IMG/VR virus record: IMGVR_UViG_3300045988_122291
Location: 1-64,000 of that record
Strand: one strand, 5' to 3'
Length of the DNA: 64,000 nt
Origin: a virus
The position numbers were made by a program, and so were the translations under genes. This document shows positions 1-64,000 of the stretch, in pieces. Below the pieces are notes generated by a model that was not told the origin of the DNA, did no database searches, and was given only the letters and a program-made list of their open reading frames with translations. Within the stretch, counting starts at the first letter, position 1. Each line of letters starts with the position of its first letter.

Positions 1-98
1 ATAGTCTACTCCCCTAATAAATATCGGGAAACCGAGGGTACAAAGGAGATTACGCTAAGACGCTGTGGAAAGTTGACCCACCTTCTGAAGTTGAAGAA

Positions 99-776
99 AT
101 GATGAAACGATACACAAAAGCAAAGCCGCCATATTTTTTCATTTATGCTAAAGATAAGAAAAAGTCACAAGTAGAACCACCAAATAATTCTACTATGAAC
201 CGTATTTGCCAGTTAATCCCGACCACTCGCGTTAAGTTCGTGAAAATGTGTGATAATTTTGATTATCGTATGTTGATGAATCTTGATTATGGTTTTAGTA
301 TTAGTGAAGATAATCAGATTGTCGAAAGATATAACTATTGGAACAGACACCAATATTTGTTTAATACTGAAGCCGAAAATGCAAAGCAGGAAGATATGTA
401 TATGTTCCAGCAGATTCGCAAGCATATTCTTGAAGAAACAAATGAAGATATTAACGTGGTGGTTAATACGTTGGTTATGTATCTTTACATGATTAAAACA
501 AACAACATGAAGAAAAAAACATTATGGGCTTCTTTTGGTGATGTACTTGTTGAGAACTTAAAAAAGAACACAGCAGGTCTTGGTAAGGTATGTGAAGAAT
601 GCGGTGATAGGTTCGTTTCATTGCAGAGTAATCATCGGTTCTGTTCTGATGAATGTTGTAAAAAGGCTAAAGCTAAAAGAGTGAAGCATAAAAGAAGGGT
701 TGTACCGCCCGTTCAAACAGAAAAAGTTGCAGAAAATGATGAAATTTCTCAAAATAATGAAGATATTAAAAGTTAA
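99..776 (+). CDS. hypothetical protein with C-terminal zinc-ribbon-like motif
   Basis: 225-aa ORF. The C-terminus has CEECG...HRFCSDECC followed by a basic tail (KAKAKRVKHKRR). No family recognised. Confidence 0.5.
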   Translation: MMKRYTKAKPPYFFIYAKDKKKSQVEPPNNSTMNRICQLIPTTRVKFVKMCDNFDYRMLMNLDYGFSISEDNQIVERYNYWNRHQYLFNTEAENAKQEDMYMFQQIRKHILEETNEDINVVVNTLVMYLYMIKTNNMKKKTLWASFGDVLVENLKKNTAGLGKVCEECGDRFVSLQSNHRFCSDECCKKAKAKRVKHKRRVVPPVQTEKVAENDEISQNNEDIKS

Positions 777-836
777 AAATTGCAAAACAGCGATTTTAAT
801 ATTTTTGAAGCGTCGCTATTATGGAGAGAAATACGG

Positions 837-892
837 GATTCCTCCGATGGGTGGGTGTGTAAATTGGGGTTTAGCCCACCCATTGAGGAATC
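837..892 (+). promoter_or_regulatory. long intergenic hairpin (8 + 9 bp stem, 19-nt loop), function unknown
   Basis: gattcctc-cg-atgggtggg (837-855) pairs with cccacccat-t-gaggaatc (875-892). No U-tract follows. Confidence 0.4.
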
Positions 893-913
893 ATCAACGA
901 AAGGAAAATAATA

Positions 914-2113
914 ATGGAACGACAGGAAACGCAGTCTTATCTTGCTTTCGTTGAAGAAGCAACTAAGGCTCTGCAAAATGACGAAATTTCTTATACTGAA
1001 TGGTGTAAAGCGATTGTTGGTGAAAAGATTTATTCTGACGAAACCCTAAGACGATGTGCTGTGCTGTTTGGTGAATTTTTAGAGCGACTTGACGCAGATG
1101 AGATTAAAACTCTAAATGACGAAGATAGAGTTAATCGTCTTATTGAAGCAAAAGAAGAATTAGTTAAGGAACGGAAGAAAATTCAAAGCGCCAATCTTGA
1201 GCACCAAGAATATTATCGCAAGGTTGCTCGACACGAACTTCTTGACGAAATGATTGTAGACGCGATTAAGCGTCTTGAACCAGTTAAGATTAAACACGAA
1301 CATTTTACCAAGCCTTCTAAAAGTACAGGTGTTCTTGTGCTTGCTGATGAGCATTTTGATTCAACGTTTGTTCTCAAAGGGCTAAATGGCGAGATTATCA
1401 ATGCTTATGATAAAGAAATTTTCAAAGAGCGTATGTGGCGATTACTTTCTATGATTGAAACTGATAACTTTGGTTATGATGAACTGCTGATTGTTAGTTG
1501 CGGGGACGCAATTGAAAATGTCCTCCGCATGGGTAGTTTACAAAAGCTACGTTCCAATGTTGTAGACGCAGTTATTGAATTTTCTGAGTTTATGTCACAA
1601 TGGCTTGTTGCTGTTCAAGAAAAGCTGAAAGTTCCAGTGAAATTTGCTATTATTTCTGGCAATCACGATGTTAATAGAATTTTAACTCAGCCCGCCGTAT
1701 TCCCAGAAGAAACATTTGCTAAGATTATTCACAAGTTTATTGAAATGCGTCTTGAAGGGTGCAAACCAGATATTACAGTAGAACCGTATGGTGATGTATA
1801 CTTTACTTGTTTATATGGTAATAATCTGCTGTTTGCTCATGGTGAAATAAATAATCTTATTGAATTGGCAAATTATTATGAGAATTTCTATGATATTCAG
1901 ATTGATTGCTTGTATGCTGGTCATCTTCATAGAAGCGAAGCCAAGCCAGCGGGTGTTGGTTATATGGGCGACCGCGAAGTGATTCGTGTACCGTCTACTG
2001 TAGGCACTGACCCATATGCTAAGAGTATTCAAAAACATAGTCGTGCTGGCGTTTACTTTGCCGTATATAATGAAAACGGCAGAGATTTAAGCAAAATTTA
2101 TTATTTGAATTAA
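914..2113 (+). CDS. calcineurin-like metallophosphoesterase (SbcD/Mre11-type fold)
   Basis: Ordered motifs LADEH (DxH), CGDAIEN (GD), SGNHD (GNHD), AHGE and GHLHR (GHxH). Confidence 0.75.
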   Translation: MERQETQSYLAFVEEATKALQNDEISYTEWCKAIVGEKIYSDETLRRCAVLFGEFLERLDADEIKTLNDEDRVNRLIEAKEELVKERKKIQSANLEHQEYYRKVARHELLDEMIVDAIKRLEPVKIKHEHFTKPSKSTGVLVLADEHFDSTFVLKGLNGEIINAYDKEIFKERMWRLLSMIETDNFGYDELLIVSCGDAIENVLRMGSLQKLRSNVVDAVIEFSEFMSQWLVAVQEKLKVPVKFAIISGNHDVNRILTQPAVFPEETFAKIIHKFIEMRLEGCKPDITVEPYGDVYFTCLYGNNLLFAHGEINNLIELANYYENFYDIQIDCLYAGHLHRSEAKPAGVGYMGDREVIRVPSTVGTDPYAKSIQKHSRAGVYFAVYNENGRDLSKIYYLN

Positions 2114-2343
2114 ACAAAGTAATCTGACATGGGATATGTTAGATTGTAAAATAAACAACGTAAGGAGGTCACTACTTTTGTCCACTTGTGAAATTTTCAC
2201 TAAAGCATGAAAGGAGTTGGTCTTGGGCGTAAGCCCTATCTCGGTGTAAGTCGTTCTTCGACACGATACTGCACAGCGTTGGAAAAACAGGGTGGGAGCA
2301 ATAGTTCCTGCCCTTGTTATTTTGAAAGAAAGGAAAATTTGAA

Positions 2344-3255
2344 ATGGCAACTACACCTCCAAAACAGTTACGCAGAACAGACCGATGTTGTCCTATTTGC
2401 GGAACTGTTAAGTTAGCGAACTATTTCAATGAAAGTCCTGCCCCATATCACGATAAGTATATTCCTATTTGTCGTAACTGTTGCAATATACTGTTAAAGA
2501 GATATATTGCTGAAACGAAAAGCGAAGCCGCAGGCTTGTGGTTACTGTTGGCTCAAGTAAATATTCCATTTATCAATGAAATTTATGAGAAAGCTATTCT
2601 TAGGCTTCAAGACGCTTCTACAAAGAAACCAAGTTTATTTGTGACATATCTTAGTTTTATGGCGCAATGGAACGAACCGTATACTGGTTTTTTGCAGTCT
2701 ACTAATATGTTGACTGATTTTCTAAAGACGGTTGAAGTAGAAGCGGAAAAAATTCGCACTGAACAAAAACCGCTGAAGAATATGAAGGAAGAAATTGAGA
2801 AGTGGGGTAAATTTACAGGAATTGACGGTAAGATTGACAGAGATTCTTATGATTTTTTGAATAGAACCTTTGATGAATATACCGCAGATATTCTTGAAAT
2901 GGACACTAACTTAATGAATCGTTACCGCGATTTGTGCAAATGCGAATTGCGTTTGCGTAAAGCTAATGAATCGGGTGACGGTGCTGAGATTAGTAAAGCA
3001 CAAGATGCTTTGAATAAGCAACTGGCTTTGCTTAAATTAAATGATTTTCAATCAAAAAATATTAGCGATGAGCAAAAAGCGTTTGAAAAGAAAGTCGCTA
3101 TGATTGAATATAGCAAACCTGCCGAGTGTGAAGATTTGCAGAAATATCTTGACATGGTGGGTTACGAGAAAGAAAAAGCAATGCTAAAGCGTTCTCTTAG
3201 AAATGCTGTAACTGGTTCTCGTGAATATCCTGATGTAACATTGCAGGAGGGATAA
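2344..3255 (+). CDS. putative terminase small subunit (positional call)
   Basis: 303-aa ORF directly upstream of terL and translationally coupled to it (stop 3255, ATG 3257). N-terminal CCPICG...CRNCC cysteine cluster. No motif-level proof. Confidence 0.35.
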   Translation: MATTPPKQLRRTDRCCPICGTVKLANYFNESPAPYHDKYIPICRNCCNILLKRYIAETKSEAAGLWLLLAQVNIPFINEIYEKAILRLQDASTKKPSLFVTYLSFMAQWNEPYTGFLQSTNMLTDFLKTVEVEAEKIRTEQKPLKNMKEEIEKWGKFTGIDGKIDRDSYDFLNRTFDEYTADILEMDTNLMNRYRDLCKCELRLRKANESGDGAEISKAQDALNKQLALLKLNDFQSKNISDEQKAFEKKVAMIEYSKPAECEDLQKYLDMVGYEKEKAMLKRSLRNAVTGSREYPDVTLQEG

Positions 3256-3256
3256 T

Positions 3257-4510
3257 ATGGGAAATAGCTTACCAGCTATGGGCGGTATTCGCCGTAAGTT
3301 TATGGCGAAAGAACTCCGAGGGACAGTTAGCGGTGCTGATTTGCTTGAAAAAGAGCAAGAAGAAAAAGTAATTGAATGGGACACATTATTTAGACGTAAT
3401 TGGGATATATACGCAGAGTTTTATCTTGGTATTGGTCTAAAACCATATCAGCGTGAAGCGTTGCATGAGATTGGCACATCCGATGTGTTCTTTTGGCGTG
3501 CTGGGCGTGGTGGCGCAAAGTCATTTATTACCGCTCTTGCCGCAATTTGTAAACTGATGCTTTACCCAAACTGTTGGATTGTTGTTACTGCTTCTACCAT
3601 TGACCAAGCAAACAAAATTGTAGAAGATAAGATATTAAGTGAATTGGTTAAAAAATTATCACCATATTTGTTGTATCTTTATGAAAAGCAGTGGCTTGTT
3701 ATTACTAAACCACAAGACGGTTATAAGATTGAAAATACGCTGAACAATAGTGTATTGCGTGTCCTTGCTCCTGTTGAGTCCAGCCGTGGTGTGCGTTCAA
3801 ACTTCACAATTTATGATGAAGTTGCTATTATGAAGAAGGCGAGTATCGACCAAATCTTTGATGGTATGCTTTATCCGCGTCAGCCAGTGTTTTTGAACAA
3901 CAATCCAGAATATGCAAACAACCCACGTTGGCTTGAAGAATCAAAGGCTATTTATCTAACTTCTTCCAAATATAAATATCAATGGTGGTATGGACTTTGG
4001 AAGGAATGTGTTAAAGGTTGGTTTGACGATAAAAAGACAGTGTTCAATGTTTTCGCTTCAGACTTTTTCGATAATATTGATAACGGTCTAAAGACATGGG
4101 GCGACTATCGCCGTGCTAAAAAGACTACGGAAGAATTTTCTTTCCGTATGGAATATCTTAATGAAGCGATAGGCGAAAATGAACACGCCTATTTTACCAT
4201 TCAGCAATTCAAAGAAAACCAAACGCTTGAAAAAGCATTTGTTCCTCCAACAAATATCGAAGTTATAACTCAAACCGTGCCTTACAATCCACCGAAGGGC
4301 GAAGATGAAGTACGCTTGATTCTTGTTGACTACGCATTTGCTAATACAGTAAAGGGCGCTGGTCGAAAAGCAAACGACAATACGATTATTATTTGTATGT
4401 CTTTGCATTGGAAAGAGAATCATTTTGAGCGTCATGTTGATTATATTCAAGGTTGGGAGGCTTCTGATTCTACTGGTGCAGTAAATCGTATTCGTGAACT
4501 ATATTGGGAT
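3257..4510 (+). CDS. terL: terminase large subunit, exon 1 (ATPase and start of nuclease domain)
   Basis: Walker A-like RAGRGGAKS, Walker B-like TIYDEVA, nuclease-start LILVDYAF. The frame hits a stop 27 nt past the predicted 5' splice site (U4510). Confidence 0.85.
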
Positions 4511-5770
4511 GAACATTATTGTCCTCTCTTATGGTAACATAGGAGTAATAAATCTACTTAACTGCTGGAATATCCTTAGAGCTATATTGACTACAACGTA
4601 AGGATGAAATATGCCTAAACGTGAATGTTTGAAAACAATATAGATTGGACAATCAGCAACCAAGGCTCGAACAGAGCAAGGCTCAACGACCATCCCGTAA
4701 GGGAGTAGGGGCAAGTGCCCCGAAGTAGTAGACTTCCAGAAATGGAAGAAGATATGGTCTATTCTTCATAGAAATATGAAGGCGAAAGCAGACAAGAATA
4801 ACGAACTTGTTTACAGAATATAATAGGGAGACAGGGAGTAGCTACCTTTCTGATTTACTGCAATAATGAAGATTATCCCTATTATATATTAACTTTTTTG
4901 CAGAAAGGTTGATAAGTGATATGAAATGTTATGAAATTAAGCACAATAAGAAATTTCGATACTCTTGTATTTATTTATGGACAAATTTAATCAATAACAA
5001 AAAGTATGTAGGTCAAACACAAGACCTCGGAGAACGATTTGTTAGATATAATCAAAATGATTTTAATGATTATATGAAAAAAGCTGTAAATAAATATGGA
5101 ATAGATAATTTTGAAATAACAATTCTTGAAAAAGACGTTCCTAAAGAGAAGTTGAATGAACGAGAACAATATTGGATGGATTATTTTCAGTCTTATAATT
5201 CTGATTATGGATATAATATTTGCAAAATCGCAGGTAGCTGTCGCGGTGTAAAAAGAAGCGAAGAATATAAGCAAGCGTGTTCCGAGAGAATGCTTGATAG
5301 AATAGCTAATGGCGAAACAATTTGGCTTGGCAGAACTCATTCAAAAGAAACAAAAGAACTAATGTCTGAGAAAGCCAAGCAATTACATGAAAATTATCCT
5401 GAAATTTGGTCTAATCATCATAAATATACAGAAGAAGAAAAACAAGCAACTTCTGAATTTTTCAAAGAATATTGGAAAACTCATGAGCATTCTTGGAAGG
5501 GTAAAAATCATACACCTGAATCAAAGAAGAAAATGAGCGAAGCAATGAACAAAAACCCGAATAGGAACAGAAGAATGAGAAAAGTTGAATGTTACACTTT
5601 AGAAGGAAACTATATTTGTACTTATGTTTCCGCTTCTGAAGCTGCAAGAAGTATCGGGCATCCGAAAGGTGCTACTCCTATTCTTAGATGTGCTAAAGGC
5701 TATGAAAATTCAGCATACGGATTCAAATGGAAAGATGCTGGATTATATCACGAATCTGATAATATATAAG
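4511..5770 (+). mobile_element. group I-like intron in terL carrying a GIY-YIG homing endonuclease
   Basis: A 1,260-nt insert splits one terminase fold. Exon 1 ends in U and the insert ends in G. Joining gives ...RELYWD|YNADYIVDD... in frame. About 400 nt of stem-rich non-coding RNA (e.g. TAGAC 4729-4733 / GTCTA 4757-4761, GGGGC-AAGT-GCCCC) precedes the ORF. It shares a 37-nt block with the intron at 21351. Confidence 0.7.
4909..5769 (+). CDS. GIY-YIG homing endonuclease (I-TevI-like architecture)
   Basis: N-terminal CIYLWTN..KKYVGQT...GERF...YN...NEREQYW. Two NUMOD3-like repeats (GRTHSKETKELMSEKA, GKNHTPESKKKMSEAM). C-terminal HTH-like tail ending YGFKWK. The start may be TTG 4909 or ATG 4921. 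Confidence 0.85.
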   Translation: MISDMKCYEIKHNKKFRYSCIYLWTNLINNKKYVGQTQDLGERFVRYNQNDFNDYMKKAVNKYGIDNFEITILEKDVPKEKLNEREQYWMDYFQSYNSDYGYNICKIAGSCRGVKRSEEYKQACSERMLDRIANGETIWLGRTHSKETKELMSEKAKQLHENYPEIWSNHHKYTEEEKQATSEFFKEYWKTHEHSWKGKNHTPESKKKMSEAMNKNPNRNRRMRKVECYTLEGNYICTYVSASEAARSIGHPKGATPILRCAKGYENSAYGFKWKDAGLYHESDNI

Positions 5771-6382
5771 TATAATGCTGACTACATCGTTGACGACCAA
5801 CAGTCTGGCGGTGAAGTCATTTACAACTTGTTCACTCAACCTTGGGAGCATCCAGAAAGAGGACGCGCATGGAATAGTCACGGTTTTACTATCAGTGATA
5901 AAACTGAATATGTTTCAGCAGTGGCTATTGATAGCAAAATTGAAGATTATAAGATGCGTACAGTTGACCCACACGCTATTCCTTGCATTATTCCTGTTAA
6001 GGGTTCTTCAACACTTAACGATATTGTGTGGAAAGAAATGCGCCGTCAGCTTGAGTATGGTAATGTTAAGTTCTTGATTGACACTAACGATTTCCAAGAA
6101 ACTTTAGTTGACAATGGCGAATATTTCAAAATGACTTCTGAACAGTATGGCGTTGCTTGTGCTCCATACAATCACACAGAAGAATTGATAAAAGAAGCAG
6201 TCAACCTTAAAGCTGAGTTTAAGCAAGATAAGGTGCGTCTTTCTGAGCCGTTAAATGGCACAAAAGACCGTATTGTTGCTTTAGCCTATGGTAATTATAT
6301 TGCTACTTTAATTGAAAACAGATGGAATAAAGATATAGCACAAGATGAATTTGATATTGATTCAATTCAGCTTGTGTGGTGA
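5771..6382 (+). CDS. terL: terminase large subunit, exon 2 (nuclease domain, C-terminal part)
   Basis: YNADYIVDDQQSGGEVIYNLF continues the terminase nuclease domain begun in exon 1. There is no RBS or start of its own at this point. The joined product is about 621 aa. Confidence 0.8.
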   Translation, partial: YNADYIVDDQQSGGEVIYNLFTQPWEHPERGRAWNSHGFTISDKTEYVSAVAIDSKIEDYKMRTVDPHAIPCIIPVKGSSTLNDIVWKEMRRQLEYGNVKFLIDTNDFQETLVDNGEYFKMTSEQYGVACAPYNHTEELIKEAVNLKAEFKQDKVRLSEPLNGTKDRIVALAYGNYIATLIENRWNKDIAQDEFDIDSIQLVW

Positions 6383-6405
6383 TTATTAAAGAAAGGAGGA
6401 TTTGA

Positions 6406-7986
6406 TTGGCAGATTCTATTTCAAAACAAGACGTACAGGATGTCATTGATTTTGCACAAGCCATTGCCGCTATGTCAGGCGAATACGGTATGTATTCTCC
6501 AATGATGAGCAATCAATTATTGCAAAATCTAAACAACAATCCTCGTATTCCTTCGCTTGAATCTATTCAACAAGCATTGTCGTCTTATAAAGAAGATGCT
6601 GGCACGTTGCAGTCCTTTATGGACTTTATGAATAACTATGATATGGTATTTAAGCGTACTTTATATAGTTATGCAAATGTGCTTGCTTTTGACTTGTCTA
6701 TAACTTGTACTAATGCTTATTCTCAGCAAGATTATAATTCTAAAGAATATGAAGAAGATAAGAAGCGAGTATATGATTTTCTTGATAAGTTTAAGTATAA
6801 AGACGAGTTTAGAAGATGTGTAGTTGAAGTCCTACTACACGGTGCTTATTTTACTTGGTTTAGAAAGACTAAGTGGAAGAATCAAGGTATGAAATATGCG
6901 CTACAAATAATGCCACAACAATATTGTATGCTTACTGGATATTGGGAGAAAGGCTTACTATATGACTTTGATTATAGCTATTTCTTAAATCCCGGTGTTG
7001 ATATTGAAGGTTTCGACCCTTCTATGGCTAAGATGTATCGTCAAATGTTTATTGACGGCGATGGTAGATTGTATAATTATCGTCCTACCCAACCGTTGAA
7101 TAGACGTACTGGTAAATATGCTTATTGGGGACAGACTTCCCCTGAGGATGGTTCATGGGTTTTTAAGCAAAATCCAGAGAACTTTAATACCACGCCATAT
7201 CTTGCTCCTTTCTTGAAAGACGCTATCACTTCTGCCGAAATCCAGAAGTTACAGCGAGATAAGGATATTATTGGTGCTTCGGCTATTCTTGCGGGTGAAA
7301 TTCGACTATTTGATAGTGCAAAATCTCAAAAGGCTAACCAATTTGCTATTGACCCAAAAACCCTTGGCGGTTTTATGGCAAAGGCAAAGGCTGGTCTTGG
7401 TAATTTGCTAAAGATTGCGGCGCTACCACTTGAAAATACCAAATTCTATCAGTTTGTTGATAGCAATAGCGATATGTATGAAAATACGCTTGCTACTACC
7501 GCTGGCGTTGGTTCTGGTATCAGTCGTGTTATTTATTCGTCTGACCGAATGAGTAATGCTGAAATTGAAGCAGGTATTATTGACCAGTATAATACCATGA
7601 AGCCACTGTATTATCAGTTTGAGAATTTTCTTGATTTCTTTGTTAATAAGTTGACAAAGAAATATAAATTCCACTTTACTTTTGATGGATGCTCTTATCC
7701 ATTTGAACGCGAGAAGAGATTCGATAAGCTAACCAAGATGGCTGATAAAGGTTTGGTTATGAATGCTTCACAGTGGGCTTCGGCTATTGGTGTTGAGCCA
7801 CAAGTATTTGAACGTAGCCTTGCGGAAAGTAAGTACACGGGCTGGGTTGAAGAATATAGCCAGTTACTTATGAATGTTAATACGGCTAATACTGGTAGTG
7901 CTGGTGAAAGTGGCAGACCCAAGAAAGAAGATGGAGATTTGTCCGATTCGGGCGAATTGAATAGAGATAGTGAGGAAGGTATCTAA
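6406..7986 (+). CDS. putative portal protein
   Basis: 526-aa ORF immediately after terL. TTG start 6 nt after AAGGAGG. Acidic C-terminus. Size and position are typical of a portal; the family was not verifiable by eye. Confidence 0.6.
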   Translation: MADSISKQDVQDVIDFAQAIAAMSGEYGMYSPMMSNQLLQNLNNNPRIPSLESIQQALSSYKEDAGTLQSFMDFMNNYDMVFKRTLYSYANVLAFDLSITCTNAYSQQDYNSKEYEEDKKRVYDFLDKFKYKDEFRRCVVEVLLHGAYFTWFRKTKWKNQGMKYALQIMPQQYCMLTGYWEKGLLYDFDYSYFLNPGVDIEGFDPSMAKMYRQMFIDGDGRLYNYRPTQPLNRRTGKYAYWGQTSPEDGSWVFKQNPENFNTTPYLAPFLKDAITSAEIQKLQRDKDIIGASAILAGEIRLFDSAKSQKANQFAIDPKTLGGFMAKAKAGLGNLLKIAALPLENTKFYQFVDSNSDMYENTLATTAGVGSGISRVIYSSDRMSNAEIEAGIIDQYNTMKPLYYQFENFLDFFVNKLTKKYKFHFTFDGCSYPFEREKRFDKLTKMADKGLVMNASQWASAIGVEPQVFERSLAESKYTGWVEEYSQLLMNVNTANTGSAGESGRPKKEDGDLSDSGELNRDSEEGI

Positions 7987-8489
7987 TGATTGTAACACAA
8001 AAAACACAAGATGCTGTTGAACAGCTTATTGGTCAAGCATTCTTTATGAATCGCAAGATTGACCGTATGGTTAGTGTGTTGGGTGTTAAATTTGCGTTTA
8101 ATCAAACATCCAGTTTGATTCATCTTAATATCGCTCATTATTTTCCGCTTGTGGCGGATGTTCTGGGCGAGAAATGCCTTGAACGCTATAATATTCCAGT
8201 ATACTATCCTGCTACGCCAGAAGGCAATGAAGATTATCAACTACCAAGCGAAATTATTCATCGTCTTGAAGAACTACTACTTGAATATCAAACTATGCTT
8301 ATGGGCGCTTGTAAAGTGGCTATGGACAATAATGATATTCATGTTTATGCAGATTTGCTTGAAGTATTAAAAGAATTTAATGCGTATGTTGAGCAAGGTA
8401 TACTGCTTACTGATAAGATTGATGCGTATGGTAATGTTCAAGCATTCGACCATGATATTAACAAATTCTGGATTTTAGGAGAAAAGTAA
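7986..8489 (+). CDS. hypothetical head-module protein
   Basis: 167-aa ORF whose start overlaps the portal stop (TAATG). No motif recognised. Confidence 0.5.
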   Translation: MIVTQKTQDAVEQLIGQAFFMNRKIDRMVSVLGVKFAFNQTSSLIHLNIAHYFPLVADVLGEKCLERYNIPVYYPATPEGNEDYQLPSEIIHRLEELLLEYQTMLMGACKVAMDNNDIHVYADLLEVLKEFNAYVEQGILLTDKIDAYGNVQAFDHDINKFWILGEK

Positions 8490-8490
8490 T

Positions 8491-8673
8491 ATGGTACGCA
8501 TTGGAACTCCGTCACAACCCGATAAGTATTTTAGCACGGATAACTCTGAAGATATTCTAAAGATTCATCAAGCAGGTTATCCACCTGAGTGGCGAGAATT
8601 AGATGGAACTTGCTATTGGCGTATTACTAATAAGTTGATTAAGGCGTTAAAGAAACATAATATTATCCTTTAA
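8491..8673 (+). CDS. hypothetical small protein
   Basis: 60-aa ORF coupled to the upstream gene. No motif recognised. Confidence 0.4.
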   Translation: MVRIGTPSQPDKYFSTDNSEDILKIHQAGYPPEWRELDGTCYWRITNKLIKALKKHNIIL

Positions 8674-8714
8674 GCCTTGATATTCAAATATAAATAAAGA
8701 ACGGAGGTGAGATA

Positions 8715-10547
8715 TTGGATAAAATTGTAAATTTTCAAATCGAAGAAGCATTACCCGAATGGTTGGAAGATTATTCCGAAGAAAAGTTTACGGTCTTTAA
8801 GACTTGTTTCTTGTCTACTTCGCGGAACTCTCATCATTTTGATATTTCCGAAGAAGTCCTCAAAAGGGACGCTTCAACGATTTTAGGAAATTTTCTTGTA
8901 GCAAAAGTGCAGTTTGGTGACGCTACTACACACCTACCTTCTGAAATTATTTACGGATATTTTCCAAAAGAACAAGAAGTTGAGTTTGAAGAAGTTGAAA
9001 TCAACAACGAAAAAATTGTTAAGGCGTGGGCGTACTGTGTAATTAGTAAACAGTATGGTCAAGAATTTAATGAGATTTTTGACGTACAAAATCTTCGTGA
9101 TACTTCTGTCGAAATGACCGTACAGATAAAGGATGACCAAGAAGAAGGCGAAGTGCTTTCTTTTAATATCTATGGTTTAACTTGTTTAGGTCTTTCTACT
9201 AACGGCAGTTGTCCTGACGCAATGATGACTATGGTTCGCTTTTCCGAAGAAGAAGCTACGAATTATTTTAATGAAGTGAATGGACAACATCTCACCGATT
9301 TAACTAAATTTGTGAATGAAAGGAAACGCGCTATGGCTGATAAATCTTATAAAGTAGATAAGTCCAAAGAAGCTATGTCAGACGATGATTGGGGTTCTGT
9401 TGACAAGACTTCAATGCGTAATAAGATTATGGATGCTTCTAATAAATCCAGTCTTGTAAAATCGGTTTACGCATTGGTTGAAAGTGGATGGGAAGAATCT
9501 CCATCCGAACACCTCAAATATCCAATTATGCAGTTAAAGGGCGACACGTTTGTTTATAATCGTGGTGCGCTATCTTCTGCGCTTGGATATGCTAAAAAAG
9601 AAGAAGAAACCACAGTAGTTTCTAAAATTGAAAAGATTTATAAGAAACTTGGTCTTGACTCCGAAGGAAAGGAGGAAAAGAAAATGTCTAAGGAAATTGA
9701 ATTTGCCGCTGTTGACATTGGCAACCTATGGAGCGCTCTGCGTTCTGTTATGAGTGACCATTCTTGGTACTATTACATTGATGGTATCTATGAAGAGGAT
9801 AATCAAAAGTTTGCTATTATTGTTGATGACAGCGATGTAATTAAGAAGTATCGTCTTGATTTTAATTATACAGAAGATGGTCTAACTGTCGCTGACGAAA
9901 TCACCGAAGTAAAGGTTGATTTTGTTCCTACTGAGAACATAAAGAAGTTTGCTGAACCAGAGAACGCCGAAGAAGTCAAAAAGTGCGCTGAGCCTGATAA
10001 AAAGGAAGGCGAAGATGGTGATGACGGCAAGGACGATAAGAAGAACGCAGACGATAAAGCTGAAGGTGATGATGGTGATGATGACGAAAAGAAGAAGCTG
10101 TCAGACCCAGAGCCAACAACAATGTCTGTAGAAGAAATGGAAAAGAAACTTGCTGAACTCCAAGCTGATGTTGAAGAAAAAGAAAACATCATTATGGAAA
10201 AGGATAAGAAGCTATCTGAGCAAGAAGCAGAACTTTCCGACCTTCGTGAGTTTAAGGCTGGCATTGAGAAGGAAGGTCTTTCTAAGAATGTTGAGCAGGT
10301 AATGGCAGACGTTAAGGACTTTATTGATAACACTAAGTTTGCCGAACTGCGCGAAGAAGGTCTTGCTTGTGATACTACCAATTTTGATGCGTGGTCTAAC
10401 AAGGTTAAGGCTACTTGCTTCTCTGCTATTCAGAAGAAGGGTCTAAAGAAGCAGACCAATACTGTTTGGTCTTTCTCTGCACCAACCGAAACTGAATCGA
10501 ATGTACCGACCGATTTTTGGTCACAAATGAAATCAAAATATAACTAA
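8715..10547 (+). CDS. putative scaffolding protein (possibly a protease-scaffold fusion)
   Basis: 610 aa, located between portal and capsid genes. Long acidic/lysine-rich coiled-coil C-terminal half (EGEDGDDGKDDKK..., LAELQADVEEKE...). Central LKYPIM...GALSSALGYA segment. No protease catalytic residues could be confirmed. Confidence 0.45.
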   Translation: MDKIVNFQIEEALPEWLEDYSEEKFTVFKTCFLSTSRNSHHFDISEEVLKRDASTILGNFLVAKVQFGDATTHLPSEIIYGYFPKEQEVEFEEVEINNEKIVKAWAYCVISKQYGQEFNEIFDVQNLRDTSVEMTVQIKDDQEEGEVLSFNIYGLTCLGLSTNGSCPDAMMTMVRFSEEEATNYFNEVNGQHLTDLTKFVNERKRAMADKSYKVDKSKEAMSDDDWGSVDKTSMRNKIMDASNKSSLVKSVYALVESGWEESPSEHLKYPIMQLKGDTFVYNRGALSSALGYAKKEEETTVVSKIEKIYKKLGLDSEGKEEKKMSKEIEFAAVDIGNLWSALRSVMSDHSWYYYIDGIYEEDNQKFAIIVDDSDVIKKYRLDFNYTEDGLTVADEITEVKVDFVPTENIKKFAEPENAEEVKKCAEPDKKEGEDGDDGKDDKKNADDKAEGDDGDDDEKKKLSDPEPTTMSVEEMEKKLAELQADVEEKENIIMEKDKKLSEQEAELSDLREFKAGIEKEGLSKNVEQVMADVKDFIDNTKFAELREEGLACDTTNFDAWSNKVKATCFSAIQKKGLKKQTNTVWSFSAPTETESNVPTDFWSQMKSKYN

Positions 10548-10567
10548 GTAAAGGAGATTAGATAATT

Positions 10568-11119
10568 ATGGCTATGAATCATGCTATTCTTGATGGTAGC
10601 TCTACCATGTACTGGGATAATGATGCTCTAAACATTGCTGGTGTTTGTACTACCACCGACCTCGATAATGGTCAGCTTGTTTCTCTAAAGAAGATTAACC
10701 GTGTTGAAAGCACTGGTGTAGTAGAAGGTTTTGAGTATGAGGTAACTCCTACTGAAGCTGGCGCTGACAATGTATGGATTGTTGCATCTCCAGAAGTGGG
10801 TTACGACCTTGAATCTCAGCTTCACGATGACCCGCGTTATTTCTTCAATCCAAAGGGTAAGGCAATGTCTGTCAAGGCTCTTATGGCTGGTGTAGATGTA
10901 ATTAAGGTAACTAAGGAAGTATTTACAGCTAATGCACTGCCTGTTGTTGGTGATATTGGCAAGTTTATTCCCGCTGACGCTAATGGTAAGTATGGTGCTG
11001 TACAGGCTTCTGCACCTGCTTCTGGCGCTTACTTCCGCGTAGAAGGCTTTGGTACTTTTACTTGTGGCATGAAAGAAGTACCTGCTGTATACCTTCGTTG
11101 TATGAAGAACTATCACTAA
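10568..11119 (+). CDS. putative capsid-associated (decoration-like) protein
   Basis: 183-aa ORF directly upstream of the capsid gene. It has the same codon bias as the other abundant structural genes. Positional call only. Confidence 0.4.
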   Translation: MAMNHAILDGSSTMYWDNDALNIAGVCTTTDLDNGQLVSLKKINRVESTGVVEGFEYEVTPTEAGADNVWIVASPEVGYDLESQLHDDPRYFFNPKGKAMSVKALMAGVDVIKVTKEVFTANALPVVGDIGKFIPADANGKYGAVQASAPASGAYFRVEGFGTFTCGMKEVPAVYLRCMKNYH

Positions 11120-11140
11120 TTGAAAGGAGAGTAGATATAT

Positions 11141-12187
11141 ATGATTATGAATCCTGAACTCGTAAAGTTTGCGGCTGATTCTCAGACTGGTTTCTATGAT
11201 GCCGCTATGCGCTATTTCTGCGATGGCGAAAAGACCGCAGATAATAAGGAACTAATGCACAAGGCTTTTCTGGCTGAAGTAGAGCATAAGTCTCACTTTG
11301 CTCGTGAAGGTCTTGATGTTAATGCTTGGATTGGCAACCCGTCTGTTTCTTGGGCGGCAATGAGCATTATTGACTCTACCATCCGTGCAATTATTCCTGT
11401 GACCATTCTACCACAGTTTAATCTATTTGCTGATTTCCGTACCCAAGGCTTTGGTGATATTACCAAGTTTACTATTCAGCCACGTTCTTTCTATGTTGTT
11501 TCTAAGGGCGGTCGTGCGGAACGCACTTCTTTCCGTCAAAGAAAGTTCAATTCTGATGTTACTCTGACCCCAGAAGAGCACATTATTACTATCTTTGAGA
11601 AGATGTATAATGTACTTTCTGGTCGTGTAAACATTGCTGACTTCATGGCATGGGTAATGCTGTCTGTTCAGACCGAGATGTACACTGACGCTCTGGTTGC
11701 TCTGAACGGTGGTCTTGCTACCATTCCAAACGGTTCTCTGAATGTAGACGGCGCATTTGATATGAAAACTCTTGTTAAGATGTGTGAAACCGTTCAGTAC
11801 CGTAATGGTGGTGTAAAGCCGATTATTGCTGGCTCTGCAACCGCTCTAATGAACGTACTACCAGATTCTACTTCTGGTTATCGTATAAACGTAGATGGTG
11901 AAGGCAATGGTTCTATCGAACTACTCCGCAATATTATGGGCTACACAGTAATGAAGCTGGATAATGCTGTTTCTAAGGCTGGTGAACTGATTCTGCCTGA
12001 TGACAAGATTTATGTTATTAGCCCATCTCAGGATAAGCTACTGAAGGGTGTAATGACCACAACCCTATCTAACTCTAACCAGTTCTATGACAATGCAGAC
12101 CTGACTACCAACTACACTCAACGTGTGGAATGGGGTTTCCTCTTTGCAACTTCTGCATACGCAGGTATTTACACTATCAACCAGTAA
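11141..12187 (+). CDS. putative major capsid protein
   Basis: 348 aa, follows the scaffold. Strong RBS (AAAGGAGAG). Pronounced gct/ggt/act/gtt codon bias suggesting high expression. No search possible. Confidence 0.55.
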   Translation: MIMNPELVKFAADSQTGFYDAAMRYFCDGEKTADNKELMHKAFLAEVEHKSHFAREGLDVNAWIGNPSVSWAAMSIIDSTIRAIIPVTILPQFNLFADFRTQGFGDITKFTIQPRSFYVVSKGGRAERTSFRQRKFNSDVTLTPEEHIITIFEKMYNVLSGRVNIADFMAWVMLSVQTEMYTDALVALNGGLATIPNGSLNVDGAFDMKTLVKMCETVQYRNGGVKPIIAGSATALMNVLPDSTSGYRINVDGEGNGSIELLRNIMGYTVMKLDNAVSKAGELILPDDKIYVISPSQDKLLKGVMTTTLSNSNQFYDNADLTTNYTQRVEWGFLFATSAYAGIYTINQ

Positions 12188-12231
12188 TAATTGGTAATCG
12201 AAATTAAAGGAACGAAAGGAAAATATAAAAA

Positions 12232-12867
12232 ATGGCTGAAACTAAGTCTACTGGGCGCGGTCGTCCAAAGAAGGTAGAATCTGCTGAAATCGAAGCGCAA
12301 GCACAGATGCAAAATGTAGAAGCTGAAAATGACGCACTAAAGAAGGAACTTGCAGACATTAAGGCTCAAATGCAACTGTTGATGAGTTCTATGACTGCGC
12401 CTTCTGTGTCAACTCCCGCTAAGAAAAATGAACGTCTTATTCGTATCGTTAATATGACTAATGGTATGGCAGTGCTTCGTGGTTCTACTATTTGGAAGAT
12501 TGATGGTCAGTTTAATTACCAAGATTTCTTGGAGACTGAAGCAAGTATTATTGTTGCCAATATGAGTAATATGGTACGTTCTGGCAGTATCTATATTGAT
12601 GATGAGCAGTTCCGTGCAGACCATAATCTAACGGACGTTTATCGTTATTTACTTAGCAAAGACCAATTACAACATCTACTGGATAACGACCCAAAGTATG
12701 CTATTGAAGCATATAAGGGCGCTAATGATAATCAGAAGCAGATTATTCTTGATATGATTTGTGATAAGTTGGATAAAGGACAAGAAGTTGATGGCAATAT
12801 TCTTATCACCTTGTCTAAGCTAAGTGGTAAGGACTTGTTTGAACTACAAAACGCCGAGGAGGAATAA
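12232..12867 (+). CDS. hypothetical protein with N-terminal AT-hook-like GRGRPKK and coiled coil
   Basis: 211-aa ORF. The GRGRPKK motif and an ENDALKKELADIKAQMQ heptad region are visible. Confidence 0.5.
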   Translation: MAETKSTGRGRPKKVESAEIEAQAQMQNVEAENDALKKELADIKAQMQLLMSSMTAPSVSTPAKKNERLIRIVNMTNGMAVLRGSTIWKIDGQFNYQDFLETEASIIVANMSNMVRSGSIYIDDEQFRADHNLTDVYRYLLSKDQLQHLLDNDPKYAIEAYKGANDNQKQIILDMICDKLDKGQEVDGNILITLSKLSGKDLFELQNAEEE

Positions 12868-12870
12868 CCA

Positions 12871-13308
12871 ATGGGTACTCCTTTCGACCGTGTAGAAGAT
12901 TTGGCTACACGAAAAGTACATGATTGGAAACTTGGCAAAATTTACAATCAGTCACTTGACGGTTACAATGCTTGGTGCGACGGCTTTCTGCTAAATGCTA
13001 TTCCAAACTTTGTCAACGATTGTTGGCAAAGTTTGGAATACAATGAAGAAACTCGTGAGTTTGTATCTGACCTTACGCCTACTGAGATTGATATTCTTGC
13101 TTGCTTTTGGGTACTTGAATGGTGGGAACGCGAAACAAATGATTCGGCGCAAAACGCCGCAAAAATGCAAACATCTTCGTTTAGTACACATTCTCCTGCA
13201 CAGCATATGAAGGAAGAACAAGTGATTATCAATACAAAGCGTGAATCAGCATATCAGAAAATCAATGATTATCTGGTGCAAGACCTTGATAAGATTGGAG
13301 GTCTATAA
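12871..13308 (+). CDS. hypothetical head-tail joining module protein
   Basis: 145-aa ORF, tightly packed in the operon. Positional call only. Confidence 0.4.
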   Translation: MGTPFDRVEDLATRKVHDWKLGKIYNQSLDGYNAWCDGFLLNAIPNFVNDCWQSLEYNEETREFVSDLTPTEIDILACFWVLEWWERETNDSAQNAAKMQTSSFSTHSPAQHMKEEQVIINTKRESAYQKINDYLVQDLDKIGGL

Positions 13309-13556
13309 TGGATAGAATTGATGAAATCTTCAATGTGCTTGTTCAATATGAAAAGGCAATTGATGATAATGATACTTCTGCTACGCTGGATTCTTACCTT
13401 AGTTATATAGATAAGCTATATGTACGGTATTTTGGTCAGAACCATAGCGATATTAGCGCTTATCTAAAAGGATTGTATTTATTGGGTGCAGACGCACACC
13501 ATGATACTGTAAAACGAGTAGTGTTTGATATTATCCATATTCTTGAAAAGGAGTGA
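13308..13556 (+). CDS. hypothetical small protein
   Basis: 82-aa ORF; start overlaps the upstream stop (TAATG). Confidence 0.4.
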   Translation: MDRIDEIFNVLVQYEKAIDDNDTSATLDSYLSYIDKLYVRYFGQNHSDISAYLKGLYLLGADAHHDTVKRVVFDIIHILEKE

Positions 13557-13560
13557 GCCA

Positions 13561-14829
13561 ATGGCTAACAAATTTTTTGAGAATGAAATGATTATGGGTA
13601 TGTGTATGACTCCTAATGATGCGTATAGAGGAATACAACAAGCCTTTATTGATGACCAATGGGAGAATACCGCTGTTGAAACTGTTGTAGAAGAACAAGA
13701 TTACATTGGTGCAAACACTTATCATAAGGTTCATGTGTGGATGAGTAAGGTTATTGGCACTACGACCACTTTTATGAAGAATGGTACAGATTATCGTTCG
13801 CTAATGTACAGAGAGTTAGATTACTTTCCAGAACGCGGTACTTATTTTAAGTACGATAATAATTACTGGATTTCTGATTTCGTAAATCCTTCTGATGGTG
13901 TAGTGGGTGGTAATACTATTCGCCGTTGCACTAACTTTCTCAGAATTATTGACCCAGAAAACGGCTCAATCTTTACTGTTCCATGTGTGCTTGATTACGA
14001 TATGACTTCACCTTCGGTGCAAGTATCAAATGCCATTATTACGCCAAATAACCATGCGATTGTTATTGTTCAAGCTAATCCAGATACTATGCGTTTGTTT
14101 ACATATAATAAACGTTTTATTATTGGTGGGCGTGCGTTCAAATTAACCGCATATCAAAATGCGCTAATGGCAAATGTAGAAGAAAAAGAACCGACTATTC
14201 TTTATCTTGATTTGTCACTTGATGAATTGCATGATGGTGATGATTTGGTACATCAAGTAGCTAACAACGGTATTTATGATTATGCTGTAGTTCTAAATCA
14301 TTCTGACTTCACTATTCCTGATACCACAGAGTCGCTTGATATTGTGGCTTGTGTTACTCTTAACGGTGAACAAGTCGATAGACCTGTTGTGTGGAGTTCA
14401 AGCGATACTGCTGTTATTGTAGCCAATGGTGAAAAATTACAAGTTGTCGGGAAAGGTGTAACCACTATTAAGGCACGGCTTAAAGGTAATTATGATGTTT
14501 ACACCGAAATTAAAGTTACAGTTGCCGATAAGCAAGAGATTGTTCCGGTTGTAACAATGGAAAACGCATTCGATAGTATTAGGCAGTTTGAAGTTAAGCA
14601 CGCACAATTTAGTGTAAATGGCGAAAAGCTAACTAATCTTGTATGTATATTGGATAAGGGTGTGACCAATAATAAGGTCTTGCGTCTATCCAGTGATGGG
14701 ACAACTATGACTATTGAATGTATCAATCCATCAAAAAACATACAAACATTGTATGTTGAAGGTGATACAGAAAGCTATGGTCATGTATCAGCACAATTTA
14801 ATATTAAAGCACTCAGTATGATGGGGTAA
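13561..14829 (+). CDS. structural protein with Ig-like (Big_2-type) domain
   Basis: Start moved to the ATG 5 nt after AAAGGAGTGAG. C-terminal half has VVWSSSDTAVIVANGEKLQVVGKGVTTIKARLKGNYDVYTEIKVTV, typical of bacterial Ig-like group 2 domains. Confidence 0.55.
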   Translation: MANKFFENEMIMGMCMTPNDAYRGIQQAFIDDQWENTAVETVVEEQDYIGANTYHKVHVWMSKVIGTTTTFMKNGTDYRSLMYRELDYFPERGTYFKYDNNYWISDFVNPSDGVVGGNTIRRCTNFLRIIDPENGSIFTVPCVLDYDMTSPSVQVSNAIITPNNHAIVIVQANPDTMRLFTYNKRFIIGGRAFKLTAYQNALMANVEEKEPTILYLDLSLDELHDGDDLVHQVANNGIYDYAVVLNHSDFTIPDTTESLDIVACVTLNGEQVDRPVVWSSSDTAVIVANGEKLQVVGKGVTTIKARLKGNYDVYTEIKVTVADKQEIVPVVTMENAFDSIRQFEVKHAQFSVNGEKLTNLVCILDKGVTNNKVLRLSSDGTTMTIECINPSKNIQTLYVEGDTESYGHVSAQFNIKALSMMG

Positions 14830-14838
14830 GGTGATAAT

Positions 14839-15405
14839 ATGTATAACAGTATGAAAGCGTTACCTCAAATTCCATATAACATTCTAACTTATTTAGCAAA
14901 AAATGATGAAATTATCTGGAAATTGTTAAAGTATAATAGTTACGATGCTTTAAGCAAACCAGACCTCACTTTTGCAGAAAAGTTAGACCTTATTTGGAAA
15001 ACTGGGGCGCAAGCAGATTATGGCATTTTTCTTACCCCCCTTGTTGAAGATGTCATAGCCGAAAGCAAGTGCATCTTGAAAATTTATGATTATTATATTC
15101 ATGCCAAAGAGTTGTATGTGGCAACACCAGTATATGCGTTTGACTTTCTATATGGTGGTCAAATGGCTTTGGTAGAATATGAGAATATTCCCGTATCTCG
15201 CGGAGATTTGTTTATTCATCGTGCTATGGCTGTACTTAATGGTGCATATGTAGCGGGTATTGGTAAATTAACTTTTAGTGATGATATGTCAAGATACAAT
15301 CTTGCCCGAAGCACCATAGGGAATAGTAAAACATTTACAGGCGTTCAACTTTATATGAGTACGCTTGTGGGCGATTCTGGTAAGGATGTTGCTTGTGGCG
15401 ATTGA
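14839..15405 (+). CDS. hypothetical tail/neck module protein
   Basis: 188-aa ORF in operon context. Confidence 0.45.
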   Translation: MYNSMKALPQIPYNILTYLAKNDEIIWKLLKYNSYDALSKPDLTFAEKLDLIWKTGAQADYGIFLTPLVEDVIAESKCILKIYDYYIHAKELYVATPVYAFDFLYGGQMALVEYENIPVSRGDLFIHRAMAVLNGAYVAGIGKLTFSDDMSRYNLARSTIGNSKTFTGVQLYMSTLVGDSGKDVACGD

Positions 15406-16228
15406 TTTACAATACCTCAAAGAAGTATATTTTGCTTACGATGAACCAGTCCCCTATAAATGTAAGGGGGGTAACACTATTAACATTATTCCTGTTGATG
15501 TAAAACATGGGCTTGTTTTTCAATCCAGTGTTGACATTATAGCATTTGACAAAAACAGTGTCAATGATGCAAAGATAATTTCTATGAGTTATCTTGAGTT
15601 TATTATTGGTATGATGGCTGAAGCGCCAGTTTTTGTTCAAAAGCTGGTTAATATTTTGAAACTTTGTTTGGGATTAGAGCATCCTGCGATAACTTTTAAC
15701 GAACAAACTAACAAACCGTTAATAGTGGATGAAGAAGCAGGAATAAAAATTACTCATAAGGAATTTGAAGATATTCGGAGAATTATTCTCTATCAGAATA
15801 TTCCAAAATATGATGATGAGTATATTAACCCAGACTTGAAAAAAGCAATGGAAGAAACTGATAGGCTAAGAAACAAAGATATTGATATGCCGACTTTTGA
15901 GCGAAAGTGTGCAATTATTACGGCTCATTGTGGTTTATCCAAGAAAGAACAGCTTGAGATGACGTTGCGTTCCCATATTATGCTTTTTGACGAAGTTTGT
16001 GGTGAAATTGAATTTACAACGGTTCGTCCCGTGGCACTTTTTGGTGGTAAGGGTAACGAACTTGAACATTGGATTTACCATAAAAAGAAGGGTAAGTTCG
16101 ATGGATATATTACAGAGAAAAACCAACTTGTTAAGCAGATGGGTGGCGAAGGTAGCTTTACCAATACATCTACTGATACGAGCCGTGGCGATTCTCTGGA
16201 ACAACTATTTATACAAGGAGGAAATTAA
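15386..16228 (+). CDS. hypothetical tail module protein
   Basis: ORF-track start 15365 (TTG) has no RBS. ATG 15386 is more plausible, but the start remains uncertain. Confidence 0.45.
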   Translation: MLLVAIDLQYLKEVYFAYDEPVPYKCKGGNTINIIPVDVKHGLVFQSSVDIIAFDKNSVNDAKIISMSYLEFIIGMMAEAPVFVQKLVNILKLCLGLEHPAITFNEQTNKPLIVDEEAGIKITHKEFEDIRRIILYQNIPKYDDEYINPDLKKAMEETDRLRNKDIDMPTFERKCAIITAHCGLSKKEQLEMTLRSHIMLFDEVCGEIEFTTVRPVALFGGKGNELEHWIYHKKKGKFDGYITEKNQLVKQMGGEGSFTNTSTDTSRGDSLEQLFIQGGN

Positions 16229-16231
16229 AGT

Positions 16232-16873
16232 ATGGCTTCTGCTAATATTTTCACCGCTGGCCCTGCTCGTGCGCTGTTTTTCTACGGTCAGGACTTGATT
16301 GGTGTTGGTACTACTCTAAGTGATACCACTTTCGATTCTTCTATCACCGCCGAGGAAGTACGCGGTGGTCAGGGCAACCTGCTCTACGGTCAATACTTCC
16401 ATGATTCTTCACTGACTGTTTCTATCACAGACGCAATGTTTAACCTTCAGTACGTTGCCGCAAACCTTGGTGTAAACCTCGAACAAGGTGGCATTTCTGT
16501 AACTGAAGAAGAGGTTGTTGTTGGCGCAGTTGGTGGCGCAGTAACACTAACTAACAAGCCAATCGCTTTCTCTGGTTCTTATATCGGTTGGTATAAGAAG
16601 CCTTCTGACGCTGACTGGTCTATCGGCACTATTGACGCTGACCAGAAGAAGATGAATATCGGTGGCGCAAAGGAAAACGAACATTATTGTGTTAAGTATT
16701 TCTATCAGAATGAGAACGCTAAGTCTATTACTATTAAGGCTCAGTTTGTTCCAAAGGTACTGCACCTTGTTCTGATTAACGACTTGTTCTCTGGTTCTAC
16801 CGCTGATGTAGCGGCTTCTACTGCTAAGTATGGTCGTCTAATTACTGATATTCCTCAGTTCCAGCTCGATGGT
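16232..16873 (+). CDS. major tail protein, exon 1
   Basis: 214 codons, strong structural-gene codon bias, located upstream of the tape measure. The frame stops 8 codons after the predicted 5' splice site (U16873). Confidence 0.6.
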
Positions 16874-17098
16874 AAAATTTTCAAGCGGTGTGCTTGAAAA
16901 TAACGCCACTTATATCAGGTGACTGGTATAAGCTCTGTGTTAAATGCTTTGAATCCCTAAAGCCTACAAAACTCAAACAGTAATTGGAAACGATAAGCTG
17001 TGTAGTTACGAAAGTAGAAAAAATTTGTAGGATATTCATAAGGTTAAATCCTAAGTGAATGTAAATGGGTCTTTAGCAGAGAAAGCCCTAAGTACATA

Positions 17099-17127
17099 TT
17101 GATTATTATTATAATATATAGTATAAT
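17099..17127 (+). promoter_or_regulatory. sigma-70-type promoter inside the intron (TTGATT-17-TATAAT)
   Basis: TTGATT 17099-17104, 17-nt spacer, TATAAT 17122-17127. Located about 100 nt upstream of the intron ORF. Confidence 0.4.
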
Positions 17128-17230
17128 ATGTATATGGGAGACTCCCAACGACTACTTCCTTGTGGGAAGGTAAGCCCAAGTGGGCTGAAAAATACAGCAC
17201 TTAATTATTCAAAAAAATATAAAAAAGAAG

Positions 17231-18073
17231 GTGATTATAATATTTGACGAAAATCAGCTTGTAGAAGTACGATGGAACTCTAATAATGTTAAGCATTTTA
17301 CTGCTTTAGGATATGAATTTACTAAACGCGGGGATACTTTTCAGGTTTTTGCGAAAGAGTTGCAAAATAGCAGTAGTTCTAAAGTAAAGTGTATTTGTGA
17401 TTATTGCGGACAAGAATTTATTACAAATTATGCTTTTTATAGAAAGAGCGTTAAACGTGGTAAATTAAGTTGTAAAAATTGCAAAAACAAGAAAATTGAA
17501 GATACCTTTATGCAAAAATATAGTGTAAAATCTGTTGGCGCTTCTGCGATTTGTCAAGAACGTGCAAAAGATACTATTGAGTGGCTTTACGGAAGTAGAT
17601 ATGCTATGCAAACTGAGCAAGGGCAAAAGCATTTCAAAGAAACCATGAAAGAACGATATGGTCATGAAAACCCTACATATTGTCCTGAGTTGGTTGAAAA
17701 AGCGCGACAGTCTATGTACGCAAATGGTACAGTTCTTTCTTCTAAGCCAGAACGTAAAATGGTTGAAATGTTAAAAGAATTGTATGGCGAACAAAATTGC
17801 ATACCTAATTTTCCAGTTGGAAACACCAATCTTGATTGTTTGCTAACGATTGGCGATATTAAGATTGACGTTGAATATGATGGAATTTATTGGCATAAAG
17901 ACAGAAAAGATTACGACCGCAAAAGGAATCATTGGCTTATAAGTCAGGGTTATAAAGTAATCAGAATTTTAGGCAATAATAGAAATACATTGCCTACACT
18001 TGAAAGACTTAAAGAAGAAGTAGATTATGTGCTGAATAATCACTCTTTAGGTTATATTGATATGAATAATTAA
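17231..18073 (+). CDS. intron-encoded Vsr/DUF559-like (PD-(D/E)XK) putative homing endonuclease
   Basis: C-terminal LDCLL...IKIDVEYDGIYWH...DRKRNHWLISQGYKVIRI matches the D...(E/D)xDGxxxH...D..R...L...G..V.R pattern of Vsr/DUF559 nucleases. Zinc-ribbon CDYCG...CKNC in the N-terminal part. The GTG start is uncertain. Confidence 0.6.
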   Translation: MIIIFDENQLVEVRWNSNNVKHFTALGYEFTKRGDTFQVFAKELQNSSSSKVKCICDYCGQEFITNYAFYRKSVKRGKLSCKNCKNKKIEDTFMQKYSVKSVGASAICQERAKDTIEWLYGSRYAMQTEQGQKHFKETMKERYGHENPTYCPELVEKARQSMYANGTVLSSKPERKMVEMLKELYGEQNCIPNFPVGNTNLDCLLTIGDIKIDVEYDGIYWHKDRKDYDRKRNHWLISQGYKVIRILGNNRNTLPTLERLKEEVDYVLNNHSLGYIDMNN

Positions 18074-18173
18074 GTTGAACATATAGTCTGCTCTCATGTG
18101 AAAGCATGAGCAGTTCATAAAAGAACGGCATAGAATTAACGACTCTATGTGAACATTAGGCGCACAAAATTTG

Positions 18174-18602
18174 GCATGGGCGGCAGCTTCTGCGGCAACT
18201 GTTTCCCTGTCTGGTAAGGCACTGGCATATGCTGATACCGAATCTTGCGAAGTAGACCCGGTATATGGCACTATGACTCAGGAAATTTTTGGCTCTAAGT
18301 GGCAAGATGATGTTGTGGCACTCGCTTGCGAGAACGCTGACCTTGATGTTGCTACTTCTGGTACTGATACTCTAATTGTTCGCGCAGTATTTGGTGGCGC
18401 AATTGCTTCTCAGCGTAAGGATAATTCTAACTTTACTTTCGCTGTTGTAGATGCTCCTGCTTCTACTGCAACTGGTACTACTGTTGGTGCTAATACTGGC
18501 ATTGTAACTGCTGGTACTCAAGCTGGTACTGCTGTAATTTCTATTACACTCACTGGCTATGCGAACGTACCGCCCGCATACGCTACCGTAACTGTTGGTT
18601 AA
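18174..18602 (+). CDS. major tail protein, exon 2 (includes C-terminal Ig-like domain)
   Basis: No independent RBS. The C-terminus TFAVVDAPAST...GTAVISITLTGYANVPPAYATVTV looks like the Ig-like extension common on siphovirus major tail proteins. The joined product is about 356 aa. Confidence 0.6.
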   Translation, partial: AWAAASAATVSLSGKALAYADTESCEVDPVYGTMTQEIFGSKWQDDVVALACENADLDVATSGTDTLIVRAVFGGAIASQRKDNSNFTFAVVDAPASTATGTTVGANTGIVTAGTQAGTAVISITLTGYANVPPAYATVTVG

Positions 18603-18609
18603 TCTGAAT

Positions 18610-18644
18610 AGGGAGGAAGGTTATTCCTTTCTCCCTATTTTTTT
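18610..18644 (+). terminator. Rho-independent terminator
   Basis: AGGGAGGAAGG-ttatt-CCTTTCTCCCT (11 bp, one G-U) followed by T7. Confidence 0.75.
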
Positions 18645-18662
18645 ATAACAGGAGGTAACATT

Positions 18663-18959
18663 ATGTGTGAATATACTAATGGTAATTTGTGCAAAGTTAC
18701 CAATTCTGTTTGTCCTTATATGATGTACTGCGAAAAAATTCAAGGATATAAGCCGTCAAGATATATGCCTGACGATTGTCCGCAAAAGATAAAAGCCAAA
18801 ATTCCTGCTGGCTATCGCAGAGTTATTCAAGAACGAAAAGGCAAACTTTATATTGAAATTGGAGAACAAGCAGTTATTGTTCCAAATCCTTTTGACCACG
18901 TTCCACTTTATGTTAAAGCGACAAAATTGAAAAATGGAACATGGCGATTAAAGGAATGA
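18663..18959 (+). CDS. hypothetical Cys-rich small protein
   Basis: 98-aa ORF with RBS AGGAGG. Cysteines are clustered at the N-terminus. Confidence 0.45.
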   Translation: MCEYTNGNLCKVTNSVCPYMMYCEKIQGYKPSRYMPDDCPQKIKAKIPAGYRRVIQERKGKLYIEIGEQAVIVPNPFDHVPLYVKATKLKNGTWRLKE

Positions 18960-18974
18960 TGGGAGGGTTGCTAA

Positions 18975-19355
18975 ATGGCAGATGACATCGGTATCTTATA
19001 TCATAAGGTGAACGACCTGTCTGAACGAGTGACAGAATTAGAAAGCACCCGACCGTTTATGCAGGAAATGATAGAGAGAGAAATTAAAGTAAGTGAAAAA
19101 TTAGATGCTACTCTTGATGCTGTTCAGTTGTCTATGGTGCAAATGAACGTAAAGATGGATGAACAATCAAAAGCGATTGAAATGTTACAGAAAAATTCTG
19201 TAGAATCTAATAAGAAATTAAATAATCGACTTGATGACCTTGAAGAAAGAGGACAATTTGATTTCTTAACTTATATTAAAACAAATTTACCAACAATTAT
19301 CCTTACTGGCGTGGTTGTTGGTGCTTACGTTGCAAAACATTTTAATCTCTTGTAA
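18975..19355 (+). CDS. hypothetical coiled-coil protein with C-terminal transmembrane anchor
   Basis: 126 aa with heptad-rich centre and a C-terminal hydrophobic stretch LPTIILTGVVVGAYVA. Confidence 0.5.
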   Translation: MADDIGILYHKVNDLSERVTELESTRPFMQEMIEREIKVSEKLDATLDAVQLSMVQMNVKMDEQSKAIEMLQKNSVESNKKLNNRLDDLEERGQFDFLTYIKTNLPTIILTGVVVGAYVAKHFNLL

Positions 19356-19378
19356 TGAAAGAAAGGAACTAAAAGGAA

Positions 19379-19801
19379 ATGGCAATTATTCCAGAGAAAG
19401 AAACTACATATCTTGAGAAGTATGGTGTTACTGTTAATCGTTATTTGACTTATGCCCAGATTCAACAAATTGTTGAAGCAACTATGAAATTTCATACTTG
19501 GGCTGAACGCCAACAGAATATCGATATGCTGATTCTTCTCCATGCTACGGATATGACTGTTGAAGAAATTGAGAAGCATACACATGACGAACTTTTGCAG
19601 TGTGGTCTTATTGATGAAGTAATGCTTCACATTGACAATGTTTATAAGATTTATGATGCTCTTGATTACCATGAATCTACTCAGCGTGCGCTTGCTCAAA
19701 TTCTTGGCGAAATCAACAAGTTTATGGACACACCTGTTGGAAAGAATGCAGTGCAGAAATTTTCACGTAAGGCAATGAACGATGGCGATAACAAGCATTG
19801 A
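19379..19801 (+). CDS. hypothetical protein (possible tail assembly chaperone by position)
   Basis: 140-aa ORF between the major tail and tape measure genes. No slippery site found. Confidence 0.4.
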   Translation: MAIIPEKETTYLEKYGVTVNRYLTYAQIQQIVEATMKFHTWAERQQNIDMLILLHATDMTVEEIEKHTHDELLQCGLIDEVMLHIDNVYKIYDALDYHESTQRALAQILGEINKFMDTPVGKNAVQKFSRKAMNDGDNKH

Positions 19802-20231
19802 AGCCTTGATGGCAATATGCGCTCCTGCAATTCAAAGCGCGTTAAAGTATACAGTGGAAAAGATTAAGGAAAAGAATGAGCAAGTTGTTAATCAGATAGT
19901 ATACGCTGTTTATTCTCCTCAAATGTACCCTCGTACTTTTGAATTGCGAGAAGCGTGGAAGGACGAAGCCAGTGCTTCTGGTGCAAACGGTCATGCAACG
20001 TTTGAATATGACCCAAGTAAAATTAGTGCTCATTCTAATCTAACTGGCGAAGCTGTTCCTTATTTGGCAGAAATTGTATACCAAGGTCTGGCAGGTAAGA
20101 TTTACGGCGAAGGCGCTTGGACACAGGCTCGTGACGCATGGCAAGCCTTATTAAACGCTTGTGGCGAAGACACTATTAAAGAGTGGTTCTATCAAGGCTG
20201 TAGACAAGCAGGACTGCCAATAGAAAGATAA
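19782..20231 (+). CDS. hypothetical protein
   Basis: 149-aa ORF overlapping the previous gene by 20 nt in the +1 frame. Confidence 0.45.
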   Translation: MAITSIEALMAICAPAIQSALKYTVEKIKEKNEQVVNQIVYAVYSPQMYPRTFELREAWKDEASASGANGHATFEYDPSKISAHSNLTGEAVPYLAEIVYQGLAGKIYGEGAWTQARDAWQALLNACGEDTIKEWFYQGCRQAGLPIER

Positions 20232-20263
20232 AAATAAGGTGTAGTACAGAATTGAGGATAACT

Positions 20264-20797
20264 ATGGTTTATTGTGGTATTGATGCTTCAACTACTGCGG
20301 TAGGATGGAGTATATTCAATGGTACTGACCTTATTGATTATGGGTGCTTTAGACCTAATGGTGATGATTGGCGCGACCGCACTCAGCAAATCGCGCCTTT
20401 CATTAAGCAACTATTAGAGAAGTATCATGTTGATAAGGTGATATTAGAAGATGTTCCTTTGATGGATAAACGAGGTAAGAAAACTTTGGTTATCCTTGGT
20501 GCTGTGCAAGGAATGTTATTAGGAGTAACATCTTCTATGAATATTCCTACCGAGTTTATTTTGCCGAGTTCTTGGAGGAGTCCAATTGGACTTTTTGATG
20601 GTACGAAAGCTGGTACTCATAGGGATGAAATGAAAAGAAAGTCAATAGAAAAAGCAAATGAACGATTCGGTCTTAAACTAAAGTGGGTATCGCCTTGTAG
20701 CAAGAAGAACGATGATGATATTGCTGATGCTATTTTGGTAGCATACTCACAGATAAGCAAAGTTCACTTTGCCAAAAATCCGAAAGTGAAGGAGTGA
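20264..20797 (+). CDS. ruvC: RuvC-like Holliday junction resolvase
   Basis: Start moved to the ATG after GAGGA. MVYCGIDAST (Asp 1), VILEDV (Glu), DDDIADAILVA (Asp 3/4) match the RuvC catalytic pattern. Confidence 0.7.
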   Translation: MVYCGIDASTTAVGWSIFNGTDLIDYGCFRPNGDDWRDRTQQIAPFIKQLLEKYHVDKVILEDVPLMDKRGKKTLVILGAVQGMLLGVTSSMNIPTEFILPSSWRSPIGLFDGTKAGTHRDEMKRKSIEKANERFGLKLKWVSPCSKKNDDDIADAILVAYSQISKVHFAKNPKVKE

Positions 20798-20801
20798 GTT
20801 T

Positions 20802-21350
20802 ATGGCAGATTTTAAGATTTCTATTGATACTGAATTAAAAACTACTGGTATTGATGGTCAAGTACAAGAAATAAAGTCTAAACTTGAAAATGCTTTAAAA
20901 AACATTAAGGTGACTTTAGATACTGAAAGTGCTAAAACCGATATAAATGCCATTCTTAAATCAATTAGTGAAAAACCACAAGCGATTAAGATTACTGCTA
21001 ATGCTGATGAAGCTAAATCAGTTGTTGAAAGTCTTACTTCCGGGTTAAATAAAGAATCTACTATTAAAGTTAATGCTGATTCTTCTCAAGTAAAAGAATT
21101 AGGTAGTGCAAGTAGTGAAGCTGCTTCTCAAGTAAATAGTCTTACTGAATCTGGTGTAGCGGCTGGCGAGTCCTATGCACAGTTAATGACGACTTTTCAA
21201 CAAATGGTGCAAGTGTATCAATCTATTTCAGAGCAAGTTTTTGAAGTAGATGATGCACTCACCGAATTTAAGAAAGTATCTGACCTTAGTGGAGAATCGC
21301 TTAATCAGTATGTAAATCAATTACAAGATTTAGGTAGCACAGTAGGTCGT
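20802..21350 (+). CDS. tail tape measure protein, exon 1
   Basis: 183 codons, repetitive Ser/Thr/Lys-rich helical N-terminus. The frame stops 2 codons after the predicted splice site U21350. Confidence 0.6.
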
Positions 21351-21710
21351 ACCGGCTGATATACTAACCGGAGTGTATAGATGGTAAATATGCACTAAGA
21401 AGTGTTCAAAACCCTTGAAAGCCTAAGAGCCTTACTACCACAACATAAGGATGAGATACGCCTAAGTGTGACGGTATGGAAACTCAAAAAACAGTAAGGA
21501 TGATATATGGTGGCAACGCCTAAGTATTGATATAAATATTGTATAGTGTTGATATAGAAATATCAATAGTGTAAAGTATTTATATAAAAAATGGCAGTTT
21601 GGGCGCGAAGTCCTGATGAGGGATGTGTCAACAGAGTAAAAGTTCACTTCCCTCCAAGAATATAGGGAAAAGAAGTATTCGGGCTGTAAGAGAAATCTTA
21701 TGGAATTATC

Positions 21711-21738
21711 TTGACATTATTTAAGTGTGTGCTATAAT
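21711..21738 (+). promoter_or_regulatory. near-consensus sigma-70 promoter with extended -10 inside intron
   Basis: TTGACA 21711-21716, 16-nt spacer ending TGC, TATAAT 21733-21738. Followed by hairpin AGTATCA-gaaggaga-TGATACT that presents the SD in its loop, then ATG 21761. Confidence 0.6.
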
Positions 21739-21760
21739 AGTATCAGAAGGAGATGATACT

Positions 21761-21997
21761 ATGTTAGAATTTGTAGTAATCTTTAGTATTCTTGCTATTC
21801 TTAAAATAGCAACCACGCCGAATTTTATTTGGGGGGTATGCTTGCTTATATCTTTTGACACTTTGTTATTGACTCAAGAAGGGTGGCTAATTATTCCTTT
21901 GTTGATTAGTCTGGGAGTTTATTGCAAAGGTCGGAATAAGCGAGTTTATATGGACGAATCTTATTTTATTACACACTTTTTTAATAAATGGAAATAA
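21761..21997 (+). CDS. intron-borne small membrane protein (three predicted TM helices, basic C-tail)
   Basis: 78 aa beginning MLEFVVIFSILAILKIA, then FIWGVCLLISFDTLLL, WLIIPLLISLGVYC and KGRNKR. GAAGGAG RBS 7 nt upstream. No nuclease motifs. Confidence 0.55.
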   Translation: MLEFVVIFSILAILKIATTPNFIWGVCLLISFDTLLLTQEGWLIIPLLISLGVYCKGRNKRVYMDESYFITHFFNKWK

Positions 21998-22009
21998 TGC
22001 CAAATAACG

Positions 22010-22330
22010 TCTGAAATGCTGGACGCTACTACAGAATTTCGTAAAAATGGTTTTAATGACCAAGATGCCGCAACATTAGGCACACTTGCGGCTAAATTTC
22101 AAAATGTAAGTGATGAAGCAATCACAGCAGGAGATAGTGCATCGTTTATTATCTCTCAAATGATTGCGTTTGGCGTAGAAGCTGATAATGCGTCATCCAT
22201 TATTGATAGTGTTAACGAGGTTGCAAACCAGTTCTCGGTTTCTTCGGGCGACCTTTCTAAAGCATTGGGTAATGTTGCATCTACTGCTGGTGCAATGGGT
22301 AACTCAATGGAAGAAACCCTTGGCATGGCT
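22010..22330 (+). CDS. tail tape measure protein, exon 2
   Basis: 107 codons. TEFRKNGFNDQDAATLG...QFSVSSGDLSKALGNVASTAGAMGNSMEETLGMA is the classic tape-measure core pattern. It is cut mid-domain. Confidence 0.65.
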
Positions 22331-22586
22331 GAAATCAGGTCAAGTAAAACAGAGTGAATTGACGGGAAAGGAAATACGGCTCTACGGGGTACGATTTCAA
22401 CTGTGCAAAAGCATGGTTGCCTAAAGCCTTATACACGAACTTATCATGGTAACATAGGTAAGGGTTCGGAGTAATTAACCGAAATATCGTAAAAGAGATA
22501 AGGATATATGGTCAATCCGCAGGGAAGATACCGTTGAAATACGGTATAACCTTCATCGACTATCGAAAACAATCAAGAATTATTTC

Positions 22587-22615
22587 TTGACAAATGTAAC
22601 TATTTATGATACAAT
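22587..22615 (+). promoter_or_regulatory. consensus sigma-70 promoter with extended -10 inside intron
   Basis: TTGACA 22587-22592, 17-nt spacer ending TGA, TACAAT 22610-22615. Located 60 nt upstream of the endonuclease start. Confidence 0.6.
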
Positions 22616-22675
22616 ATGAATAGAATAAGATGATAATAAAATCATACGAAGTGAGTAGAGTAGGAGAAATCCGAA

Positions 22676-23866
22676 GTGCTCTGCGCCTATGGTGAAGATA
22701 TAGTCAATCTTATGGGAAACTATAAGGAGAATATTTGTTATATGCCTAATAAATTAAGTTATGAAGAAGCGAAGAAATCTTTTGAAGATAAAGGGCTGAT
22801 TTTATTAGATAAAGATTATATCAATGCTTCTGTTAAAATGTCTTTTATGAATTGTCAAGGTTATAAAGCTATGATGAATCTTGGAAATTTAAGAAGTGGA
22901 AAGAATCCTTGCTATTTTTCTACAACCAATCCTTATACGATTGAAAATATTCAGAAATTTATGGAATTGAAAGGGTCTAAAACAAAAATACTTTCAACAG
23001 AATTTCGTGGAGAAAAAGATAAATTATATTTCAAATGTGGAGAATGCGAAAAAATTTTTACAAGAACGTGGTTGGATTTATCAACTGCGACTTATTGTGA
23101 ATGTAAAGAATGTGGCGCAATTCTTAGAGGGGTTGGACGCAGAAATTCTATTGAAAAAACTCAAAAGAAGTTTGAAGAACACAACTTAAAATTATTAGAA
23201 GTTCCTTATGGTAATAATGACCAAATGCTTGAATGTGAAGATTCAGAAGGTTATCGAGGATTTTGTAATTTTCGTAATTTACTGAGAGGTTCTTCTATTT
23301 CAAGATTTGACAAACGTGTTAATGAGAAATATTTCTTGTATAATGTTCAACATTATGCAGATTTGAATAATTACACTTGTCAAATAGTAGGGTATGCTGA
23401 TAATCAAAAGTGGAAAAGTTGCGGTATTAAAGTTCAATGTGAGTGTGGAAATAAATTTGATACTTCTCTTAATGCTTTTCGTTTAGGCAAATTTAGATGT
23501 GCTCATTGTGCAAAAAGCATATCTGCTTATGAAGCATTTGTTAAAAATTGGCTTGACAAACACGAAATCTCTTATATTCAACAGCAATGTTTTGAAGGAT
23601 GTAAAGATAAAATCGCTTTGCCGTTTGATTTTTACTTCCCTTCTAAAAATATGGTGATTGAAGTGGATGGACAAGGGCATTATTTTGTAGCAAATTTTAA
23701 CCAATGTTCAAATGAGCAAGCTAAAATTTCCTATGAGTTAACAACAAAACATGATAAAATAAAAGACAAATTTTGCAAAGACAATAATATAACTATTATT
23801 CGTATTCCTTATTGGGATATGGATAATAAAAAATATTTAGATATATTAACAAATATTTTCAAATAA
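22676..23866 (+). CDS. intron-encoded PD-(D/E)XK-type putative homing endonuclease with zinc-ribbon DNA-binding repeats
   Basis: C-terminal LPFDFYFPSKNMVIEVDGQGHY...DKIKDKFC..NNITIIRIPYWD (D..ExDG..H...D..K..I.RI). Two repeats of about 60 aa (F.....L.LL...Y.......G......N L..G). Zinc ribbons CGECEK...CKECG and CECGN...CAHC. GTG start 9 nt after TAGGAG. Confidence 0.6.
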   Translation: MLCAYGEDIVNLMGNYKENICYMPNKLSYEEAKKSFEDKGLILLDKDYINASVKMSFMNCQGYKAMMNLGNLRSGKNPCYFSTTNPYTIENIQKFMELKGSKTKILSTEFRGEKDKLYFKCGECEKIFTRTWLDLSTATYCECKECGAILRGVGRRNSIEKTQKKFEEHNLKLLEVPYGNNDQMLECEDSEGYRGFCNFRNLLRGSSISRFDKRVNEKYFLYNVQHYADLNNYTCQIVGYADNQKWKSCGIKVQCECGNKFDTSLNAFRLGKFRCAHCAKSISAYEAFVKNWLDKHEISYIQQQCFEGCKDKIALPFDFYFPSKNMVIEVDGQGHYFVANFNQCSNEQAKISYELTTKHDKIKDKFCKDNNITIIRIPYWDMDNKKYLDILTNIFK

Positions 23867-23872
23867 TATGTG

Positions 23873-26800
23873 GTTACAGCCATTACCGAGCAAACTCGTA
23901 ATGCAAGTAAGGCTTCGAGAAGCCTTAATACAATTTTTAGTCGCTTATCTCAAGTGACCGATGAAAATAGTGATACTGGTAAAAAATTAACTGATATTTA
24001 TGACGGATTGAATATTGCCCTTTATGATAGCGAAGGGCAAATGCGTAGTTCTTATGATATTCTTTCCGATTTGTCTACAAAATGGGATTCTCTTTCCAAA
24101 AATCAACAGAACTACATTGCCCTAACTTCAGCGGGTAGCAATCAGCTTAATGCTTTCCTTGCTCTCATGAATAACTTTGGTCATGCGACTGAAGCGACTG
24201 AAACAGCGATAAATTCTGCTGGCTCGGCAACCAAAGAGAATGAGCGTTATATGGAAAGTTTGCAAGCGCAAGTTCAAGCTCTTAAAGCGGAGTTCCAAGA
24301 ATTTGCAACAAACATTCTTTCTTCTGACCTTGTTAAGGGATTTTTACAAGCAGGTACATCTATTCTTAAATTTGCTAATACGGATTTAGGTCAAGCCATT
24401 TCTAAAATTTTACTATTTAATTTAACAGTAAATGGCATTAGTGGTATACTTGACTTGTTTGGCGCAAACATATCAAAAGTATTAAATCCCATGGGTGGAT
24501 TGAATACTATTTTTGAGAAAGCGTCAGAAATATTCGTCAAATTTACTTCTGGTGCAACCGAAGCGGGTGCTGCTTCTTCTGGATTGGGAGGGATTATTTC
24601 TCAACTTGGGAGTTCTTTTTCTGGATTGAGTAGTGGAGCAAGCACAAGTGTTTCTGCTATCAAAAATATTGTTGGCGCAATTTCTGCACTTCCTTTACCT
24701 GTTAAAATAGCTGTCGCCGCAATAGCGGGGCTTATTGCAATTTACAATAAACTTCATGTATCAGATAAAGAATTAACACAATCTATTGCAGATAAAGAAA
24801 CCACTATAAACAATACAAAGTCTCAGATTGATGAATATAATTCTACTCTTGAATCTAATAAGCAAAGAATCGAAGAAATCAACAGCGTAAAAGGAACGTC
24901 TGATTGGAACAGTTCACTTCAAACTGAAGCCGATACTCTTGAGCATCAAAACCAACTTATCGAACGTCAAATTCAACTTCAAGAGCAAAAATTAAAAATA
25001 GAGCAAGCAGCTCTTTGGAAAGACCAATCTGAACAATTTGAACGTACCTATGGCGAAAAAATGCGCTATACTACAAAGCAACAAAATGTTCGTGGTGAAC
25101 AAGTATCGGTTACTCTTACAGGTGAGGATGCCTACAAGAAAAAACTTAGTGACTTACAAGTAACTATTCACAAGTTTACGCAAACCCAGAATCTTGACTT
25201 TAAGGATGCTGCTGTTGAAGCAGAAGATTCTATTGTAAGTATTATTACAGAACTTGAAGATTACAAATCTGCCGCTGAAGCCGCAGGCGATACCACAAAA
25301 GCTAAATATATTCAATCTTTGATTGATATGGCTGAAGCCGCCGATTCTGTAGATGGCGGTACTATTAAAGAAGTTCTCGAAAGCACTGCTGATGGTGAAG
25401 CAAGCGTTGAAGAACAAACTTCTAAACTTGTTTCTAAGCTAAAAGAATTGGGCGATATTTCTATTAAGCCTAAAGATGCAGATTCTATGCAAGAATGGCT
25501 TGAGAGTCTTGATTCATCTCAAGTAGAAAAGCTCAATTCTTTGATAGACGATTTAGGTAATCGTTCTGATTGGTTAGCGGCTCAAATCAGCAATATGTCT
25601 GGGGCTGAAGCCGTTTCTTACATTGACGAAGTATTTCGTAGATTAAGTGGCGATATTAGAAGTGCGGGAGAAGCATATTCTGATTTTGAAAACGCTTTAA
25701 ATACAGATTATTCTGCACCATTAAAAGAAGTTTATGAGATGATGGATTACATCACTCAGTCTACTGAAAATGGTATTACTAATCTTAAAGCATATAATGC
25801 TTCTTTGCAAGGAATTTATGGCACAACAGATAAAAATATTATTAAAATCACCGAGCAAAATGCGGCAATGTCTGACTTCCGTAACGTTGCTCAAGAAGCA
25901 GCGGAAGGTCAAGCAACTCTTGTTGGCAATATCGAACAATATTTTTCTGACGGCGTATTCCAAGGCGACCTTCTTCTTGACCGCTTAAAAGAACTTAGCA
26001 CTTCTGCTACCGCCATTAGTAAGTATGGTAAACTTCTTGATTTTCAAGAATTTGATGACGGCACATTCCAAATCGCAATCAATGATTTTAGCAAATTGTC
26101 TGAAGTTCTTGGACTCAGCGACCCTGTTCTAAAGAGCTTTATGGATAGTCTCGGTGGTACTGTCGATTTTCAAATGGGTGATACCATTGACGCAGTAACG
26201 ACTACCATTCAGAATTTACATGAAGCGATAAGTGCTACTGGTACTGGTAGTATTAGTGCCATTGCAAATGAAATAAAGCAACTTCAATCTGTTGGCGAAG
26301 TTGATATTCGCACAGACCGCTTGCAAGAACTTCAAACACAGTTAAATGGTTTAAGTAAATACACCAATATGACCTTTGACTATGATTTTAGTAGTCTTAC
26401 AGGAGGAGAGTTGGACGTTGCCAGTGATGAGCTTACGGGTTTTGCTACAGCTTTGCAGAACCTTACTACCGAGTCTGGGGACTGGGATTTACAAGGTCTC
26501 GTAGACAGTGTTAATAGCGCTCTTGGAGATGAAGCCATCACACTTGACGGTGACGAAATTACTTTTAATACAGACGAAGCGGTATCGGCTTTTCAATCTC
26601 AACTTTCTGAAGCGTTTGGAGGTATGGACTATTCTGATATAATTGGTTCTGATGCCGGACAAACGATTATATCTAACTTGTTTGAAGGTGTCACCGTTGA
26701 TGCTTCTGCTGCCGAAGGTGTTGGTCAAGAATTTGCTGATGCAATTAAAACTTCAGTAGAAACTAAACTTAATACCACTCAAATTACCATTAATGGTGTA

Positions 26801-29365
26801 GGTGCTGAAGTAGCTTCTGATATGGGTCTTGCTATTCAAGGCATGAACGACTATGAATCAGCGACCAAAAACGCTCAAACCGCCTCTCAAAATTTGAATG
26901 GTGTAAATCTAAGCGGTATTCAAAGCGGTATTAAAAAGACGGGAGATAATGCTAATACTGCTCAAGGACAAGTAGACAGCTTATATAATTCCGCTTCTAA
27001 ATTAGACCACACTTTTACTGCAAAATTCAAAGCAGATACAACACAGTGGAAATTACCAACTATTCCATTAGGATATACACAATCAGGTACAACCGCTGTT
27101 GGTCAAACTCCTGCTTATGCAAGCGGATTACAAGGTACGCAGCCTATGCGTGCTCAATCAAGCGGAATGTCTCTTGTTGGTGAAGAAGGCGCTGAGTTCC
27201 GTATTACCAAGGACGGTAAAAAAGAACTCGTTGGTGAAAATGGCGCAGAGTTTGTAAAAGTAAACAAAGGCGATACTATTATTCCCGCTGATGCAACAGA
27301 AATGATTCGCAAAGGTGAGCTTAATGGATATGATGGTGGTTTGCGTGGTAGAACTACTGCAAGTGGTACTGGTGTCGCGAACGCAAGTCATGATGTTAAA
27401 ATAGGTGATATTACCAGTCGTTATACTGGTGAAAAAATTGCTTCTATTTCTAAAGCCACAAAAGCTACTTCTTCAAATACTAAGGCAACCAATTCTAATA
27501 CTTCTGCAAAGTCCGCAAACGCTTCTGCAAGTGCTAAAGCTACTGAAGCAACAGATGAATTAACAGATGCACAGAAAAAGCAGAAAGATGCCTTTGAAGA
27601 AGCCAACGATGTAACTGAGCATCATATTTTCCTTGCTGAAAAGAATGGCGCTTCTTATGAAAAGCTCATTAAGATGAATCGTGACTATCAAAAGCAGATT
27701 CAACAGCAAGCTGACTGGTGGCGTAGTCAAGGTTATGACAATGATTTAGAAGAAATTCGCAAATTACAAAAACTTTGGTGGCAAGTAGAAGATGACATAA
27801 CTTCTTATCAGAAGAAAGCTTTTGATGAACGTTATCAAGAATCTAAAGATTATATTGATGACCGCAATGACCTTGAAGATTGGGGCGCTGACTCTGAGAT
27901 TGAAGCATGGCATCGTGTAGAAACATGGATGGACGAATGGTATAAGAATGGACTTATTTCTTATGACTATTATCTTGAAAAGCGTAAAGAAGCTACAAAG
28001 AAAGCCGCCGAAGCAGAGAAAAAAGCGTGGAAAGAAGCCAAAGAAGCGGAGAAAAAACGTCTTGAAGATTGGCAAGATGTTTATGAGGACTTGTTTGACC
28101 TTGTAGCTGATAAGGCACAAGACGAAATCGACAAACTGGAAGAACAACGTGATACAGTTGAAAAATATTGGGACGATAAAATTGATGCGCTTGAAAAGGC
28201 GAACGATGAACTTGATGACCAGATTGAAAAGGAAGAAGCACTTGATGCTTTGGCTCGTGCTCGTTCCACTAAAGTTATGGTTTATCAAGATGGACGATTC
28301 CAATATATCAATGACGCGGATGAAGTTTCTGAAGCTAAAGCTAATCTTGATAAAATCGAACGTGACCAAGCGCTTGAAAGAGAAAAAGAAAATCTCGAAA
28401 AGCAAAAAGAAGCCGCTCTAAAAGCTATTGATGACCAGATTGATGCTTGGGAAAAGTATAAAGATGAATGGTCTAACGTTGTTTCTGAATATGAGAAAGA
28501 ACAAAAACGTCTTAATGTTCTTCAAAAACTTGGTGTTGACCTTGAAGCAGAAAACTGGAAAGAACGTCTTGGTAATCTTGAAGATTATGTTTCTCAATAT
28601 AAGAAATATATGCAAGAACTTACCAAAATTAACGCCGAACTTGAAGCAGAAAAAGATATTACTGTGGATTCCAACAAAGTATCTTCGGGTGCTTCTGCTG
28701 GTGGCGCAATCGGTTCAGTCATAGGCACTGCTACAGGAGGTATTCTTGGCGGTGTAATCGGAACGATTATTGGTACTGCTACAGGTGCGCTTAAAGGAAC
28801 GAGTAGTGGTAAGGGTTCTTCAAGTAAGGGAAGTTCTTCTTCAAGTAGTAGTAATAGTGTAATTAGTTCCGATAAAGGATATACTATCACTACAAATAAG
28901 GGTACAAGTTTTGTTAATAGTGCACCATCGGGTTCTACAATGACTGGTGGTGATGGCTCTAAGTGGACTAAGAACAAAGATGGTTCTACTACTATTAAAA
29001 CAAAAGACGGAACAACCCACACAGTTAAAGCGACTACAAAGCGTGCTTCTGGTACAAAGTATGCGCCTCGTGGTATAGCTCTTACAGGCGAAGAAGGTGC
29101 TGAACTTCAAGTTCTGAATCAAGGCGATGGCATTATTCCACACGACTTAACTTCTAATCTTTGGGAGTGGGGCGAAACTAAACCGAGTGATATTGTTTCT
29201 GCGTTCGCTGGTATTCAAAAAGACCAATCTGGTGTGACAATTTGCATAGAAAACTTCAATCCTTCTCTACCCAATGTTGTGGATGGTGAAGGTTTTGCTA
29301 ATTATCTCAAGAATAATTTCTGGCGTAATGTTATTCAGTATAAAACAACTATGGGGAGGGCGTGA
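23873..29365 (+). CDS. tail tape measure protein, exon 3
   Basis: 1,830 codons. Continues the tape-measure core (TRNASKASRSLNTIFSRLSQ). Long coiled coils, a Gly/Ser-rich hydrophobic patch, and two LVGEEGAE/LTGEEGAE...GD.IIP motifs typical of tape-measure C-termini. The joined protein is about 2,120 aa. Confidence 0.85.
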   Translation, partial: VTAITEQTRNASKASRSLNTIFSRLSQVTDENSDTGKKLTDIYDGLNIALYDSEGQMRSSYDILSDLSTKWDSLSKNQQNYIALTSAGSNQLNAFLALMNNFGHATEATETAINSAGSATKENERYMESLQAQVQALKAEFQEFATNILSSDLVKGFLQAGTSILKFANTDLGQAISKILLFNLTVNGISGILDLFGANISKVLNPMGGLNTIFEKASEIFVKFTSGATEAGAASSGLGGIISQLGSSFSGLSSGASTSVSAIKNIVGAISALPLPVKIAVAAIAGLIAIYNKLHVSDKELTQSIADKETTINNTKSQIDEYNSTLESNKQRIEEINSVKGTSDWNSSLQTEADTLEHQNQLIERQIQLQEQKLKIEQAALWKDQSEQFERTYGEKMRYTTKQQNVRGEQVSVTLTGEDAYKKKLSDLQVTIHKFTQTQNLDFKDAAVEAEDSIVSIITELEDYKSAAEAAGDTTKAKYIQSLIDMAEAADSVDGGTIKEVLESTADGEASVEEQTSKLVSKLKELGDISIKPKDADSMQEWLESLDSSQVEKLNSLIDDLGNRSDWLAAQISNMSGAEAVSYIDEVFRRLSGDIRSAGEAYSDFENALNTDYSAPLKEVYEMMDYITQSTENGITNLKAYNASLQGIYGTTDKNIIKITEQNAAMSDFRNVAQEAAEGQATLVGNIEQYFSDGVFQGDLLLDRLKELSTSATAISKYGKLLDFQEFDDGTFQIAINDFSKLSEVLGLSDPVLKSFMDSLGGTVDFQMGDTIDAVTTTIQNLHEAISATGTGSISAIANEIKQLQSVGEVDIRTDRLQELQTQLNGLSKYTNMTFDYDFSSLTGGELDVASDELTGFATALQNLTTESGDWDLQGLVDSVNSALGDEAITLDGDEITFNTDEAVSAFQSQLSEAFGGMDYSDIIGSDAGQTIISNLFEGVTVDASAAEGVGQEFADAIKTSVETKLNTTQITINGVGAEVASDMGLAIQGMNDYESATKNAQTASQNLNGVNLSGIQSGIKKTGDNANTAQGQVDSLYNSASKLDHTFTAKFKADTTQWKLPTIPLGYTQSGTTAVGQTPAYASGLQGTQPMRAQSSGMSLVGEEGAEFRITKDGKKELVGENGAEFVKVNKGDTIIPADATEMIRKGELNGYDGGLRGRTTASGTGVANASHDVKIGDITSRYTGEKIASISKATKATSSNTKATNSNTSAKSANASASAKATEATDELTDAQKKQKDAFEEANDVTEHHIFLAEKNGASYEKLIKMNRDYQKQIQQQADWWRSQGYDNDLEEIRKLQKLWWQVEDDITSYQKKAFDERYQESKDYIDDRNDLEDWGADSEIEAWHRVETWMDEWYKNGLISYDYYLEKRKEATKKAAEAEKKAWKEAKEAEKKRLEDWQDVYEDLFDLVADKAQDEIDKLEEQRDTVEKYWDDKIDALEKANDELDDQIEKEEALDALARARSTKVMVYQDGRFQYINDADEVSEAKANLDKIERDQALEREKENLEKQKEAALKAIDDQIDAWEKYKDEWSNVVSEYEKEQKRLNVLQKLGVDLEAENWKERLGNLEDYVSQYKKYMQELTKINAELEAEKDITVDSNKVSSGASAGGAIGSVIGTATGGILGGVIGTIIGTATGALKGTSSGKGSSSKGSSSSSSSNSVISSDKGYTITTNKGTSFVNSAPSGSTMTGGDGSKWTKNKDGSTTIKTKDGTTHTVKATTKRASGTKYAPRGIALTGEEGAELQVLNQGDGIIPHDLTSNLWEWGETKPSDIVSAFAGIQKDQSGVTICIENFNPSLPNVVDGEGFANYLKNNFWRNVIQYKTTMGRA

Positions 29366-29389
29366 GCGTAATGCTCACCCCTCTTTTAT
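29356..29389 (+). terminator. Rho-independent terminator overlapping the tape measure stop codon
   Basis: GAGGG-c-GTGAGC-gtaat-GCTCAC-CCCTC followed by TTTTAT. Confidence 0.65.
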
Positions 29390-29402
29390 ATAGGAGGACA
29401 TT

Positions 29403-29654
29403 ATGGATGAAATGAACCAAGAAGCTGTACAAGTTATGCTTGAAGGCTTTAATTTGTTGCTTAAAGAAGCAATCAACAATACTACGAAAATTTATGACGG
29501 CTTTGTTATTGGGCAAAATGGGACTAATTGGAATGTAAGATATAATGGACAAGTTCATTCTATCAAACAATATGGCGATAATCAAGTAAAAGTTGGTAAA
29601 ATCGTTAAAGTATTCATTCCCCAAGGCAATGCTAATTTAACATTTTTTATATAA
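29403..29654 (+). CDS. hypothetical small tail protein
   Basis: 83-aa ORF with RBS AGGAGG, first gene after the tape measure. Confidence 0.45.
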   Translation: MDEMNQEAVQVMLEGFNLLLKEAINNTTKIYDGFVIGQNGTNWNVRYNGQVHSIKQYGDNQVKVGKIVKVFIPQGNANLTFFI

Positions 29655-29660
29655 GGAGGT

Positions 29661-30755
29661 ATGGCAATGGCTTTACCAAGACCAGTGTTAAATACACAAC
29701 CCGCATTTGACGCTACACAAGTTCATACCTTTACGTTTACTGTATATGGGTCTGGTGCTCAAATTACAGCAAACAAATTAACCATTAGAAATCAATCTGA
29801 TAATAGTATTGTTTATCAACAAACACAAACTACATATAGATTTGAACATAATCTTCCTGCTAATACATTAACAAATGGTAACTATTATAATGCGACAATA
29901 ACAGTTAAAGATAATTCTGGCGAAGAATCTGGGGAATCTATTCCTATTCAATTTTATTGCTATTCTGCGCCAAAAATTGAGTTAACTAACTTTCCTGTTA
30001 CTTCCATTATTGATAACGCTTCTTTTAATTTTGAATTTACCTATAGTCAATCTGAAGGCGAAAGATTAAACAGTTATATTGTCAATCTTTATGATAGCAC
30101 AAAAACGTTAATTTCTACTTCTAATACTAACTATGCAGAAGATGGTACTCCACCTTATGATGGAAGTTATTTGTTTAGCGGTTTTGAAAACACAACTGAA
30201 TATTATGTTGAAATTACAGGATTGACCATCAATGGAACAACGGTTACTACTGGTTTAATTCATTTTACTGTGCGTTATCTCAATCCAAGTATATATTCTC
30301 AGATTGAACTTGAAAACCATTGCAAAGAAGGATATATCACAGTTACTTCTAATATGGTTTTGATAGAAGGCGTTAGTCAACCCGACCCACCAATTTATAT
30401 TAACAACAAAGAAATTGATGTTCGTAATGGGTGGGTAGGATGGAAACAAGGATATAATATCAATTCTGATTTTACTGCTAAACTTTGGTTTAGAGGAGCT
30501 AATGTAAATACAACAATTATAAAATTTAGTAATACTTCTGGACAAACTATAACAGTAAATTATCGTGAAGGATATAAAGATATTGAAGCTCAAGATAAAC
30601 AAGCATATATAGAAGTATATGTAAGTTCGCTTATTCACACAAATTACTATATTTACAGTGATTATCTTGCAATTCTTCCTGATAGTTCGTATTATTGTTT
30701 TTGGCTAAGAAGAATTAACAATATTTATCAGACATTTTTTACTATTGTAGAATAA
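29661..30755 (+). CDS. putative distal tail / baseplate protein
   Basis: 364-aa ORF after the tape measure (ATG 29667 has the better RBS spacing). Beta-rich, repeat-like FN3/Ig-style segments. Positional call. Confidence 0.4.
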   Translation: MAMALPRPVLNTQPAFDATQVHTFTFTVYGSGAQITANKLTIRNQSDNSIVYQQTQTTYRFEHNLPANTLTNGNYYNATITVKDNSGEESGESIPIQFYCYSAPKIELTNFPVTSIIDNASFNFEFTYSQSEGERLNSYIVNLYDSTKTLISTSNTNYAEDGTPPYDGSYLFSGFENTTEYYVEITGLTINGTTVTTGLIHFTVRYLNPSIYSQIELENHCKEGYITVTSNMVLIEGVSQPDPPIYINNKEIDVRNGWVGWKQGYNINSDFTAKLWFRGANVNTTIIKFSNTSGQTITVNYREGYKDIEAQDKQAYIEVYVSSLIHTNYYIYSDYLAILPDSSYYCFWLRRINNIYQTFFTIVE

Positions 30756-30771
30756 GAAAGGAGAAGGATTT

Positions 30772-31680
30772 ATGTTTCAATTTGTAGGGCTAAGTGCTTT
30801 TGCAGGGCAAGATTGCTTAAATCCTGCTCCATCACAAGTAAATGATATTCAAGATACTACACTTAGCAATGCTATTTTAGACCAGTTTAACGTAACTAAA
30901 AATACAAGCGATGCTTTTAATAGTTCACTTCCAACAGTTTGGGACTATGATACTATTATGGATGCTACTTTTGACGGAGAAATTGGTGCGGGCAACGTTG
31001 ATTTTATTTTGGAGCAAATCACTGCGGTTAAAATTAAACGTCGTGTGCGTGGGACTTTTGATTGGTTAACGTTAGCTTCAATTCCTATAAAATCTGTTTC
31101 TGATTTATCTTTTATTTTTGAAGATAGATTAAATACACATGGTATTGAATATGAGTATGCTTTTGTTCCTGTGTTGAATAATGCTGAAGGCGACTATATT
31201 ATTAACAAGGTTTTGTCTAAATTAGACGGTATTTTTATTGGTGATGCTGATACTTGCTATCGTTTTTTATATGATGTTCAATATGGTACAAACGCTCGTA
31301 AAATAAATGTTGGAACATTTCAGCCTCTTGGTAGAAAATATCCTATTGTTATTTCAAACGGTTTGTTGAGTTATGATACGGGTAGTGTTTCTGGTACGAT
31401 TTTGAATGATGACTTTGAAAATACAGGAATTATTGATAGTGCAAAAATCAATGAAAAGAAACGCAAAATTAAAGACTTTTTAGCAAATAAAAAACCTAAA
31501 ATTTTACGTGACTGGACGGGGCAAAGTTGGCTTTGTATAGCTACAGATGATGTGCAAATTTCTTATGCAGAAAGTTCTGGATTGCGCATTCCAAATGTTA
31601 CGTTTACATGGACGGAAATTGGCGATGTAAACAGTCAATCAGATTTGTACAATAACGGTATTATCAATACACCAACATAA
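30772..31680 (+). CDS. putative baseplate protein
   Basis: 302-aa ORF in the baseplate block. No motif recognised. Confidence 0.4.
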   Translation: MFQFVGLSAFAGQDCLNPAPSQVNDIQDTTLSNAILDQFNVTKNTSDAFNSSLPTVWDYDTIMDATFDGEIGAGNVDFILEQITAVKIKRRVRGTFDWLTLASIPIKSVSDLSFIFEDRLNTHGIEYEYAFVPVLNNAEGDYIINKVLSKLDGIFIGDADTCYRFLYDVQYGTNARKINVGTFQPLGRKYPIVISNGLLSYDTGSVSGTILNDDFENTGIIDSAKINEKKRKIKDFLANKKPKILRDWTGQSWLCIATDDVQISYAESSGLRIPNVTFTWTEIGDVNSQSDLYNNGIINTPT

Positions 31681-31692
31681 GGAGGAAGAAAT

Positions 31693-33675
31693 ATGGTAAT
31701 CACCAACACACAATTTCAAACTTCCTTACAAAGCATACAAGCTCGGTTTATTAAAGTTGAATTATTGAATTATCAATTTCAAACTGTAGACGAATTATCA
31801 GGGGTTTGTACTTCTGGTAATATAAACATTGATTCTACCGCCGATGTGCGAAGAACAGCGAGTATTGTTCTTGCAGTAAAAGATACCAGTTTTGAAGTAG
31901 CCAGTGGAGCAAGAGTATGGCTTGATAAATATATTCGTTTACTTGTTGGTACACAATCAATGCGGACTGGCGAGATTGAATATGTAAATTGTGGTATTTA
32001 TATTATTGACGCTCCAAGCTATGAATATGCGCCAGAAACTAATACAGTATCTTTTAGTTTACTTGACCTTATGGCAAAGCTGACAGGTACTCGAAACGGC
32101 TATTTGAAGGGTGCTCCTGTTGTGCTTAAAGCTGGTGAAAATATTCGTCAAACAATTATTGATACATTGGCTTTAGGTGGTTTTACTCAATATGTTGTCG
32201 AAGAAGCGCCGTTTCCAAGTGTAATTCCTACAGACCTTGAATTTAATCAAGGTTCAACTGTGTATGATTTGCTATCAGGTTTAAGGGACATATATCCATA
32301 CTATGAAATGTATTTTGATGTAAACGGTACATTTTTTTACAAGCGCAAGCCAACAGGTGAGAATGACCCAGTTGTTGTTGATGACACTACGTTTATTCCG
32401 ATTGTTACCAACGAAAAGATTGAAGTTGACTTTCAGAATGTAAAGAATAGCATTGAAGTATGGGGACGAACTCACGACCCAGCACATTATTCCGACACTG
32501 CGGAAGTTACTGACAATATTATTAAGCTGACTATTGAAGATGTAACAGCTTATACCGAAAACGTAGTGTATGGTTTTACAATGAAAAATAATAAGGGTTT
32601 AACTGCACCAAAGCTAAAAATCAATGACCTTGCTGTATTGCCGATTAAAAATGATGATGGTACTGACACTAATATTGTTGCTGAAGAAGGCGATGTTTAT
32701 TTTTGCGTTCAGTATAAAACAACTTATTGGCGATGGCTTGGACATTTGCAAGCATATGGTTTTGTCGAAGATACAAATGAAAAAAGCCCTTATTATGTAA
32801 ATGGTTCAGTAGGACGTATTCGACTACCATTATATGATGGAGACTATGCGAATTGTCTGACAGATGATTTAGCATTGCAACGTGCTAAATACGAGTTATG
32901 GCTTCATACCAATCTGAATGATACTGTAACATTAACTTGCGTTCCTGTGTATTGGTTTGACGTTAATATGCTTGTTGAATATACATTGAATCGCAATGGT
33001 GAAAAGCGTAAATATCTTATTACTTCAATTCAGCAAGGTCTTGCTCCAACAGATAATATGACTGTTACTATGGCAAGATATTATGGCGAAAATGAAGCTG
33101 ATACAGATTATGAGTTGCTTGAATATATTGAATCTGATGGAGACCAATGGATTGATGTTGGGTTCAATCCAAAGCAAGATACTCGTGTTTATGCCAAGGT
33201 TAGCCAATATCCGAATACTAAGGAAGGCGCATTGTTTGGTGCTCGTGATTCTGCGGACGGCACAGTGCATTATACATTTCGCACTAACAACAAAAAGTAT
33301 CGTACAGAATATGCTAATGTTTATGCTGAATTTGCTTCAGAAGTAAATTTTGAAGAACAGTTTACAGTAGATAAAGATGATAATGTAACTACTTTGAATA
33401 CAGATAAAACGGCTACAATCGCATATACAGGCGTGTTTACTTGCGCTAATAGTTTGTATATATTTGCTTGTAATACAGGCGGTAAAGCTGACCTAAAGAC
33501 CAAGGGTGTAAGAATCCATAGTCTTGTTATTTATGATGATGATAATGCTGTACGCAATCTCATTCCTGCTCGTCATAAAGAAACAGGCGAAATTGGTATG
33601 TATGATGGCGTAGAGCTAAAATTTTATAAAAATGCTGGTACTGGCAAATTTATTGCTGGTGCTGTTAAAAATTAA
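31693..33675 (+). CDS. putative tail-tip (Tal-like) baseplate hub protein with C-terminal lectin-like domain
   Basis: 660 aa. The N-terminal third resembles siphovirus tail-tip proteins (recognised by eye only). The C-terminus ELLEYIESDGDQWIDVGFNP...LFGARD...NLIPARHKETGEIGMYD..ELKFYKNAGTGKF is a module often seen at the ends of gut-phage fibre proteins. Confidence 0.45.
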   Translation: MVITNTQFQTSLQSIQARFIKVELLNYQFQTVDELSGVCTSGNINIDSTADVRRTASIVLAVKDTSFEVASGARVWLDKYIRLLVGTQSMRTGEIEYVNCGIYIIDAPSYEYAPETNTVSFSLLDLMAKLTGTRNGYLKGAPVVLKAGENIRQTIIDTLALGGFTQYVVEEAPFPSVIPTDLEFNQGSTVYDLLSGLRDIYPYYEMYFDVNGTFFYKRKPTGENDPVVVDDTTFIPIVTNEKIEVDFQNVKNSIEVWGRTHDPAHYSDTAEVTDNIIKLTIEDVTAYTENVVYGFTMKNNKGLTAPKLKINDLAVLPIKNDDGTDTNIVAEEGDVYFCVQYKTTYWRWLGHLQAYGFVEDTNEKSPYYVNGSVGRIRLPLYDGDYANCLTDDLALQRAKYELWLHTNLNDTVTLTCVPVYWFDVNMLVEYTLNRNGEKRKYLITSIQQGLAPTDNMTVTMARYYGENEADTDYELLEYIESDGDQWIDVGFNPKQDTRVYAKVSQYPNTKEGALFGARDSADGTVHYTFRTNNKKYRTEYANVYAEFASEVNFEEQFTVDKDDNVTTLNTDKTATIAYTGVFTCANSLYIFACNTGGKADLKTKGVRIHSLVIYDDDNAVRNLIPARHKETGEIGMYDGVELKFYKNAGTGKFIAGAVKN

Positions 33676-33692
33676 GGAAGGAGTGGTGTAAT

Positions 33693-34541
33693 ATGTCAAC
33701 TCGTTATCCTGACCTTTCTCTAACGACTTTCCCCGATAGTGTTGATACAACTTTTAAGACGTTTTTGAATATTAGTGCTTCAGATGGAGCACTAATTAAA
33801 GGGTACACAGATGCTATGTACGCTGGCAATCAAACATTGGCAACACAGTATTTAGCACAGATACCTTCTGCCACTCAAAAAATTATTCAGTCCAGCGATT
33901 TGAATAAAATGACTGAAGCAATTCTTGCTATTGAACGTTTTTATTCTACTGATATTAGTAGTGATATTGAGCAACGACAAGAAGCATGGAAAGCATTGAT
34001 TGATAATTTTGGTTATATTGGTGAATGGGATAGTAATACAGTTTATAAAAAGAACAATCTTGTGTCATATTCTATTGGAGACAATTCTAATATTTATATT
34101 GCTCTTAAAGATATGGATAGTGGAATTACTCCTACTAATGGTAACTATTGGCGTGTATTAACACAAAAAGGTAAACAAGGCGTATCTGGTACTGGTTTAG
34201 CATATCGAGCTAAATGGTCGTCAAGCGAAGATTATCAGAAAGATAATGCGGTAACTCATAATGGCGCTTTATGGCAATCTTTGACAAATAATTCAAATGT
34301 AGAACCGGGTACAAATGACGCTATTTGGAAATTAGTTATGCCATATGTGGTAACTGTTTACCCTATTCAAGATACTCAACCAACCAATCAAAATGAAGGC
34401 GAATTGTGGTTTGACACTTCTGGTAATCCTACTCAATATTATAAACTTGAACCTTTGTTAAATCCTGCAACCGCTTCTAACATTGCTGCTGGTTTTGAAG
34501 CGTATGATAGTCAAGGAAACTTGATTGTCGGAACAATGTAA
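33693..34541 (+). CDS. tail fibre / receptor-binding candidate with CBM5/12-like aromatic repeats
   Basis: Two repeats: WDSNTVYKKNNLVSYS..NIYIALKDMDSGITPTNGNYW and WSSSEDYQKDNAVTHNGALWQSLTNNSNVEPGTNDAIW. Confidence 0.5.
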   Translation: MSTRYPDLSLTTFPDSVDTTFKTFLNISASDGALIKGYTDAMYAGNQTLATQYLAQIPSATQKIIQSSDLNKMTEAILAIERFYSTDISSDIEQRQEAWKALIDNFGYIGEWDSNTVYKKNNLVSYSIGDNSNIYIALKDMDSGITPTNGNYWRVLTQKGKQGVSGTGLAYRAKWSSSEDYQKDNAVTHNGALWQSLTNNSNVEPGTNDAIWKLVMPYVVTVYPIQDTQPTNQNEGELWFDTSGNPTQYYKLEPLLNPATASNIAAGFEAYDSQGNLIVGTM

Positions 34542-34553
34542 GGGGTGTGTTTT

Positions 34554-35615
34554 ATGGCAAACCCTAATACTTTGTTCTCATGGATGAAATATCAAGATAT
34601 TCAATTATCAGATGTGGATTTACGTTCACAGTTTGAAGCGGATATGTCTGTTGGTAATTATGCGCAAGCATTACAGCTATTATCTAATAATCAAGCACAA
34701 TTTCGTGGTAAGTCTTGGATTGGCGATAGTGTAAATACTATTATAACAGGAATTTTAACCATTGAAAATTTATATGGAAATGGTGTAATAAATTATTTAT
34801 CTGACCTTACAATTAGCTTGCAAAGTTTAATAGATAATTATCGTAATATGGAAACTTATGATTCTTCTAAAGAATATAAAGAAATGAATTTTGTTTCATA
34901 TAATGAAGATATGTACATGGCTTTGCAAGAAATTCCAAAAGGAACATTGCCTACAGATAATAATTATTGGTTGTATATTGGACTAAAAGGTGAACAAGGT
35001 GCTTCTGGTGTTAATGTGCGACAACAATATGATTATTCTTCTACAAAAACTTATCAAGTTAATGATATTGTTGTGTATCAAAATCAAATATACGTTGCAC
35101 TTAAAACTAATATAGGTATTGCGCCAACTGATGAAACTAATTGGCTTTTATATCAAAAAGTTATTAAAGGTAATATTTTTGTAGGAGTTGAAGCACCGAC
35201 AGAAAATTTGGTTGAAGGTAAAGTTTGGTTTAAGACAAAAATAGACCCTTATACTTATGTTGGTAATAGTTCTATTGTTGGAACTTTTATGGTTTATCAT
35301 GAAAACGGTAGTTGGGAAGAAATGTATCCAAATACTGTTTTTGATTTGGTAGATATGGAACAATATTCAGTAAAAGGTTATGATTATTCCATAATTATAA
35401 CACAGTCTGAATGGAATAATCAAACAATAGAAATAAGCAATTCACATTTTACTGAAAGTTCTGTTGTTAATATTTTACCAGAAAGTACAATGACCGAAGC
35501 ACAATGGAAACAATATAATTTTCTTGAAAGTGTTGTAGTATCTAACGGCAAAATTATTATTACCGCAAACCATTCAATAACAGAAAATTTGCCGATAAAA
35601 ATTCTAATTAGATAA
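34554..35615 (+). CDS. tail fibre paralogue with CBM5/12-like aromatic repeats
   Basis: Start moved to the ATG after AAGGGG. Repeats YDSSKEYKEMNFVSYNEDMYMALQEIPKGTLPTDNNYW and YSSTKTYQVNDIVVYQNQIYVALKTNIGIAPTDETNW. Shares the GxKGxQGxSG junction with the preceding gene. Confidence 0.5.
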   Translation: MANPNTLFSWMKYQDIQLSDVDLRSQFEADMSVGNYAQALQLLSNNQAQFRGKSWIGDSVNTIITGILTIENLYGNGVINYLSDLTISLQSLIDNYRNMETYDSSKEYKEMNFVSYNEDMYMALQEIPKGTLPTDNNYWLYIGLKGEQGASGVNVRQQYDYSSTKTYQVNDIVVYQNQIYVALKTNIGIAPTDETNWLLYQKVIKGNIFVGVEAPTENLVEGKVWFKTKIDPYTYVGNSSIVGTFMVYHENGSWEEMYPNTVFDLVDMEQYSVKGYDYSIIITQSEWNNQTIEISNSHFTESSVVNILPESTMTEAQWKQYNFLESVVVSNGKIIITANHSITENLPIKILIR

Positions 35616-35627
35616 GGAGGAAGTAAG

Positions 35628-35975
35628 TTGATAAAATTTCGTCTTTCAGATAAAGAAAACAATGAATATGTTGACTTGTTTCCTCGGACTTCTGTAAGAG
35701 CTATTGTCGATGGAGAAAATTTTCGTAAGACGCAAATTATAGAAGTTGAAGTTCCCGCTTTTAACGGAGTTACACAAAATATATCAATTCAGACAAACGC
35801 TAATATTGTTAATGCGCCATTTGAAGTGCATTTATTGAATGGAAACAAAAGAGATTATAACACCCTTAATCAAGTGCAAGTTGTTGAAGGGGCAGTAATT
35901 ATAACTCGATTAAACACGATGCCAGAAAACGCAATCAAAATTGCTTTGGTATTTTATGGAATAAGGGGTGAATAA
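35628..35975 (+). CDS. hypothetical tail-fibre-region protein
   Basis: 115-aa ORF with TTG start after GGAGGAAG. Confidence 0.4.
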   Translation: MIKFRLSDKENNEYVDLFPRTSVRAIVDGENFRKTQIIEVEVPAFNGVTQNISIQTNANIVNAPFEVHLLNGNKRDYNTLNQVQVVEGAVIITRLNTMPENAIKIALVFYGIRGE

Positions 35976-35977
35976 AA

Positions 35978-36349
35978 ATGGCGAATAAAGGATTTGCTAT
36001 GAAGGTGAAAACTTCAAATGGATATGTCACATTATCTCCCCAAACTTTTTCTAACCAAGTAATTGATGCTGATTTTGGCGAAGTGTTTATAAAAGTTATT
36101 ACTTTAAGCGTAATGAATTGGAACGAAAATTTACAACAAACAGTTGATGTTACAGGGATTTTATCTTCTGACGCTCCTATTATAACAAAAGTTCTTGAAG
36201 GAACAACAGAGCAAATGAAACAGCAAGAAAAAGCGTTTAATTGTATCAATCCAATTACGGGTGTTTTTTCCACTAACAATGCAGTAAGATTTACTTGTAA
36301 AACAAAACCGCAAGTAGATTTTAAAATACAAATATATTGGACTCGATAA
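35978..36349 (+). CDS. hypothetical tail-fibre-region protein
   Basis: 123-aa ORF coupled to the previous gene. Confidence 0.4.
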   Translation: MANKGFAMKVKTSNGYVTLSPQTFSNQVIDADFGEVFIKVITLSVMNWNENLQQTVDVTGILSSDAPIITKVLEGTTEQMKQQEKAFNCINPITGVFSTNNAVRFTCKTKPQVDFKIQIYWTR

Positions 36350-36366
36350 AGAAAGGAGTGTGAAAA

Positions 36367-37083
36367 ATGCCAGATTATATTAAAGCCCCTGACGGTGCGT
36401 ATCTATTCAAAGATAATGAAGTTGAAATTATCAAGGATGAATTGGGTAGACCTATTGTAACATTTAAGTCTGCTGGCACAACTGCTGTTAAATCAGTAAA
36501 TGGCAAAACAGGTGATGTTCAGATTTCTTGTGAAGATGTTCATGCTTTGCCAGATACTACTCAGTATGTAACGCCAGATAATCTCAAGATTCTTGAAGAT
36601 ACTGTTCAAGCCTTGAATAGCGAAGTCGGAGATTGCGAAAAGAAATTAGACGGCTTCAATATTCGCGTGATTGATGTTGAAGGTGCTATCGCTTCTAAGT
36701 TGACGTTGACTGGTGGCACAATGTTGGGTAATATTGACATGAATGAACACGCTTTGATTAACGCACAAAAAATTCATGTTGATGGTACTACACCTGTGTT
36801 CATTGGTTCAGTTATTGAAAAAATTGACAAGGGTGTAAGACTAACCAGCACTACAGAAGGTGAAGCCGCATTTGTTAAGCCAAATACTCAGAATACTTAT
36901 GTTCCTGTGTTTGGTGGTGCTCCAACAAATGCAAGCCACTTAACAACCAAAACATACGTTGATAACGAAATTAGCAACATGGAATCCAAGATGGACGGAC
37001 TTGTGCCATCTTTTACCGCTGATATGGAAGGCTATGTCCTCACTATTAAAAATGGTGTACCGACTTGGGTTCAACCATCTTAA
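36367..37083 (+). CDS. tail fibre protein
   Basis: SVNGKTGDVQISCEDVHALP and LTLTGGTMLGNIDMN are motifs recurrent in phage tail fibres. The N-terminal APDGAYL...KDELGRPIV module is shared with the next ORF. Confidence 0.6.
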   Translation: MPDYIKAPDGAYLFKDNEVEIIKDELGRPIVTFKSAGTTAVKSVNGKTGDVQISCEDVHALPDTTQYVTPDNLKILEDTVQALNSEVGDCEKKLDGFNIRVIDVEGAIASKLTLTGGTMLGNIDMNEHALINAQKIHVDGTTPVFIGSVIEKIDKGVRLTSTTEGEAAFVKPNTQNTYVPVFGGAPTNASHLTTKTYVDNEISNMESKMDGLVPSFTADMEGYVLTIKNGVPTWVQPS

Positions 37084-37099
37084 TTAAAGGAGAGATTTC

Positions 37100-37300
37100 A
37101 TGCCGAAGAAACCTATAATGGCTCCTGATGGTGGCTATCTGCTCGATGGCGATGATTTTGTTATCACTAAAGACGAGTTGGGTAGACCAGTTATCAGTGT
37201 AGTAGGTGGGGCTACAGGGGATGTCAAAAAGATTGTGGAAGAACACAATGACGACCCGAACGCCCACGAAAAGATTGACCTCGATGGTGGCGAGTTGTAA
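37100..37300 (+). CDS. short fibre-like protein sharing the N-terminal module of the preceding gene
   Basis: 66 aa. MAPDGGYLLDGDDFVITKDELGRPVISVVGGATGDV parallels 36367-36530. Ends with HNDDPNAH. Confidence 0.4.
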   Translation: MPKKPIMAPDGGYLLDGDDFVITKDELGRPVISVVGGATGDVKKIVEEHNDDPNAHEKIDLDGGEL

Positions 37301-37320
37301 TTCCACCAAAAGTATGCAAA

Positions 37321-37362
37321 ATATGAGGATAACCTCATATAAATAAAAAATATATTTTTTAT
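37321..37362 (+). promoter_or_regulatory. two adjacent palindromes upstream of the fibre gene
   Basis: ATATGAGG-ataa-CCTCATAT (37321-37340) and the perfect 20-nt palindrome ATAAAAAATATATTTTTTAT (37343-37362). Role unknown (terminator or operator). Confidence 0.35.
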
Positions 37363-37380
37363 AAAAGGAGATTTTTTATT

Positions 37381-39015
37381 ATGGCTATTATTCAAATTAA
37401 GAGAACTTCTGAACTTGCCAAGATTACTGCCGCACAGCTAAAGGCTGGCGAACTTGCTGTTGTACTGGGTACTGGTGCTGACGCTGGTAAGCTGTATGTC
37501 GGTGTTGACGGCGTAGCTGGCACTGCCATTCCTGTAAAGGCTTCTGGTGCTGACATTGCTAATAAGCTGGCAAACGCTCAGAATTTCTCTATTGAAGGTG
37601 ACGTAACTGCTACTCCTGTTGCATTTGATGGCACTGGTGCTGTTGCGCTACAAGCTGTTATCGCTAACAAGGCTGTAACTAAGGCAAAGCTGGCTGATGA
37701 AGTTACCGCTTCTCTTGATAAGGCTGATTCCGCTGTACAAGAAGTTATCACTGGTAAGACCAACGGTACTATCAGCGTTGATGGCACTGACGTAGCAGTA
37801 TTTGGTCTTGGCGATGCGGCATACAAGACTGCTAAGTATTTTGAAGATGATGCTCAAACCAAGGCTGACGCTGTTAAGAATGCAGTAGTCAACACTATCA
37901 CTGCTGGCAATGGCGTTGCTGTAACTGGCACTGCTACTGAAAAGACCGTTGCGGTTGTTGTTGACCCGACTTCTGACGAGCATCTAACTGTTGGTGCTGA
38001 CGGTCTAAAGCTGACCCTACCTGCCGCTGACGAGTATAGTGTTGTTAAGGACGCTGACGCAGGTGAGTTCTCTGCTGTTTACCACCTGACCAAGAATGGT
38101 GCTAATGTTGGTGCGGCAATCAACATTCCTAAGGACTTGTTCGTTAAGTCTGGTGAAGTTGTTGTAAATCCAGAAGATCAACCTGCTGGCACTTACATTA
38201 AGCTGACCCTACAGAACCAAGAAGCACCTCTCTACATCAATGTTGCTACTCTAATTGACGCTTACACTGGTGTTGATGGTGACGAGATTACTGTTACCGT
38301 ATCTGAGGATAACAAGATTTCCGCAGTTATTAAGAACGGTACTATCGCTCTTGGTAAGCTGGTTCAAGGCGTACAAGACTCTATTGGTAAGGCTGACACT
38401 GCACTACAGAAGGCTGACATTGCAGAAGGCGCTACCAACGGTACTATTGCTGTAAAGGGCACTGACGTTGCTGTACACGGTCTAAAGGATGCGGCTTATT
38501 CAACTGTTACAGACCTGAACAAGCACGCTGATGACGCTGTTGACGCTCTAAAGGGTACTGAAGCTGATGCTACTACCGCTATCACTGTTTACGGTGCTCG
38601 TGCTCTGGCACAAAAGGGCGTAGACGATGCCGCTTCTGCAAAGGCTGAAGCTGACAAGAAGGTTGCTTCTGTAACTGCTGAAGATAAGTCTATCGTTGTT
38701 GGCGGTACTGCTACTGCTCCTACCGTTAAGGTTGGCGTATCTACTACCGAAGGCAATGCTCTAACTCTGGACGCTAACGGTCTATTCGTAGCTACTCCTT
38801 CTTCTATGGTTGCTGGCAACGGTATTACCATTGAGAACAACACTGTATCTGCAAAGGTAGTTGCCGCTAACGGTCTATCTGTTGATGCTTCTGGTATCAA
38901 GATGGCTCTTGGCTCTGCTACCACCGCTGGTGCTGTTAAGGGTTCTTCTGAAATTGCTATTGGTGCTGACGGTGCTATGACCGTAGATGTAATCGACTGC
39001 GGTTCTTTGGACTAA
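37381..39015 (+). CDS. abundant fibre / decoration-type structural protein
   Basis: N-terminus IQIKRTSELAKITAAQLKAGELAVVLGT...KLYVGVDG resembles the IQxxRG...GE......G..G fibre N-terminal module. Internal duplication (NGTISVDGTDVAVFGLGDAAYKT / NGTIAVKGTDVAVHGLKDAAYST). Strong capsid-like codon bias. Confidence 0.6.
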   Translation: MAIIQIKRTSELAKITAAQLKAGELAVVLGTGADAGKLYVGVDGVAGTAIPVKASGADIANKLANAQNFSIEGDVTATPVAFDGTGAVALQAVIANKAVTKAKLADEVTASLDKADSAVQEVITGKTNGTISVDGTDVAVFGLGDAAYKTAKYFEDDAQTKADAVKNAVVNTITAGNGVAVTGTATEKTVAVVVDPTSDEHLTVGADGLKLTLPAADEYSVVKDADAGEFSAVYHLTKNGANVGAAINIPKDLFVKSGEVVVNPEDQPAGTYIKLTLQNQEAPLYINVATLIDAYTGVDGDEITVTVSEDNKISAVIKNGTIALGKLVQGVQDSIGKADTALQKADIAEGATNGTIAVKGTDVAVHGLKDAAYSTVTDLNKHADDAVDALKGTEADATTAITVYGARALAQKGVDDAASAKAEADKKVASVTAEDKSIVVGGTATAPTVKVGVSTTEGNALTLDANGLFVATPSSMVAGNGITIENNTVSAKVVAANGLSVDASGIKMALGSATTAGAVKGSSEIAIGADGAMTVDVIDCGSLD

Positions 39016-39033
39016 GATTAGTCAAAATTCCTA

Positions 39034-39062
39034 TTGACATTTCACAAATAGTGTGATACAAT
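39034..39062 (+). promoter_or_regulatory. consensus sigma-70 promoter with extended -10
   Basis: TTGACA 39034-39039, 17-nt spacer ending TGA, TACAAT 39057-39062. Confidence 0.55.
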
Positions 39063-39064
39063 TA

Positions 39065-39098
39065 AGGGAGAGGGAAATATCCTTTCTCCCTATTTTTT
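39065..39098 (+). terminator. Rho-independent terminator immediately downstream of the promoter
   Basis: AGGGAGAGGG-aaatat-CCTTTCTCCCT followed by A-T6. The 3' arm plus T-tract is identical over 17 nt to the terminator at 18626-18642. Confidence 0.65.
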
Positions 39099-39122
39099 AC
39101 GAAAAGGAGGTTTGAGTCAGAG

Positions 39123-39779
39123 ATGCGAATAATTCTAAACGGTCGTGACGTATCGTACATTAACAATGACCGTGTTGTTGGCTTTGAAACAGACAATGAT
39201 GTGAATGAGTTCATTTGCGTTGTAGAAGATTCTATACCTACGCCAGCTTGGGGATATAAACTTGATGTTAAAGCCAAATTGGGTAACAAGATATTCTACA
39301 ACACAATTAACTTGACCAAGAGTAAAGACGCAGATAATGAGTATAGTGTTTTGCTTGGAGCGAATATGCTACCGCAAGGCAAATGTTTATGTAATATTCG
39401 CCGTATTTCGGGCAAAAAGGTCTATAACTCAGATGTGTTTGAAATGTGGGTTAAGAAGCCTGTACTTAGTTATTGTGGTGCATATCAGGAAGATGGATTT
39501 ATCCCCAGCGAGTTCTTTCAAATTGAGCAAAGAATGGACGAAATAAATAATCATCCTCCTGTCCCTGACGCAAGCGGATACTGGAAAATCTGGAATGCTG
39601 ATAAAGGCGAATATGAAATTTCAGATATTCCTTCTTCTGGTGGAACAGTATCTTTTATTGCTGGTGACGGTCTTGATATTCAAGATAACAAAATTTCAAT
39701 TAAAACAGATAAAAAGTCTATTTCCGTCAATGAAGATAACGAGATTTACGTTAATGGCATTGACGGTGATATTTTGTAA
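39123..39779 (+). CDS. fibre-region structural protein
   Basis: 218-aa ORF with RBS AAGGAGG. C-terminal GGTVSFIAGDGLDIQDNKISIK beta-repeat style. Confidence 0.5.
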   Translation: MRIILNGRDVSYINNDRVVGFETDNDVNEFICVVEDSIPTPAWGYKLDVKAKLGNKIFYNTINLTKSKDADNEYSVLLGANMLPQGKCLCNIRRISGKKVYNSDVFEMWVKKPVLSYCGAYQEDGFIPSEFFQIEQRMDEINNHPPVPDASGYWKIWNADKGEYEISDIPSSGGTVSFIAGDGLDIQDNKISIKTDKKSISVNEDNEIYVNGIDGDIL

Positions 39780-39794
39780 GAAAGGAGATTATTT

Positions 39795-40448
39795 ATGGCG
39801 AAGAAAATTCAACTACTTCGCGGCAAAGAAGTTAAACTAAAATCTGCTACTAACCCTTCTGGTTATGTGCTTTCTGATGGCGAATTTTGTGTAGATACTA
39901 CTCAGCATAAAGTTTTTGTTGGTGATGCTAACGCTACACCAGATGGGCGTTTTGCATTAACTAATGAATCTGATGTTAAAGCACTACAAACTGAAGTCGA
40001 AAATGTTGCGCAAGATGTTGCAGATATTCAGCTTGATTACGCTAAAACTGCCAGTGGTAATACTATTACCGCTAATAGCGTTGCTGTCGGCAATGCAGAA
40101 GGTAAACTAACTGGTGTAAATGGCACAAATGGACAAGTAATGGGGTTTGGCGAGAATGGTGTTCCTCAAGCAATGAACATTTCTATGCCTGTTCCTGCTT
40201 ATAATCATGTAGCTTCTGCTACTATTCCCGCTACTGGTACTTCACCTGTTTCTGTAAGTATTCCGGGTATGCCAGCAGATTGTAATTGCTTTTTGTGTAT
40301 GCCAGCGTTTACAGAGTGGACTTCTCAGCCTCGTAACTGGAATAGATTGGTTGGTGTTGTAACTGATAACACAGCAGGTCGTATTCTTTTTCATCACACA
40401 AACTCTATTGATGTTGCAATTCCTTTTGTGGTCTTTTGGACTGCATAA
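39795..40448 (+). CDS. fibre protein with IQLLRG-type N-terminal module
   Basis: KKIQLLRGKEVKLKSATNPSGYVLSDGEFCVDTTQHKVFVGDAN matches the IQLRRG...L..GE...D.....K.GDG fibre N-terminus. Confidence 0.5.
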   Translation: MAKKIQLLRGKEVKLKSATNPSGYVLSDGEFCVDTTQHKVFVGDANATPDGRFALTNESDVKALQTEVENVAQDVADIQLDYAKTASGNTITANSVAVGNAEGKLTGVNGTNGQVMGFGENGVPQAMNISMPVPAYNHVASATIPATGTSPVSVSIPGMPADCNCFLCMPAFTEWTSQPRNWNRLVGVVTDNTAGRILFHHTNSIDVAIPFVVFWTA

Positions 40449-40456
40449 TAAATAAT

Positions 40457-40492
40457 AGGGAAGATAGTTAATTCTATCTTCCCTATTTTTTT
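40457..40492. terminator. bidirectional Rho-independent terminator at the convergence of the two arms
   Basis: Perfect 11-bp stem AGGGAAGATAG / CTATCTTCCCT with a 6-nt loop and T7 downstream. A/T-rich upstream flank, so the opposite strand also sees a T-rich tail. Confidence 0.75.
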
Positions 40493-40494
40493 CG

Positions 40495-40533
40495 ATTGTT
40501 ACTTTTAGACGGTAATTGTTACTTTAGACGGTA
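40495..40533. repeat. tandem direct repeat (20 nt + 19 nt)
   Basis: ATTGTTACTTTTAGACGGTA followed by ATTGTTACTTTAGACGGTA. The second copy contains the stop and last codons of the minus-strand gene ending at 40519. Confidence 0.85.
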
Positions 40534-41076
40534 TAGAGTATTTTCAATTTCTGACCATGACGCATAAGGATAAAGATTATATTTGTTATCTTTATTCCAC
40601 GGCTGACCAAATAATAAGCCCAATCTGCGAGGGCTTGAAGCCATAATCCATTTATAGACATTCTCGGCACAATCGTCAATAAGAACATCACCTTGTACCA
40701 GTTCTTTATGCTGTGTGATGACAATGTGGTCGTTAAGCCACTGTCCTGTAACATCTAATAAGTCTTTCAGACAGTACATTTTTTCACCAAGAGCAAGATT
40801 GAACACATAGGATGCAGTAACAAAGTAAATTTCGTGATTTTGATTAAGCAGATTAAAAGCGTTTTTAGCATCGTCAATTAACGTAACTTCATTGTGCCAA
40901 AACGTGACATCTTTAAGTTCAGCCCAAGGGTTAATATTCCTATATACGTTTTCAAACCAATGATAATGCGTTATGTTTTCAAGAGTATATCTTGTGCCAT
41001 AACGATTGTTAAGACGCTTGAGTAATGCTTCTTGAGTATTAAGTATTACGCCGTCTACATCAATTAAGATTCTCAT
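40519..41076 (-). CDS. 5'(3')-deoxyribonucleotidase, HAD superfamily (NT5C-like)
   Basis: N-terminal MRILIDVDGVILNT (DxDxV/T nucleophile motif). Size 185 aa. Overall pattern resembles NT5C-type phage nucleotidases. Confidence 0.6.
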   Translation of the reverse strand: MRILIDVDGVILNTQEALLKRLNNRYGTRYTLENITHYHWFENVYRNINPWAELKDVTFWHNEVTLIDDAKNAFNLLNQNHEIYFVTASYVFNLALGEKMYCLKDLLDVTGQWLNDHIVITQHKELVQGDVLIDDCAENVYKWIMASSPRRLGLLFGQPWNKDNKYNLYPYASWSEIENTLYRLK

Positions 41077-41085
41077 GGATAATAT

Positions 41086-41283
41086 TCACCTTTTTTCTAT
41101 AAAATAATGCGGGCAATCTTCACAGCCTTCGCTTCTGCTGTTGCACCAACCGAAGATAGCATTGCCGTGATATTCCATGCTTTTATAGCATTGAGCAAGT
41201 GAATGTTGTAATTTTACGTTTTCAATAAATTCACTTATCCACTTACGAATCTTCATTCTCGTCAACTCCGAACATCTGACCAT
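41086..41283 (-). CDS. hypothetical small Cys-containing protein
   Basis: 65-aa ORF. The start may be the internal ATG at 41256. Confidence 0.35.
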   Translation of the reverse strand: MVRCSELTRMKIRKWISEFIENVKLQHSLAQCYKSMEYHGNAIFGWCNSRSEGCEDCPHYFIEKR

Positions 41284-41971
41284 ACCAGCCTTCTTCAGTG
41301 AAAGCTAATTTATTGTTATTATCAGTGATTACCTTGGGGTCATCTGGGTCAGTCATGTCCCAGTAATCAAATGCTACATTGCAATTAAGGCAAGCAATAG
41401 CAGTATCTACCTTTGCGTTTACCTTTACGCCACAGCAAGGGCAAATATAAGACTTCTTCTGTGCGGGATTGACTTCTGGGAAAGTAGTGTTGCGAGTATA
41501 GTCGCAGATATGCGGGTCTACAATGCCATCGTCAATAAGGGACTGAATGAAGTCGCAGAAAGTGGGAGTTGCTTCGGTATGACCCCAACCAATACCTTGC
41601 GCCTTGTCACAGATAAGGTCACGGGATTCACATTCCTTCTTGAACTTTGCGTTATGGGACTTACCTCTGCAATCAATGATATGGTTGACCTTGCAATACA
41701 GATGAATCATTTCGTGCATAAGGGTTTCAGCAGTCTGATAGATACCGTCACCAAGACGTTCACCAGCAATACTAATTTCATACTTAATGTCGGTATCATC
41801 ATTGACATTGACATAAGTGTCGTCCCAGAAACATCCTGCAAGGTTATTACCATTCTTCTTTGCGCCTACAGTAAGGGTGATATAGGGCTGTGGGAGAGCG
41901 GATTCAAAATAATGCTCATTAAGGTGTTGGAATAAGGTTTCAAGATTCTTAATTACTTCATAGCTTGTCAT
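41243..41971 (-). CDS. SprT-like zinc metalloprotease domain protein with zinc ribbon
   Basis: HEMIH (HExxH) within TAETLMHEMIHLYC, plus CPCCG...CLNC ribbon. Confidence 0.65.
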   Translation of the reverse strand: MTSYEVIKNLETLFQHLNEHYFESALPQPYITLTVGAKKNGNNLAGCFWDDTYVNVNDDTDIKYEISIAGERLGDGIYQTAETLMHEMIHLYCKVNHIIDCRGKSHNAKFKKECESRDLICDKAQGIGWGHTEATPTFCDFIQSLIDDGIVDPHICDYTRNTTFPEVNPAQKKSYICPCCGVKVNAKVDTAIACLNCNVAFDYWDMTDPDDPKVITDNNNKLAFTEEGWYGQMFGVDENEDS

Positions 41972-41983
41972 GGTTATTCTCCT

Positions 41984-42379
41984 TTAATCATTAGAAGTGA
42001 TGGTTACGGGTGCAATCATTTCTGGCAGGAAGTTGACTTCGTAGTGATACTTGTCAACGTAAGCACCACTTACATCTTCGACAACGTAAATCGTCCAATC
42101 GTTAAGATATACAAGGTGCTTTTTGTAAATGCCCTTTCCAATTTCTACCGTGACTTCAAGTTCGTTGGTATTGTTGTTTGCAATAGCGAAGTTGCCAATA
42201 AGTTCAAACACAGGCTTGTCGGTACGAGCGTTAATGACTTCAAGCCTACGAGTTACGTTAAAATTATCGGCTTCTTTTGAAATGTTGTATGCAACGCGGG
42301 TACTCTGACGACCACAACCAGAAGCACATAGAAGGGTTACACCAGCTAATGCGCCAGCAATTACACGTTTGAGATTCAT
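41984..42379 (-). CDS. putative lipoprotein
   Basis: Start moved to the ATG 7 nt after AAGGA. MNLKRVIAGALAGVTLLCASGCGRQ gives a signal peptide plus a lipobox (L-x-x-C). Confidence 0.6.
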   Translation of the reverse strand: MNLKRVIAGALAGVTLLCASGCGRQSTRVAYNISKEADNFNVTRRLEVINARTDKPVFELIGNFAIANNNTNELEVTVEIGKGIYKKHLVYLNDWTIYVVEDVSGAYVDKYHYEVNFLPEMIAPVTITSND

Positions 42380-42408
42380 ATAGATTTCCTTTCGTTTAGG
42401 GGAGCGGT

Positions 42409-42678
42409 TCATTCCGTTCCCCTGTTTTTTTCATCGTCATCATTGAACTCTGATAGAAGCCCATCGTCAAATCCATCATACCAACCTTTTTCATAAAAGA
42501 TTTCAGCTTGAGCAATGAATGTGGATAGCAGATTCATAAAGAGTGCTACTGTTTCTTGGTCATTCTCAAACGTCATGCCAAATAGTGACGCTTCTTTATC
42601 TGGAAGGTCGGTATCAACAAGTTTAATGACAGCGTAACCAGAGTTGTTATAATTGAAATGCAGTGTGGGATAAATCAT
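42409..42678 (-). CDS. hypothetical acidic protein
   Basis: 89-aa ORF in operon. Confidence 0.45.
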   Translation of the reverse strand: MIYPTLHFNYNNSGYAVIKLVDTDLPDKEASLFGMTFENDQETVALFMNLLSTFIAQAEIFYEKGWYDGFDDGLLSEFNDDDEKNRGTE

Positions 42679-42689
42679 GGTTCATGCGC

Positions 42690-43262
42690 TTATTTGCCAG
42701 TAGAACCCAGTCCACCATTTCCTCTTGCTGTATCGCTCAGATTCTTTACTTCGTTGAAATCAATCTGCTGGTATCTGCGAAGTTCCATCTGTGCAATACG
42801 GTCGCCCTTGGCAATGGTAAAATCTGTGCCAGAAGTATTGAGAAGAATTACCTTAATCTCTCCACGATAATCTTCGTCAATTTCACCGCCTACAGTAATA
42901 ATGCCCTTGCTTGCAAGACCAGAGCGAGAACGAATCTTGAGCATGAAGCCTTCTGGCGGTTCGCAAGCAATGCCAGTGCCAATAACTGCGGTAGTGCCAA
43001 CGGGAACAATCTTATCTTCAACAGCATAAAGGTCACACAGACCAGCCTTTGCGCTACCGTACTTAGGGATAATAGCGTCCTCGTTCATCTTCTTAATCTT
43101 TACCTTGACCTTTGCCTTGGTAAACATCTCAAAGGTCTGCGCGGTCATCATCTGTACGAACTGGGGAAGGTCTACTTGCATAGATTGACCGATTGGTGGT
43201 TCACCACCCATTCGTTTGGGGTCGAAGTTTGGGGTTGCTTGATTGGGTAGAATGATTGACAT
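42690..43262 (-). CDS. dut: dUTPase (trimeric type) with about 55-aa N-terminal extension
   Basis: AIIPKYGSAKAGLCDLYA, RSGLASKG, GGEIDEDYRGEI and GGLGSTGK correspond to dUTPase motifs I-V. RBS AAGGAGG. Confidence 0.8.
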   Translation of the reverse strand: MSIILPNQATPNFDPKRMGGEPPIGQSMQVDLPQFVQMMTAQTFEMFTKAKVKVKIKKMNEDAIIPKYGSAKAGLCDLYAVEDKIVPVGTTAVIGTGIACEPPEGFMLKIRSRSGLASKGIITVGGEIDEDYRGEIKVILLNTSGTDFTIAKGDRIAQMELRRYQQIDFNEVKNLSDTARGNGGLGSTGK

Positions 43263-43295
43263 AATGATTCCTCCTTAAATTTAGATACATAAAAG

Positions 43296-43363
43296 AATAA
43301 GTGTGTACTAATTGTCTTTCCTTAGTACACACTTATTGTATCATGCTATTTAGTTCTTGTCAA
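43296..43363 (-). promoter_or_regulatory. promoter abutting a terminator hairpin (thyX-like / dut junction)
   Basis: Minus strand: TTGACA (43363-43358), 17-nt spacer ending TGA, TACAAT (43340-43335). A perfect 16-bp inverted repeat follows (43337-43322 / 43311-43296, 10-nt loop), then TCTTTTA. Confidence 0.55.
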
Positions 43364-43991
43364 TAGTTACTTCGTAAAAATCTTTCAAATAAGGGATTTT
43401 TTCGAGCATGGTGGAAACGAATACGCGCCACTCTGGAAGTCGATGATTTGCTCTCTGCTTACACATATTAAGTAGAGTTTCAAGGGAGCAATCATAGGTG
43501 TAGCGAATCATGTAACCACTGGGGAGCATATTGCGAATCTCTTGGAAAATAATTGGGTCTTTAGTATCAAGATAAATTTCACGCAGACGGTTAAGTTCCT
43601 TTAGAGTGCCGTCCCACCAAGCCTTATGTTCTGGGTCTTGATAGCACATTTCTTCAAAGCTAAAGTCCACAAGTTCAAATTCTTCAGAAGTGCCCTTGTG
43701 CATGAAACTGCATGAGTTACGAGCAGTGGCGACTTTGTAGGTGTCTTTTTCTGCACAGAAATAAGACGGCGCTACAATATCCATCTGAACGTGAATAAAG
43801 CGTAGGAACTTACGATGTTCTGTACCAGCCTTTACAAGACGTTTTGCAAGGTTAAGGTCAGCTTCACCAAGAGAGAATGTACCGTCTGGGTAAAAGAAGC
43901 TGTCTGACTTAGCCCATGAGTTGAGAGGATTTCGCATACCTCTAAAAGCGCCTTCCCAGCCGTAAGTTTGGATGTTATCAATTTTAATCAT
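43350..43991 (-). CDS. ThyX-like (flavin-dependent thymidylate synthase fold) protein with non-canonical motifs
   Basis: Start moved to the ATG after AAGGAGG (MIKIDNIQTYGWEG...). GTEHRKFLRFIHVQMDIVAPSYF and QRANHRLPEW align by eye to ThyX helices, but no RHR / SxRY motif is present. Confidence 0.4.
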   Translation of the reverse strand: MIKIDNIQTYGWEGAFRGMRNPLNSWAKSDSFFYPDGTFSLGEADLNLAKRLVKAGTEHRKFLRFIHVQMDIVAPSYFCAEKDTYKVATARNSCSFMHKGTSEEFELVDFSFEEMCYQDPEHKAWWDGTLKELNRLREIYLDTKDPIIFQEIRNMLPSGYMIRYTYDCSLETLLNMCKQRANHRLPEWRVFVSTMLEKIPYLKDFYEVTIDKN

Positions 43992-44004
43992 TGGGGATTC
44001 CTCC

Positions 44005-44517
44005 TTATAAGTGTTGTACATAGTTTTCTTTATGAATAGTGCTGTGTTTGTCATTGTGGCGATTAACCCAAACAGTGCGAACAACAGCAGTACCATCTGC
44101 GTTCAAAATGATAGCGGCACAGGTGTCTTTATCAGGGAACTTGTTATTCTGCAAGCGAACAACAACCTTAGTTACGTTGCCAAGTTCAAATTCAGCTTCA
44201 ATTACTTCGCCGTGCAACATAGCTTTATAGCAATTATGAGGAAGGTGAAGTTCAGAAACACGCTTGAAATAGTGTCGTGTAGGGATAATAGTGTATTTCT
44301 TTCTCAAGGCGTACTGTACGGCATATTCAACTTCATCACACCAGAATACGTTCTTATTAAAAGTGCCGTCAAGAGAATGAATAAAAGTGTTAAAAAGATA
44401 ACTGTTAAGAGAATGGGACAAACAACTCCAAGGATAAGAGCAACCTTTGATAGACTGTTTTGCGCCGTTAATCTTAAAGTAGTCATCGTGAATGTCCACA
44501 TCAAAAGTAATCTTCAT
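44005..44517 (-). CDS. hypothetical protein
   Basis: 170-aa ORF with RBS AAGGAGAG. No motif recognised. Confidence 0.5.
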   Translation of the reverse strand: MKITFDVDIHDDYFKINGAKQSIKGCSYPWSCLSHSLNSYLFNTFIHSLDGTFNKNVFWCDEVEYAVQYALRKKYTIIPTRHYFKRVSELHLPHNCYKAMLHGEVIEAEFELGNVTKVVVRLQNNKFPDKDTCAAIILNADGTAVVRTVWVNRHNDKHSTIHKENYVQHL

Positions 44518-44531
44518 TTTAATCTCTCCTT

Positions 44532-44589
44532 AAAAAACAATACTTCTTGTTCATATAGATAGTATATCACAAGAAGTATTGTAAGTCAA
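44532..44589 (-). promoter_or_regulatory. nested terminator-promoter cassette
   Basis: Minus strand: TTGACT (44589-44584), 17-nt spacer ending TGA, TATACT (44566-44561). Perfect 14-bp inverted repeat 44582-44569 / 44550-44537, so the 5' arm lies in the spacer and the -10 lies in the loop. T6 and AAGGAGAG follow. Confidence 0.6.
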
Positions 44590-44596
44590 GGGTTAT

Positions 44597-44833
44597 TTAG
44601 TTGTCAGAATTAAATAGTGTAACATTACAGTCAATCATGATAACATGGTTGTTGTTATAAGAATAGGTAACGTTATCTACACGAGCAATTTCACAACCAT
44701 TAGGTGAAGTGTAAATATATTCGCCTACACGCGGAGTGGGAGAACCAAGTGGCACTTCCCATTGTACATACGCATAGTCATTGTAATAACCTGTTTCTGC
44801 ATCAAGGTCAAATAGTCTGATTAGTGTGTTCAT
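44597..44833 (-). CDS. hypothetical small protein
   Basis: 78-aa ORF whose start overlaps the nrdG stop. Confidence 0.45.
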   Translation of the reverse strand: MNTLIRLFDLDAETGYYNDYAYVQWEVPLGSPTPRVGEYIYTSPNGCEIARVDNVTYSYNNNHVIMIDCNVTLFNSDN

Positions 44834-45354
44834 TAAGTTCCCTCCATTAGAATAGGTTCTTTGTGATTGATAGACATACGAGAAAGGATGACACGCTGAT
44901 TACTTGAGCCACGCCATTTAAGCGTAAGGTCGCGCAGAGAATCAACATATTGTCCATCTACTACTACGTCACATAATGATATTAGGTTTTGGCGGTAGAT
45001 TCTCATGTCAGATTCATCGTTCCATATATCTTCCCACTTAAAGCCAGTCCATAGCCATACTGTTTTACCAAGGCTACGAGCGGTTAAAGCAAGTTGATTC
45101 ATAATGTGAAAGCCTGTGCTGTCTTGACATAGTGGGTCGCCACCTGTGAATGTAATTCCACTGCACCAAGGTTGGTGAAGTGTATCACAAACGAAATTAA
45201 ATTGTTCTTCACTAAATTCATCGCCATTACGGCTATCCCATGTTTCTGGGTTAAAGCAGTTTTTACAATGATGATTACAACCAGATACCCAAACTACGCA
45301 ACGTAAACCGCTACCGTTATTCATGTTACAAGAGTCAATTTTAATATAGTTCAT
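44833..45354 (-). CDS. nrdG: anaerobic ribonucleotide reductase activating protein (radical SAM)
   Basis: GCNHHCKNCFN (CxxxCxxC cluster), GGDP and a size of 173 aa. Adjacent to nrdD. Confidence 0.85.
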   Translation of the reverse strand: MNYIKIDSCNMNNGSGLRCVVWVSGCNHHCKNCFNPETWDSRNGDEFSEEQFNFVCDTLHQPWCSGITFTGGDPLCQDSTGFHIMNQLALTARSLGKTVWLWTGFKWEDIWNDESDMRIYRQNLISLCDVVVDGQYVDSLRDLTLKWRGSSNQRVILSRMSINHKEPILMEGT

Positions 45355-45363
45355 ACTGACACC

Positions 45364-46326
45364 TCACATTGATTTACGGTCTTTGAACTCTGCGAGTTTG
45401 TGGTCTGCATACATGGTTCTGCCTTTGATTTTAGAATATCCTAAATACCCGTTCATTCTCTCAATACGAGTGATGTTTTTACTGCCACATTTAGGACATT
45501 CGTCCTTATCAATGAAAGAAGCACCGCAATCTTCACAATAATCAAGCTGTAGATTTACACCTTCATAGAAGCCCATATCCATTGCTCTACGAATGAGAGT
45601 TTTCATTGCTTCAATATTGTAGTCTGTAGTATAACGGCAGTATTGAATATTACCACCATTGCAGAGATGGAACATTGGATATTCAATATCTTGCTTTTGA
45701 ATAGGTGAAATATCTTCCCATACACCACAATGGAATGAATTAGAAGTGTAAGGACGGTCAGATACGCCCTTAATAATGCCGTATTTCTTGCGGAACTGCT
45801 CGACCTGCAAACCGCAAAGGGATTCAGCAGGAGTTCCGTAAAGAGCATATAGAATGTTGTCGATTTTCTTATACTTTTCAGCATAATCATTGATAAACTT
45901 CAGAACTTCAATAGCAAAAGTATTATCTTCAGCAATGGTTTTACCGTTGTACAGTACACTGGTTTCATTGAGTGCAGTAATACCAAAACTCATTGTCATA
46001 GGACGAAGGAAATCTTCGCCAATTTCTTCTTCTGGGTCAAAGTGACCGTTAAGGAAACCGCCTTGACAGAAAGCAAGTGGGTTAGTACCAGCTTTCTTGT
46101 GAGAAAGATAAGTAAATGTGCGCTTATGAATAGCGCGGCACATATCAAGATAATAAGTTAGTACATCATAAAAATCCTTGTTTTCTTGCTTTGCCTTAGC
46201 AAGAATCATAGGAAAGTGAAGAGAGATTGCTCCGAGGTTACAACGCCCTTCATATACAGGCTTGTCTTGGTCATCTGCGGGGTACATACCGCCACGCTCA
46301 TACCAAGGTGAAAGATTTGCTCGACA
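45364..46326 (-). CDS. nrdD: anaerobic ribonucleoside-triphosphate reductase, exon 2
   Basis: CRANLSPW continues the conserved MGCR motif. Contains GRCNLGAISL, the C-terminal zinc site CEDCG...CPKCG, and the glycyl-radical motif RMNGYLGY. Confidence 0.85.
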   Translation of the reverse strand, partial: CRANLSPWYERGGMYPADDQDKPVYEGRCNLGAISLHFPMILAKAKQENKDFYDVLTYYLDMCRAIHKRTFTYLSHKKAGTNPLAFCQGGFLNGHFDPEEEIGEDFLRPMTMSFGITALNETSVLYNGKTIAEDNTFAIEVLKFINDYAEKYKKIDNILYALYGTPAESLCGLQVEQFRKKYGIIKGVSDRPYTSNSFHCGVWEDISPIQKQDIEYPMFHLCNGGNIQYCRYTTDYNIEAMKTLIRRAMDMGFYEGVNLQLDYCEDCGASFIDKDECPKCGSKNITRIERMNGYLGYSKIKGRTMYADHKLAEFKDRKSM

Positions 46327-47147
46327 CAAGGGAATTATATCCCTTAGACTATATCATAATTGTTTGGTCAATTCTTCGCGCTTCCATAGCAAGAATTGCA
46401 CTTGCTATGTACTCTACTCGGTTACTTTCTGATACAACCCAAATTACATATCAGATACCCTTTTGATAGTCGTTTAACATACATATTCAAATTTGTAATT
46501 ATCAAAATAATTAGGACTTAGTTCGCCTTTTAGCACTCGCGCAATTTTGTGCCTATCCATATGTAAGCACCTACCAGCTTCACGAATAGAAGTGAAATTT
46601 TGCACATTGCCTTCTTTGTCAATAGCGCGAACAGCCGTGTTGTTTTTATGTGTTCTATTGCCACTATCCCAACCATGTTGTACATTATAAGCATTAGTAC
46701 ACCATTCAAGGTTTCCAAGACGGTTGTCTGTTTTATCAGAATTGATATGGTTAACGTACTTATAATTATTAGGATTTGGAATGAAACAATGCGCTAAGAT
46801 AACATGAACTCGTTCATGTACAAAAGTGTGGTCAGGTAAACTACGCATTACTTGTATATATCCATCACTGCCTTTATGTGGGGCGACTTGATTACCTGTA
46901 CGAGAGTTATAAAAGTTAAAATTTTCATCTACCAAAAATCCGTTGTATTCTTTATATTGCATTTTATCACCTTCTTTCGTATAAAATTATTTGAATATGC
47001 TTAGCACAGCGATTATTTCATACTTTTGTATGAACCTTCCCTGTTAGCAGAGATATTAACAAACCATTTCCTGTTTGAACTTACGTTATCTCCACACCAT
47101 ATATTTATATGTTCACGAAGTTTTACATGGGCTATCGTGTCATTTCA
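46327..47147 (-). mobile_element. group I-like intron in nrdD carrying an HNH homing endonuclease
   Basis: An 821-nt insert that splits M-G|C-R. Exon 1 ends in U (47148) and the insert ends in G (46327). The in-frame stop TGA forms the first 3 nt of the insert. Structured flanks of about 185 nt (5') and 147 nt (3'). Confidence 0.7.
46474..46962 (-). CDS. HNH homing endonuclease (NUMOD4 + HNH_3 type)
   Basis: N-terminal YKEYNGFLVDENFNFYNSRTG. HNH region VNHINSDKTDNRLGNLEWCTNAYNVQHG. C-terminal FTSIREAGRCLHMDRHKI HTH-like segment. Confidence 0.8.
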   Translation of the reverse strand: MQYKEYNGFLVDENFNFYNSRTGNQVAPHKGSDGYIQVMRSLPDHTFVHERVHVILAHCFIPNPNNYKYVNHINSDKTDNRLGNLEWCTNAYNVQHGWDSGNRTHKNNTAVRAIDKEGNVQNFTSIREAGRCLHMDRHKIARVLKGELSPNYFDNYKFEYVC

Positions 47148-48335
47148 ACCCATTCGACTAATAGTTACACCATACTTTTTATAAATTTCTGGCGCATAAC
47201 CGTCACCTGTACACGAGATAAAATCAGGGTACATACATTTGCTACTGCAATCAATCGCTTCATCAAACAGCCATTCCAGTTCTTTACCTTCGCCGTGAAG
47301 TTCTTTATCATAAAGGAAACTTAGTTTAGGAAATAGTACAGGATGTTTGAAACCTTTCTTACCTTGCCCTTCCTTGCGTACTCTTAGGCAAACAGAAGAT
47401 AGCATAGATTCCATACGGTTAGTACCCAGACCAAAAGAAACAGCAGTAAACGGATAATCGCCACGACTTGAAGCCACAGAATTAAACTTCATTTCCCATG
47501 CTTGGAAACCTTGCTCTGCTTCACGAGCAACTTTATTAAAAGCATAAGTATCTGCCGCTTGTTCGAAGTCCTTGCCACCAGTATCACCTTGCCAATCTTC
47601 CACGATTGTAAAATAATCTTGGTAATATTTTTCATAACTCTTTTGAGCATAAGGAGCAAGTAGTTTATCAATTTCGCTGATTGTATAGCCACCATACTGA
47701 GCCGCCGCCATATTCATAGCAACATCAGCTACAAGGTCAAAAGCTACATCAAGGCTATGTGGTTCTTCATAATCGAGATTACCCATAGTAAATCCACCAG
47801 TAAGAATTGACTTCATATCAGCAAGGCAACAGTTTACACTATCAAGTCTTGAGCCACGGTCGTGAATATAGATATAGCCTTCAGACATAGCTTGTTCTTC
47901 TTCGATAGTAAGGAAGAATTTCTTGTAAAGTTCACTGTTTAATTCGTTATAGACAATAGCCTTTTGTGTGGTTACAAGAGCACTATCGGCATTAGCATTG
48001 CTTCTATCTCCGATAAAAGATAGAGACAGCTTTTTGCTATATACCTTATCCAACATTGAAGCAAAGGCACTCTTATTGTCACGATATTCACGATAAGATT
48101 TTGCTACCGCTGAATTAACCGAATCAAGAGCAACTTCTACCATATTGTGAATAGTATTGACAGGAACAGGAGTTTCATTGTACTGTAACTTGCCACGAAC
48201 GGTTGATACAACCTTATCTTCATCATTCTTAGATAAAGGCATACATACACGTTCCGCACTTTTTTGGATAGCTTTGCGAATCTTGTTTCCGTCAAAATTT
48301 ACGATAGCCCCATTCTTTTTAAGGACTTTAATCAT
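47148..48335 (-). CDS. nrdD: anaerobic ribonucleoside-triphosphate reductase, exon 1 (ATP-cone + catalytic N-part)
   Basis: ATP-cone start MIKVLKKNGAIVNFDGNKIRKAI. Ends ...GVTISRMG, mid-way through the conserved MGCR motif. The joined product is about 716 aa. Confidence 0.85.
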
Positions 48336-48372
48336 AAATTATCACACTCCCTTGTATATAAATTTTTATAAC

Positions 48373-48388
48373 CTACAATATTTTGTAG
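48373..48388. promoter_or_regulatory. NrdR-box-like 16-bp palindrome upstream of nrdD
   Basis: CTACAAAATATTGTAG (minus-strand reading), 37 nt upstream of the nrdD ATG. The central CAAnATATTG matches my recollection of the NrdR-box consensus. Only one good copy was seen. Confidence 0.3.
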
Positions 48389-48389
48389 A

Positions 48390-48423
48390 ATACCATAGTA
48401 ACATAAAAATGTTACTATGGTAT
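48390..48423 (-). promoter_or_regulatory. perfect 15-bp hairpin (4-nt loop) between the upstream gene and nrdD
   Basis: ATACCATAGTAACAT / ATGTTACTATGGTAT. No clear U-tract, so it may be a terminator, a processing site or an operator. Confidence 0.45.
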
Positions 48424-48444
48424 GAACAAATTGTAAACAAATTA

Positions 48445-48720
48445 TTAACAATTATTTCTATACTTTACTTTCGTTTCGCGTTCGATTTGACAAATCTTTC
48501 CGTATATTACGCTTAGTGCTTCATATTCGCGTAAATCGAGCATGCCATAACCTCGCTTAAACAGGCATTGGTATACATAATTGTATTGGTCTACCAAGTA
48601 TTGAAAAATCAGCCTTTGCGATTCATATTTAAATTGGTACTCTTGAAAGTAGTCAATGTATGTTGGGTTGCTTGGGTCGTCAAAGAACTTAACTTGAAAT
48701 TCATTGTGTAAATCAAACAT
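48445..48720 (-). CDS. hypothetical protein
   Basis: 91-aa ORF in operon. Confidence 0.45.
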   Translation of the reverse strand: MFDLHNEFQVKFFDDPSNPTYIDYFQEYQFKYESQRLIFQYLVDQYNYVYQCLFKRGYGMLDLREYEALSVIYGKICQIERETKVKYRNNC

Positions 48721-48920
48721 TACTTTAAGTCCTCATCAAAACCAATAACGCCAACTTCTGATTTATGAACAAAGATATGATTGCCATTAGCTTTCTTAAT
48801 CATCCAGTATTCTTCACTGCTAATAAATTGGTAGTTTACAACGTTGTAAAGATATAGCGAAGTACCCTGTGACGAAATAATTCTAAGTGTCTGTGGCTTA
48901 TCCATCAATTTACACCTCAC
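48720..48920 (-). CDS. hypothetical small protein
   Basis: 66-aa ORF, coupled at both ends. Confidence 0.4.
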   Translation of the reverse strand: MRCKLMDKPQTLRIISSQGTSLYLYNVVNYQFISSEEYWMIKKANGNHIFVHKSEVGVIGFDEDLK

Positions 48921-49405
48921 TTCACGCTAATGCTCTTGTTCTCCACCAGCTTAACGCCATGTAGCGGAGTACCACTTTGTACCATCTTCTTGAGGTCAGC
49001 CTTACTATACTTGTAAGTTTCAATCTTAGTGCATAGGTCTTTGTGGAACTTGAGAAATTCTTCTTCGTTGACTTCGGTACTTGTAGACTTACGGAAAGAA
49101 ATCTTGCAACGCGCGGTTTCAAACTTGCTACCTTGCAGGTCATCGGACAGCATAGCCTTTAGACGATTGATAAGATTTTCCTTGACCTTTCTGCGTTTTG
49201 CAAGATTGACTTCTTCCTTCTTGATAGCGTCACACTCAGCTTCAACAGACTTAATATAGCAAGCGATGTTCTCAATCTTTTCGTCATGTGCTACTTGAAG
49301 CTGGTCAAGTAGCGACATATCGGTAAGGATTTCGCCAGTTTCTTCGTCAATCTCGATGTTGTTCATAAAGTCGAGAATCTGAGAGTTAATATCATATAGT
49401 GTCAT
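48917..49405 (-). CDS. Sipho_Gp157-like protein
   Basis: MTLYDINSQILDFMNN...KIENIACYIKSVEAECDAIKKEEVNLAKRRK...LKAML...GVKLVENKSISVK follows the Gp157 family pattern (N-terminal LY.L, central coiled coil, C-terminal G..L......). Confidence 0.6.
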   Translation of the reverse strand: MTLYDINSQILDFMNNIEIDEETGEILTDMSLLDQLQVAHDEKIENIACYIKSVEAECDAIKKEEVNLAKRRKVKENLINRLKAMLSDDLQGSKFETARCKISFRKSTSTEVNEEEFLKFHKDLCTKIETYKYSKADLKKMVQSGTPLHGVKLVENKSISVK

Positions 49406-49427
49406 TTTGATTCCTCCATTAAATGGT

Positions 49428-49892
49428 TTATAGTTCTACGTTTTCGATTTCAGCGCGTACTTCAAGCGTATGCAGATACTCGCTCATTACATTTGCTTGA
49501 TGTTCAAGAAGCTCAATAGGACAATTCGGCTCAAAGTCAAGTTTTCCAGCTTCATACTTTACCAGCATATGGTGTAGAAGGGTGTATTTATTCTTGAGTT
49601 CGTGATACTCGTCAATCATACGGCTTACATAAGCAGGAACTTCTTCGACAGGTTCGTTTTCAGTAGGCTCATTCTCGCAATCACAAGAGTCATTACGAAG
49701 GGCAACCTTAAATTCAAAGTTGCCATTTCCGTTTTCGGGATAATTTTCTGCTTCAACTTTAACACTGTATACAGTAAATTTCGGCATAATTGCAATAATA
49801 TTTTCAATCTTGCCGCAATATGGCACGTTATTTGTTTCGAGTCGTTCAATCAGGTCGTCAACATCAATTAGTTCCTTCATCTGTGTTTTCAT
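49428..49892 (-). CDS. hypothetical protein
   Basis: Start moved to the ATG after AAAGGAG (MKTQMKELID...). The C-terminal DEYHELKNKYTLLHHMLVKYEAGKLDFEPNCPIELLEHQ segment is a helix module widespread in phages. Confidence 0.5.
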   Translation of the reverse strand: MKTQMKELIDVDDLIERLETNNVPYCGKIENIIAIMPKFTVYSVKVEAENYPENGNGNFEFKVALRNDSCDCENEPTENEPVEEVPAYVSRMIDEYHELKNKYTLLHHMLVKYEAGKLDFEPNCPIELLEHQANVMSEYLHTLEVRAEIENVEL

Positions 49893-50079
49893 AGTGTTTT
49901 CTCCTTTTACTAATTTTAATACATTTGTGTCCACCGTGTCGTGTACCGTTAATTTTTACTTGCTTTTCAGTTACCTTTTCGATAGTTCCTTCTTCAAAGT
50001 TGGCTGAAGTGCTTGTTTCATGAATATAAACAACAGTATTTCCGACACGAAGTTCTTTACCAAAGTAATCTCGTGCCAT
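49864..50079 (-). CDS. hypothetical small protein
   Basis: 71-aa ORF with a KOW/SH3-like pattern (VGNTVVYIHE...GTIEKVTEKQVKING). Confidence 0.4.
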   Translation of the reverse strand: MARDYFGKELRVGNTVVYIHETSTSANFEEGTIEKVTEKQVKINGTRHGGHKCIKISKRRKHYENTDEGTN

Positions 50080-50084
50080 GAAAG

Positions 50085-50369
50085 TTATACCTTTTCGTAT
50101 GTTTTCTCGAACACATCCGGCTTGCAGGGGTAAAACTCACCGTTTACACCCTTGATGATGTAGTCACCGATTTCAGCGTATATTATGCCCTCAAGGCTGT
50201 CGATGAGTAATCTCCACTCCGTGGTACGTCCTTCCGTGTCTTGCCGGGCGGGAGTAAAAAACGCACCGTGAGTGCAGAAAGTACGGATTTCCTCTCGGTT
50301 CTCACCTGTCCACTGGACAGCTTTGATAACCACGGGCTTCTTACGATATTTCATAACCATTTTCTTCAC
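50085..50369 (-). CDS. hypothetical conserved phage protein
   Basis: KKPVVIKAVQWTGEN...GDYIIKGVNGEFYPCKPDVFEKTYE is a pattern seen in many phage genomes. Function unknown. Confidence 0.5.
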   Translation of the reverse strand: MKKMVMKYRKKPVVIKAVQWTGENREEIRTFCTHGAFFTPARQDTEGRTTEWRLLIDSLEGIIYAEIGDYIIKGVNGEFYPCKPDVFEKTYEKV

Positions 50370-50563
50370 TCTCCAAAAATCATAATATATTTAGTTCCAT
50401 GTTCGGGGTCATGCTTGCGTAACCAATCCTTAAATTCCTTGTCAGTAGAACAACGATACATCATATTTTGTATTTCGTTCAAGTTTTGACGAATTGTGTC
50501 AAGGTCTTTGCGAACGCCGTTGATTAAAATTAAAATATCATTGCAAGATTTTAGGTTGACCAT
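50366..50563 (-). CDS. hypothetical small protein
   Basis: 65-aa ORF. Confidence 0.4.
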   Translation of the reverse strand: MVNLKSCNDILILINGVRKDLDTIRQNLNEIQNMMYRCSTDKEFKDWLRKHDPEHGTKYIMIFGE

Positions 50564-50718
50564 GTTTCTTTTTCCTCTCGCTGTTTTTCTCTTTCCAGTA
50601 GCTCTAAAAGAATAGTATAAAGCGCTACATCTCGTGAGCTATATGCGTGATTTGTTCCTCGAATTGGTTCGGGCTTTAAGTATTCCTTACATTCTTTGAT
50701 AGCTTCGTTAATTGTCAA
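50551..50718 (-). CDS. unlisted TTG-start small ORF (55 aa)
   Basis: Fills an apparent 160-nt gap. TTG lies 8 nt after AAAGGAG. Translation is LTINEAIKECKEYLKPEPIRG...LLELLEREKQREEKETWST. Its stop overlaps the next ATG (ATGGTCAACCTAA). Confidence 0.35.
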   Translation of the reverse strand: MTINEAIKECKEYLKPEPIRGTNHAYSSRDVALYTILLELLEREKQREEKETWST

Positions 50719-50723
50719 TTATA

Positions 50724-50948
50724 TCACTCCTTTCTAATATCAATACCAGCGTATCTTAGAATATCGTATAAATCTTCGCTTAAATTGCCCACATAATCGC
50801 CATTTTCATCATAAAAGCTGTATGAAGTATAAGGCTTTGCTGTGATACCAGTGGCATCATACAACTTAGTGAAAAACACTTCGTCAACGCCATCGTATTC
50901 AAGATAGTCGTTTAATTCATTGAATTGCTTTTGAGAGATTGTTCTCAT
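50724..50948 (-). CDS. hypothetical small protein
   Basis: 74-aa ORF. Confidence 0.4.
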   Translation of the reverse strand: MRTISQKQFNELNDYLEYDGVDEVFFTKLYDATGITAKPYTSYSFYDENGDYVGNLSEDLYDILRYAGIDIRKE

Positions 50949-51190
50949 TCTAATTCCTCCTGCAAGTCCATATTCACTGTTTCAGTACCACAAGCGTTCG
51001 GCTGTACCTTATACTCAAAGCCATACTGTTTCTCATAACCTTGCAACACACCTTCGATAGCTTCATAGCCTGTATCGAACCTATGAACATCATGGTTTGC
51101 CTTGTCAATTAGCTGTTCTGGGTCAATTTCATCTTCACATTCAACAATGTGATAGTGCTTAGTTAGTTCAACAATTAGATACTTAGCCAT
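50945..51190 (-). CDS. hypothetical small acidic protein
   Basis: 81-aa ORF preceded by the repeated AAGGAGAAAACCAATGG junction. Confidence 0.45.
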   Translation of the reverse strand: MAKYLIVELTKHYHIVECEDEIDPEQLIDKANHDVHRFDTGYEAIEGVLQGYEKQYGFEYKVQPNACGTETVNMDLQEELE

Positions 51191-51380
51191 TGGTTTTCTC
51201 CTTTAGTGCGTCGATAATATTAGCAATTCCCTTTGCACAATCTTCGCACACCTCTGGATAATTCCTCGTGTGTGGAGCACGGCACATTCTATTTTTGCTA
51301 ATAATCGTAATATTATATACGTTTACTTGCTCAAGTGCAGACAGTTCCTTACCGCATACGTCACAAAAACATTTAACCAT
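51183..51380 (-). CDS. hypothetical zinc-ribbon protein
   Basis: Start moved to MVKCFCDVCG (ATG 51380, after AAGGAGAAAACC). CDVCG...CEDC. Confidence 0.45.
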   Translation of the reverse strand: MVKCFCDVCGKELSALEQVNVYNITIISKNRMCRAPHTRNYPEVCEDCAKGIANIIDALKEKTNG

Positions 51381-51636
51381 TGGTTTTCTCCTTTCCATCT
51401 TTAATCGGATATTTTTGGAACATATTATATTGCCAAAACTCATTAACTGGACATAGATACATTGGTGTTTTGAAGATATAAAACATTTCACCAGTATTTT
51501 CATCTAAAGCAAAATGACTATGCTCATTCCAAATTAACTTAAATTGTTTGCCGAATTGTTCTTTTAGCCATTCTTCTTTAATCTTGTTTTTGCCATGATT
51601 TTCGCCCACTCGTGGCTGATATTTAAACCTTTTCAT
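51373..51636 (-). CDS. hypothetical protein
   Basis: Start moved to the ATG after AGAGAGGA (MKRFKYQPRV...). Confidence 0.45.
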   Translation of the reverse strand: MKRFKYQPRVGENHGKNKIKEEWLKEQFGKQFKLIWNEHSHFALDENTGEMFYIFKTPMYLCPVNEFWQYNMFQKYPIKDGKEKTNG

Positions 51637-51647
51637 TTTAATCCTCT

Positions 51648-51938
51648 CTAATTTCGCATACATCCCATTGTTCTATCTACAACTTCTTCAACTTGATACT
51701 GAATGATTTTTGCGATTGGAACATTTCTATAAAGAATGAAATGTGCAATTTCGTTGTTATCGCACTTGTTGCATAAATCTTTAACTGCTTCTTCTTGTGT
51801 ATTAAATTCACATGAGCAAATATGTCCTTTAGTAATATTTACAAAAGAATATTTTTTAGTAAATTTATGTTGCATAATCGTACACACACATTTAGTATCA
51901 TCATTCTTTGTCACAACAATTATTGGCAGGAAAACCAT
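51648..51938 (-). CDS. hypothetical Cys-rich protein
   Basis: 96-aa ORF. Confidence 0.4.
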   Translation of the reverse strand: MVFLPIIVVTKNDDTKCVCTIMQHKFTKKYSFVNITKGHICSCEFNTQEEAVKDLCNKCDNNEIAHFILYRNVPIAKIIQYQVEEVVDRTMGCMRN

Positions 51939-51968
51939 TATTTACACCTCTTTTAATTGATTGATTAT

Positions 51969-51997
51969 ATTTTACCTTACATCAATCGCTTTGTCAA
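51969..51997 (-). promoter_or_regulatory. candidate promoter inside the 3' end of the methyltransferase gene
   Basis: Minus strand: TTGACA (51997-51992), 17-nt spacer, TAAAAT (51974-51969). Located about 30 nt upstream of the next start. Confidence 0.35.
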
Positions 51998-52709
51998 TAC
52001 GCTCTTTGGCGATTTCAAAATAATTTTCATCAAGCTCCATACCGATGAAATTACGATTTGTGTTGACGCAAGCTACGCCTGTACTGCCAGACCCCATACA
52101 GTTGTCGAGAACGGTCATTCCTTCGTTGGTATAAGTTTTAATCAGCCATTCAAGTAGGGCTACTGGCTTCTGAGTGGGATGTAAAGCACATTTTTGTTTA
52201 TCAGTTGAAAACGTTAATACGCTTGTAGGAAATCGTTCTGTACTATCATAAGTAGTTAAATTATACTCTCCATAATCTAATGTTTTAATACAGTTGCGTT
52301 TTTGATTTGCGGTGCTTGTTTTCCTTTGATGTCCGGTAGTTTTTTGAGGATTATATACTGGCAATTTTTTATAAAAACAACATATATTTTCATGCGCTCT
52401 TAATGGCATACGATTAGCATTAAGAAATCCTGTTGGAGTGGTTTTGTGCCAAATTAGATTATAACGCCACATTTTCTTATTACTGTTCATTAAATCAGCC
52501 ATAAACAAGCCGTCAGCAAATAACGCAATCATTCCATGTTCTTTAATAATCCTATTATATTGTTTCCATAAAGCGTCTAAAGGAAGAACCGTATCCCATT
52601 TGTTTCTGGCTGTGATTCCATAAGGCAAATCACATAGAATCATATCCACCGACTGGGAGGGGATATGGGGCATAAGTTCAAGGCAATCGCCATTCTTAAT
52701 ATCAATCAT
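51972..52709 (-). CDS. DNA methyltransferase (N6-adenine / N4-cytosine, beta class)
   Basis: Motif IV-like ILCDLPYG precedes motif I-like VLDNCMGSGSTGVAC. C-terminal FIGMELDENYFEIAKERI is typical of the N6_N4_Mtase family. Confidence 0.8.
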   Translation of the reverse strand: MIDIKNGDCLELMPHIPSQSVDMILCDLPYGITARNKWDTVLPLDALWKQYNRIIKEHGMIALFADGLFMADLMNSNKKMWRYNLIWHKTTPTGFLNANRMPLRAHENICCFYKKLPVYNPQKTTGHQRKTSTANQKRNCIKTLDYGEYNLTTYDSTERFPTSVLTFSTDKQKCALHPTQKPVALLEWLIKTYTNEGMTVLDNCMGSGSTGVACVNTNRNFIGMELDENYFEIAKERIDKAIDVR

Positions 52710-52722
52710 GTTTGTTCTCTCC

Positions 52723-53187
52723 TTAGTTAATCTCTCTAAAATCCGTAATTACAGGGTCTCCACACCCATGCTCATAAAACTTATGCACATAGAAGAAATA
52801 TGTGTTAAGCGCATCTTTGACCTTATAAATGATATTAAAGTGCGTATTAAAATCCCAATCTGTCGGCTCACAAGCCATGTCTACCTTATACCAGTCCTTG
52901 GCAAATACTTCGGCGTGTTCTTCAAGCCAGTCTGGTGTGATTTCTTTTACACAGCAAGCATCATAAGAAAAACCTATATCTTTAGACCGAGAATGAACTA
53001 CGGTATAAGAAGTGTATTCATCATCACTGTTTTTCGTAACCGTGCAAATATGTCCCCAGTCACCTATGCGGCGAGAAACGCCCAAAATTTTCGCATGGTC
53101 AGGAAAGAAGTTTACAAACCCTTCATGCTTTTTGGCTTCTTTCAGCGCTTCAATCCACGGTTTGATGTATACTTTCATAGTTTCCAT
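52723..53187 (-). CDS. hypothetical protein
   Basis: 154-aa ORF. The antisense 161-aa ORF was rejected as low-complexity. Confidence 0.5.
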   Translation of the reverse strand: METMKVYIKPWIEALKEAKKHEGFVNFFPDHAKILGVSRRIGDWGHICTVTKNSDDEYTSYTVVHSRSKDIGFSYDACCVKEITPDWLEEHAEVFAKDWYKVDMACEPTDWDFNTHFNIIYKVKDALNTYFFYVHKFYEHGCGDPVITDFREIN

Positions 53188-53191
53188 AATT

Positions 53192-53243
53192 AAAAACCTC
53201 CTTGATTTGATACTATTGTACCATTATCAAGGAGGTCTGTCAA
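53192..53243 (-). promoter_or_regulatory. nested terminator-promoter-RBS cassette
   Basis: Minus strand: TTGACA (53243-53238), 17-nt spacer, TACAAT (53220-53215). Perfect 11-bp inverted repeat 53236-53226 / 53206-53196. The 3' arm ATCAAGGAGGT contains the SD and is followed by T5, then ATG 53187. Confidence 0.6.
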
Positions 53244-53260
53244 GCATTTATTTTAAGTTT

Positions 53261-53617
53261 TTAGAGAGAATTATAGCCAGAATTTTGTTTAACCAAATCT
53301 TGAATACCTTCTGACAGCACTTCATACATCATTTCTGCGTCATCAGTTGTCCAATATTCATCACGAATCCTGTATTTAACCACACAATCTACGCCATAAT
53401 TTGTTAGAGCATCTTTGAATTGCTTCGCTAATTCTTTGCCATATACTGCTGGTTCGCCCATAATGGTTTTCACGCCATCCTTAGGCACAGAAACATAGTA
53501 TGTTCCAGACAGTGAAGCGGTATAGTTACTGGGTTCTTGCTGTATATAAAGCCCCATTATATATGTTTTTACGATAGTGGAAGTAAGTTCTAAATCTTTT
53601 TGTTGCTTTTCGTTCAT
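53261..53617 (-). CDS. hypothetical protein
   Basis: 118-aa ORF. Confidence 0.45.
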   Translation of the reverse strand: MNEKQQKDLELTSTIVKTYIMGLYIQQEPSNYTASLSGTYYVSVPKDGVKTIMGEPAVYGKELAKQFKDALTNYGVDCVVKYRIRDEYWTTDDAEMMYEVLSEGIQDLVKQNSGYNSL

Positions 53618-53620
53618 TGC

Positions 53621-55849
53621 TTAGTCCTCCTTCAACATATCTTTCAGCCAAGTATCTCGTGTAGTTTCTTCTTGCACTTTCAGGGCATCTCTCAGCACAT
53701 CTGTATCACTAATAACAATTAGCTTATCACGAGAGCGTGTCATAGCTACATAGCACAAGTTACGAGATAGTAGACGTTTATGTGACTGGTCGGCAAGGAA
53801 AATTACTGCCTTTGCACTCGACCCTTGGCTCTTGTGTGTAGAAATACAATAACCCAGAATCAAGTTTCTAAGGTCAGCACCTTCATAGACACCGTAGCCG
53901 TTCTCAAATTCGACAATAAGCGCATACCCTTTATCAGTTTCCATAACTTCGCGCACATAACCAATATCACCATTCATTACTTCGATAGGGAAAGAAGGGC
54001 TAAAAGAACCTTCATCATTCAGCGCAACAGCGGTCATGCGATAATTGTTCTTAGTGTTTAGTACCTTATCGCCCCACTTAAACTGAATCTTACCACCCTT
54101 GTTGTTATCTTCATATTCAACAGGCGTATAGTCCTTATCGTTGAAATGTGCTTGGATAGCACGATTGATTGCTACTGAGCCAGCTTCACCCTTGTTAAAC
54201 GGCGAAAGAATCATAATATCGTCCTTAGTATATCCTTCATCGAGCAAATGCTGATATTCTGTCATCGCTTGCTTAATAGGATTTGAAATCGGCTCAAACT
54301 CATAATCGTCATACTTTTCTGCTATATGGTCAATATTACCGTTACGAGTATCAGTTGCAATCGTGATTAGACCGCTTGTAGAATAGCGAAAAATCTTATT
54401 TAGACTTGCCACTGGTACAATTCCACTATTGATAACATCAACGATAAAATTGCCACATTGAATAGATGCTAACTGTGCAGGGTCACATACAAATACAAGT
54501 TTGCATTTATAGCCAACCTTCTTGAGAAGTTGTGCCATAAGGTGTACGCTTACCATTGAACTCTCGTCCACAATAACAACACCACGATACTGCATACACT
54601 GACCTTCTTGTTCATCCATGCTATGCTGTGCAAGAAAACGATGAATAGTAGAAGCCTTACGCCCTGTGCTATTAGCCAATACTTTACTTGCAATACCAGT
54701 AGGTGCTAATAACATATAGTCTGCGCACATATCTTCCAACATACGAACAAGCGCTTTGGTAGACGCTGACTTACCCGAACCACTATAACCACGAAGGACA
54801 CAAATATTCTGCTCCCAAGTATTATACAGCACTTGCATCTGCTCGTCAGTACACTTAAAGCCGTCAACTTCTCTGAACTTTTCAAAGTCTGGCTTGCTCA
54901 TAGTGTATTCTGTTTCAAAGATATTGCCTTGTAGCAGTCTATCTTTAATATGTTTTGTAATCGTTTCTTCAGCTTCATAAGTGTCAATCAACGCCGAATA
55001 ACCAGTAGTTTCATCATGATGAATAAAACGACAACCGTTTACTACTTCTGGAATATGCTCTTTGCATTCTGGAATCATTTCTTCTGCCATATAACCGAGA
55101 ACTTCTGCTTCAATGCGTGTATCACCTTCAAGTTCGTTCTCATGTAGAATATTAACACAGCCATATTCACAGCGAAGTTTGCTGTTTTTTAGGTCAGGAT
55201 AGCGTTTCAACACTTCTCTATCACTCTTAGCAAACGACCAGTTAATAACATCGTGATAAATACGGTAAGGATTTTCTTCAAAGTCTTGCTGAAGCAGTTC
55301 TGGACTCGCGTATTTGTCCGAAAGTTTCTGTACATCTTTGTCTTGCGTGATACCCAGTTCAGCACAAACGGGGAAGAAAAGAATGGATTCAAGGTTCTTC
55401 TTAATTTTGTCAATATACATTTCAACACGAACCTTGCCTACGTTGTAAATGTTATGATAATCAATATTTTTTTCTTCACCGCGAAGCACCATTTGAACAA
55501 AATGAGGATATGCTTCATGCACACGTTCAGCTTGAATATACTCCATCATCGTGCTTAGAATAGATATTTCTTTTTCTTCTTCAACTACAATCTCGTCTTT
55601 CTCCATCTTTAGACCCGGATAACCGACAAGAATATAACTTGCTGGACGTTTGGCGTTCTGATTAGGACGAATAGTAATTTCAACTTCATCACCTTCCTTA
55701 AAACCAAACAGATTGCTACCAGAGATAGAGAAACCACCCCACTTATCAAGTTCCATATTATAGTTTCCAATGGGTTTACAGCCCAAAATACGGAACTCAT
55801 CAAGATAATTGACGAATACTTGCTTTCTAATTTTGCATTTAACGTCCAT
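53621..55849 (-). CDS. RecD-like SF1 DNA helicase
   Basis: Walker A GYSGSGKSAS, Walker B VVIVDESSMV, late motifs LNKIFRY and ISTHKSQGSSAKAVI. Start moved to MDVKCKIRK (ATG 55849), because the 20 upstream codons are the promoter/hairpin cassette. Confidence 0.8.
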   Translation of the reverse strand: MDVKCKIRKQVFVNYLDEFRILGCKPIGNYNMELDKWGGFSISGSNLFGFKEGDEVEITIRPNQNAKRPASYILVGYPGLKMEKDEIVVEEEKEISILSTMMEYIQAERVHEAYPHFVQMVLRGEEKNIDYHNIYNVGKVRVEMYIDKIKKNLESILFFPVCAELGITQDKDVQKLSDKYASPELLQQDFEENPYRIYHDVINWSFAKSDREVLKRYPDLKNSKLRCEYGCVNILHENELEGDTRIEAEVLGYMAEEMIPECKEHIPEVVNGCRFIHHDETTGYSALIDTYEAEETITKHIKDRLLQGNIFETEYTMSKPDFEKFREVDGFKCTDEQMQVLYNTWEQNICVLRGYSGSGKSASTKALVRMLEDMCADYMLLAPTGIASKVLANSTGRKASTIHRFLAQHSMDEQEGQCMQYRGVVIVDESSMVSVHLMAQLLKKVGYKCKLVFVCDPAQLASIQCGNFIVDVINSGIVPVASLNKIFRYSTSGLITIATDTRNGNIDHIAEKYDDYEFEPISNPIKQAMTEYQHLLDEGYTKDDIMILSPFNKGEAGSVAINRAIQAHFNDKDYTPVEYEDNNKGGKIQFKWGDKVLNTKNNYRMTAVALNDEGSFSPSFPIEVMNGDIGYVREVMETDKGYALIVEFENGYGVYEGADLRNLILGYCISTHKSQGSSAKAVIFLADQSHKRLLSRNLCYVAMTRSRDKLIVISDTDVLRDALKVQEETTRDTWLKDMLKED

Positions 55850-55850
55850 A

Positions 55851-55905
55851 TAAATAAGACCTCCGTTCTTGCGATTATTGTACCACAGAACGAAGGTCTT
55901 GTCAA
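55851..55905 (-). promoter_or_regulatory. nested terminator-promoter-RBS cassette (paralogue of 53192-53243)
   Basis: Minus strand: TTGACA (55905-55900), 17-nt spacer, TACAAT (55882-55877). 12-bp inverted repeat with one G-U (55898-55887 / 55869-55858). The 3' arm AGAACGGAGGTC holds the SD, and TTATTTAT follows. Shares AAATGCTTGACA..GACCT...TGGTACAATA with the 53.2-kb cassette. Confidence 0.6.
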
Positions 55906-55920
55906 GCATTTTATTCGGTT

Positions 55921-56106
55921 TTATTCTTCTTCTCGACTAAATTGTTCAATCCAGTCGATGTAATTATTATAACCGCACCAAGGGCAATAAGCTACGCGAT
56001 AGTGTATAAGAGAGAACCAATTATCCTTAACTTTCCAATCAATCGTATCTTCATCGACTTCAAAGCGCTTATGACAGCCTTGGCAGTTTAGCTTTAGAAT
56101 AGCCAT
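55921..56106 (-). CDS. hypothetical zinc-ribbon protein
   Basis: 61 aa with CQGCHKRF...CPWCG. Confidence 0.45.
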   Translation of the reverse strand: MAILKLNCQGCHKRFEVDEDTIDWKVKDNWFSLIHYRVAYCPWCGYNNYIDWIEQFSREEE

Positions 56107-56108
56107 AA

Positions 56109-56447
56109 TTACACCTCTTGGTCTACAATCTCGACAATCTCTTGCAAAGCGTCTAAAGCAGTTTGAGATTGACGAACTCTCCCCAGTCCAGAAATGCGCT
56201 GAACAATTTCCTTAATGTCTATAAGAGCACGTTGAGCCGATTCAAGGTTTGCTTCATAAGATTCAAGTTCGTATTTAGTAGCGTCTAAATCGTTTTGAAC
56301 GTTAATAGGTTCTATGCAATTCTTGAGTTCTCTAAGAAAATCACCGCCCATATATTGATGAATATAATAGTAGCAATCTTCAAGGTCTTGAATAATTGCT
56401 TGACCACCATTCTTAATTGGTGTTACTGTCAATCTCTTCACCTCCAT
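56109..56447 (-). CDS. hypothetical coiled-coil protein
   Basis: 112-aa ORF. Confidence 0.45.
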   Translation of the reverse strand: MEVKRLTVTPIKNGGQAIIQDLEDCYYYIHQYMGGDFLRELKNCIEPINVQNDLDATKYELESYEANLESAQRALIDIKEIVQRISGLGRVRQSQTALDALQEIVEIVDQEV

Positions 56448-56581
56448 TCATCTTTTCGCGGAGAACAAAACAATATATCAATCAAAGATACTTTTCCGTC
56501 GCCATAAGTGGCGCATTTCTTCAACTGGCAAGTTTTACTCACTTTGTTGTAATAGATACAGTCTTTACACTGATTTCGCAT
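56438..56581 (-). CDS. hypothetical small Cys-rich protein
   Basis: Start moved to the ATG 9 nt after AAAGGAGG (MRNQCKDCIYYNK...). Confidence 0.4.
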   Translation of the reverse strand: MRNQCKDCIYYNKVSKTCQLKKCATYGDGKVSLIDILFCSPRKDEWR

Positions 56582-56934
56582 TATTCTGTTCCTCCTTTCA
56601 TTTTTGCCCCGCAGTTGGGGCAATAAGGCTTGCCGTACTCTTGCGAAAAATTCCGACAATGGGTGCATTGCTCTTCATAGTTTCCTGTTTCCAGATTGAA
56701 CCGTCCCGCGCCCCATTCTCCATACACTACTGGCGCAACGTCAGAAACATTTTGGCATTCCTCCAAACACCTCAAAGCCTTACGAATACCCCCACGCATC
56801 GACATACCATGTGCATCCGGTTTTTCGAGCATAAGTTCATACGTTGCGGCAGGAACAGTCAGTGGAATGCTATCTCTGACTTCCAATAACTTGTTCTTAT
56901 ATTCTTCATAGTTAATCAGTTTCATTGCTTTCAC
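56581..56934 (-). CDS. hypothetical protein with C-terminal zinc ribbon
   Basis: 117 aa with CTHC...CPNCG. Confidence 0.45.
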   Translation of the reverse strand: MKAMKLINYEEYKNKLLEVRDSIPLTVPAATYELMLEKPDAHGMSMRGGIRKALRCLEECQNVSDVAPVVYGEWGAGRFNLETGNYEEQCTHCRNFSQEYGKPYCPNCGAKMKGGTE

Positions 56935-59900
56935 CTATTCCTCCTTCGGCTCATAACCGTATCTGTAACTTTGTAACTCCATTGTACCATCATCTTCATT
57001 GATTGTCAAGATTTTTTGTAACTTGTGAGGGAAAATGCTGTTCTTGTAAGACTTGACACGGAACGTATCTTCACTGCGATAACCAGTAAGTACAAGACCC
57101 TGACCACGAGTAAACCAGCTTGTGTCCATGACAGTCTTTGTGCCGTCTGCGTGCTGTTCGCTAAATTGGGCTTTGTAAAATGGATAACTATGATTGTCGA
57201 AACGAGCCTGTACTACGTTGTTATTAGAATCAAGTACAGTAATAGTTGAATGAGCATCATTTCTTGCTATCACTGTACCCATAATTCGACTAAGCTGATA
57301 CTGTCGCCATTCACGCTTGCCGTACTTCTTAGTAACAAACACTGGCTCAGTAGGCAACTTATCAAATGTAGTAACATTGTATCTATCAGCGTCAATGCAA
57401 GTCAATTCATGCTCATTAGAGTAATAGGACAGTGCTTCAAAACTCCAATGATTAACGTTCATGTTAGGCAACTTATCACGCATACGAGCCTTGATAGATT
57501 GTTCGTTATACATCTTTAGGAACTCTGGCTGGTTAATATAAGCCTTTAGTTCTTCAGTGACGTTCTTGAATAGCTTCTCAAGCGACTTATCTACAACAAG
57601 GGTTCTGCCTTCCTCATCATACCACCAATCTACATTTTCTTCAAGTTGACTACGACACATTGAATCGAAGAAAACTAATGCTCGTTCGTCAAGCCAATAG
57701 ATTTTCTTTGATTTGAACTTGGGGTGTGTACCATAGAGGAATTGCTTTGAGCAAACGTATTTTTTGAAGGCAAGTGGCATGATAAGAGTGTTGGGTAGCT
57801 TACAGCCAATGCGTTGTAATTCAGCTAAATTAGCAGTGGTAAGCGTTTGTTTGCGAGGGGTAGAAAGGGCGAAGTACGCTTGCATGACGCGCATACGGTC
57901 AGGACAGAACTCATCAAAACAACCAGCCTTGATTAGTTGGATAAACTTGGATGGCGTGATAAGCGTACCTTGGTATGAGTTGCGTGTATAGAAGTCACGG
58001 AAAGAAGTGTAGGGGCGGTTTGCGATAATTTGTTGAGCAATTTCTGCGTTAATGGATGAAATACCGCCTAAACCGAAAAGAATAGTGTTATTTGCTTCAT
58101 CAACGCCAAAAGACATTTCTGCATGATTAGCTGGTGGTGGAGCAACAGCAATACCATTTTCTTTAGCTTTATATACAGAGCCAGCAATTTTACCATAGTC
58201 CGTAGTATTAGCCACATTATCACGTTCATCTTCTACGCCAGCTTGAGTAATTACAACAGCGGCGTTCCAATAAATCTTAGGGAACTTATAGTAAAGATTT
58301 AGTTCTTGCAAACATTCGGTGCTGTACTCGTTTGAATGGCTAAAGTCGAAGGCGTAAGATTTGGACATTTCAATTTGCACTTTCCATAGATAGTCAAGAA
58401 AAGCCTTGGTTCTGCCACATTCTGCGCCCTTACGGTACAATCTTTCTTCGGTTTCAGCAAGTGCTTCAGCATTTTTCTTCGCAACTGCCTTACGCGCCTT
58501 ATCCGATTCTTTTAGATTGAAGTTACATACACGCTCATCCATTAACACGCTCATCATGGTACTTTGAGCAATCATAAGACCGCAGTAGTTGCCAAGTAGT
58601 TCTTTAAGGATTTCTTGTTCTTCTTGTGGAATACCATAATTGGTCATATCTTGATACCATTCATTGATATTCTTGCGATAGCGAACATACATATCCATAG
58701 GCTGTTCACCATCAGCAACAGCAAGACGCATTAGACCGTTGGCAAGCGTAAGTTCAGTAAGATTCTGAGCACCGATTTTACGTAATGCTTCTTTGCCAGC
58801 CTTAGAGTCATACTGAAACGCAGAAGCCATAGTAGGCAACAAGTCCCACATTTCTTTTGTTGTCTTATCAAGTTTGTCATAAGACAAGTAATAATTGTAA
58901 GTATCTCTGAGCGAACCCTTATCTTCAATTTTACCGTTCTTTAACAGTAGTTCCATGCACGTTCTAATGGTTTGTAGACAGTCGATGGATAGCAGGTCGA
59001 ACTTGAGGTCGCCCGCATATTCAGCGTCATGCAAGTTAAATTGACTGCATACTGCACCGTTAGAAGATACCATGTAGCTACCTGTTTCTGTGTAATCGCC
59101 TTGAAGCACGTTAAGTGCGCCAGCGTGAACGCCAGAAGAAACAATCATACCTTCAAACGCAAGCGCAGTTTCAAGCAAGTCGTCATACTTCTTTACTTCT
59201 GCGACAAATTCTGGCACGGGTGCTCTGCCCTTCTTTTCATTGCCATATAAGCAATCTTTAAGAGAATAAATAGAGCCACGGACAGTAGGAATCAAAGACT
59301 TAATATATCCTACAGTATCAGAAGAAATACCCAATCCAGTTGCGGCACGTTCAAGTGCTGTTTTTGCAGACAACCTACCCCAAGTTACGCATTGGCAAGT
59401 TCTGCGCCAACCAAAATAGTCTTTAATAGCTTGAATAATTCGCTCTTTCTTAAAACTTTGAATATCAATATCACAATCGAAAATGCTTTCCGAACGAGCA
59501 ATAGAACAGAAACGCCACCAAGGGTAAAATTCTTTCGTTTCTGGGAGCATAGGGTCAATACCAGTGATGTTCAATAACTTATTAGTAAGATAGCAACCAG
59601 CCGAACCACGACCAATGCCAACATAACTATCGCCTTCAGTCCAAATAAGGTCTACTACCTTTTGCACAACAGTAAAATAATCTGCCATACATTCACCATC
59701 AAATGCTTCACCCAATCCTTTAACTTGCTCCATTTCAATGTTAATCTGAGCAAGATATTCTTTAATGTTCACTGGATGAATATTATTGTATTCGTACAGT
59801 CCTTTTTCTACTTGATAATAGTAGTATCGTTCATTAAGCGTACCTTCAGTAGCATAATATTTCACAAAAGGAAATTTATCATAATAGTCCTTATAGTAAT

Positions 59901-60864
59901 GCTTAATTTCAAATTCTGGAATCTTAGGCAATGCAGGTACACGAGTAGTCTTTTTAATGGTAATAGGCTGAACCTTGTCAGCAATCTGATTAGTCGTGTC
60001 AAACAATACGTCAATCATTTCGTCATTAAAACCACTTACATACATTTGTTCTCTAAGTTCTTGCGGAGTAAACAGATAGGTGGTCTGATAGAACTTCTCA
60101 GGTTCACGAGAATCACCGCCGTCTTTAGACTTTAGAAAAGCTGTGTGAATCTTTCTATCTTCTAGACGCATGAAATGAGAATCAGTAGTAACAATAATAG
60201 GAATGTTTAACTGTTCATGCAACTTCCACAATGAATTGTTGACCGTAATCTGTTCTTCGTTATCTTCCCAGCAAGGCTGACATTCAAGATAGAAATTATC
60301 CTTGCCAAACGTTCGCCAATTCCACTGAATAAATTCTTTAGCTTTAGCCGTATTGCCAGTAAGAATACACTTAGGCAAGAACCCGCCGATACATCCTGTG
60401 CTAACAGCCAAATGACCCTTGTCTTTGCCTACGACTTCTTCAAAGTCTGAGTAGAAACTTGGTCTACGCAACTGACCTTTATAAGTATAGCTTCTAAGCC
60501 ATGCTCTTGCAGATAATTCATACATTTGCTTTAGACCAATCTCATCCAATACAATTACCAAATAATGCCAATAGTATGGACGGTCGTTTTCACTAAAACG
60601 TAGATTATCTTCTTCTTCTGATAGTAGATAGAACTCATTGGCAAAGATATGCTGAAATGGACGCTGTTTGTCCAAAGCATTATATGCTTTTTCAAGTTCT
60701 ACATATCCACTTACAGTTTGGTGGTCTGAAATAGCATAACCTCTCAGACCATTTTCATAGCACCAGTTTACACATTTAGGGATATTACAAATAGCGTCAG
60801 CAAAACGAAGAACAGCGGAACTGTATTCACTGTGATTGTGTAGTGAAGTATATGTGTTAATCAT
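56935..60864 (-). CDS. dnaE: DNA polymerase III alpha subunit (DnaE-type, N-terminal PHP domain)
   Basis: 1,309 aa. The PHP start SLHNHSEYS sits at residue 7, followed by DHQTVSG. Size and layout are typical of C-family replicative polymerases. Uninterrupted ORF. Confidence 0.8.
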   Translation of the reverse strand: MINTYTSLHNHSEYSSAVLRFADAICNIPKCVNWCYENGLRGYAISDHQTVSGYVELEKAYNALDKQRPFQHIFANEFYLLSEEEDNLRFSENDRPYYWHYLVIVLDEIGLKQMYELSARAWLRSYTYKGQLRRPSFYSDFEEVVGKDKGHLAVSTGCIGGFLPKCILTGNTAKAKEFIQWNWRTFGKDNFYLECQPCWEDNEEQITVNNSLWKLHEQLNIPIIVTTDSHFMRLEDRKIHTAFLKSKDGGDSREPEKFYQTTYLFTPQELREQMYVSGFNDEMIDVLFDTTNQIADKVQPITIKKTTRVPALPKIPEFEIKHYYKDYYDKFPFVKYYATEGTLNERYYYYQVEKGLYEYNNIHPVNIKEYLAQINIEMEQVKGLGEAFDGECMADYFTVVQKVVDLIWTEGDSYVGIGRGSAGCYLTNKLLNITGIDPMLPETKEFYPWWRFCSIARSESIFDCDIDIQSFKKERIIQAIKDYFGWRRTCQCVTWGRLSAKTALERAATGLGISSDTVGYIKSLIPTVRGSIYSLKDCLYGNEKKGRAPVPEFVAEVKKYDDLLETALAFEGMIVSSGVHAGALNVLQGDYTETGSYMVSSNGAVCSQFNLHDAEYAGDLKFDLLSIDCLQTIRTCMELLLKNGKIEDKGSLRDTYNYYLSYDKLDKTTKEMWDLLPTMASAFQYDSKAGKEALRKIGAQNLTELTLANGLMRLAVADGEQPMDMYVRYRKNINEWYQDMTNYGIPQEEQEILKELLGNYCGLMIAQSTMMSVLMDERVCNFNLKESDKARKAVAKKNAEALAETEERLYRKGAECGRTKAFLDYLWKVQIEMSKSYAFDFSHSNEYSTECLQELNLYYKFPKIYWNAAVVITQAGVEDERDNVANTTDYGKIAGSVYKAKENGIAVAPPPANHAEMSFGVDEANNTILFGLGGISSINAEIAQQIIANRPYTSFRDFYTRNSYQGTLITPSKFIQLIKAGCFDEFCPDRMRVMQAYFALSTPRKQTLTTANLAELQRIGCKLPNTLIMPLAFKKYVCSKQFLYGTHPKFKSKKIYWLDERALVFFDSMCRSQLEENVDWWYDEEGRTLVVDKSLEKLFKNVTEELKAYINQPEFLKMYNEQSIKARMRDKLPNMNVNHWSFEALSYYSNEHELTCIDADRYNVTTFDKLPTEPVFVTKKYGKREWRQYQLSRIMGTVIARNDAHSTITVLDSNNNVVQARFDNHSYPFYKAQFSEQHADGTKTVMDTSWFTRGQGLVLTGYRSEDTFRVKSYKNSIFPHKLQKILTINEDDGTMELQSYRYGYEPKEE

Positions 60865-61381
60865 AATATTTTAGTCCTCTTTCTTGCCATTCTTTAGGCA
60901 TTTTAGTAACCTTGTTAAGCCAACGCCAAACTGTTGGTGGATTCATATTGTTGTGCTGTTGACAAAATTCTGGTAGCGAACGATAAATTATGCCATCACA
61001 AATAATGGATTTTTGAATATGAGTTGTTTTAACGTCCTTTCGACCTTTTGCGATACGATGACAATGCTGTGGCGTATTGTTGTTTTCTACACTGGTTGTC
61101 CAATACAAATTATCAGCGCAATTATTTGTTCTTGTTTCGTCTTTATGCCCTACTTGCGGAAGATGGTCAGGGTTAGGGATAAACGCTTCAGCAACAATAC
61201 GATGCAACAGACAAAGTTTTGTTTTTCCGTAATTGCAACGTGCCAATCTTAAACTTACATACTGATTATTTCCAATATAGGTGGACATAATTTTGTTTGT
61301 AAATAAACTCTTAACTCTACCAAGATTGCTTACTTGATAGAATCCTTCATAACCTACAACGTCTTTCCAAATTTCTTCCAA
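60857..61381 (-). CDS. free-standing HNH homing endonuclease (NUMOD4 + HNH_3)
   Basis: Start moved to the TTG 8 nt after AAGGAGG, giving (M)EEIWKDVVGYEGFYQVSNLGRVKS, a canonical NUMOD4 start. HNH region VGHKDETRTNNCADNLYWTTSVEN. The 3' end overlaps the dnaE start by 8 nt. Confidence 0.75.
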   Translation of the reverse strand: MEEIWKDVVGYEGFYQVSNLGRVKSLFTNKIMSTYIGNNQYVSLRLARCNYGKTKLCLLHRIVAEAFIPNPDHLPQVGHKDETRTNNCADNLYWTTSVENNNTPQHCHRIAKGRKDVKTTHIQKSIICDGIIYRSLPEFCQQHNNMNPPTVWRWLNKVTKMPKEWQERGLKYYD

Positions 61382-61400
61382 TATCAACCCCTCCTTAAAA

Positions 61401-61459
61401 CAAAAATGGGAATAGCTTTTAACTACTCCCATTCTATCACATATCTATTCACTTGTCAA
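61401..61459 (-). promoter_or_regulatory. promoter abutting a terminator-like hairpin upstream of the HNH gene
   Basis: Minus strand: TTGACA (61459-61454), 17-nt spacer ending TGA, TAGAAT (61436-61431). Then a 9-bp hairpin (61431-61423 / 61415-61407, one G-U), then T5 and AAGGAGG. Confidence 0.5.
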
Positions 61460-61655
61460 GTTCAAATCTAATATACGGATATTCTTTTATAGCGATTGCT
61501 CGTGCATTGTCTATTTCCATAGCATTCAAAAAATTATTGACCACAAGTTCAATACTACCATTGTGCTTTTTGAATACACTGGACTTATTGTCTAATTCAA
61601 TGCACCTTGCAAGCATCATAACCAATCTTTCAAATTGAAAATTTGTCATTATCAT
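61449..61655 (-). CDS. hypothetical small protein
   Basis: 68-aa ORF. Confidence 0.4.
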   Translation of the reverse strand: MIMTNFQFERLVMMLARCIELDNKSSVFKKHNGSIELVVNNFLNAMEIDNARAIAIKEYPYIRFELDK

Positions 61656-61981
61656 TTTGATTGTTCCTTGTCAAGAAGTTCTTTTATCATTGACTTCAGT
61701 TCTTTAATCTCTTGTCTAAGCGTGTTGAACTCTTCCATAATTGTTGTGTTTGGCATATCTATTTTTCTATCGTTAATCTGAACAAAGCCTTGGTATAAAT
61801 CATTAAGGCGACCTGTCCATATGCGTTCATCTATCCAATCACTTATAGGAGCGTCTACGAATGACAAAACTATTTGATAATCATTATAATCATTATTCAA
61901 AGGATAGAAGTCTGTGATTTTAAACTTATCTCCATCTTTAGAGATAAGAATGTCACCAATGTTAATATCGTTTACATTCAT
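61652..61981 (-). CDS. hypothetical protein, tandem paralogue 3 of 3
   Basis: MNVNDINIGDILISKDGDKFKITDFY...coiled-coil C-terminus ending LLDKEQSK. Confidence 0.5.
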   Translation of the reverse strand: MNVNDINIGDILISKDGDKFKITDFYPLNNDYNDYQIVLSFVDAPISDWIDERIWTGRLNDLYQGFVQINDRKIDMPNTTIMEEFNTLRQEIKELKSMIKELLDKEQSK

Positions 61982-61997
61982 ACTGTCTCACCTTTGA

Positions 61998-62393
61998 TTA
62001 CTCCTTGTCAAGAAATTCTAACATCATTTTTCTAAGTTTTCTGAGTTCGTCACCACAAGCGTTCAACTCACAAAAAGCGTTGTCAATCTTACGAGCAACT
62101 TTTTCATATTGCTCCAACACAACACTCTTGACTGGATTCAATACATTCTCTCCAATCTTATCAAAAGTTTTATTTAGATTGTCAATCTGTCCCACCCACG
62201 CATAATCGGTATACGCATAAATGGTTTCAGAATCACTTTTGTTTATAGTGTTTACAGAACTAAAATCAAGGGGTTGCAAATCAAGTCGAATTTCTCCGCG
62301 TTTTCTATAAGTGTAATAAAAATTTATAATTTTATATCTAACGCCTTCTTTGGTAATAGCAATATCGCCCATGTAAATATCATTAAGGTTCAT
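61998..62393 (-). CDS. hypothetical protein, tandem paralogue 2 of 3
   Basis: MNLNDIYMGDIAITKEGVRYKIINFY...C-terminus ending EFLDKE. Confidence 0.5.
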   Translation of the reverse strand: MNLNDIYMGDIAITKEGVRYKIINFYYTYRKRGEIRLDLQPLDFSSVNTINKSDSETIYAYTDYAWVGQIDNLNKTFDKIGENVLNPVKSVVLEQYEKVARKIDNAFCELNACGDELRKLRKMMLEFLDKE

Positions 62394-62707
62394 AATGTAT
62401 GTAACACCGCCTTATTCAACGTTTCTTTGATAGCTTTAACTTCTTCAGTCAGCCTAATAACTTGTTCTCGCAAAGCCTTGAAATCGCTCATACTAACTGT
62501 TTGCAGATTCTCACTGCCAACAAACACAAAGTATTTATACATATTTTTTTCAAGACCGTGATATTCGCTAACATATCCGTTATTATTTACTGGCTTAATG
62601 CAAAGGTCATACCATACTTCGCCGTTATGGCTTTTCATTTCAGCTTTGGTGATAATTCCCAACGCACCTTCGATAGTCTTAATTCCCATGCCTTCACGAA
62701 TATTCAT
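62390..62707 (-). CDS. hypothetical protein, tandem paralogue 1 of 3 (more divergent)
   Basis: MNIREGMGIKTIEGALGIITKAEM...coiled-coil C-terminus. Same two-part layout as its neighbours. Confidence 0.45.
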   Translation of the reverse strand: MNIREGMGIKTIEGALGIITKAEMKSHNGEVWYDLCIKPVNNNGYVSEYHGLEKNMYKYFVFVGSENLQTVSMSDFKALREQVIRLTEEVKAIKETLNKAVLHTL

Positions 62708-62710
62708 TGA

Positions 62711-63091
62711 TTATACCTCCAACAGCTTATGTATCAACGTCCAATTATAACGTCTTACTTCAGCGCACTTCTTATTATATTCTTCTCGCGCTTTCTTACT
62801 ACGAGCATAATTGTCTGGATAATTAGGGTTCTTCATTAGCATTTCCTTATAGCACTCACTATCTACATATACCTTGCCATCACGAACCCACAGCTCCTTA
62901 TCAGCAATGTTATCTACCTTTTTGAAAGCGTCTAAATACTTCTTTCTATCTATTGCACTAAAACCTTTATTCTTCAAATATTGACACGCTTTACACACAG
63001 AATATTCTTCATCGGACAGTGCAAGTTCTTGTTTGGCACGGAATTGTCTATAAGCAATATATTTTTCACACTCTTCATAGGTAAAAAACAT
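62711..63091 (-). CDS. hypothetical protein, possibly the -1 frame continuation of the upstream ORF
   Basis: 126-aa ORF. Its ATG has no convincing RBS and sits exactly on a T6 run within the upstream ORF. Confidence 0.4.
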   Translation of the reverse strand: MFFTYEECEKYIAYRQFRAKQELALSDEEYSVCKACQYLKNKGFSAIDRKKYLDAFKKVDNIADKELWVRDGKVYVDSECYKEMLMKNPNYPDNYARSKKAREEYNKKCAEVRRYNWTLIHKLLEV

Positions 63092-63588
63092 CTCGTTCTC
63101 AAAACATCTGATACTATCAGCACGGCTCTTGCCAAAGAATCCAGTGTCATGCGCTTGAAACTTCTCTCAGTAAGGATATAACCATTACCGTCCTTTTTAG
63201 CGTTTGAATCAACGTAGAATACGTTCTTATAAGAAATTGGTACAAGCCAGCCCTTAACAAGATACCGATATACAGCTTGTCTACTACGCCAGTTAAGGAT
63301 AGCTCCCTTGCTCTCAGGATAAATCAAACGTTCTTCACGCTCATAGGAGCAATGCGACTTATAGGTAAATTTCTTTGCGCTGACCTTACAAGATACTTGT
63401 TGAACTTCATACCAAGGCTTACCATTGATATAAGTTTCAACGTTAGGTACAATACGTTTTAGACCTTCATCAGTTAAGTAAACGCACATTGGTCTGACAT
63501 TGCCCTTAGCATAGCTATGATTTATTGCGTCATCACAGACGTTAGGGATATAGTAAATGTTTTTCTTTACGATTTCCATAGTTTTCAC
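62974..63588 (-). CDS. hypothetical protein (zero-frame product of a candidate frameshift pair)
   Basis: 204-aa ORF with RBS AAGGAGAG. Its last 39 codons overlap the next ORF. Confidence 0.45.
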   Translation of the reverse strand: MKTMEIVKKNIYYIPNVCDDAINHSYAKGNVRPMCVYLTDEGLKRIVPNVETYINGKPWYEVQQVSCKVSAKKFTYKSHCSYEREERLIYPESKGAILNWRSRQAVYRYLVKGWLVPISYKNVFYVDSNAKKDGNGYILTERSFKRMTLDSLARAVLIVSDVLRTRCFLPMKSVKNILLIDNSVPNKNLHCPMKNILCVKRVNI

Positions 63589-63603
63589 TCTCCTTATGTG
63601 ACT

Positions 63604-63632
63604 ATTGTATCACGGAACATCTGTTATGTCAA
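63604..63632 (-). promoter_or_regulatory. consensus sigma-70 promoter with extended -10
   Basis: Minus strand: TTGACA (63632-63627), 17-nt spacer ending TGA, TACAAT (63609-63604). Followed by a small stem presenting AAGGAGA in its loop, then ATG 63588. Confidence 0.55.
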
Positions 63633-63651
63633 TAGTCAAAATACCGCGCAG

Positions 63652-64000
63652 TCATTGCTCAATCCTTTCTTCAGCCGTACCAAAGTTAGTAGTATAAACC
63701 ACCCTTTTAACACCCAAACTCTTAATCATTTTCATACACCCAGCGCACGGTCTTGCCATGCCATTCTCACCATCGCATTTTCTCTTACGAGCAATGTAGA
63801 CCGTTACTTTAGACCACTCAATTTCTTCGTTAAGCAGTGGAGCAAGCGCGTGTATCTCTGCATGAAGATAATGCGGTTTATCATCTTCTGGGAAACGCTC
63901 TCTATTATATTTCTTCTGCAAGGGATGAGTCTTGCAAGTATTGAACGCTGTGTTAAGCACCGTATTCTTCTGCGCCACTACACAGCCCATATGGTATCTA
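63652..64000 (-). CDS. dCMP / cytidine deaminase-fold zinc enzyme (5' end beyond window)
   Basis: HAEIHAL (H-A-E zinc/catalytic motif) and PCAGC (PCxxC). The frame stays open upstream of the listed ATG to the window edge, so the gene is probably truncated. Confidence 0.75.
   Translation of the reverse strand, partial: RYHMGCVVAQKNTVLNTAFNTCKTHPLQKKYNRERFPEDDKPHYLHAEIHALAPLLNEEIEWSKVTVYIARKRKCDGENGMARPCAGCMKMIKSLGVKRVVYTTNFGTAEERIEQ

What the first reader, a model, noticed from the sequence alone, without database searches (positions are those of the whole stretch)
3257..48335. Five intron-like insertions in four essential genes within one 64-kb window
terL, the major tail gene, the tape measure gene (twice) and nrdD are each cut inside a conserved domain by an insert of 0.66-1.5 kb. 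In all five cases a junction can be placed where the upstream exon ends in U and the insert ends in G (the group I rule). Joining then restores a continuous, sensible protein: RELYWD|YNADYIVDD, FQLDG|AWAAAS, STVGR|SEMLDATTEF, EETLGMA|VTAITEQ and ISRMG|CRANLSPW. The inserts carry three different homing-endonuclease classes plus one non-nuclease cargo, and a sixth, free-standing HNH gene abuts dnaE. Introns in nrd genes and in some structural genes are known in phages. Even so, this density, a tape measure gene in three exons and an intron in the major tail gene are unusual. Virion assembly would depend on RNA splicing at four or more sites.
Basis: partly seen in the sequence, partly recalled or inferred. 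Interest (0 to 1): 0.8.

Follow-up and report, generated by a model that had tools for sequence, protein, structure and literature searches.

The report
Five group I introns in phage genes
An uncultured gut phage related to Enterocloster phages carries five self-splicing (group I) introns in its terminase, major tail, tape measure (two) and anaerobic ribonucleotide reductase genes; this kind of element is well known, but three of the five splice junctions first proposed were misplaced.

Summary
The five inserts are real, and all five have group I intron architecture. Rfam's group I model scores 69.2 bits in terL, above the curated cut-off. It gives sub-threshold hits in the major tail gene, TMP intron 2 and nrdD (21.9, 25.9 and 12 bits). 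TMP intron 1 gets no Rfam hit, but six homologous introns at the same site show covarying P1-P10.

Splicing restores complete proteins. NRDD and PhageMin_Tail each become one continuous Pfam match, and terL aligns without gaps to an intronless homologue.

Intronless relatives place the others at FQLDG|AQNLAWAAAS, STVGRTG|SEMLD and EETLGM|VTAITEQ. At these true junctions the last exon base is G, C and G, not U.

The cargoes are confirmed:
- a GIY-YIG endonuclease;
- an HNH endonuclease;
- two PD-(D/E)XK (Vsr-like) endonucleases;
- one small membrane ORF with its own consensus promoter.

This is not a new kind of element. Group I introns in tape measure genes (two per gene), tail tube genes and terminase genes have been described in Bacillus prophages, phage Twort and Bastillevirinae. 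Verdict: new members of a known kind. One oddity is worth an RT-PCR: an apparent G at the 5' splice site in the major-tail intron family.

The parts
3257..4510 (+). terL exon 1 (418 codons, ends ...RELYWD)
   Evidence: TerL_ATPase Pfam match. The join aligns without gaps to the intronless PMBT24 terL.
4511..5770 (+). terL group I intron (1260 nt). The ribozyme core is about 4511-4790, and the ORF lies 3' of the core.
   Evidence: RF00028 scores 69.2 bits (cut-off 50), E=3.7e-17, at 4501-4781. P1 is GGGAU/GUCCU with U4510 paired to G4521. P10 is AUAAU/AUUAU, and the last intron base (omega) is G5770 (read).
4909..5769 (+). GIY-YIG homing endonuclease ORF (likely ATG at 4921)
   Evidence: GIY-YIG 46.5 bits and NUMOD3 34.7 bits, both above cut-off. 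PHROG 314 'homing endonuclease', E=1.2e-27.
5771..6382 (+). terL exon 2 (starts YNADYIVDD)
16232..16872 (+). Major tail protein exon 1 (ends ...FQLDG, contributing the first two bases of the Gly codon)
   Evidence: The intronless alleles L007 (98% identical) and L008 (95%) read CTCGATGGCGCACAAAAT.
16873..18160 (+). Major tail gene group I intron (1288 nt). The boundary can slide by 1-2 nt because of a GG repeat. The ORF sits in the P8 loop.
   Evidence: RF00028 scores 21.9 bits, E=0.0055, on J8/7-P7'-P9 at 17929-18110. CAACGACUA is at 17146-17154. RNAalifold on six family members gives 40 pairs, 20 of them with compensatory changes.
17231..18073 (+). PD-(D/E)XK (I-Bth0305I-like, DUF559) homing endonuclease ORF
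   Evidence: DUF559 28.6 bits, above its cut-off, and DUF7487. The best PDB hit is 3r3p 'Mobile intron protein', E=0.0075. PHROG 12131 'homing endonuclease'.
18161..18602 (+). Major tail protein exon 2 (starts with C of the Gly codon, then AQNLAWAAAS)
20802..21356 (+). Tape measure exon 1 (185 codons, ends ...STVGRTG)
   Evidence: Ungapped against CB473P1 (VARTADEM) and P0014 (VGRTGSEM).
21357..22009 (+). Tape measure intron 1 (653 nt). It is group I by comparative structure and gets no Rfam hit.
   Evidence: No RF00028 hit. Homologous introns sit at the same site in L037-L044. RNAalifold gives 63 pairs, 19 with compensatory changes. P7 covaries: GAGUA/UAUUC, GAAUA/UAUUC, GAGUA/UACUC, GACUU/UAGUC and GAUUA/UAAUC.
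21711..21738 (+). Consensus sigma-70-type promoter inside intron 1 (TTGACA-16-TATAAT, with TG extension)
   Evidence: 12 of 12 matches.
21761..21997 (+). Small membrane-protein ORF (78 aa), the non-nuclease cargo
   Evidence: An AGGAG ribosome-binding site precedes the ATG. No Pfam or PHROG match. All homologous introns carry a promoter-like site, an RBS and a small transmembrane ORF at the same position.
22010..22327 (+). Tape measure exon 2 (106 codons, SEMLD...EETLGM)
22328..23872 (+). Tape measure intron 2 (1545 nt, or equivalently 22329-23873). The core is about 22328-22726, and the ORF runs from P9 to 6 nt before the 3' splice site.
   Evidence: RF00028 scores 25.9 bits, E=1.1e-4, at 22421-22726, including UUCAUCGACUA and GAAGAUAUAGUC. 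The junction is set by intronless homologues, which read LG[M/V][V/L/M]TAITE.
22712..23866 (+). Vsr-fold (PHROG 559) homing endonuclease ORF, with an 11/12 promoter-like site at 22587-22615
   Evidence: PHROG 559, E=1.3e-46. This family is reported as Vsr-superfamily and intron-borne in Bastillevirinae terL (PMC11878797). Promoter-like site.
23873..29365 (+). Tape measure exon 3 (starts VTAITEQ). The spliced TMP is 2121 aa.
47148..48335 (-). nrdD exon 1 (ends ...ISRMG)
   Evidence: ATP-cone plus NRDD profile positions 2-243.
46327..47147 (-). nrdD group I intron (821 nt). It begins with the in-frame stop UGA, and the ORF lies upstream of J6/7.
   Evidence: P1 is AUGGGU/GCCCAU with U47148 paired to G47132. 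P10 is UGUCG/CGAUA. AAACGACUA, AUGAUAUAGUCU, a P9 hairpin and omega G46327 are all present (read). RF00028 gives only 12 bits.
46474..46962 (-). HNH homing endonuclease ORF (I-HmuI-like)
   Evidence: HNH_3 29.6 bits and I-HmuI_NUMOD-like 28 bits, both above cut-off. PHROG 59.
45364..46326 (-). nrdD exon 2 (starts CRANLSPW)
   Evidence: Ungapped across the conserved PMGCRSFL motif of solved NrdD structures. The spliced protein gives one NRDD match of 352 bits.
60857..61432 (-). Free-standing NUMOD4/HNH endonuclease gene that overlaps the dnaE start
   Evidence: NUMOD4 47.5 bits. PHROG 59, E=2.3e-37.

Best explanation
All five inserts are group I self-splicing introns.

What is shown: each has P1 pairing between the exon end and an internal guide sequence, a P3-P9 core with the J6/7-P7 and J8/7-P7' motifs, and a terminal G. 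Removing each insert at the site defined by intronless relatives restores a full-length protein.

What is inferred from established knowledge of the family:
- After transcription each intron folds, and a free guanosine attacks the 5' splice site.
- The freed exon end then attacks after the terminal G and joins the exons. TerL (621 aa), the major tail protein (360 aa), the tape measure protein (2121 aa) and NrdD (716 aa) can then be translated.
- Four introns carry homing endonuclease genes (GIY-YIG, HNH and two PD-(D/E)XK/Vsr-like). These would cut intronless alleles in co-infecting relatives and copy the intron in by repair.

Translation from the upstream exon stops at the first intron codon (nrdD, TMP intron 1) or within 7-9 codons (the others). 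In every case this is before the ribozyme core.

TMP intron 1 carries no nuclease. Instead it has a small membrane-protein gene with its own consensus promoter.
For: Covariance model: RF00028 scores 69.2 bits in terL, above the cut-off. It scores 21.9 bits, 25.9 bits and 12 bits in the introns whose core is split or extended by an ORF.

Comparative structure: the TMP intron 1 family gives 63 pairs, 19 with compensatory changes. P7 and P3 covary and the P3/P7 pseudoknot is kept. P10 covaries between L037 (UCAGA/UCUGA) and L043 (UCUGA/UCAGA). The major-tail intron family gives 40 pairs, 20 with compensatory changes.

Host gene restoration:
- The spliced TMP gives one PhageMin_Tail match of 110 bits covering profile 3-196. 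The separate exons score 52.6 and 38.7 bits.
- The spliced NrdD gives one NRDD match of 352 bits.
- NrdD aligns ungapped across the conserved MGCR motif.
- terL aligns ungapped to PMBT24.
- The major tail exons match intronless alleles of 95-98% identity exactly.

Mobility signature: related phages carry the same or other introns at three sites in the major tail gene and at four or more sites in TMP. Other relatives are intronless at each of these sites.

Endonuclease families.

In-frame stops near the intron starts.

Precedent for introns in each host gene type: PMC2504315, PMC11878797, PMC4299906.
Against: No RNA or protein data exist for this phage. Four of the five introns score below Rfam's curated cut-off, and one scores nothing.

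At three true junctions the last exon base is not U. It is G16872, C21356, and G22327 or G22328. The U-G wobble at the 5' splice site is described as critical and highly conserved (PMC4227781).

The window's copy of TMP intron 1 has a shortened P1 loop. It has only four Watson-Crick pairs plus C opposite A, and it lacks the P10 pairing that its relatives have. Its ability to splice is therefore the least certain.

The 5' junction of TMP intron 2 rests on homologues of about 70% identity, not on a near-identical intronless allele.
Confidence: 0.87

Rival explanations
1. The genes are truly split by inserted endonuclease cassettes, and each piece is made as a separate polypeptide that assembles afterwards. 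Split topoisomerase and nrd genes in T4-type phages work this way.
For: Gene callers annotate the pieces as separate proteins in related genomes. Database proteins start at exon boundaries, for example P0001 begins MVDAAGEF.
Against: The downstream pieces have no ribosome-binding site and no sensible start at the junction. Each insert contains a group I core whose guide sequence pairs with both flanking exons. TMP exon 2 is a 106-codon internal slice of a single Pfam domain. The insert boundaries match intronless alleles to the nucleotide.
Confidence: 0.04
2. The reader's canonical U…G junctions are the ones actually used in the major tail gene and in both TMP introns. The proteins would then be 4 aa shorter, 2 aa shorter and 1 aa longer than those of relatives.
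For: Each of these junctions is in frame and obeys both textbook rules. The U-G wobble is highly conserved (PMC4227781).
Against: Their P1 and P10 pair with ACCGGU and UCAGA instead. L030 has no equivalent in-frame U…G option. For TMP intron 2, all 10 intronless homologues examined lack the extra residue.
Confidence: 0.06
3. At least one of the five introns, most likely TMP intron 1 in this copy, can no longer splice on its own. It would either need a host or phage factor, or this assembled genome is not viable.
For: The window's TMP intron 1 has a truncated P1 loop, C opposite A where relatives have U-G, and no P10. Four of eight Bastillevirinae introns that were tested spliced only in infected cells (PMC11878797).
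Against: The rest of the core is well conserved, with compensatory changes. As I recall from Tetrahymena ribozyme work, which I did not check here, a C-A pair can adopt the same wobble shape as U-G. The flanking exons are intact and in frame.
Confidence: 0.15
4. The interruptions are inteins, stop-codon recoding or programmed frameshifts, not RNA introns.
For: None specific.
Against: Every insert has stop codons in the host reading frame within 0-9 codons. The rest of the window reads as long ORFs under the standard bacterial code. The insert lengths do not preserve a readable frame through the inserts.
Confidence: 0.01

Closest known systems
Group I introns in tape measure, large terminase and tail tube genes of Bacillus cereus-group prophages (Tourasse & Kolstø 2008, PMC2504315)
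   Same: The host gene types are the same. TMP carries introns at several sites, with two in one gene, and a terminase intron in the same prophage. The introns are in frame and begin with, or soon reach, a stop codon. Similar introns are adapted to different sites through P1 changes.
   Different: The phage lineage is different (a gut phage related to Enterocloster phages). Most Bacillus prophage introns lack an intact endonuclease gene, whereas four of the five here have one. No promoter-driven small membrane ORF is described there.
Twortvirinae and Bastillevirinae introns, including Twort orf142 (tail tube gene, three introns)
   Same: These are IA-type cores with P7.1/P7.2. Genomes carry multiple introns: six in the one analysed Siophivirus genome. 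Vsr-fold PHROG 559 endonucleases sit in terL introns. The major-tail intron core here shares 72-82% DNA identity over about 150-190 nt with introns of Staphylococcus and Enterococcus Herelleviridae.
   Different: The authors state that in Bastillevirinae introns were found only in DNA-metabolism and packaging genes. Here three of the five are in tail genes.
Phage T4 td, nrdB and nrdD introns with I-TevI, I-TevII and I-TevIII
   Same: An nrd gene is the host. The endonucleases are GIY-YIG and HNH. From memory, the nrdD (sunY) intron has its ORF downstream of the catalytic core with a distant 3' splice site, as in terL and both TMP introns here.
   Different: Whether the nrdD insertion site is the same was not tested. 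Here the cut falls between G and C of the conserved MGCR motif.
I-Bth0305I, a PD-(D/E)XK homing endonuclease (PDB 3r3p)
   Same: It is the best solved-structure match to the major-tail intron ORF, over the catalytic domain including the VEYDGxYWH region.
   Different: The match is weak (18.8 bits, E=0.0075). The N-terminal two thirds of the ORF is unrelated to it.
Cluster J mycobacteriophage capsid and tail gene introns (PMC3706429)
   Same: These are introns in virion structural genes that were found by comparison with intronless relatives and confirmed by RT-PCR.
   Different: There is one intron per genome. The hosts are high-GC. The reported junctions are canonical U and G.

Membership tests
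Group I intron (Rfam RF00028 and the classical definition) | The covariance model reaches the curated gathering score (50 bits) | tested here: inconclusive
   Met for terL: 69.2 bits. Below cut-off for the major tail gene (21.9 bits), TMP intron 2 (25.9 bits) and nrdD (12 bits). No hit for TMP intron 1. In the low scorers, an ORF or extra helices interrupt the core. Whole-window scans missed even the terL hit.
Group I intron | Conserved core: P3-P8 with the P3/P7 pseudoknot, J6/7-P7 (UCAAnGACUA-like) and J8/7-P7' (GAAGAUAUAGUC-like) | tested here: met
   The motifs are present in all five and P7 is complementary in each. terL has GACCA/UGGUC. The major tail gene, TMP intron 2 and nrdD have GACUA/UAGUC. 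TMP intron 1 has GAGUA/UAUUC. Covariation in relatives supports P2, P3, P4, P6, P7 and P8 for the TMP intron 1 and major-tail families.
Group I intron | The last intron nucleotide is G (omega G) | tested here: met
   G5770, G18160, G22009, G23872 (or G23873) and G46327 at the junctions defined by intronless homologues.
Group I intron | The last 5' exon nucleotide is U, forming a U-G wobble in P1 | tested here: not met
   Met in terL (U4510 with G4521) and nrdD (U47148 with G47132). Not met in the major tail gene, where G16872 pairs with C16906 and the U-G pair involves the first intron base. Not met in TMP intron 2 (G at -1). Not met in TMP intron 1, which has C21356 opposite A where its relatives have U-G. 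This lowers confidence that those three are fully canonical. It does not affect the core architecture.
Group I intron | The guide sequence also pairs with the start of the 3' exon (P10) | tested here: inconclusive
   5 bp in terL and in nrdD. 2 bp, covarying across relatives, in the major-tail family. 2 bp in TMP intron 2. Absent in the window's TMP intron 1, although its relatives have 5 bp.
Group I intron | Guanosine-dependent self-splicing of the transcript | not testable with these tools
   This needs an in vitro transcription and splicing assay, or cDNA from infected cells.
Homing endonuclease genes (GIY-YIG, HNH, PD-(D/E)XK) | The catalytic domain is recognised above the family threshold | tested here: met
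   GIY-YIG 46.5 bits against a cut-off of 22.6. HNH_3 29.6 against 24.8. DUF559 28.6 against 20.6. For the TMP intron 2 ORF the Pfam hit is below threshold, but PHROG 559 gives E=1.3e-46. The two PD-(D/E)XK ORFs are not detectably similar to each other by BLASTP.
Homing endonuclease genes | Cleavage of the intronless allele, followed by intron homing | not testable with these tools
   The only evidence is indirect. Intron-plus and intron-minus alleles coexist among close relatives at the same sites.

The most novel reading that the evidence does not exclude
The major-tail intron family splices at a non-canonical 5' site. The family includes relatives in Staphylococcus and Enterococcus Herelleviridae, and perhaps TMP intron 2.

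In the family, the last exon base is G in a Watson-Crick pair with the guide sequence. The conserved U-G wobble is formed by the first intron base, one position downstream of where the textbook puts the cut.

The layout is exon…G | U…intron…G | Y…exon. It holds for six sequence variants at three different insertion sites that have near-identical intronless alleles. It also fits the Staphylococcus tail-lysin intron, and the 5' end of the Enterococcus tail-tube intron.

A second reading that is not excluded: TMP intron 1 and its relatives have swapped the endonuclease for a promoter-driven small membrane protein. The intron would then act as a safe landing pad for an accessory gene.
Probability: 0.5. 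Interest if true: 0.55.

Novelty: new member of a known kind. Interest (0 to 1): 0.3.

Why it matters
For annotation: this gut-phage clade is full of unannotated introns. In published Enterocloster phage genomes terL is listed as three 'hypothetical proteins'. Standard Rfam scans miss these introns, so tail, tape measure, terminase and nrdD genes are being called as fragments.

For method: choosing splice junctions with the U…G rule alone gave in-frame but wrong proteins in three of five cases. Intronless relatives are the reliable guide.

For biology: the apparent G at the 5' splice site in one intron family would be a useful natural test of how the ribozyme chooses its cut site. The endonuclease-free intron with its own promoter and small membrane ORF is also worth testing. 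Both are cheap RT-PCR or expression experiments.

The basic phenomenon, virion assembly depending on RNA splicing, is already established in other phages.

Tried and rejected
- Whole-window Rfam scans at the gathering and E-value thresholds found no intron. This was a filter artefact and I did not count it as negative evidence.
- Motif searches for J8/7-P7' and J6/7-P7 turned up a candidate at 50905-50912. That region is filled with small genes and contains no intron.
- Megablast of 21 kb against the phage collection found no close relative.
- I looked for close relatives of TMP intron 2 to fix its 5' junction. An exact DNA pattern search, its endonuclease protein and TMP exon 3 against IMG/VR all gave nothing close. 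The ENA contig L049 carries the same intron but starts inside it.
- RNAalifold paired the P3 5' strand with a nearby GGGC. I replaced this with the pseudoknotted P3, which fits group I topology and covaries.
- BLASTP between the two PD-(D/E)XK ORFs found no significant similarity.
- Literature searches for natural exceptions to the U-G rule in phage introns found nothing useful.
- I considered, and rejected on the sequence, canonical cutting after the U followed by a +1 frameshift, and a pyrimidine as the last intron base. I also rejected inteins and stop-codon recoding.

Full report
**What is in the window.** The + strand from about 100 to 40,400 carries a virion module: terL, portal, capsid, major tail, tape measure and distal tail genes. 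The - strand beyond it carries replication and nucleotide-metabolism genes, including nrdD/nrdG and a 1309-aa DnaE. No close relative exists in the phage collection at the DNA level. At the protein level the nearest cultured relatives are Enterocloster bolteae phages (PMBT24 and the CB457/CB473 series), at about 35-45% identity. IMG/VR holds uncultured relatives whose major tail protein is up to 98% identical.

**The observation.** Four genes are interrupted, five times in all.
- terL: 3257-4537 and 5624-6382.
- Major tail: 16232-16897 and 18171-18602.
- Tape measure: 20802-21359, 22016-22357 and 23870-29365.
- nrdD on the - strand: 48335-47145 and 46329-45364.

Pfam shows the splits fall inside single domains. 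The NRDD profile is divided into 2-243 and 264-560. PhageMin_Tail is divided into 20-125 and 122-196. On the coding strand, the only stretches of 150 nt or more without an ORF are five segments: 4538-4908, 16898-17230, 21360-21724, 22425-22675 and 46963-47144. These are the ribozyme cores. No sixth, ORF-less intron is hiding elsewhere in the window.

**Are they group I introns?** Whole-window Rfam scans returned nothing. Searching 1.3 kb around the terL insert gave RF00028 at 69.2 bits (cut-off 50, E=3.7e-17), covering the full model at 4501-4781. The earlier negatives were therefore filter artefacts.

Short-range searches of the other inserts gave the following.
- Major tail: 21.9 bits (E=0.0055) on the J8/7-P7'-P9 segment.
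- TMP intron 2: 25.9 bits (E=1.1e-4), covering P4-P6, UUCAUCGACUA and GAAGAUAUAGUC plus P9.
- nrdD: 12 bits.
- TMP intron 1: nothing.

In the low scorers an ORF interrupts or follows the core. In the major tail intron the ORF sits in the P8 loop, and in nrdD it lies just before J6/7. By eye, all four carry the IA-type signature: CAACGACUA (or -CCA), the P7.1/P7.2 hairpins, then GAWAUAUAGUC/GGUC and a P9 hairpin. P7 is complementary in each.

**TMP intron 1 needed comparative analysis.** Six IMG/VR contigs have an insert of 572-746 nt at the same codon, and a seventh has one of 1.7 kb. An alignment of five gave an RNAalifold consensus of 63 pairs, 19 of them with compensatory changes. Read with group I topology it contains:
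- P1;
- an 8-bp P2 that covaries at six positions;
- P3, followed by an AAA J3/4;
- P4 (CCCUU/AAGGG);
- an extended P5 with two 11-nt-receptor-like motifs;
- P6;
- UGUGUCAAnnGAnUA (J6/7-P7);
- P8;
- GAAGAAnUAnUC (J8/7-P7');
- a GAAA-capped P9.

The central P7 pair is G-U, A-U, G-C, C-G or U-A in different members and is always complementary. P3 forms the expected pseudoknot. The same treatment of the major-tail intron family gave 40 pairs, 20 with compensatory changes.

**Where the junctions really are.**
- The terL join aligns without gaps to the intronless PMBT24 terL: IRELYWD|YNADYIVDD against IREFFFDYQADYVVLD. P1 is GGGAU/GUCCU, with U4510 paired to G. A 5-bp P10 is present.
- The nrdD join lies between G and C of the conserved PMGCRSFL motif of solved NrdD structures, with no gap. 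P1 is 6 bp (AUGGGU/GCCCAU) and P10 is 5 bp.

The other three junctions are wrong.
- Major tail: the intronless alleles L007 (98% identical) and L008 (95%) read …CTCGATGGCGCACAAAATCTGGCATGG…, which encodes FQLDGAQNLAWAAAS.
- TMP intron 1: relatives end exon 1 with ACCGGU, which pairs with GCCGG in P1. Exon 2 begins UCAGA, which pairs with UCUGA next to it. The product is VGRTG|SEM, which removes the 2-aa gap against CB473P1 and matches P0014 exactly.
- TMP intron 2: all 10 intronless homologues examined read LG[M/V][V/L/M]TAITE. The product is therefore LGM|VTAITEQ, one codon shorter than proposed.

With these junctions the spliced proteins are free of stops: 621, 360, 2121 and 716 aa. The spliced TMP gives one PhageMin_Tail match (110 bits, profile 3-196). 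The spliced NrdD gives one NRDD match (352 bits, profile 2-560).

**An unexplained detail.** At the true junctions the intron always ends in G. The last exon base, however, is U only in terL and nrdD.

In TMP intron 1 of this window it is C opposite A, where the six relatives have U-G.

In the major tail intron it is G16872, paired with C16906. The U that pairs with the guide-sequence G is the first intron base.

The same layout recurs in six sequence variants at three insertion sites of the major tail gene: codons 214/215, 67/68 and 48/49. The layout is exon…G | U…G | Y…exon. For two of the sites a near-identical intronless allele is available, and the window itself serves as that allele for site 67/68.

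Cutting after the U instead would have one of two consequences. It would require a pyrimidine as the last intron base. Otherwise it would leave an extra nucleotide and shift the frame. At site 67/68 it would also turn the conserved DAMF into DVMF.

Homologous cores in cultured phages fit the same layout. In the Staphylococcus phage tail-lysin gene both ends fit. In the Enterococcus phage gene that follows the tail sheath, only the 5' end could be read.

TMP intron 2 also has G at -1 in either permitted register. I could not find this described, and a review calls the U-G pair critical and highly conserved (PMC4227781). It needs cDNA and intron 5'-end mapping.

**Cargo.**
- terL intron: a GIY-YIG/NUMOD endonuclease.
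- nrdD intron: an HNH endonuclease of the I-HmuI type.
- Major tail intron: a DUF559 PD-(D/E)XK protein whose best solved relative is I-Bth0305I.
- TMP intron 2: a PHROG 559 protein (E=1.3e-46). This family is reported as Vsr-fold and intron-borne in Bastillevirinae terL (PMC11878797).

TMP intron 1 has no nuclease. After P9 it carries a perfect TTGACA-16-TATAAT promoter (12/12), an AGGAG ribosome-binding site and a 78-aa ORF with two or three hydrophobic helices. The ORF has no family match. Every homologous intron has a promoter-like site, an RBS and a different small transmembrane ORF at the same place, which suggests the arrangement is selected. Its function is unknown.

The sixth endonuclease gene (60857-61432, NUMOD4/HNH) is free-standing and overlaps the dnaE start.

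**Mechanism.** The structure and the exact restoration of the host genes are shown. Splicing itself and homing are inferred from what is established for the family. The upstream reading frame stops at the first intron codon in nrdD and TMP intron 1. It stops within 7-9 codons in the others. This matches the pattern noted for Bacillus introns (PMC2504315). Three introns (terL and both TMP introns) have the ORF between the core and the 3' splice site. As I recall, the T4 nrdD intron has the same arrangement.

**The splicing-defective rival.** The main rival that remains open is that one copy, most likely TMP intron 1 here, splices poorly or needs a helper factor. It has a shortened P1 loop and no P10.

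**Other rivals.** Separate translation of the gene pieces is very unlikely. The downstream exons have no start signals, and TMP exon 2 is an internal slice of a single domain.

**How new is it?** Not very.
- Tourasse and Kolstø (PMC2504315) described group I introns at three TMP sites in Bacillus cereus-group prophages. One prophage has two TMP introns plus a terminase intron, and they also found an intron in a tail tube gene.
- Twort orf142, with three introns, is a tail tube gene, and the one analysed Siophivirus genome carries six introns (PMC11878797).
- Terminase introns go back to Lactobacillus phage LL-H (PMC4299906).
- Capsid and tail introns are confirmed in mycobacteriophages (PMC3706429).

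Within this phage clade introns are common.
- Relatives have them at two other sites in the major tail gene.
- Relatives have them at three or more other sites in TMP.
- One contig has two TMP introns separated by a 50-nt exon.
- Published Enterocloster phage genomes have two unannotated introns in terL.

Five introns in 64 kb is at the high end but within the known range.

**Verdict.** The finding is real and correctly interpreted in kind. It is wrong in three junction placements and overstated in rarity. I score it as new members of a known kind, interest 0.3. Two details are worth a small experiment: the apparent G at the 5' splice site, and the promoter-plus-membrane-ORF cargo.

Noticed in passing
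window 21711-21997; L037, L038, L039, L041, L043, L044 (intron 3' halves): TMP intron 1 carries a 12/12 consensus promoter, an RBS and a 78-aa membrane ORF in place of an endonuclease. All six homologous introns carry a promoter-like site, an RBS and a different 65-82-aa ORF at the same position. In those six the ORF has an N-terminal hydrophobic helix and a charged tail.
   Followed up: partly
window 16870-16875, 18158-18162; L009, L027, L028, L029, L030 junctions; L051, L052, L053: In the major-tail intron family the junction inferred from intronless alleles puts G at the last exon position, not U. The U-G wobble is formed by the first intron base. Staphylococcus and Enterococcus Herelleviridae introns with a similar core fit the same layout.
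   Followed up: partly
window 4501-4781: Rfam scans of the whole 64-kb window missed a group I hit that scores 69.2 bits when 1.3 kb is searched. The speed filters can hide true introns in AT-rich phage DNA.
   Followed up: yes
L002 (Enterocloster phage CB473P3, OP172757.1 7185-10627): The terL of the published CB457/CB473 Enterocloster phages is in three exons that are annotated as separate hypothetical proteins. The introns follow query residues about 178 and 427, and one carries an I-TevI-like gene. The second site is only about 10 codons from the window's terL intron site.
   Followed up: partly
L049 (ENA ERZ15609813 NODE_4745) 1-2180: A relative whose TMP is 79-90% identical at the DNA level has the same TMP intron 2. 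A second intron of about 1.57 kb, with a 396-aa ORF, follows after a 50-nt micro-exon. That second intron has a TMP-intron-1-type core and C at -1.
   Followed up: partly
L009, L010, L028 (codon 67/68); L029, L036 (codon 48/49); L044, L045 (other TMP sites): Relatives carry introns at two further sites in the major tail gene and at several further sites in TMP. Some are compact and ORF-less (378 and 455 nt). The clade is an intron hot spot.
   Followed up: partly
window 20252-20797: A RuvC-like nuclease ORF (RuvC 23.3 bits, DUF3882) sits inside the tail module, immediately upstream of the tape measure start. This is an odd place for a junction resolvase, so it may be another mobile or accessory nuclease gene.
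   Followed up: no
window 43286-43346, 48380-48432, 40445-40490: Near-perfect hairpins were reported as spurious miRNA or UTR family hits in the permissive Rfam scan. They are probably transcription terminators between gene blocks.
   Followed up: no
L050 (Staphylococcus phage DELF3 92932-94685); L051 (Enterococcus phage phiEF17H 20641-22527): Cores similar to the major-tail intron occur in two other places. One is a Silviavirus exonuclease gene, next to an ORF annotated as transposase. The other is the Enterococcus phage gene that follows the tail sheath, probably the tail tube. Neither is annotated as an intron.
   Followed up: no

Follow-up and report, generated by a model that had tools for sequence, protein, structure and literature searches.

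A tape measure gene in three same-strand pieces

Within the window, the 64,000-nucleotide stretch of viral DNA analyzed here, three open reading frames (ORFs) lie on the + strand at 20802-21359 (185 amino acids), 22016-22357 (113 amino acids), and 23870-29365 (1831 amino acids), at the positions given in the original prediction of a tape measure protein (TMP) gene in three pieces. Region 20802-29365 is very probably a single TP901-type TMP gene split by two self-splicing group I introns, at 21357-22009 and 22331-23872. All features described below are on this strand. We place exon 1 at 20802-21356 (185 codons, ending …VGRTG), using a gap-free alignment and P1 pairing to set its end; a Shine-Dalgarno sequence, GAAGGAG, precedes its ATG, and a TGA stop codon follows directly at 21357-21359. 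Exon 2 occupies 22010-22330 (107 codons, SEMLDATTEF…EETLGMA), and exon 3 occupies 23873-29365 (1830 codons plus the stop). The exon lengths first proposed, 183, 107, and 1,830 codons for a product of about 2,120 residues, stand for exons 2 and 3; because junction 1 is placed at 21356/22010, exon 1 becomes 185 codons and the product 2,122 residues.

In the unjoined ORFs, the Pfam domain PF10145 is divided, with profile positions 20-125 in ORF2 and 122-196 in ORF3, and the PHROG TMP family phrog_4211 is likewise divided between ORFs (655-755 and 756-1710). The joined product matches PF10145 once (profile positions 3-196 of 201, 105.4 bits; cut-off 33.2) and TIGR01760 once (residues 147-440, 129.1 bits; cut-off 28.8). 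These matches form one continuous TP901-type TMP domain above the curated cut-offs and span both joins, which bears out the proposal that the breaks fall inside one domain. Both junctions are also spanned when the joined product is aligned with the uninterrupted 1508-residue TMP of Enterocloster phage PMBT24 (41% identity over 400 residues), and the gene order RuvC then TMP is common to this phage and the window.

Shine-Dalgarno sequences are present before the exon 1 ATG and before both intron ORFs, and none was found ahead of the ORF2 ATG or the ORF3 GTG. Because the downstream exons lack their own translation signals, production of full-length TMP would need RNA splicing, as originally suggested, and unspliced RNA would probably give only the 185-residue N-terminal fragment. 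The tail of about 300 nm first estimated is reasonable: 2,122 residues at 0.15 nm per residue correspond to 318 nm, and the 0.158 nm per residue of PMBT24 (238 nm tail, 1508-residue TMP; PMC11035940) predicts about 335 nm.

Both inserts have a covarying group I architecture

Comparison with homologues identifies both inserts as group I introns, with a conserved, covarying predicted architecture that includes the P3/P7 pseudoknot. For the two introns together, about 95% of the proposed pairs are kept, compared to about 38% for shifted partners.

Intron 1 (21357-22009; 653 nt) does not carry a homing endonuclease. We aligned 17 homologues from public viral contigs (alignment A2), all of which are inserted at the identical TMP site; the 3′ junction …G|UCNGA(A/G)AUG is present in 13 of the 17. 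Across this alignment, the 72 proposed pairs are 94.3% paired, compared to 30-41% when partners are slid, and 35 are compensatory. P1 (21352-21371) joins exon CCGGC (21352-21356) to guide ACCGG (21367-21371), and the helix covaries (CCGG/CCGG, CUGG/CCAG, CGGG/CCCG, and GCGG/CCGC). The splice-site pair in the window is C21356·A21367 and not U·G; within the family, the pair is U·G in eight members, G-C in five, and C·A in four. The P2 hairpin (AGUGUAUA / UAUGCACU; 21372-21396) adjoins P1 and shows compensatory change in seven of its eight pairs. The P3 5′ strand, GAAGUG (21399-21404), pairs with CACUUC (21645-21650), and RNAduplex places P3 at the same position, with a different sequence, in each family member.

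Positions 21412-21427 contain the P4 5′ strand (CCC), an A-rich J4/5, and the P5 5′ strand, which carries a CCUAAG receptor-like motif; the partners are GGC (21593-21595) and GGG (21601-21603). P4 and P5 have one covarying pair each, the remaining pairs being invariant. The catalytic core (21610-21681), which includes a block of 30 nt that is near-invariant in the family alignment, consists of P6 (21610-21624), the P3 3′ strand, P8 (about 21651-21667), and P7 (21632-21638 with 21676-21681). P7 takes the canonical form C(A)G…C-G, here C21632(A)GAGUA/UAUUCG21681, and covaries (GACUA/UAGUC, GAAUA/UAUUC, and GAGUA/UAUUC). The P9 hairpin (21687-21700), capped by a GAAA loop, has compensatory change in all four pairs. 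Intron 1 therefore contains the elements of a group I core: P3 to P9 with the P3/P7 pseudoknot, the P7 bulge and G-C guanosine-binding pair, and a terminal (omega) G, G22009.

Intron 2 (22331-23872; 1542 nt) is a group I intron of IA-like type that contains a homing endonuclease gene. More than 25 homologous cores are found in public viral contigs, and the alignment of 14 homologues (alignment A1) has 82 pairs that are 95.2% paired, compared to 32-41% with partners slid, and 59 compensatory pairs. In P1 (22326-22342), exon UGGCU (22326-22330) pairs with guide GGUCA (22338-22342), so that U22330 and G22338 form a wobble pair at the splice site. Five relatives (L016, L022, L013, L006, and L018) build this layout from different sequences, again with U·G adjoining the loop. 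The P3 5′ strand (22350-22356; partner 22677-22683), J3/4 (AA), and the P4 5′ strand (22359-22366, with bulged A22362; partner 22516-22522) follow. P5, an 11-nt-type GAAA receptor (GCCUAAAG … UAUGGU), and extension helices with 19 compensatory pairs occupy 22419-22512. P6/P6a (22523-22551) precedes P7, whose 5′ strand GACUA (22558-22562) pairs with UAGUC (22701-22705). This core, P3 to P9 with the P3/P7 pseudoknot, also covaries: P3 has four compensatory pairs and P7 has three covarying pairs (GACUA/UAGUC, GCAUA/UAUGC, GAACA/UGUUC, and GAUUA/UAAUC).

Between P7 and the P3 3′ strand lie four covarying hairpins (22563-22676) that resemble P7.1/P7.2, a feature of subgroup IA, with compensatory change in 18 of 20 pairs. 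P8 (22684-22694), J8/7 (AAGAUA), the P7 3′ strand, and P9 with its GAAA loop (22709-22726) complete the core; the J8/7-P7 sequence AAGAUAUAGUC (22695-22705) is conserved, and the intron ends in the terminal (omega) G, G23872.

At the curated Rfam threshold (RF00028, 50 bits), neither insert gave a match. When the 445-nt intron 2 core, which has large peripheral insertions in the window, was searched alone, RF00028 scored 25.9 bits (E 1e-4); a compact relative in L018 reached 49 bits, just under the threshold of 50. For intron 1, allowing E values as high as 10 still gave no RF00028 match, whether the core alone or the shortest relative was searched.

The two introns carry different genes

Intron 2 contains a 374-codon ORF (22742-23866) encoding zinc-ribbon repeats and a C-terminal Vsr/PD-(D/E)XK-like nuclease. 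Its PHROG matches, phrog_559 (5e-47), phrog_9084, and phrog_7140, are to homing or intron-encoded nucleases, and matches to PvuRts1I-like_N and AbaSI over FDFYFP…IEVDGQGH are weak and below curated cut-offs. Homologues sit in intron-2-type introns of other phages. By its predicted domains, its location within an intron, and its homologues, this ORF is a putative homing endonuclease gene. A predicted sigma-70-type promoter (22587-22615; TTGACA, 17-nt spacer, TGaTACAAT; 11/12 with TG in our scan) lies within the extra hairpins, and the Shine-Dalgarno sequence of the endonuclease, AAGGAG (22724-22729), overlaps the P9 3′ strand.

The cargo of intron 1 is a gene (21761-21997; Shine-Dalgarno GAAGGAG) for a 78-residue hydrophobic, putative membrane protein that is not an endonuclease. 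No Pfam or PHROG family was found for this protein, and its homologues occur only in the same TMP-intron context. As judged by a dN/dS of about 0.10 relative to L040, the gene is under purifying selection. Upstream is a predicted sigma-70-type promoter (21711-21738; TTGACA, 16-nt spacer, TGcTATAAT), the best site in the promoter scan (12/12 with TG); its -35 box, spacing, and TG/-10 box are conserved across the intron 1 family. Tentatively, and with slightly less than even confidence, we propose that intron 1 represents a group I family in which an accessory gene replaces the homing endonuclease, the cargo being a small membrane protein with its own conserved sigma-70-type promoter within a late structural gene. 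According to this proposal, the cargo varies between near-identical introns and the family tolerates C·A and G-C at the 5′ splice site.

Placement of the splice junctions

The most likely end of exon 1 is 21356 (…GRTG), 6 nt downstream of the position initially proposed, 21350. The 21350/22010 join (GR|SEML) does not hold up in the protein alignment, as all seven homologues that lack an intron there exceed it by two residues. The 21356/22010 join (…GRTG|SEML…; ACCGGC|TCTGAA in the DNA) closes this gap and fits the P1/P2/P10 pairings. In the relatives L021, L004, and L031, both ends of the exons are paired to the guide sequence (P1 plus a 5-bp P10), and the junction is thereby fixed at GGN|UCNGA, after the Gly codon. 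Splicing after U21350, in which exon CGU would form a U·G pair with GUG 21373-21375 to give a 2,120-residue product (…VGR|SEML…), would be in frame and would allow a canonical wobble between U21350 and G21373, where the alternative pair in the window is the non-canonical C·A. This placement is nevertheless distinctly unlikely: in addition to the missing residues and the P1 and P10 pairings of the relatives, the GUG it needs is part of P2, with its seven covarying pairs, and in 7 of 17 family members the site reads AGA or CGA and therefore lacks a U.

With the junction at 21356, intron 1 could splice poorly or need a helper, limiting or timing TMP production instead of acting as a neutral insert. 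Replacement of the U·G pair lowers the activity of model ribozymes, and the window, L003, and L038 all combine C21356·A21367 with the absence of a P10 pairing. However, at least six contigs retain the C·A form, compensatory P1 change (CCGG/CCGG to CUGG/CCAG) has occurred inside the C·A group, and a C·A pair can reportedly take wobble geometry, as attributed to Doudna et al. in 1989. We consider inefficient splicing of intron 1 unlikely, though less so than the 21350 site.

For junction 2, the 22330/23873 join is the only in-frame option with a 5′ U and a 3′ G. The join originally proposed is thus canonical and in frame, but it leaves one Ala more than the allele of L040, a relative of about 90% identity from which intron 2 is precisely absent. 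Because this intron-less relative reads CTTGGCATGGTTACAGC, the insertion amounts to 1545 nt, GCT plus the 1542-nt intron. The adjacent GCT might accordingly be removed with the intron through a non-canonical 5′ site after G22327 or G22328, restoring …LGM|VTAITEQ…, and non-U splice-site bases do occur in the intron 1 family of these phages. We regard such co-removal as very unlikely, since the U·G adjoining the P1 loop is the splice site in every intron 2 family member examined, a site after G22327 would leave just two exon base pairs in P1, and the same GCT is kept in L038. In cDNA, ATGGCTGTTACA would correspond to the canonical join and ATGGTTACA to co-removal of GCT. The predicted junction peptides of the spliced TMP are TGSEMLDATTEFR and …ETLGMAVTAITEQTR.

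A model for splicing

Because our evidence is sequence comparison rather than RNA or protein, we infer splicing. In the proposed model, the late structural transcript would fold into two ribozymes, in each of which P1 would form between the upstream exon end and the internal guide sequence. Attack on the 5′ splice site would come from a free guanosine bound in P7, the last G of the intron would then occupy the guanosine site, and the exons would be ligated. The spliced mRNA would encode a 2,122-residue TP901-type TMP, giving a tail of roughly 320-335 nm. The intron 2 endonuclease, expressed from its own promoter, may cut intron-less alleles (empty site CTTGGCATG^GTTACAGC) in mixed infections, so that the intron would be copied in.

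The three ORFs could instead give separate products, or the gene could be dead from insertion of an endonuclease cassette, and the pieces are listed as separate genes both in the annotation of Enterocloster phage CB457P1 and in metagenome gene calls. We find this scarcely credible, since exons 2 and 3 have neither a Shine-Dalgarno sequence nor a plausible start, a single domain runs across the breaks, RNA covariation is extensive in the inserts, and TMP is essential for tail assembly. The layout is also kept in several diverged phages; L038 has the same three exons, with exon 1 59% identical and the introns 93-96% identical.

Two other types of intervening element were rejected. The inserts begin UGAUAU and GAAAUC and not with the 5′ GUGYG of group II introns, no group II Rfam matches were obtained, and neither intron ORF is a reverse transcriptase. 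Inteins were rejected because stops at 21357-21359 and 22355-22357 close the exon frames.

Comparison with known phage introns

The introns of T4 td, nrdB, and sunY (I-TevI, I-TevII, and I-TevIII) and of Staphylococcus phage Twort orf142 are IA-type ribozymes with P7.1/P7.2. Their endonuclease ORFs are looped out of the ribozyme and have their own promoters and ribosome-binding sites partly buried in structure, and Twort orf142 contains several introns in one gene. These features recur in the window gene, including, as in Twort, several introns per gene. The window differs in that the host gene is structural and not one of nucleotide metabolism; in that the endonuclease is Vsr/PD-(D/E)XK-like with zinc ribbons rather than GIY-YIG or HNH; and in that the endonuclease ORF is located 3′ of P9, with its end 6 nt short of the splice site.

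Group I introns in TMP genes are already known, so the arrangement in the window has precedent: in B. cereus-group prophages, the TMP genes contain TMP-IVS1, IVS2, and IVS3 at three sites (Tourasse & Kolstø 2008; PMC2504315). As in the window, these introns are of IA type and inside the TMP gene, the gene family has several insertion sites, and one gene can contain as many as two introns; related cores occur at different sites with P1 and guide adapted to each, and the endonuclease gene is present in some copies and absent from others (PMC2504315). Unlike the B. cereus prophages, the window phage belongs to a lineage related to Enterocloster/Lachnospiraceae gut phages, and its intron 1 has a promoter, a membrane-protein gene, and a non-U·G splice-site pair. 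In cluster J mycobacteriophages, which also have group I introns in virion structural genes, capsid and tail gene introns are spliced during late expression, making assembly splicing-dependent (PMC3706429). Those introns are in other genes and have been confirmed experimentally (PMC3706429), whereas splicing in the window is predicted from sequence comparison.

The closest isolate with a split TMP is CB457P1 (ORF33/34/35; OP172753.1), the only phage record with detectable nucleotide similarity to these introns, which is confined to the intron 2 core. The ribozyme core of its insert is 71% identical to that of intron 2, but the CB457P1 gene contains a single intron, located elsewhere (about residue 388). 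The paper on PMBT24 describes CB457P1 only as having a different TMP organization and does not mention introns (PMC11035940).

These introns escape both gene callers and Rfam, so that databases list the TMP of this clade as two to four unrelated "hypothetical" ORFs. Such split records, which include CB457P1 and many metagenome entries, mislead inferences about tail length and taxonomy. If the predicted splicing takes place, ribozyme activity would be required for tail assembly in these gut phages. The first 400 or so TMP codons are an insertion hot spot, with at least six positions used, and may provide a natural series in which related cores retarget through changes in P1 and exchange of endonucleases. 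Separately, we observed an intron-borne membrane-protein gene and splice-site pairs other than U·G.

A tape measure gene in three pieces

The tape measure protein (TMP) gene (20802-29365, + strand) consists of three plus-strand ORFs of 185, 113 and 1831 aa (20802-21359, 22016-22357 and 23870-29365). Two tape measure profiles are divided between the second and third ORFs: in Pfam PF10145 (phage minor tail/TMP core), ORF2 covers profile positions 20-125 and ORF3 positions 122-196, and in PHROG phrog_4211 (tape measure) they cover 655-755 and 756 onward. In the joined product, PF10145 matches once (positions 3-196 of the 201 in the profile, 105.4 bits), as does TIGR01760, "tape_meas_TP901" (129.1 bits, residues 147-440), and the alignment of this product with the TMP of Enterocloster phage PMBT24 spans both breaks, with 41% identity over 400 residues. 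The split matches, and the single PF10145 and TIGR01760 matches of the joined product, bear out the original prediction that the three ORFs are pieces of one TMP domain. The ATG of exon 1 has a Shine-Dalgarno sequence ahead of it, as do the two intron ORFs; we found none before the ORF2 ATG or the ORF3 GTG. Upstream of the TMP gene is a RuvC-like resolvase gene (20252-20797). In the PMBT24 annotation, a resolvase and the TMP follow in the same order, with an uninterrupted TMP of 1508 aa.

Judged from the sequence, the split TMP is real and was correctly interpreted; the amendments are a 6-nt shift of junction 1 and a one-codon footprint left at junction 2. With junction 1 at 21356, exons of 185, 107 and 1830 codons give a product of 2,122 aa, predicted at about 230 kDa. 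The predicted tail of ~300 nm is close to our estimates of 318 nm (0.15 nm/residue) and about 335 nm, using the 0.158 nm per residue of PMBT24, which has a 238-nm tail and a 1508-aa TMP (PMC11035940). The proposal that tail assembly would depend on splicing also appears sound. Boundary sequences and insert length, together with stop codons in the exon reading frames, ruled out a group II intron, an intein and translational bypass.

A split TMP is not in itself new. In B. cereus-group prophages, the TMP genes have three insertion sites (IVS1-3) for group I introns of types IA1 and IA2; one gene can hold two introns, and related cores are fitted to their sites via P1 (Tourasse and Kolstø, 2008; PMC2504315). 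Cluster J mycobacteriophages carry introns in capsid and tail genes, for which splicing was shown experimentally (PMC3706429). The paper on PMBT24 describes the TMP of Enterocloster phage CB457P1 as lying in separate ORFs and does not mention introns (PMC11035940). We observed an unannotated group I intron in this TMP (OP172753.1, L001 in our contig set; 6075-7120), at …|VVTAILKNF. The endonuclease region there looks degenerate and is divided between ORF34 and a remnant of the C-terminal part; published work mentions only a different TMP organisation (PMC11035940).

Both inserts have group I intron structure

A megablast search of 20802-24300 against phage records gave no match. Using blastn, we found a 71%-identical stretch to intron 2 (22331-23872) inside the split TMP of CB457P1; a search with a conserved 19-nt word brought up 20 viral contigs, and nhmmer identified more than 25 homologous cores. 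The cores of both introns (~400-570 alignment columns) were tested by RNAalifold and explicit pair counting. For intron 2, RNAalifold on 14 aligned cores (A1) gave most helices, and P4, P7 and P9 were added by hand. The resulting structure has 82 pairs with 95.2% of cells paired, compared to 78% in column shuffles and 32-41% with partners slid by 1-3 columns, and both sides have changed in 59 of the 82 pairs. P3 (22350-56 with 22677-83) and P7 (22558-62 with 22701-05) interleave to form the group I pseudoknot. J3/4-P4 reads AAUUGACGGGAAAG, the P4 3′ strand AAUCCGCAG and J8/7-P7 AAGAUAUAGUC. P5 contains an 11-nt-type receptor (CCUAAAG…UAUGG), P9 is capped by a GAAA loop, and four covarying hairpins follow P7 ahead of the P3 3′ strand, like P7.1/P7.2 of subgroup IA. 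A pairing proposed by RNAalifold in A1 (GG 110-111 with CC 213-214) was dropped because it clashes with P4, and CUGUG/CGCAG was rejected as a replacement for P4 because of mismatches in six sequences.

Rfam at the curated threshold gave no match in the whole window, and a search of 2.8 kb at E up to 10 gave chance matches only. The intron 2 core alone scored 25.9 bits (E 1e-4) against RF00028 and a compact 350-nt relative in contig L018 scored 49 bits, with the threshold at 50; Rfam misses intron 2 because its peripheral insertions are large.

Intron 1 (21357-22009) gave only 35-nt chance matches to Bacillus phages in a blastn search of phage records. Searching with a conserved 30-nt word brought up 19 contigs, and 17 cores were aligned (A2); every member with known flanking exons has the intron at one and the same TMP position. 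The 72 pairs of this alignment are 94.3% paired (30-41% when slid), and 35 are compensatory. P3 occupies the same place with varied sequence (GAAGUG/CACUUC, CCUCUC/GGGAGG, UUGUAC/GUACAG, GCUC/GAGC), and a convincing P3 was not found in one member, L017. P7, which pairs C21632(A)GAGUA with UAUUCG21681, covaries and is canonical, with a bulged base beside a G-C pair. A GAAA loop closes P9, and P5 contains a receptor-like motif. Intron 1 is not of IA type, as it has no helices separating P7 from the P3 3′ strand. Since RF00028 did not detect this family, with either the core alone or the shortest relative, the group I assignment rests on comparative analysis.

Splice sites

The original prediction placed junction 1 at 21350/22010. 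Its 3′ half stood: we could place the motif …G|UCNGA(A/G)AUG in 13 of 17 members, and in the window it falls at G22009|U22010. The 5′ splice site probably lies after 21356 instead, a position favoured by four lines of evidence. A join there, predicted to read …GGTCGTACCGGC|TCTGAAATG… with junction peptide TGSEMLDATTEFR, gives …VGRTG|SEML…, which aligns gap-free with …VARTADEMV…. A join after 21350, which would read …GGTCGT|TCTGAA… and give the peptide SEMLDATTEFR, seems unlikely: the resulting GR|SEML is two residues too short against all seven homologues without intron 1, and the GUG that it requires belongs to P2, which begins at 21372 and contains seven covarying pairs. In the covarying P1, exon (A)CCGGC pairs with ACCGG at 21367-71. 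In relatives L021, L004 and L031, the guide strand consists of UCUGA followed by the 5′-exon-pairing strand (GCCGG in L021 and L004, CCCGG in L031) and pairs with both the 3′ exon (UCAGA, P10) and the 5′ exon (P1), which fixes the junction after the Gly codon.

For junction 2, the predicted 22330/23873 stands: no other join keeps the reading frame while having U ahead of the 5′ site and G ahead of the 3′ site. The last intron base is G23872. The predicted join reads …GGCATGGCT|GTTACAGCC…, with junction peptide ALGNVASTAGAMGNSMEETLGMAVTAITEQTR. It produces …LGMA|VTAITEQ…, with one Ala more than every homologue lacking an intron there, which counts against it; the rival join would read …GGCATG|GTTACA…. 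Contig L040, a ~90%-identical relative (protein P0055, 95% identical), has intron 1 and lacks intron 2. Its empty site (3307-3340) is CTTGGCATG^GTTACAGCT, or …LGMVTAITEQ…, and the window therefore has 1545 extra bases, consisting of GCT and a 1542-nt intron. With the join at 22330/23873, P1 pairs exon UGGCU with GGUCA (22338-42), and U22330·G22338 adjoins the loop. Relatives share this layout with different sequences (CCGGU/GCCGG, CUGGU/GCCAG, UAGGCU/GGUCUA).

The extra GCT codon (22328-22330), absent from the L040 empty site, is a one-codon footprint of intron gain. L038, which has intron 2, retains the same GCT. By our inference, the exon strand of P1 comes from GCT, which may be left over from an earlier host site; the L018 exon reads …UAGGCU|.

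The base before the intron 1 splice site is the third position of the Gly codon (pair 21356/21367, A2 columns 16/34). Among the 17 cores, this pair is U·G in eight, G-C in five and C·A in four, with perfect correlation between exon and guide bases. C·A occurs in the window, L003, L026, L028, L038 and L040; P10 was not found in the three of these checked (window, L003 and L038). P1 is still compensatory in this group (CCGG/CCGG to CUGG/CCAG), and between the window and L038, identity is only 59% in exon 1 but 93.5% in the intron 1 core. This compensation, together with conservation of the intron beyond that of exon 1, indicates that the element is under selection. Doudna, Cormack and Szostak reportedly found in 1989 that C·A can mimic wobble geometry in model ribozymes.

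Genes within the introns

Each of the 18 intron 1 family members examined contains a small ORF (37-82 aa), whose product in most cases begins with a hydrophobic segment and ends in a charged or aromatic tail. Our scan also placed a TTGAYW box, a spacer of 16-18 nt and a -10 box of the form TAnnnT ahead of the ORF in 17 of these members, usually along with an extended-10 TG and a Shine-Dalgarno sequence; for L031, the scan made no promoter-plus-ORF call. The window has a sigma-70-type promoter (21711-21738, + strand; the best site in the scan, 12/12) ahead of an ORF for a 78-aa small membrane protein (21761-21997, + strand). A predicted pairing of GUCAA in J6/7 with TTGAC of this promoter is invariant and is neither supported nor refuted. 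Compared to L040, the ORF has 22 synonymous and 13 non-synonymous differences; the dN/dS of about 0.10 marks it as a genuine gene. We found homologues of it with as little as 56% identity, only in the same TMP-intron context. L038, with a ribozyme 93.5% identical to that of the window, carries an unrelated small ORF. The small proteins matched no Pfam or PHROG family, and none resembles an endonuclease. In this family (relatives include L021, L004, L006, L038, L040 and L041), the cargo gene takes the place of the endonuclease. Literature searches on intron-borne membrane-protein genes, and for surveys of phage-metagenome introns, turned up nothing relevant.

Intron 2 encodes a 374-aa protein (22742 (ATG)-23866, + strand) that matches phrog_559, phrog_9084 and phrog_7140, which are annotated as homing or intron-encoded nucleases. 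Besides zinc-ribbon repeats, it has the motif FDFYFP…IEVDGQGH in its C-terminal part, a weak match to the Vsr-like nuclease domain found in PvuRts1I and AbaSI. The putative endonuclease target, taken from the L040 empty site, is CTTGGCATGGTTACAGCTATT. The Shine-Dalgarno sequence of the endonuclease gene overlaps the P9 3′ strand, and a promoter-like site (22587-22615; TTGACA, 17-nt spacer, TGaTACAAT), the second best in the 4.2 kb scanned, lies within the P7.1/P7.2 hairpins.

Intron sites across the clade and elsewhere in the window

Exon boundaries from tblastn revealed several intron positions within the first ~400 TMP codons of the clade. In window-product numbering, these are at about residue 185 (RTG|SEM), about 254, LG^L (L018), GMA|VTA (window and L038), VTAG|TEIM (L016 and L022), about 378 and about 388 (CB457P1). 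Many database homologues are exon-sized fragments. The L003 intron (1757-3268) has a core 89% identical to that of window intron 2, but is sited at about residue 378, has another guide sequence and carries an endonuclease with only 28% identity. Thus, ribozyme scaffold, P1 and endonuclease evolve as separable modules.

We also observed two or three tandem intron-2-family cores only ~35 nt apart (L010 6218-7044; L018 608-1435; three copies in L019), which may be adjacent introns with a mini-exon between them or a twintron-like arrangement. Intron-2-like cores also occur outside any TMP gene, in 200-290 kb viral contigs (L007, L009, L011, L012 and L019).

Within the window, a further intron is probable between 16232 and 18602. 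An ORF for a virion structural protein (16232-16897) covers only profile positions 28-184 of 252 in phrog_2729; the next 330 nt contain group I-like motifs and weak intron-HMM matches (16931-17138), followed by a homing endonuclease ORF (17231-18073, phrog_12131) and another ORF (18171-18602). The terminase large subunit gene (3257-6382) also looks split: an ORF for its N-terminal part (3257-4537, phrog_2) is followed by an intron-1-family HMM match (4570-4640, E 5e-10), a GIY-YIG homing endonuclease ORF (4909-5769; phrog_314, phrog_5123) and an ORF at 5624-6382, with the portal gene next, at 6406.

Follow-up and report, generated by a model that had tools for sequence, protein, structure and literature searches.

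Group I introns of bacteria and their phages have been described as either ORF-less or nuclease-encoding (PMC3984707). In phage T4 the intron ORFs have their own promoter. In read-through pre-mRNA a hairpin masks the ribosome-binding region, but its 5′ arm is missing from transcripts that start at this promoter; this promoter-plus-hairpin logic has been shown experimentally for I-TevI (PMC2988022). The DNA analysed here (the window, 64 kb of a 114-kb viral contig) holds an insertion of the same kind: a phage protein gene is interrupted by a group I intron that has both a promoter and a hairpin. However, the T4 introns carry a GIY-YIG or HNH nuclease gene behind a middle or late promoter, whereas the window intron carries the gene of a 78-aa membrane protein behind a match to the host sigma-A consensus. 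It also differs from the T4 introns in its large P5 extension and a C.A pair at the splice site, no P7.1/P7.2 was identified in it, and there is no evidence of homing. In the T4 nrdD (sunY) intron the catalytic core precedes the ORF and is far from the 3′ splice site, and the cargo of the window intron is likewise placed in the 3′ tail between the core and the terminal G. A group I intron kept as the carrier of a useful non-nuclease protein has a counterpart in the fungal mitochondrial mL2449 intron, which encodes ribosomal protein S3; that intron, however, interrupts an organellar rRNA gene, carries a ribosomal protein and has no promoter of its own.

Three further systems resemble the cargo itself. 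The gp15 protein of phage HK97 is a small inner-membrane exclusion protein whose gene has its own promoter and adjoins the tape-measure gene, and its block on genome entry depends on the tail of the infecting phage (PMC3594210). The cargo is likewise a small membrane-protein gene with its own promoter, in a late tail operon and in a tape-measure context. However, gp15, a member of the YebO family, is encoded between genes with a terminator of its own and is expressed by the prophage of a temperate coliphage, whereas the cargo lies inside an intron, shows no homology, and has neither a terminator nor lysogeny evident for it. Class I holins and Hol44 of phage PMBT24 share with the cargo a length of about 80–100 aa, three transmembrane helices and a charged C-tail, and the PMBT24 holin is also found in a tail-gene cluster, upstream of the tape-measure gene; the cargo, in contrast, has no sequence similarity to Hol44, no adjacent endolysin and an independent sigma-A promoter. 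Lastly, BsrG and YonT, type I toxins from SPbeta-type prophages, are of similar size with a hydrophobic N-terminus and a charged tail, and SPO1 gp56 is an early small membrane protein of host takeover. These, like the cargo, are small hydrophobic phage proteins with strong host-type promoters and action at the membrane, but for the cargo we found no antisense RNA and no homology to them, and its cytoplasmic tails are longer and bear motifs.

Splice junctions and fold of the tape-measure insertion

The Pfam profile PhageMin_Tail is broken into three pieces across the tape-measure ORFs of the window, with the ORF at 22016–22357 covering profile positions 20–125 and that at 23870–29365 covering positions 122–196. 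The intron-less tape-measure proteins of Enterocloster phage PMBT24, BCPST and the metagenomic L024 align without gaps across the junction of exons 1 and 2, where PMBT24 reads VARTADEMVEA, L024 reads VARTGSEMVEA and the window reads VGRTG/SEMLDA (the slash marks the junction). Removal of the intron leaves a continuous frame that matches these intron-less alleles. Exon 1 (20802..21356, plus strand, as are all features of the intron below) was delimited by an ORF, by the alignment to PMBT24 and L024 and by homology to the L017-type junction ACCGGU/. It ends in ...GGU CGU ACC GGC, and its last 6 nt (ACCGGC, 21351–21356) form the 5′ strand of P1. Exon 2 (SEMLDATTEFRKNGF..., 22010..22327, plus strand) was recognised by its match to the PhageMin_Tail profile. 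Splicing would join ...GGC (21356) to UCU (22010), giving ...VGRTG-SEMLDA.... A second, nuclease-bearing tape-measure intron follows at about 22328–23872, and exon 3 begins near 23873. In the sister introns of this phage the nuclease genes are placed behind similar promoters. No near DNA match was found among GenBank phages, and two scans of species-representative genomes returned no relatives. The sole blastn match of the intron to GenBank phages was the 35-nt promoter itself, in Bacillus phages.

From its sequence and modelled fold, the insertion is confirmed as a true group I intron of 653 nt (21357..22009), of which the P1–P9 ribozyme makes up the first 345 nt. The fold is our own P1–P9 model, scored on an alignment of orthologous introns of 416 columns. 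Over its 74 pairs, 92% of the alignment cells are paired, as against 35–46% in slid controls, and 33 pairs show compensatory changes on both sides (4–8 in slid controls). The observed value was reached by none of 500 shuffles for four of the five measures and by 83 of 500 for further pair types.

The core helices P3–P9, the P3/P7 pseudoknot, the bulged-A P7 and J8/7, by which group I introns are recognised, are all present. P2 is a hairpin (GUGUAUA with UAUGCAC, 21373..21395) with the invariant 9-nt loop GAUGGUAAA, and six of its eight pairs have changed on both sides. P3 (GUGUUC, 21402–07, with GUUCAC, 21642–47) encloses P4, P5, P6 and the 5′ strand of P7, and covaries between lineages (CAGCCC/GGGCUG, UUGUAC/GUACAG); J3/4 (AAAA) lies within its span, 21402..21647. 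Inside it, P4 pairs CCCUUG (21412–17) with UUUGGG (21598–603), and P5 pairs GCC (21421–23) with GGC (21593–95) and shows a G-C to A-U change. The large P5 extension (21424–21592) includes a variable AU-rich hairpin and a receptor hairpin, UAUGG..GCAA..CCUAAG (21506–21524). P6 (21604–21627) has changed on both sides at two pairs; a hammerhead-like CUGAUGA at 21613–21619 was dropped as a candidate, being the loop region of P6. The 5′ strand of P7, C(A)GAGUA (21632–38), forms the pseudoknot with UAUUCG (21676–81), and in L021 P7 is that of Tetrahymena, C(A)GACUA/UAGUCG. P8 (UUCCCU/AGGGAA, 21648–21669) is joined to the P7 3′ strand by J8/7 (AAGAAG); L022 has AAGAAAUAGUCC, the classical ‘S’ element. 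P9 (GUAAGA-GAAA-UCUUAU, 21686–21701) has compensatory changes in L012, L002 and L020–22.

The initial annotation had set the 5′ boundary of the intron at 21351, which is off by 6 nt. The covariation of P2 favours 21357 (cut after GGC) as the most likely intron start, as do homologous introns, which splice at the position equivalent to 21356. A cut after U21350, with a U.G pair to G21373 and a P10 of UCUG with CGGA, was rejected because G21373–G21375, which it needs for P1, sit in the covarying P2; it would also remove two residues (TG) found in intron-less homologues. The intron opens with UGAUAU, an in-frame UGA stop, and closes with ...AAUAACG, the terminal G being at 22009. In all orthologues listed whose tail reaches the splice site the terminal G precedes UC(U/A)GA(A/G)AUG, and in L023 the junction is ...AACCG/UCAGAGAUGG.

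The internal guide sequence ACCGGA (21367..21372), the 3′ strand of P1, sets A21367 opposite C21356, so that a C.A pair replaces the U.G splice-site wobble of distant relatives. This pair (9/27) is U.G in seven distant orthologues and C opposite A in seven sequences of the window clade, and P1 pair 6/30 has changed from C-G to U-A twice. Mutational work has shown that a C.A wobble can replace U.G in group I ribozymes, and the window clade represents a natural C.A splice-site variant. Relatives have the terminal guanosine of group I introns, and in L017 and L022 the P10 helix is present with a compensatory swap: the L017 exon UCAGA faces the guide UCUGA, and the L022 exon UCUGA faces the guide UCAGA. 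The P10 guide has been lost in the window clade, and this loss and the C.A pair make the efficiency of splicing there uncertain.

In searches of the whole window, 8 kb and 400 nt at gathering and permissive thresholds, the Rfam group I model RF00028 gave no match, even at E <= 10 for the 400 nt. Rfam's group I model misses the whole intron family, probably because of its large P5 insertion and its ORF on the 3′ side. The lack of an Rfam match, and of a U.G wobble and P10 guide in the window clade, would also be expected if the insertion were not spliced, the tape-measure protein being made as separate polypeptides and the conserved RNA having some other role. Exon 2 does open with ..SEM.., whose AUG is taken as a start by gene callers. 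However, no Shine-Dalgarno sequence precedes this AUG, and the canonical group I core covaries in every helix, including the P7 pseudoknot. Taken with the J8/7 ‘S’ element, the terminal G and the U.G and compensated P10 of relatives, this makes an unspliced insertion very improbable.

The promoter, the hairpin and the cargo gene

Downstream of P9 the intron carries an internal sigma-A-type promoter (21711..21738), identified by its match to the consensus, TTGACA-16 nt-TGcTATAAT, with the −35 box at 21711–21716, a 16-nt spacer and the −10 box at 21733–21738. The initial annotation had called it near-consensus; it is in fact a perfect 12/12 match and is conserved in orthologous introns. It is the sole 12/12 match in 16–30 kb and one of two perfect matches in the 64 kb, where 0.05 would be expected, and none of 100 shuffles reached two. 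In the orthologous promoters read, the −35 box is invariant and the extended −10 (TGn) is present in every case except L002.

The promoter is followed by a hairpin (21737..21762), as had been noted, which RNAfold extends to 9 bp rather than the 7 bp first described: AUAGUAUCA (21737–21745) pairs with UGAUACUAU (21754–21762) around the loop GAAGGAGA, at −10.3 kcal/mol and a z-score of −3.2. The loop displays the Shine-Dalgarno sequence GAAGGAG (21746–52), the last bases of the −10 box fall within the 5′ arm, and the 3′ arm covers the A and U of the start AUG. That the Shine-Dalgarno sequence is left in the loop counts against a masking model. The T4-type layout, in which the transcript of the internal promoter is without the 5′ arm of the hairpin, is seen here at the sequence level only. 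Each orthologous intron that was examined again has promoter, hairpin and a small hydrophobic ORF. The hairpin design, built from different sequence in L001, L002, L020, L023 and L016, is kept in six of the eight lineages folded, but is weak or unclear in L021 and L022.

The ORF behind the hairpin (21761..21997, plus strand) lies 3′ of P9, and its stop is 12 nt upstream of the 3′ splice site. It encodes the 78-aa protein first described as having three hydrophobic helices and a basic KGRNKR tail, and three hydrophobic segments are indeed seen (residues 2–18, 22–37 and 41–59); KGRNKR is followed by a fourth, amphipathic helix, and the tail there is aromatic and acidic. The ORF is a real gene under purifying selection. 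Its dN/dS is 0.13 with near-saturated synonymous change (dS 0.3–1.6), while the ribozyme part is almost invariant among seven relatives, and variable sites are distributed 29/17/48 over the three codon positions. In all eight orthologue clusters (73–78 aa) the gene sits between tape-measure exon 1 and the remainder of the gene; its length is 73 aa in the most divergent cluster and 78 aa in the other seven, with 26 invariant residues.

Searches of Pfam, PHROGs and PADLOC gave no family match for the 78-aa ORF, and a profile search of 1.84 billion representative proteins recovered only its own clade and a repeat artefact (P0009). The AlphaFold model (pLDDT 62) was too low in confidence for a fold search. 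No homing-endonuclease family (LAGLIDADG, GIY-YIG, HNH, His-Cys, PD-(D/E)xK or EDxHD) was matched and no nuclease remnants were seen in any frame; when the 3′ part of the intron was searched by tblastn with five nuclease ORFs of this phage and its relatives, nothing rose above noise (best E 0.09). The claim that the intron has no nuclease gene is therefore borne out by Pfam, PHROGs, PADLOC and tblastn alike. The initial annotation had named a poorly conserved reading frame and the remnants of a degraded endonuclease as observations that would speak against its reading; the frame is kept in orthologues and no remnants were found, and so that reading stands on both counts.

The same results bear on the idea that the ORF is meaningless or decaying, for example what is left of a nuclease gene, with only the ribozyme and the promoter of any consequence. 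An ancestral nuclease cassette is plausible, given the sister introns with nuclease genes behind similar promoters. However, a decaying remnant is at odds with the low dN/dS, the stable ORF length and the invariant residues, with the lack of nuclease similarity in any frame and with the hydrophobic ORFs of all 56 related introns described below. It appears largely refuted, and we regard it as scarcely credible.

Many contigs from related gut phages carry the same intron at this site. In more distant tape-measure genes (50–72% identity) intron and site are again the same, and the small hydrophobic ORFs are different. Every one of the 56 viral contigs that share the P6 motif has a promoter-like match and one to three hydrophobic ORFs of 58–110 aa, and in none of the 56 does a nuclease ORF occur at the intron site. 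A profile built from the cargo ORFs of the distant clades recovered 272 proteins at E <= 1, and at all seven loci sampled from this set the gene is separated by about 20 nt from the main tape-measure ORF that follows it. The cargo has diversified fast and multiplied in tandem, with strong conservation of motifs at the extreme C-terminus (YDNEWGYIK and similar). No relation between the 78-aa family of the window and the larger family of the other clades was found by hhalign; a loose acidic and aromatic resemblance of their C-termini remains. These comparative data strengthen the central reading of the initial annotation, a tape-measure intron with a promoter-driven membrane-protein cargo. As to its being an unusual cargo, the membrane protein is new, while the promoter-plus-hairpin device itself is already known from T4 (PMC2988022).

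Possible roles of the cargo

The phages concerned appear to be roughly 100-kb siphophages of gut Lachnospiraceae with SPbeta-like structural genes. On balance, we favour the view that a group I intron has become fixed in their tape-measure gene and carries a promoter-driven small membrane-protein gene instead of one for a homing endonuclease. Host RNA polymerase would start at the internal sigma-A promoter at about 21744–21747, and since this transcript would be without the 5′ arm of the hairpin, its Shine-Dalgarno sequence and AUG would be free and the protein could be made independently of late tape-measure expression. On the long late pre-mRNA the hairpin would form and damp translation, so that ribosomes would be kept from the last 250 nt of the intron and selection of the 3′ splice site would be undisturbed. 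The product is predicted to insert in the cytoplasmic membrane with its N-terminus out and its C-terminus in, which would place the basic and aromatic/acidic tail in the cytoplasm.

The architecture had been described as holin-like or exclusion-like, which holds as a resemblance only, as there is no family match. A phage holin, or a holin/antiholin set, would build up in the membrane and set the time of lysis, and the intron would be kept since its loss removes an essential gene. The generic criteria of a holin (small size, one to three transmembrane helices and a charged cytoplasmic C-tail) agree with the predictions for the cargo, and the layout predicted for the window protein, three helices with N-terminus out and C-terminus in, is that of class I. 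Moreover, intron-less PMBT24 has a Hol44 holin (PF16079, E 1e-16) in its tail module, immediately after a protein with a coiled coil and a transmembrane segment, and the window keeps the latter protein (18975–19355) without Hol44. It had also been stated that no other holin or endolysin is visible, and this is true within Pfam and PHROGs for the 64 kb of the 114-kb contig that form the window. The cargo is present in all intron copies, which suits an essential function such as that of a holin better than an accessory one, and tandem sets of two or three small membrane ORFs occur. A dual-start (holin/antiholin) motif considered in the L017 and L022 types was rejected, as only the second AUG has usable Shine-Dalgarno spacing.

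However, there is no match to a holin family in Pfam or PHROGs, no similarity to PMBT24 Hol44 and no endolysin gene adjacent to the cargo. The lysin of PMBT24 is likewise absent from the syntenic place in the window, so the remaining 50 kb may hold another, complete lysis cassette; a search of viral contigs for PMBT24-type lysins found only close relatives of PMBT24. With a perfect sigma-A promoter, expression would be expected as soon as infection begins, although lysis functions can sit in early transcription units in Bacillus phage SPP1 (PMC6316719), and the hairpin would damp translation from late transcripts. The strongly conserved C-terminal motifs of the YDNEWGYIK type point to a specific interaction partner; the tail of a holin, in contrast, is usually no more than charged. 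We consider a holin unlikely, though it is the chief rival reading and has an appreciable chance.

If the cargo were a selfish module resembling a type I toxin, losing or silencing the intron would carry a penalty, which would compensate for the lack of a homing nuclease. The resemblance of the small hydrophobic protein to BsrG and YonT, a strong promoter and a translation-limiting 5′ hairpin fit such a module. No convincing antisense promoter was found in or after the ORF (the best minus-strand candidates score 9–10/12 and are poorly placed), although this is a weak test. The proteins (58–110 aa, with conserved motifs at the C-terminus) exceed typical toxins in length and complexity, and an addiction module makes little sense on the genome of a lytic phage. 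A toxin is thus improbable.

Phage lifestyle also bears on the first description of the gene as moron-type, with a lysogen envisaged. The closest cultured relatives (Enterocloster phage PMBT24) are described as virulent (PMC11035940), which makes prophage expression doubtful. The cargo has its own, conserved promoter, as morons do, but no terminator-like site was found 3′ of the ORF, unlike in classical morons, and the GC content (0.32, against 0.34–0.42 in the flanking exons) is not distinctive. That framing is weakened.

As to its role, our best guess, offered tentatively, is that the cargo is a membrane effector expressed early or constitutively by the host polymerase, acting in exclusion or in takeover of the host envelope. 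If in exclusion, it would block genome entry by competing phages, as do HK97 gp15 and T4 Imm. The gp15 precedent and the fast diversification of the cargo, with its tandem copies, speak for such a role. A bolder version, which we hold to be rather unlikely, is that the intron family has swapped homing for cargo and that its one to three membrane proteins block the tape-measure-mediated entry of rivals. The intron would then persist throughout the lineage by means of a fast-evolving cassette with a shared cytoplasmic C-terminal motif. The cargo would be locked inside the gene whose product it discriminates, and intron, cargo and target would co-evolve. Were this bolder version true, group I introns would be a vehicle for accessory ‘weapon’ genes, beyond nucleases.

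Taken together, these data describe an intron family that has a selected, promoter-bearing membrane-protein cassette in place of a nuclease, in 56 viral contigs and with cargo proteins numbering several hundred, and they suggest that useful accessory genes can travel in phage introns. Should the cargo be expressed in the predicted way, introns can spread or stabilise accessory genes inside essential late genes, and an intron can be kept by its cargo rather than by homing. The cargo proteins would then form a sizeable new family of human-gut phage membrane proteins, with candidates for exclusion, holin or takeover functions.

The tape-measure gene and its first intron

The window comprises the part of a large siphophage genome that encodes structural and replication functions. 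In related contigs the structural genes match SPbeta Yom families (YomX, YomW, YomU tube and YomN). The window also encodes replication proteins, among them a PolIII-alpha-like polymerase, NrdD, dUTPase and a RecD-like helicase. Among cultured phages, the closest are the ~100-kb Enterocloster bolteae phages, e.g. PMBT24, whose tape-measure proteins share 48-52% identity with the window's. The tape-measure gene (+ strand) is split into three pieces: exon 1 at 20802-21356, exon 2 from 22010 to about 22327 (Pfam PhageMin_Tail positions 20-125) and exon 3 from about 23873 (positions 122-196). A 78-aa ORF (21761-21997, +) lies in the first interruption. It has 8 orthologue clusters, including one orthologue in a Lachnospiraceae metagenome-assembled genome, and in all contigs fetched it sits between exon 1 and the remainder of the gene. 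A homologous insertion occupies the identical codon in more distant IMG/VR tape-measure genes (50-72% identity), and one locus (L024) reads uninterrupted ARTGSEMVEA at that site.

An Rfam search returned no match to the intron, and the case was therefore built from relatives in an alignment of 14 sequences. All canonical helices could be assigned: P1, P2, P3, J3/4 (AAAA), P4, J4/5 (AAA), P5, P6, J6/7, P7, P8, J8/7 and P9, the last capped by GAAA. The large P5 extension includes a UAUGG...GNRA...CCUAAG receptor hairpin. P7 is pseudoknotted (C(A)GAGUA/UAUUCG), and its version in locus L021 is identical to that of Tetrahymena. J8/7 is AAGAAG, replaced in L022 by AAGAAAUAGUCC, the classical S element. 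In the model 92% of cells are paired, versus 35-46% after sliding of the 3′ partners, and 33 pairs show changes on both sides (4-8 when slid); on 4/5 measures the observed value was matched by 0/500 shuffles. P10 is compensated, with exon UCAGA and guide UCUGA in L017 and exon UCUGA and guide UCAGA in L022. Among 7 close relatives the ribozyme part is almost unchanged; dS in the adjoining ORF is 0.3-1.6. These data identify the insertion as a group I intron. It is notable that Rfam misses the whole intron family.

The 9-nt P2 loop GAUGGUAAA (21380-21388) is unchanged in 14/14 aligned introns. Pairing with the P5a 5′ strand (UUACUA, UUAUCA or UUGCCA) is possible, would tolerate the observed changes and might amount to a tertiary contact or an alternative pairing.

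In distant orthologues, pairing of the exon end ACCGGU with the guide GCCGGU creates a U.G splice-site pair, and G is the last intron base; the predicted spliced product (RTG/SEM) is the same as in intron-less alleles. The initial annotation began the intron at 21351, which would use U21350.G21373. However, G21373-75 lie in the covarying P2 and this site would delete the conserved Thr-Gly, so the intron is instead predicted at 21357-22009 (653 nt). In the window's clade, ACCGGC is paired with ACCGGA, placing C.A where the distant orthologues have U.G, and the P10 guide is lost; L013 carries a compensatory C-G to U-A change within this P1. In group I ribozymes, U.G can be replaced by a C.A wobble. 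The window's clade would be a notable natural C.A splice-site variant.

Insertions are unusually numerous in the window phage. One interrupts the tube gene at 16873-18158 (DUF559/PD-(D/E)xK-type ORF 17231-18073), and tape-measure intron 2 spans 22328-23872 (396-aa ORF). A GIY-YIG ORF (4909-5769) follows or splits TerL (4538-5770), nrdD (about 46330-47144, minus strand) is split by an HNH/I-HmuI-like ORF (46474-46962), and a free-standing HNH gene lies at 60857-61432. Against the intron-less L001, the tube junctions are GATGG/TAAAAT...CATTAGG/CGCAC (16868-16880 and 18150-18165) and those of intron 2 ATGG/CTGAAA...ATGTGG/TTACAG (22320-22335 and 23865-23880). By this comparison, giving either insertion both a U ahead of its 5′ splice site and a terminal G would require an extra codon in the spliced product.

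A promoter, a hairpin and a membrane-protein gene

The near-consensus promoter of the initial annotation proved to be perfect. TTGACA-16-TGcTATAAT lies directly 3′ of P9, is the sole 12/12 match within 14 kb and is one of two perfect matches in the 64 kb (0.05 expected). The other (TTGACA-17-TGcTATAAT, 15536-15564, minus strand) is antisense in the late structural operon, inside ORF 15365-16228. The segment 21711-21745 shares 92% identity across 35 nt with sequences of the Bacillus cereus phages BPS13, BPS10C, BCPG1 and others, probably reflecting a shared promoter consensus; blastn of the intron against GenBank phages found nothing beyond this segment. The hairpin that follows displays GAAGGAG in its loop as described, with a computed stem of 9 rather than 7 bp (-10.3 kcal/mol, z -3.2). 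The final 2 bases of the -10 box fall within its 5′ arm, and its 3′ arm extends to the first two bases (AU) of the start codon.

A phage group I intron whose ORF has its own promoter and is controlled by a hairpin is a known kind of element. In T4 I-TevI, such control confines translation to promoter-proximal transcripts and shields splicing from ribosomes (PMC2988022). By analogy, host polymerase starting at about 21744-21747 would produce a translatable mRNA. In the late pre-mRNA, the folded hairpin would exclude ribosomes from the 3′ tail, and the RNA would be spliced. Unlike in T4, the promoter here is a host sigma-A consensus and the product a membrane protein.

The ORF stops 12 nt upstream of the terminal G. 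Reading-frame conservation in related introns had been set beforehand as a refutation test; mean pairwise dN/dS is 0.13 (21 pairs), variable sites fall 29/17/48 by codon position, and of the 26 invariant residues several are polar ones within hydrophobic helices. This pattern of selection marks the ORF as a real gene. The three hydrophobic helices of the initial annotation (residues 2-18, 22-37 and 41-59) and its basic C-tail are predicted by hydropathy and by AlphaFold at low confidence (pLDDT 62), with a fourth, amphipathic helix after the basic patch. The positive-inside rule would place the C-terminus in the cytoplasm. The product had no family match in Pfam, PHROG or PADLOC, and among 1.84 billion representative proteins a profile search recovered its own clade only. 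Nuclease remnants were sought in the intron and none were found, in agreement with the claim that it carries no nuclease gene.

Related introns in other phages

In other clades, the corresponding position of the orthologous introns is occupied by other small hydrophobic ORFs (61-82 aa, 1-2 transmembrane helices, charged tail). These follow the same TTGACA/TGnTATAAT-like promoter and, in most cases, a similarly designed hairpin that differs in sequence. A profile of these proteins matched 272 proteins at E <= 1, on contigs up to 130 kb, and 7/7 sampled loci lay ~20 nt 5′ of the main tape-measure ORF. An exact-pattern scan for the P6 motif recovered 56 viral contigs, all with a promoter match and 1-3 tandem hydrophobic ORFs (58-110 aa) ending just 5′ of the 3′ splice site; a nuclease was found at that place in 0/56. 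Acidic/aromatic C-terminal motifs are common to these ORFs (YDNEWGYIK, INEWGLDDDWRWGKL, ENFGTIDYWEDK, QYDDWGFIE), which the tail of the window ORF, YMDESYFITHFFNKWK, resembles only loosely, and hhalign found no link between the two families.

Three overlapping small membrane ORFs occur in series in L054, L061 and L066, and two or three in L069, L070, L091 and L023 (ATGA or TAATG overlaps). Some are paralogues sharing a C-terminal YDNxWG motif, and L023 and L069 have an additional hydrophobic mini-ORF of 26-28 aa. Twin introns occur in L019 (2886-3975), where the membrane-ORF intron is followed by a ~20-nt mini-exon (SEMVE..) and an intron with a 272-aa PD-(D/E)xK-type nuclease ORF. Nucleases do enter this region, but not the membrane-ORF intron.

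Possible roles of the intron cargo

As the initial annotation stated, no other holin or endolysin candidate is evident: the 64 kb contain no recognisable lysis gene. The 126-aa product of the ORF at 18975-19355 combines a coiled coil with a transmembrane anchor at the C-terminus, an XhlA-like architecture. It is a homologue of the PMBT24 'macoilin' gene, which immediately precedes the holin gene Hol44 in that phage's tail module. The window retains this gene without Hol44 after it, so that the 78-aa protein might serve in a holin or lysis-timing set. We consider this unlikely. The window also lacks a homologue of the PMBT24 lysin, absent from its syntenic site, and another lysis cassette may therefore lie in the ~50 kb beyond the window. 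A toxin-like addiction module seems more improbable by far.

Ahead of both we tentatively place an independently expressed membrane effector, which might exclude competing phages or help to take over the host. Its closest analogue would be HK97 gp15, a small exclusion protein of the inner membrane whose gene has a promoter of its own and lies beside the tape-measure gene (PMC3594210). A lysogenic role as a moron is weakened, since PMBT24 is reported to be virulent (PMC11035940) and there is no terminator.

Overall, the initial observation was confirmed and its interpretation, a promoter-driven membrane gene as intron cargo, is supported. What is new is the cargo: a selected small membrane-protein cassette that stands in place of a nuclease and is conserved in a broad family of gut phages.
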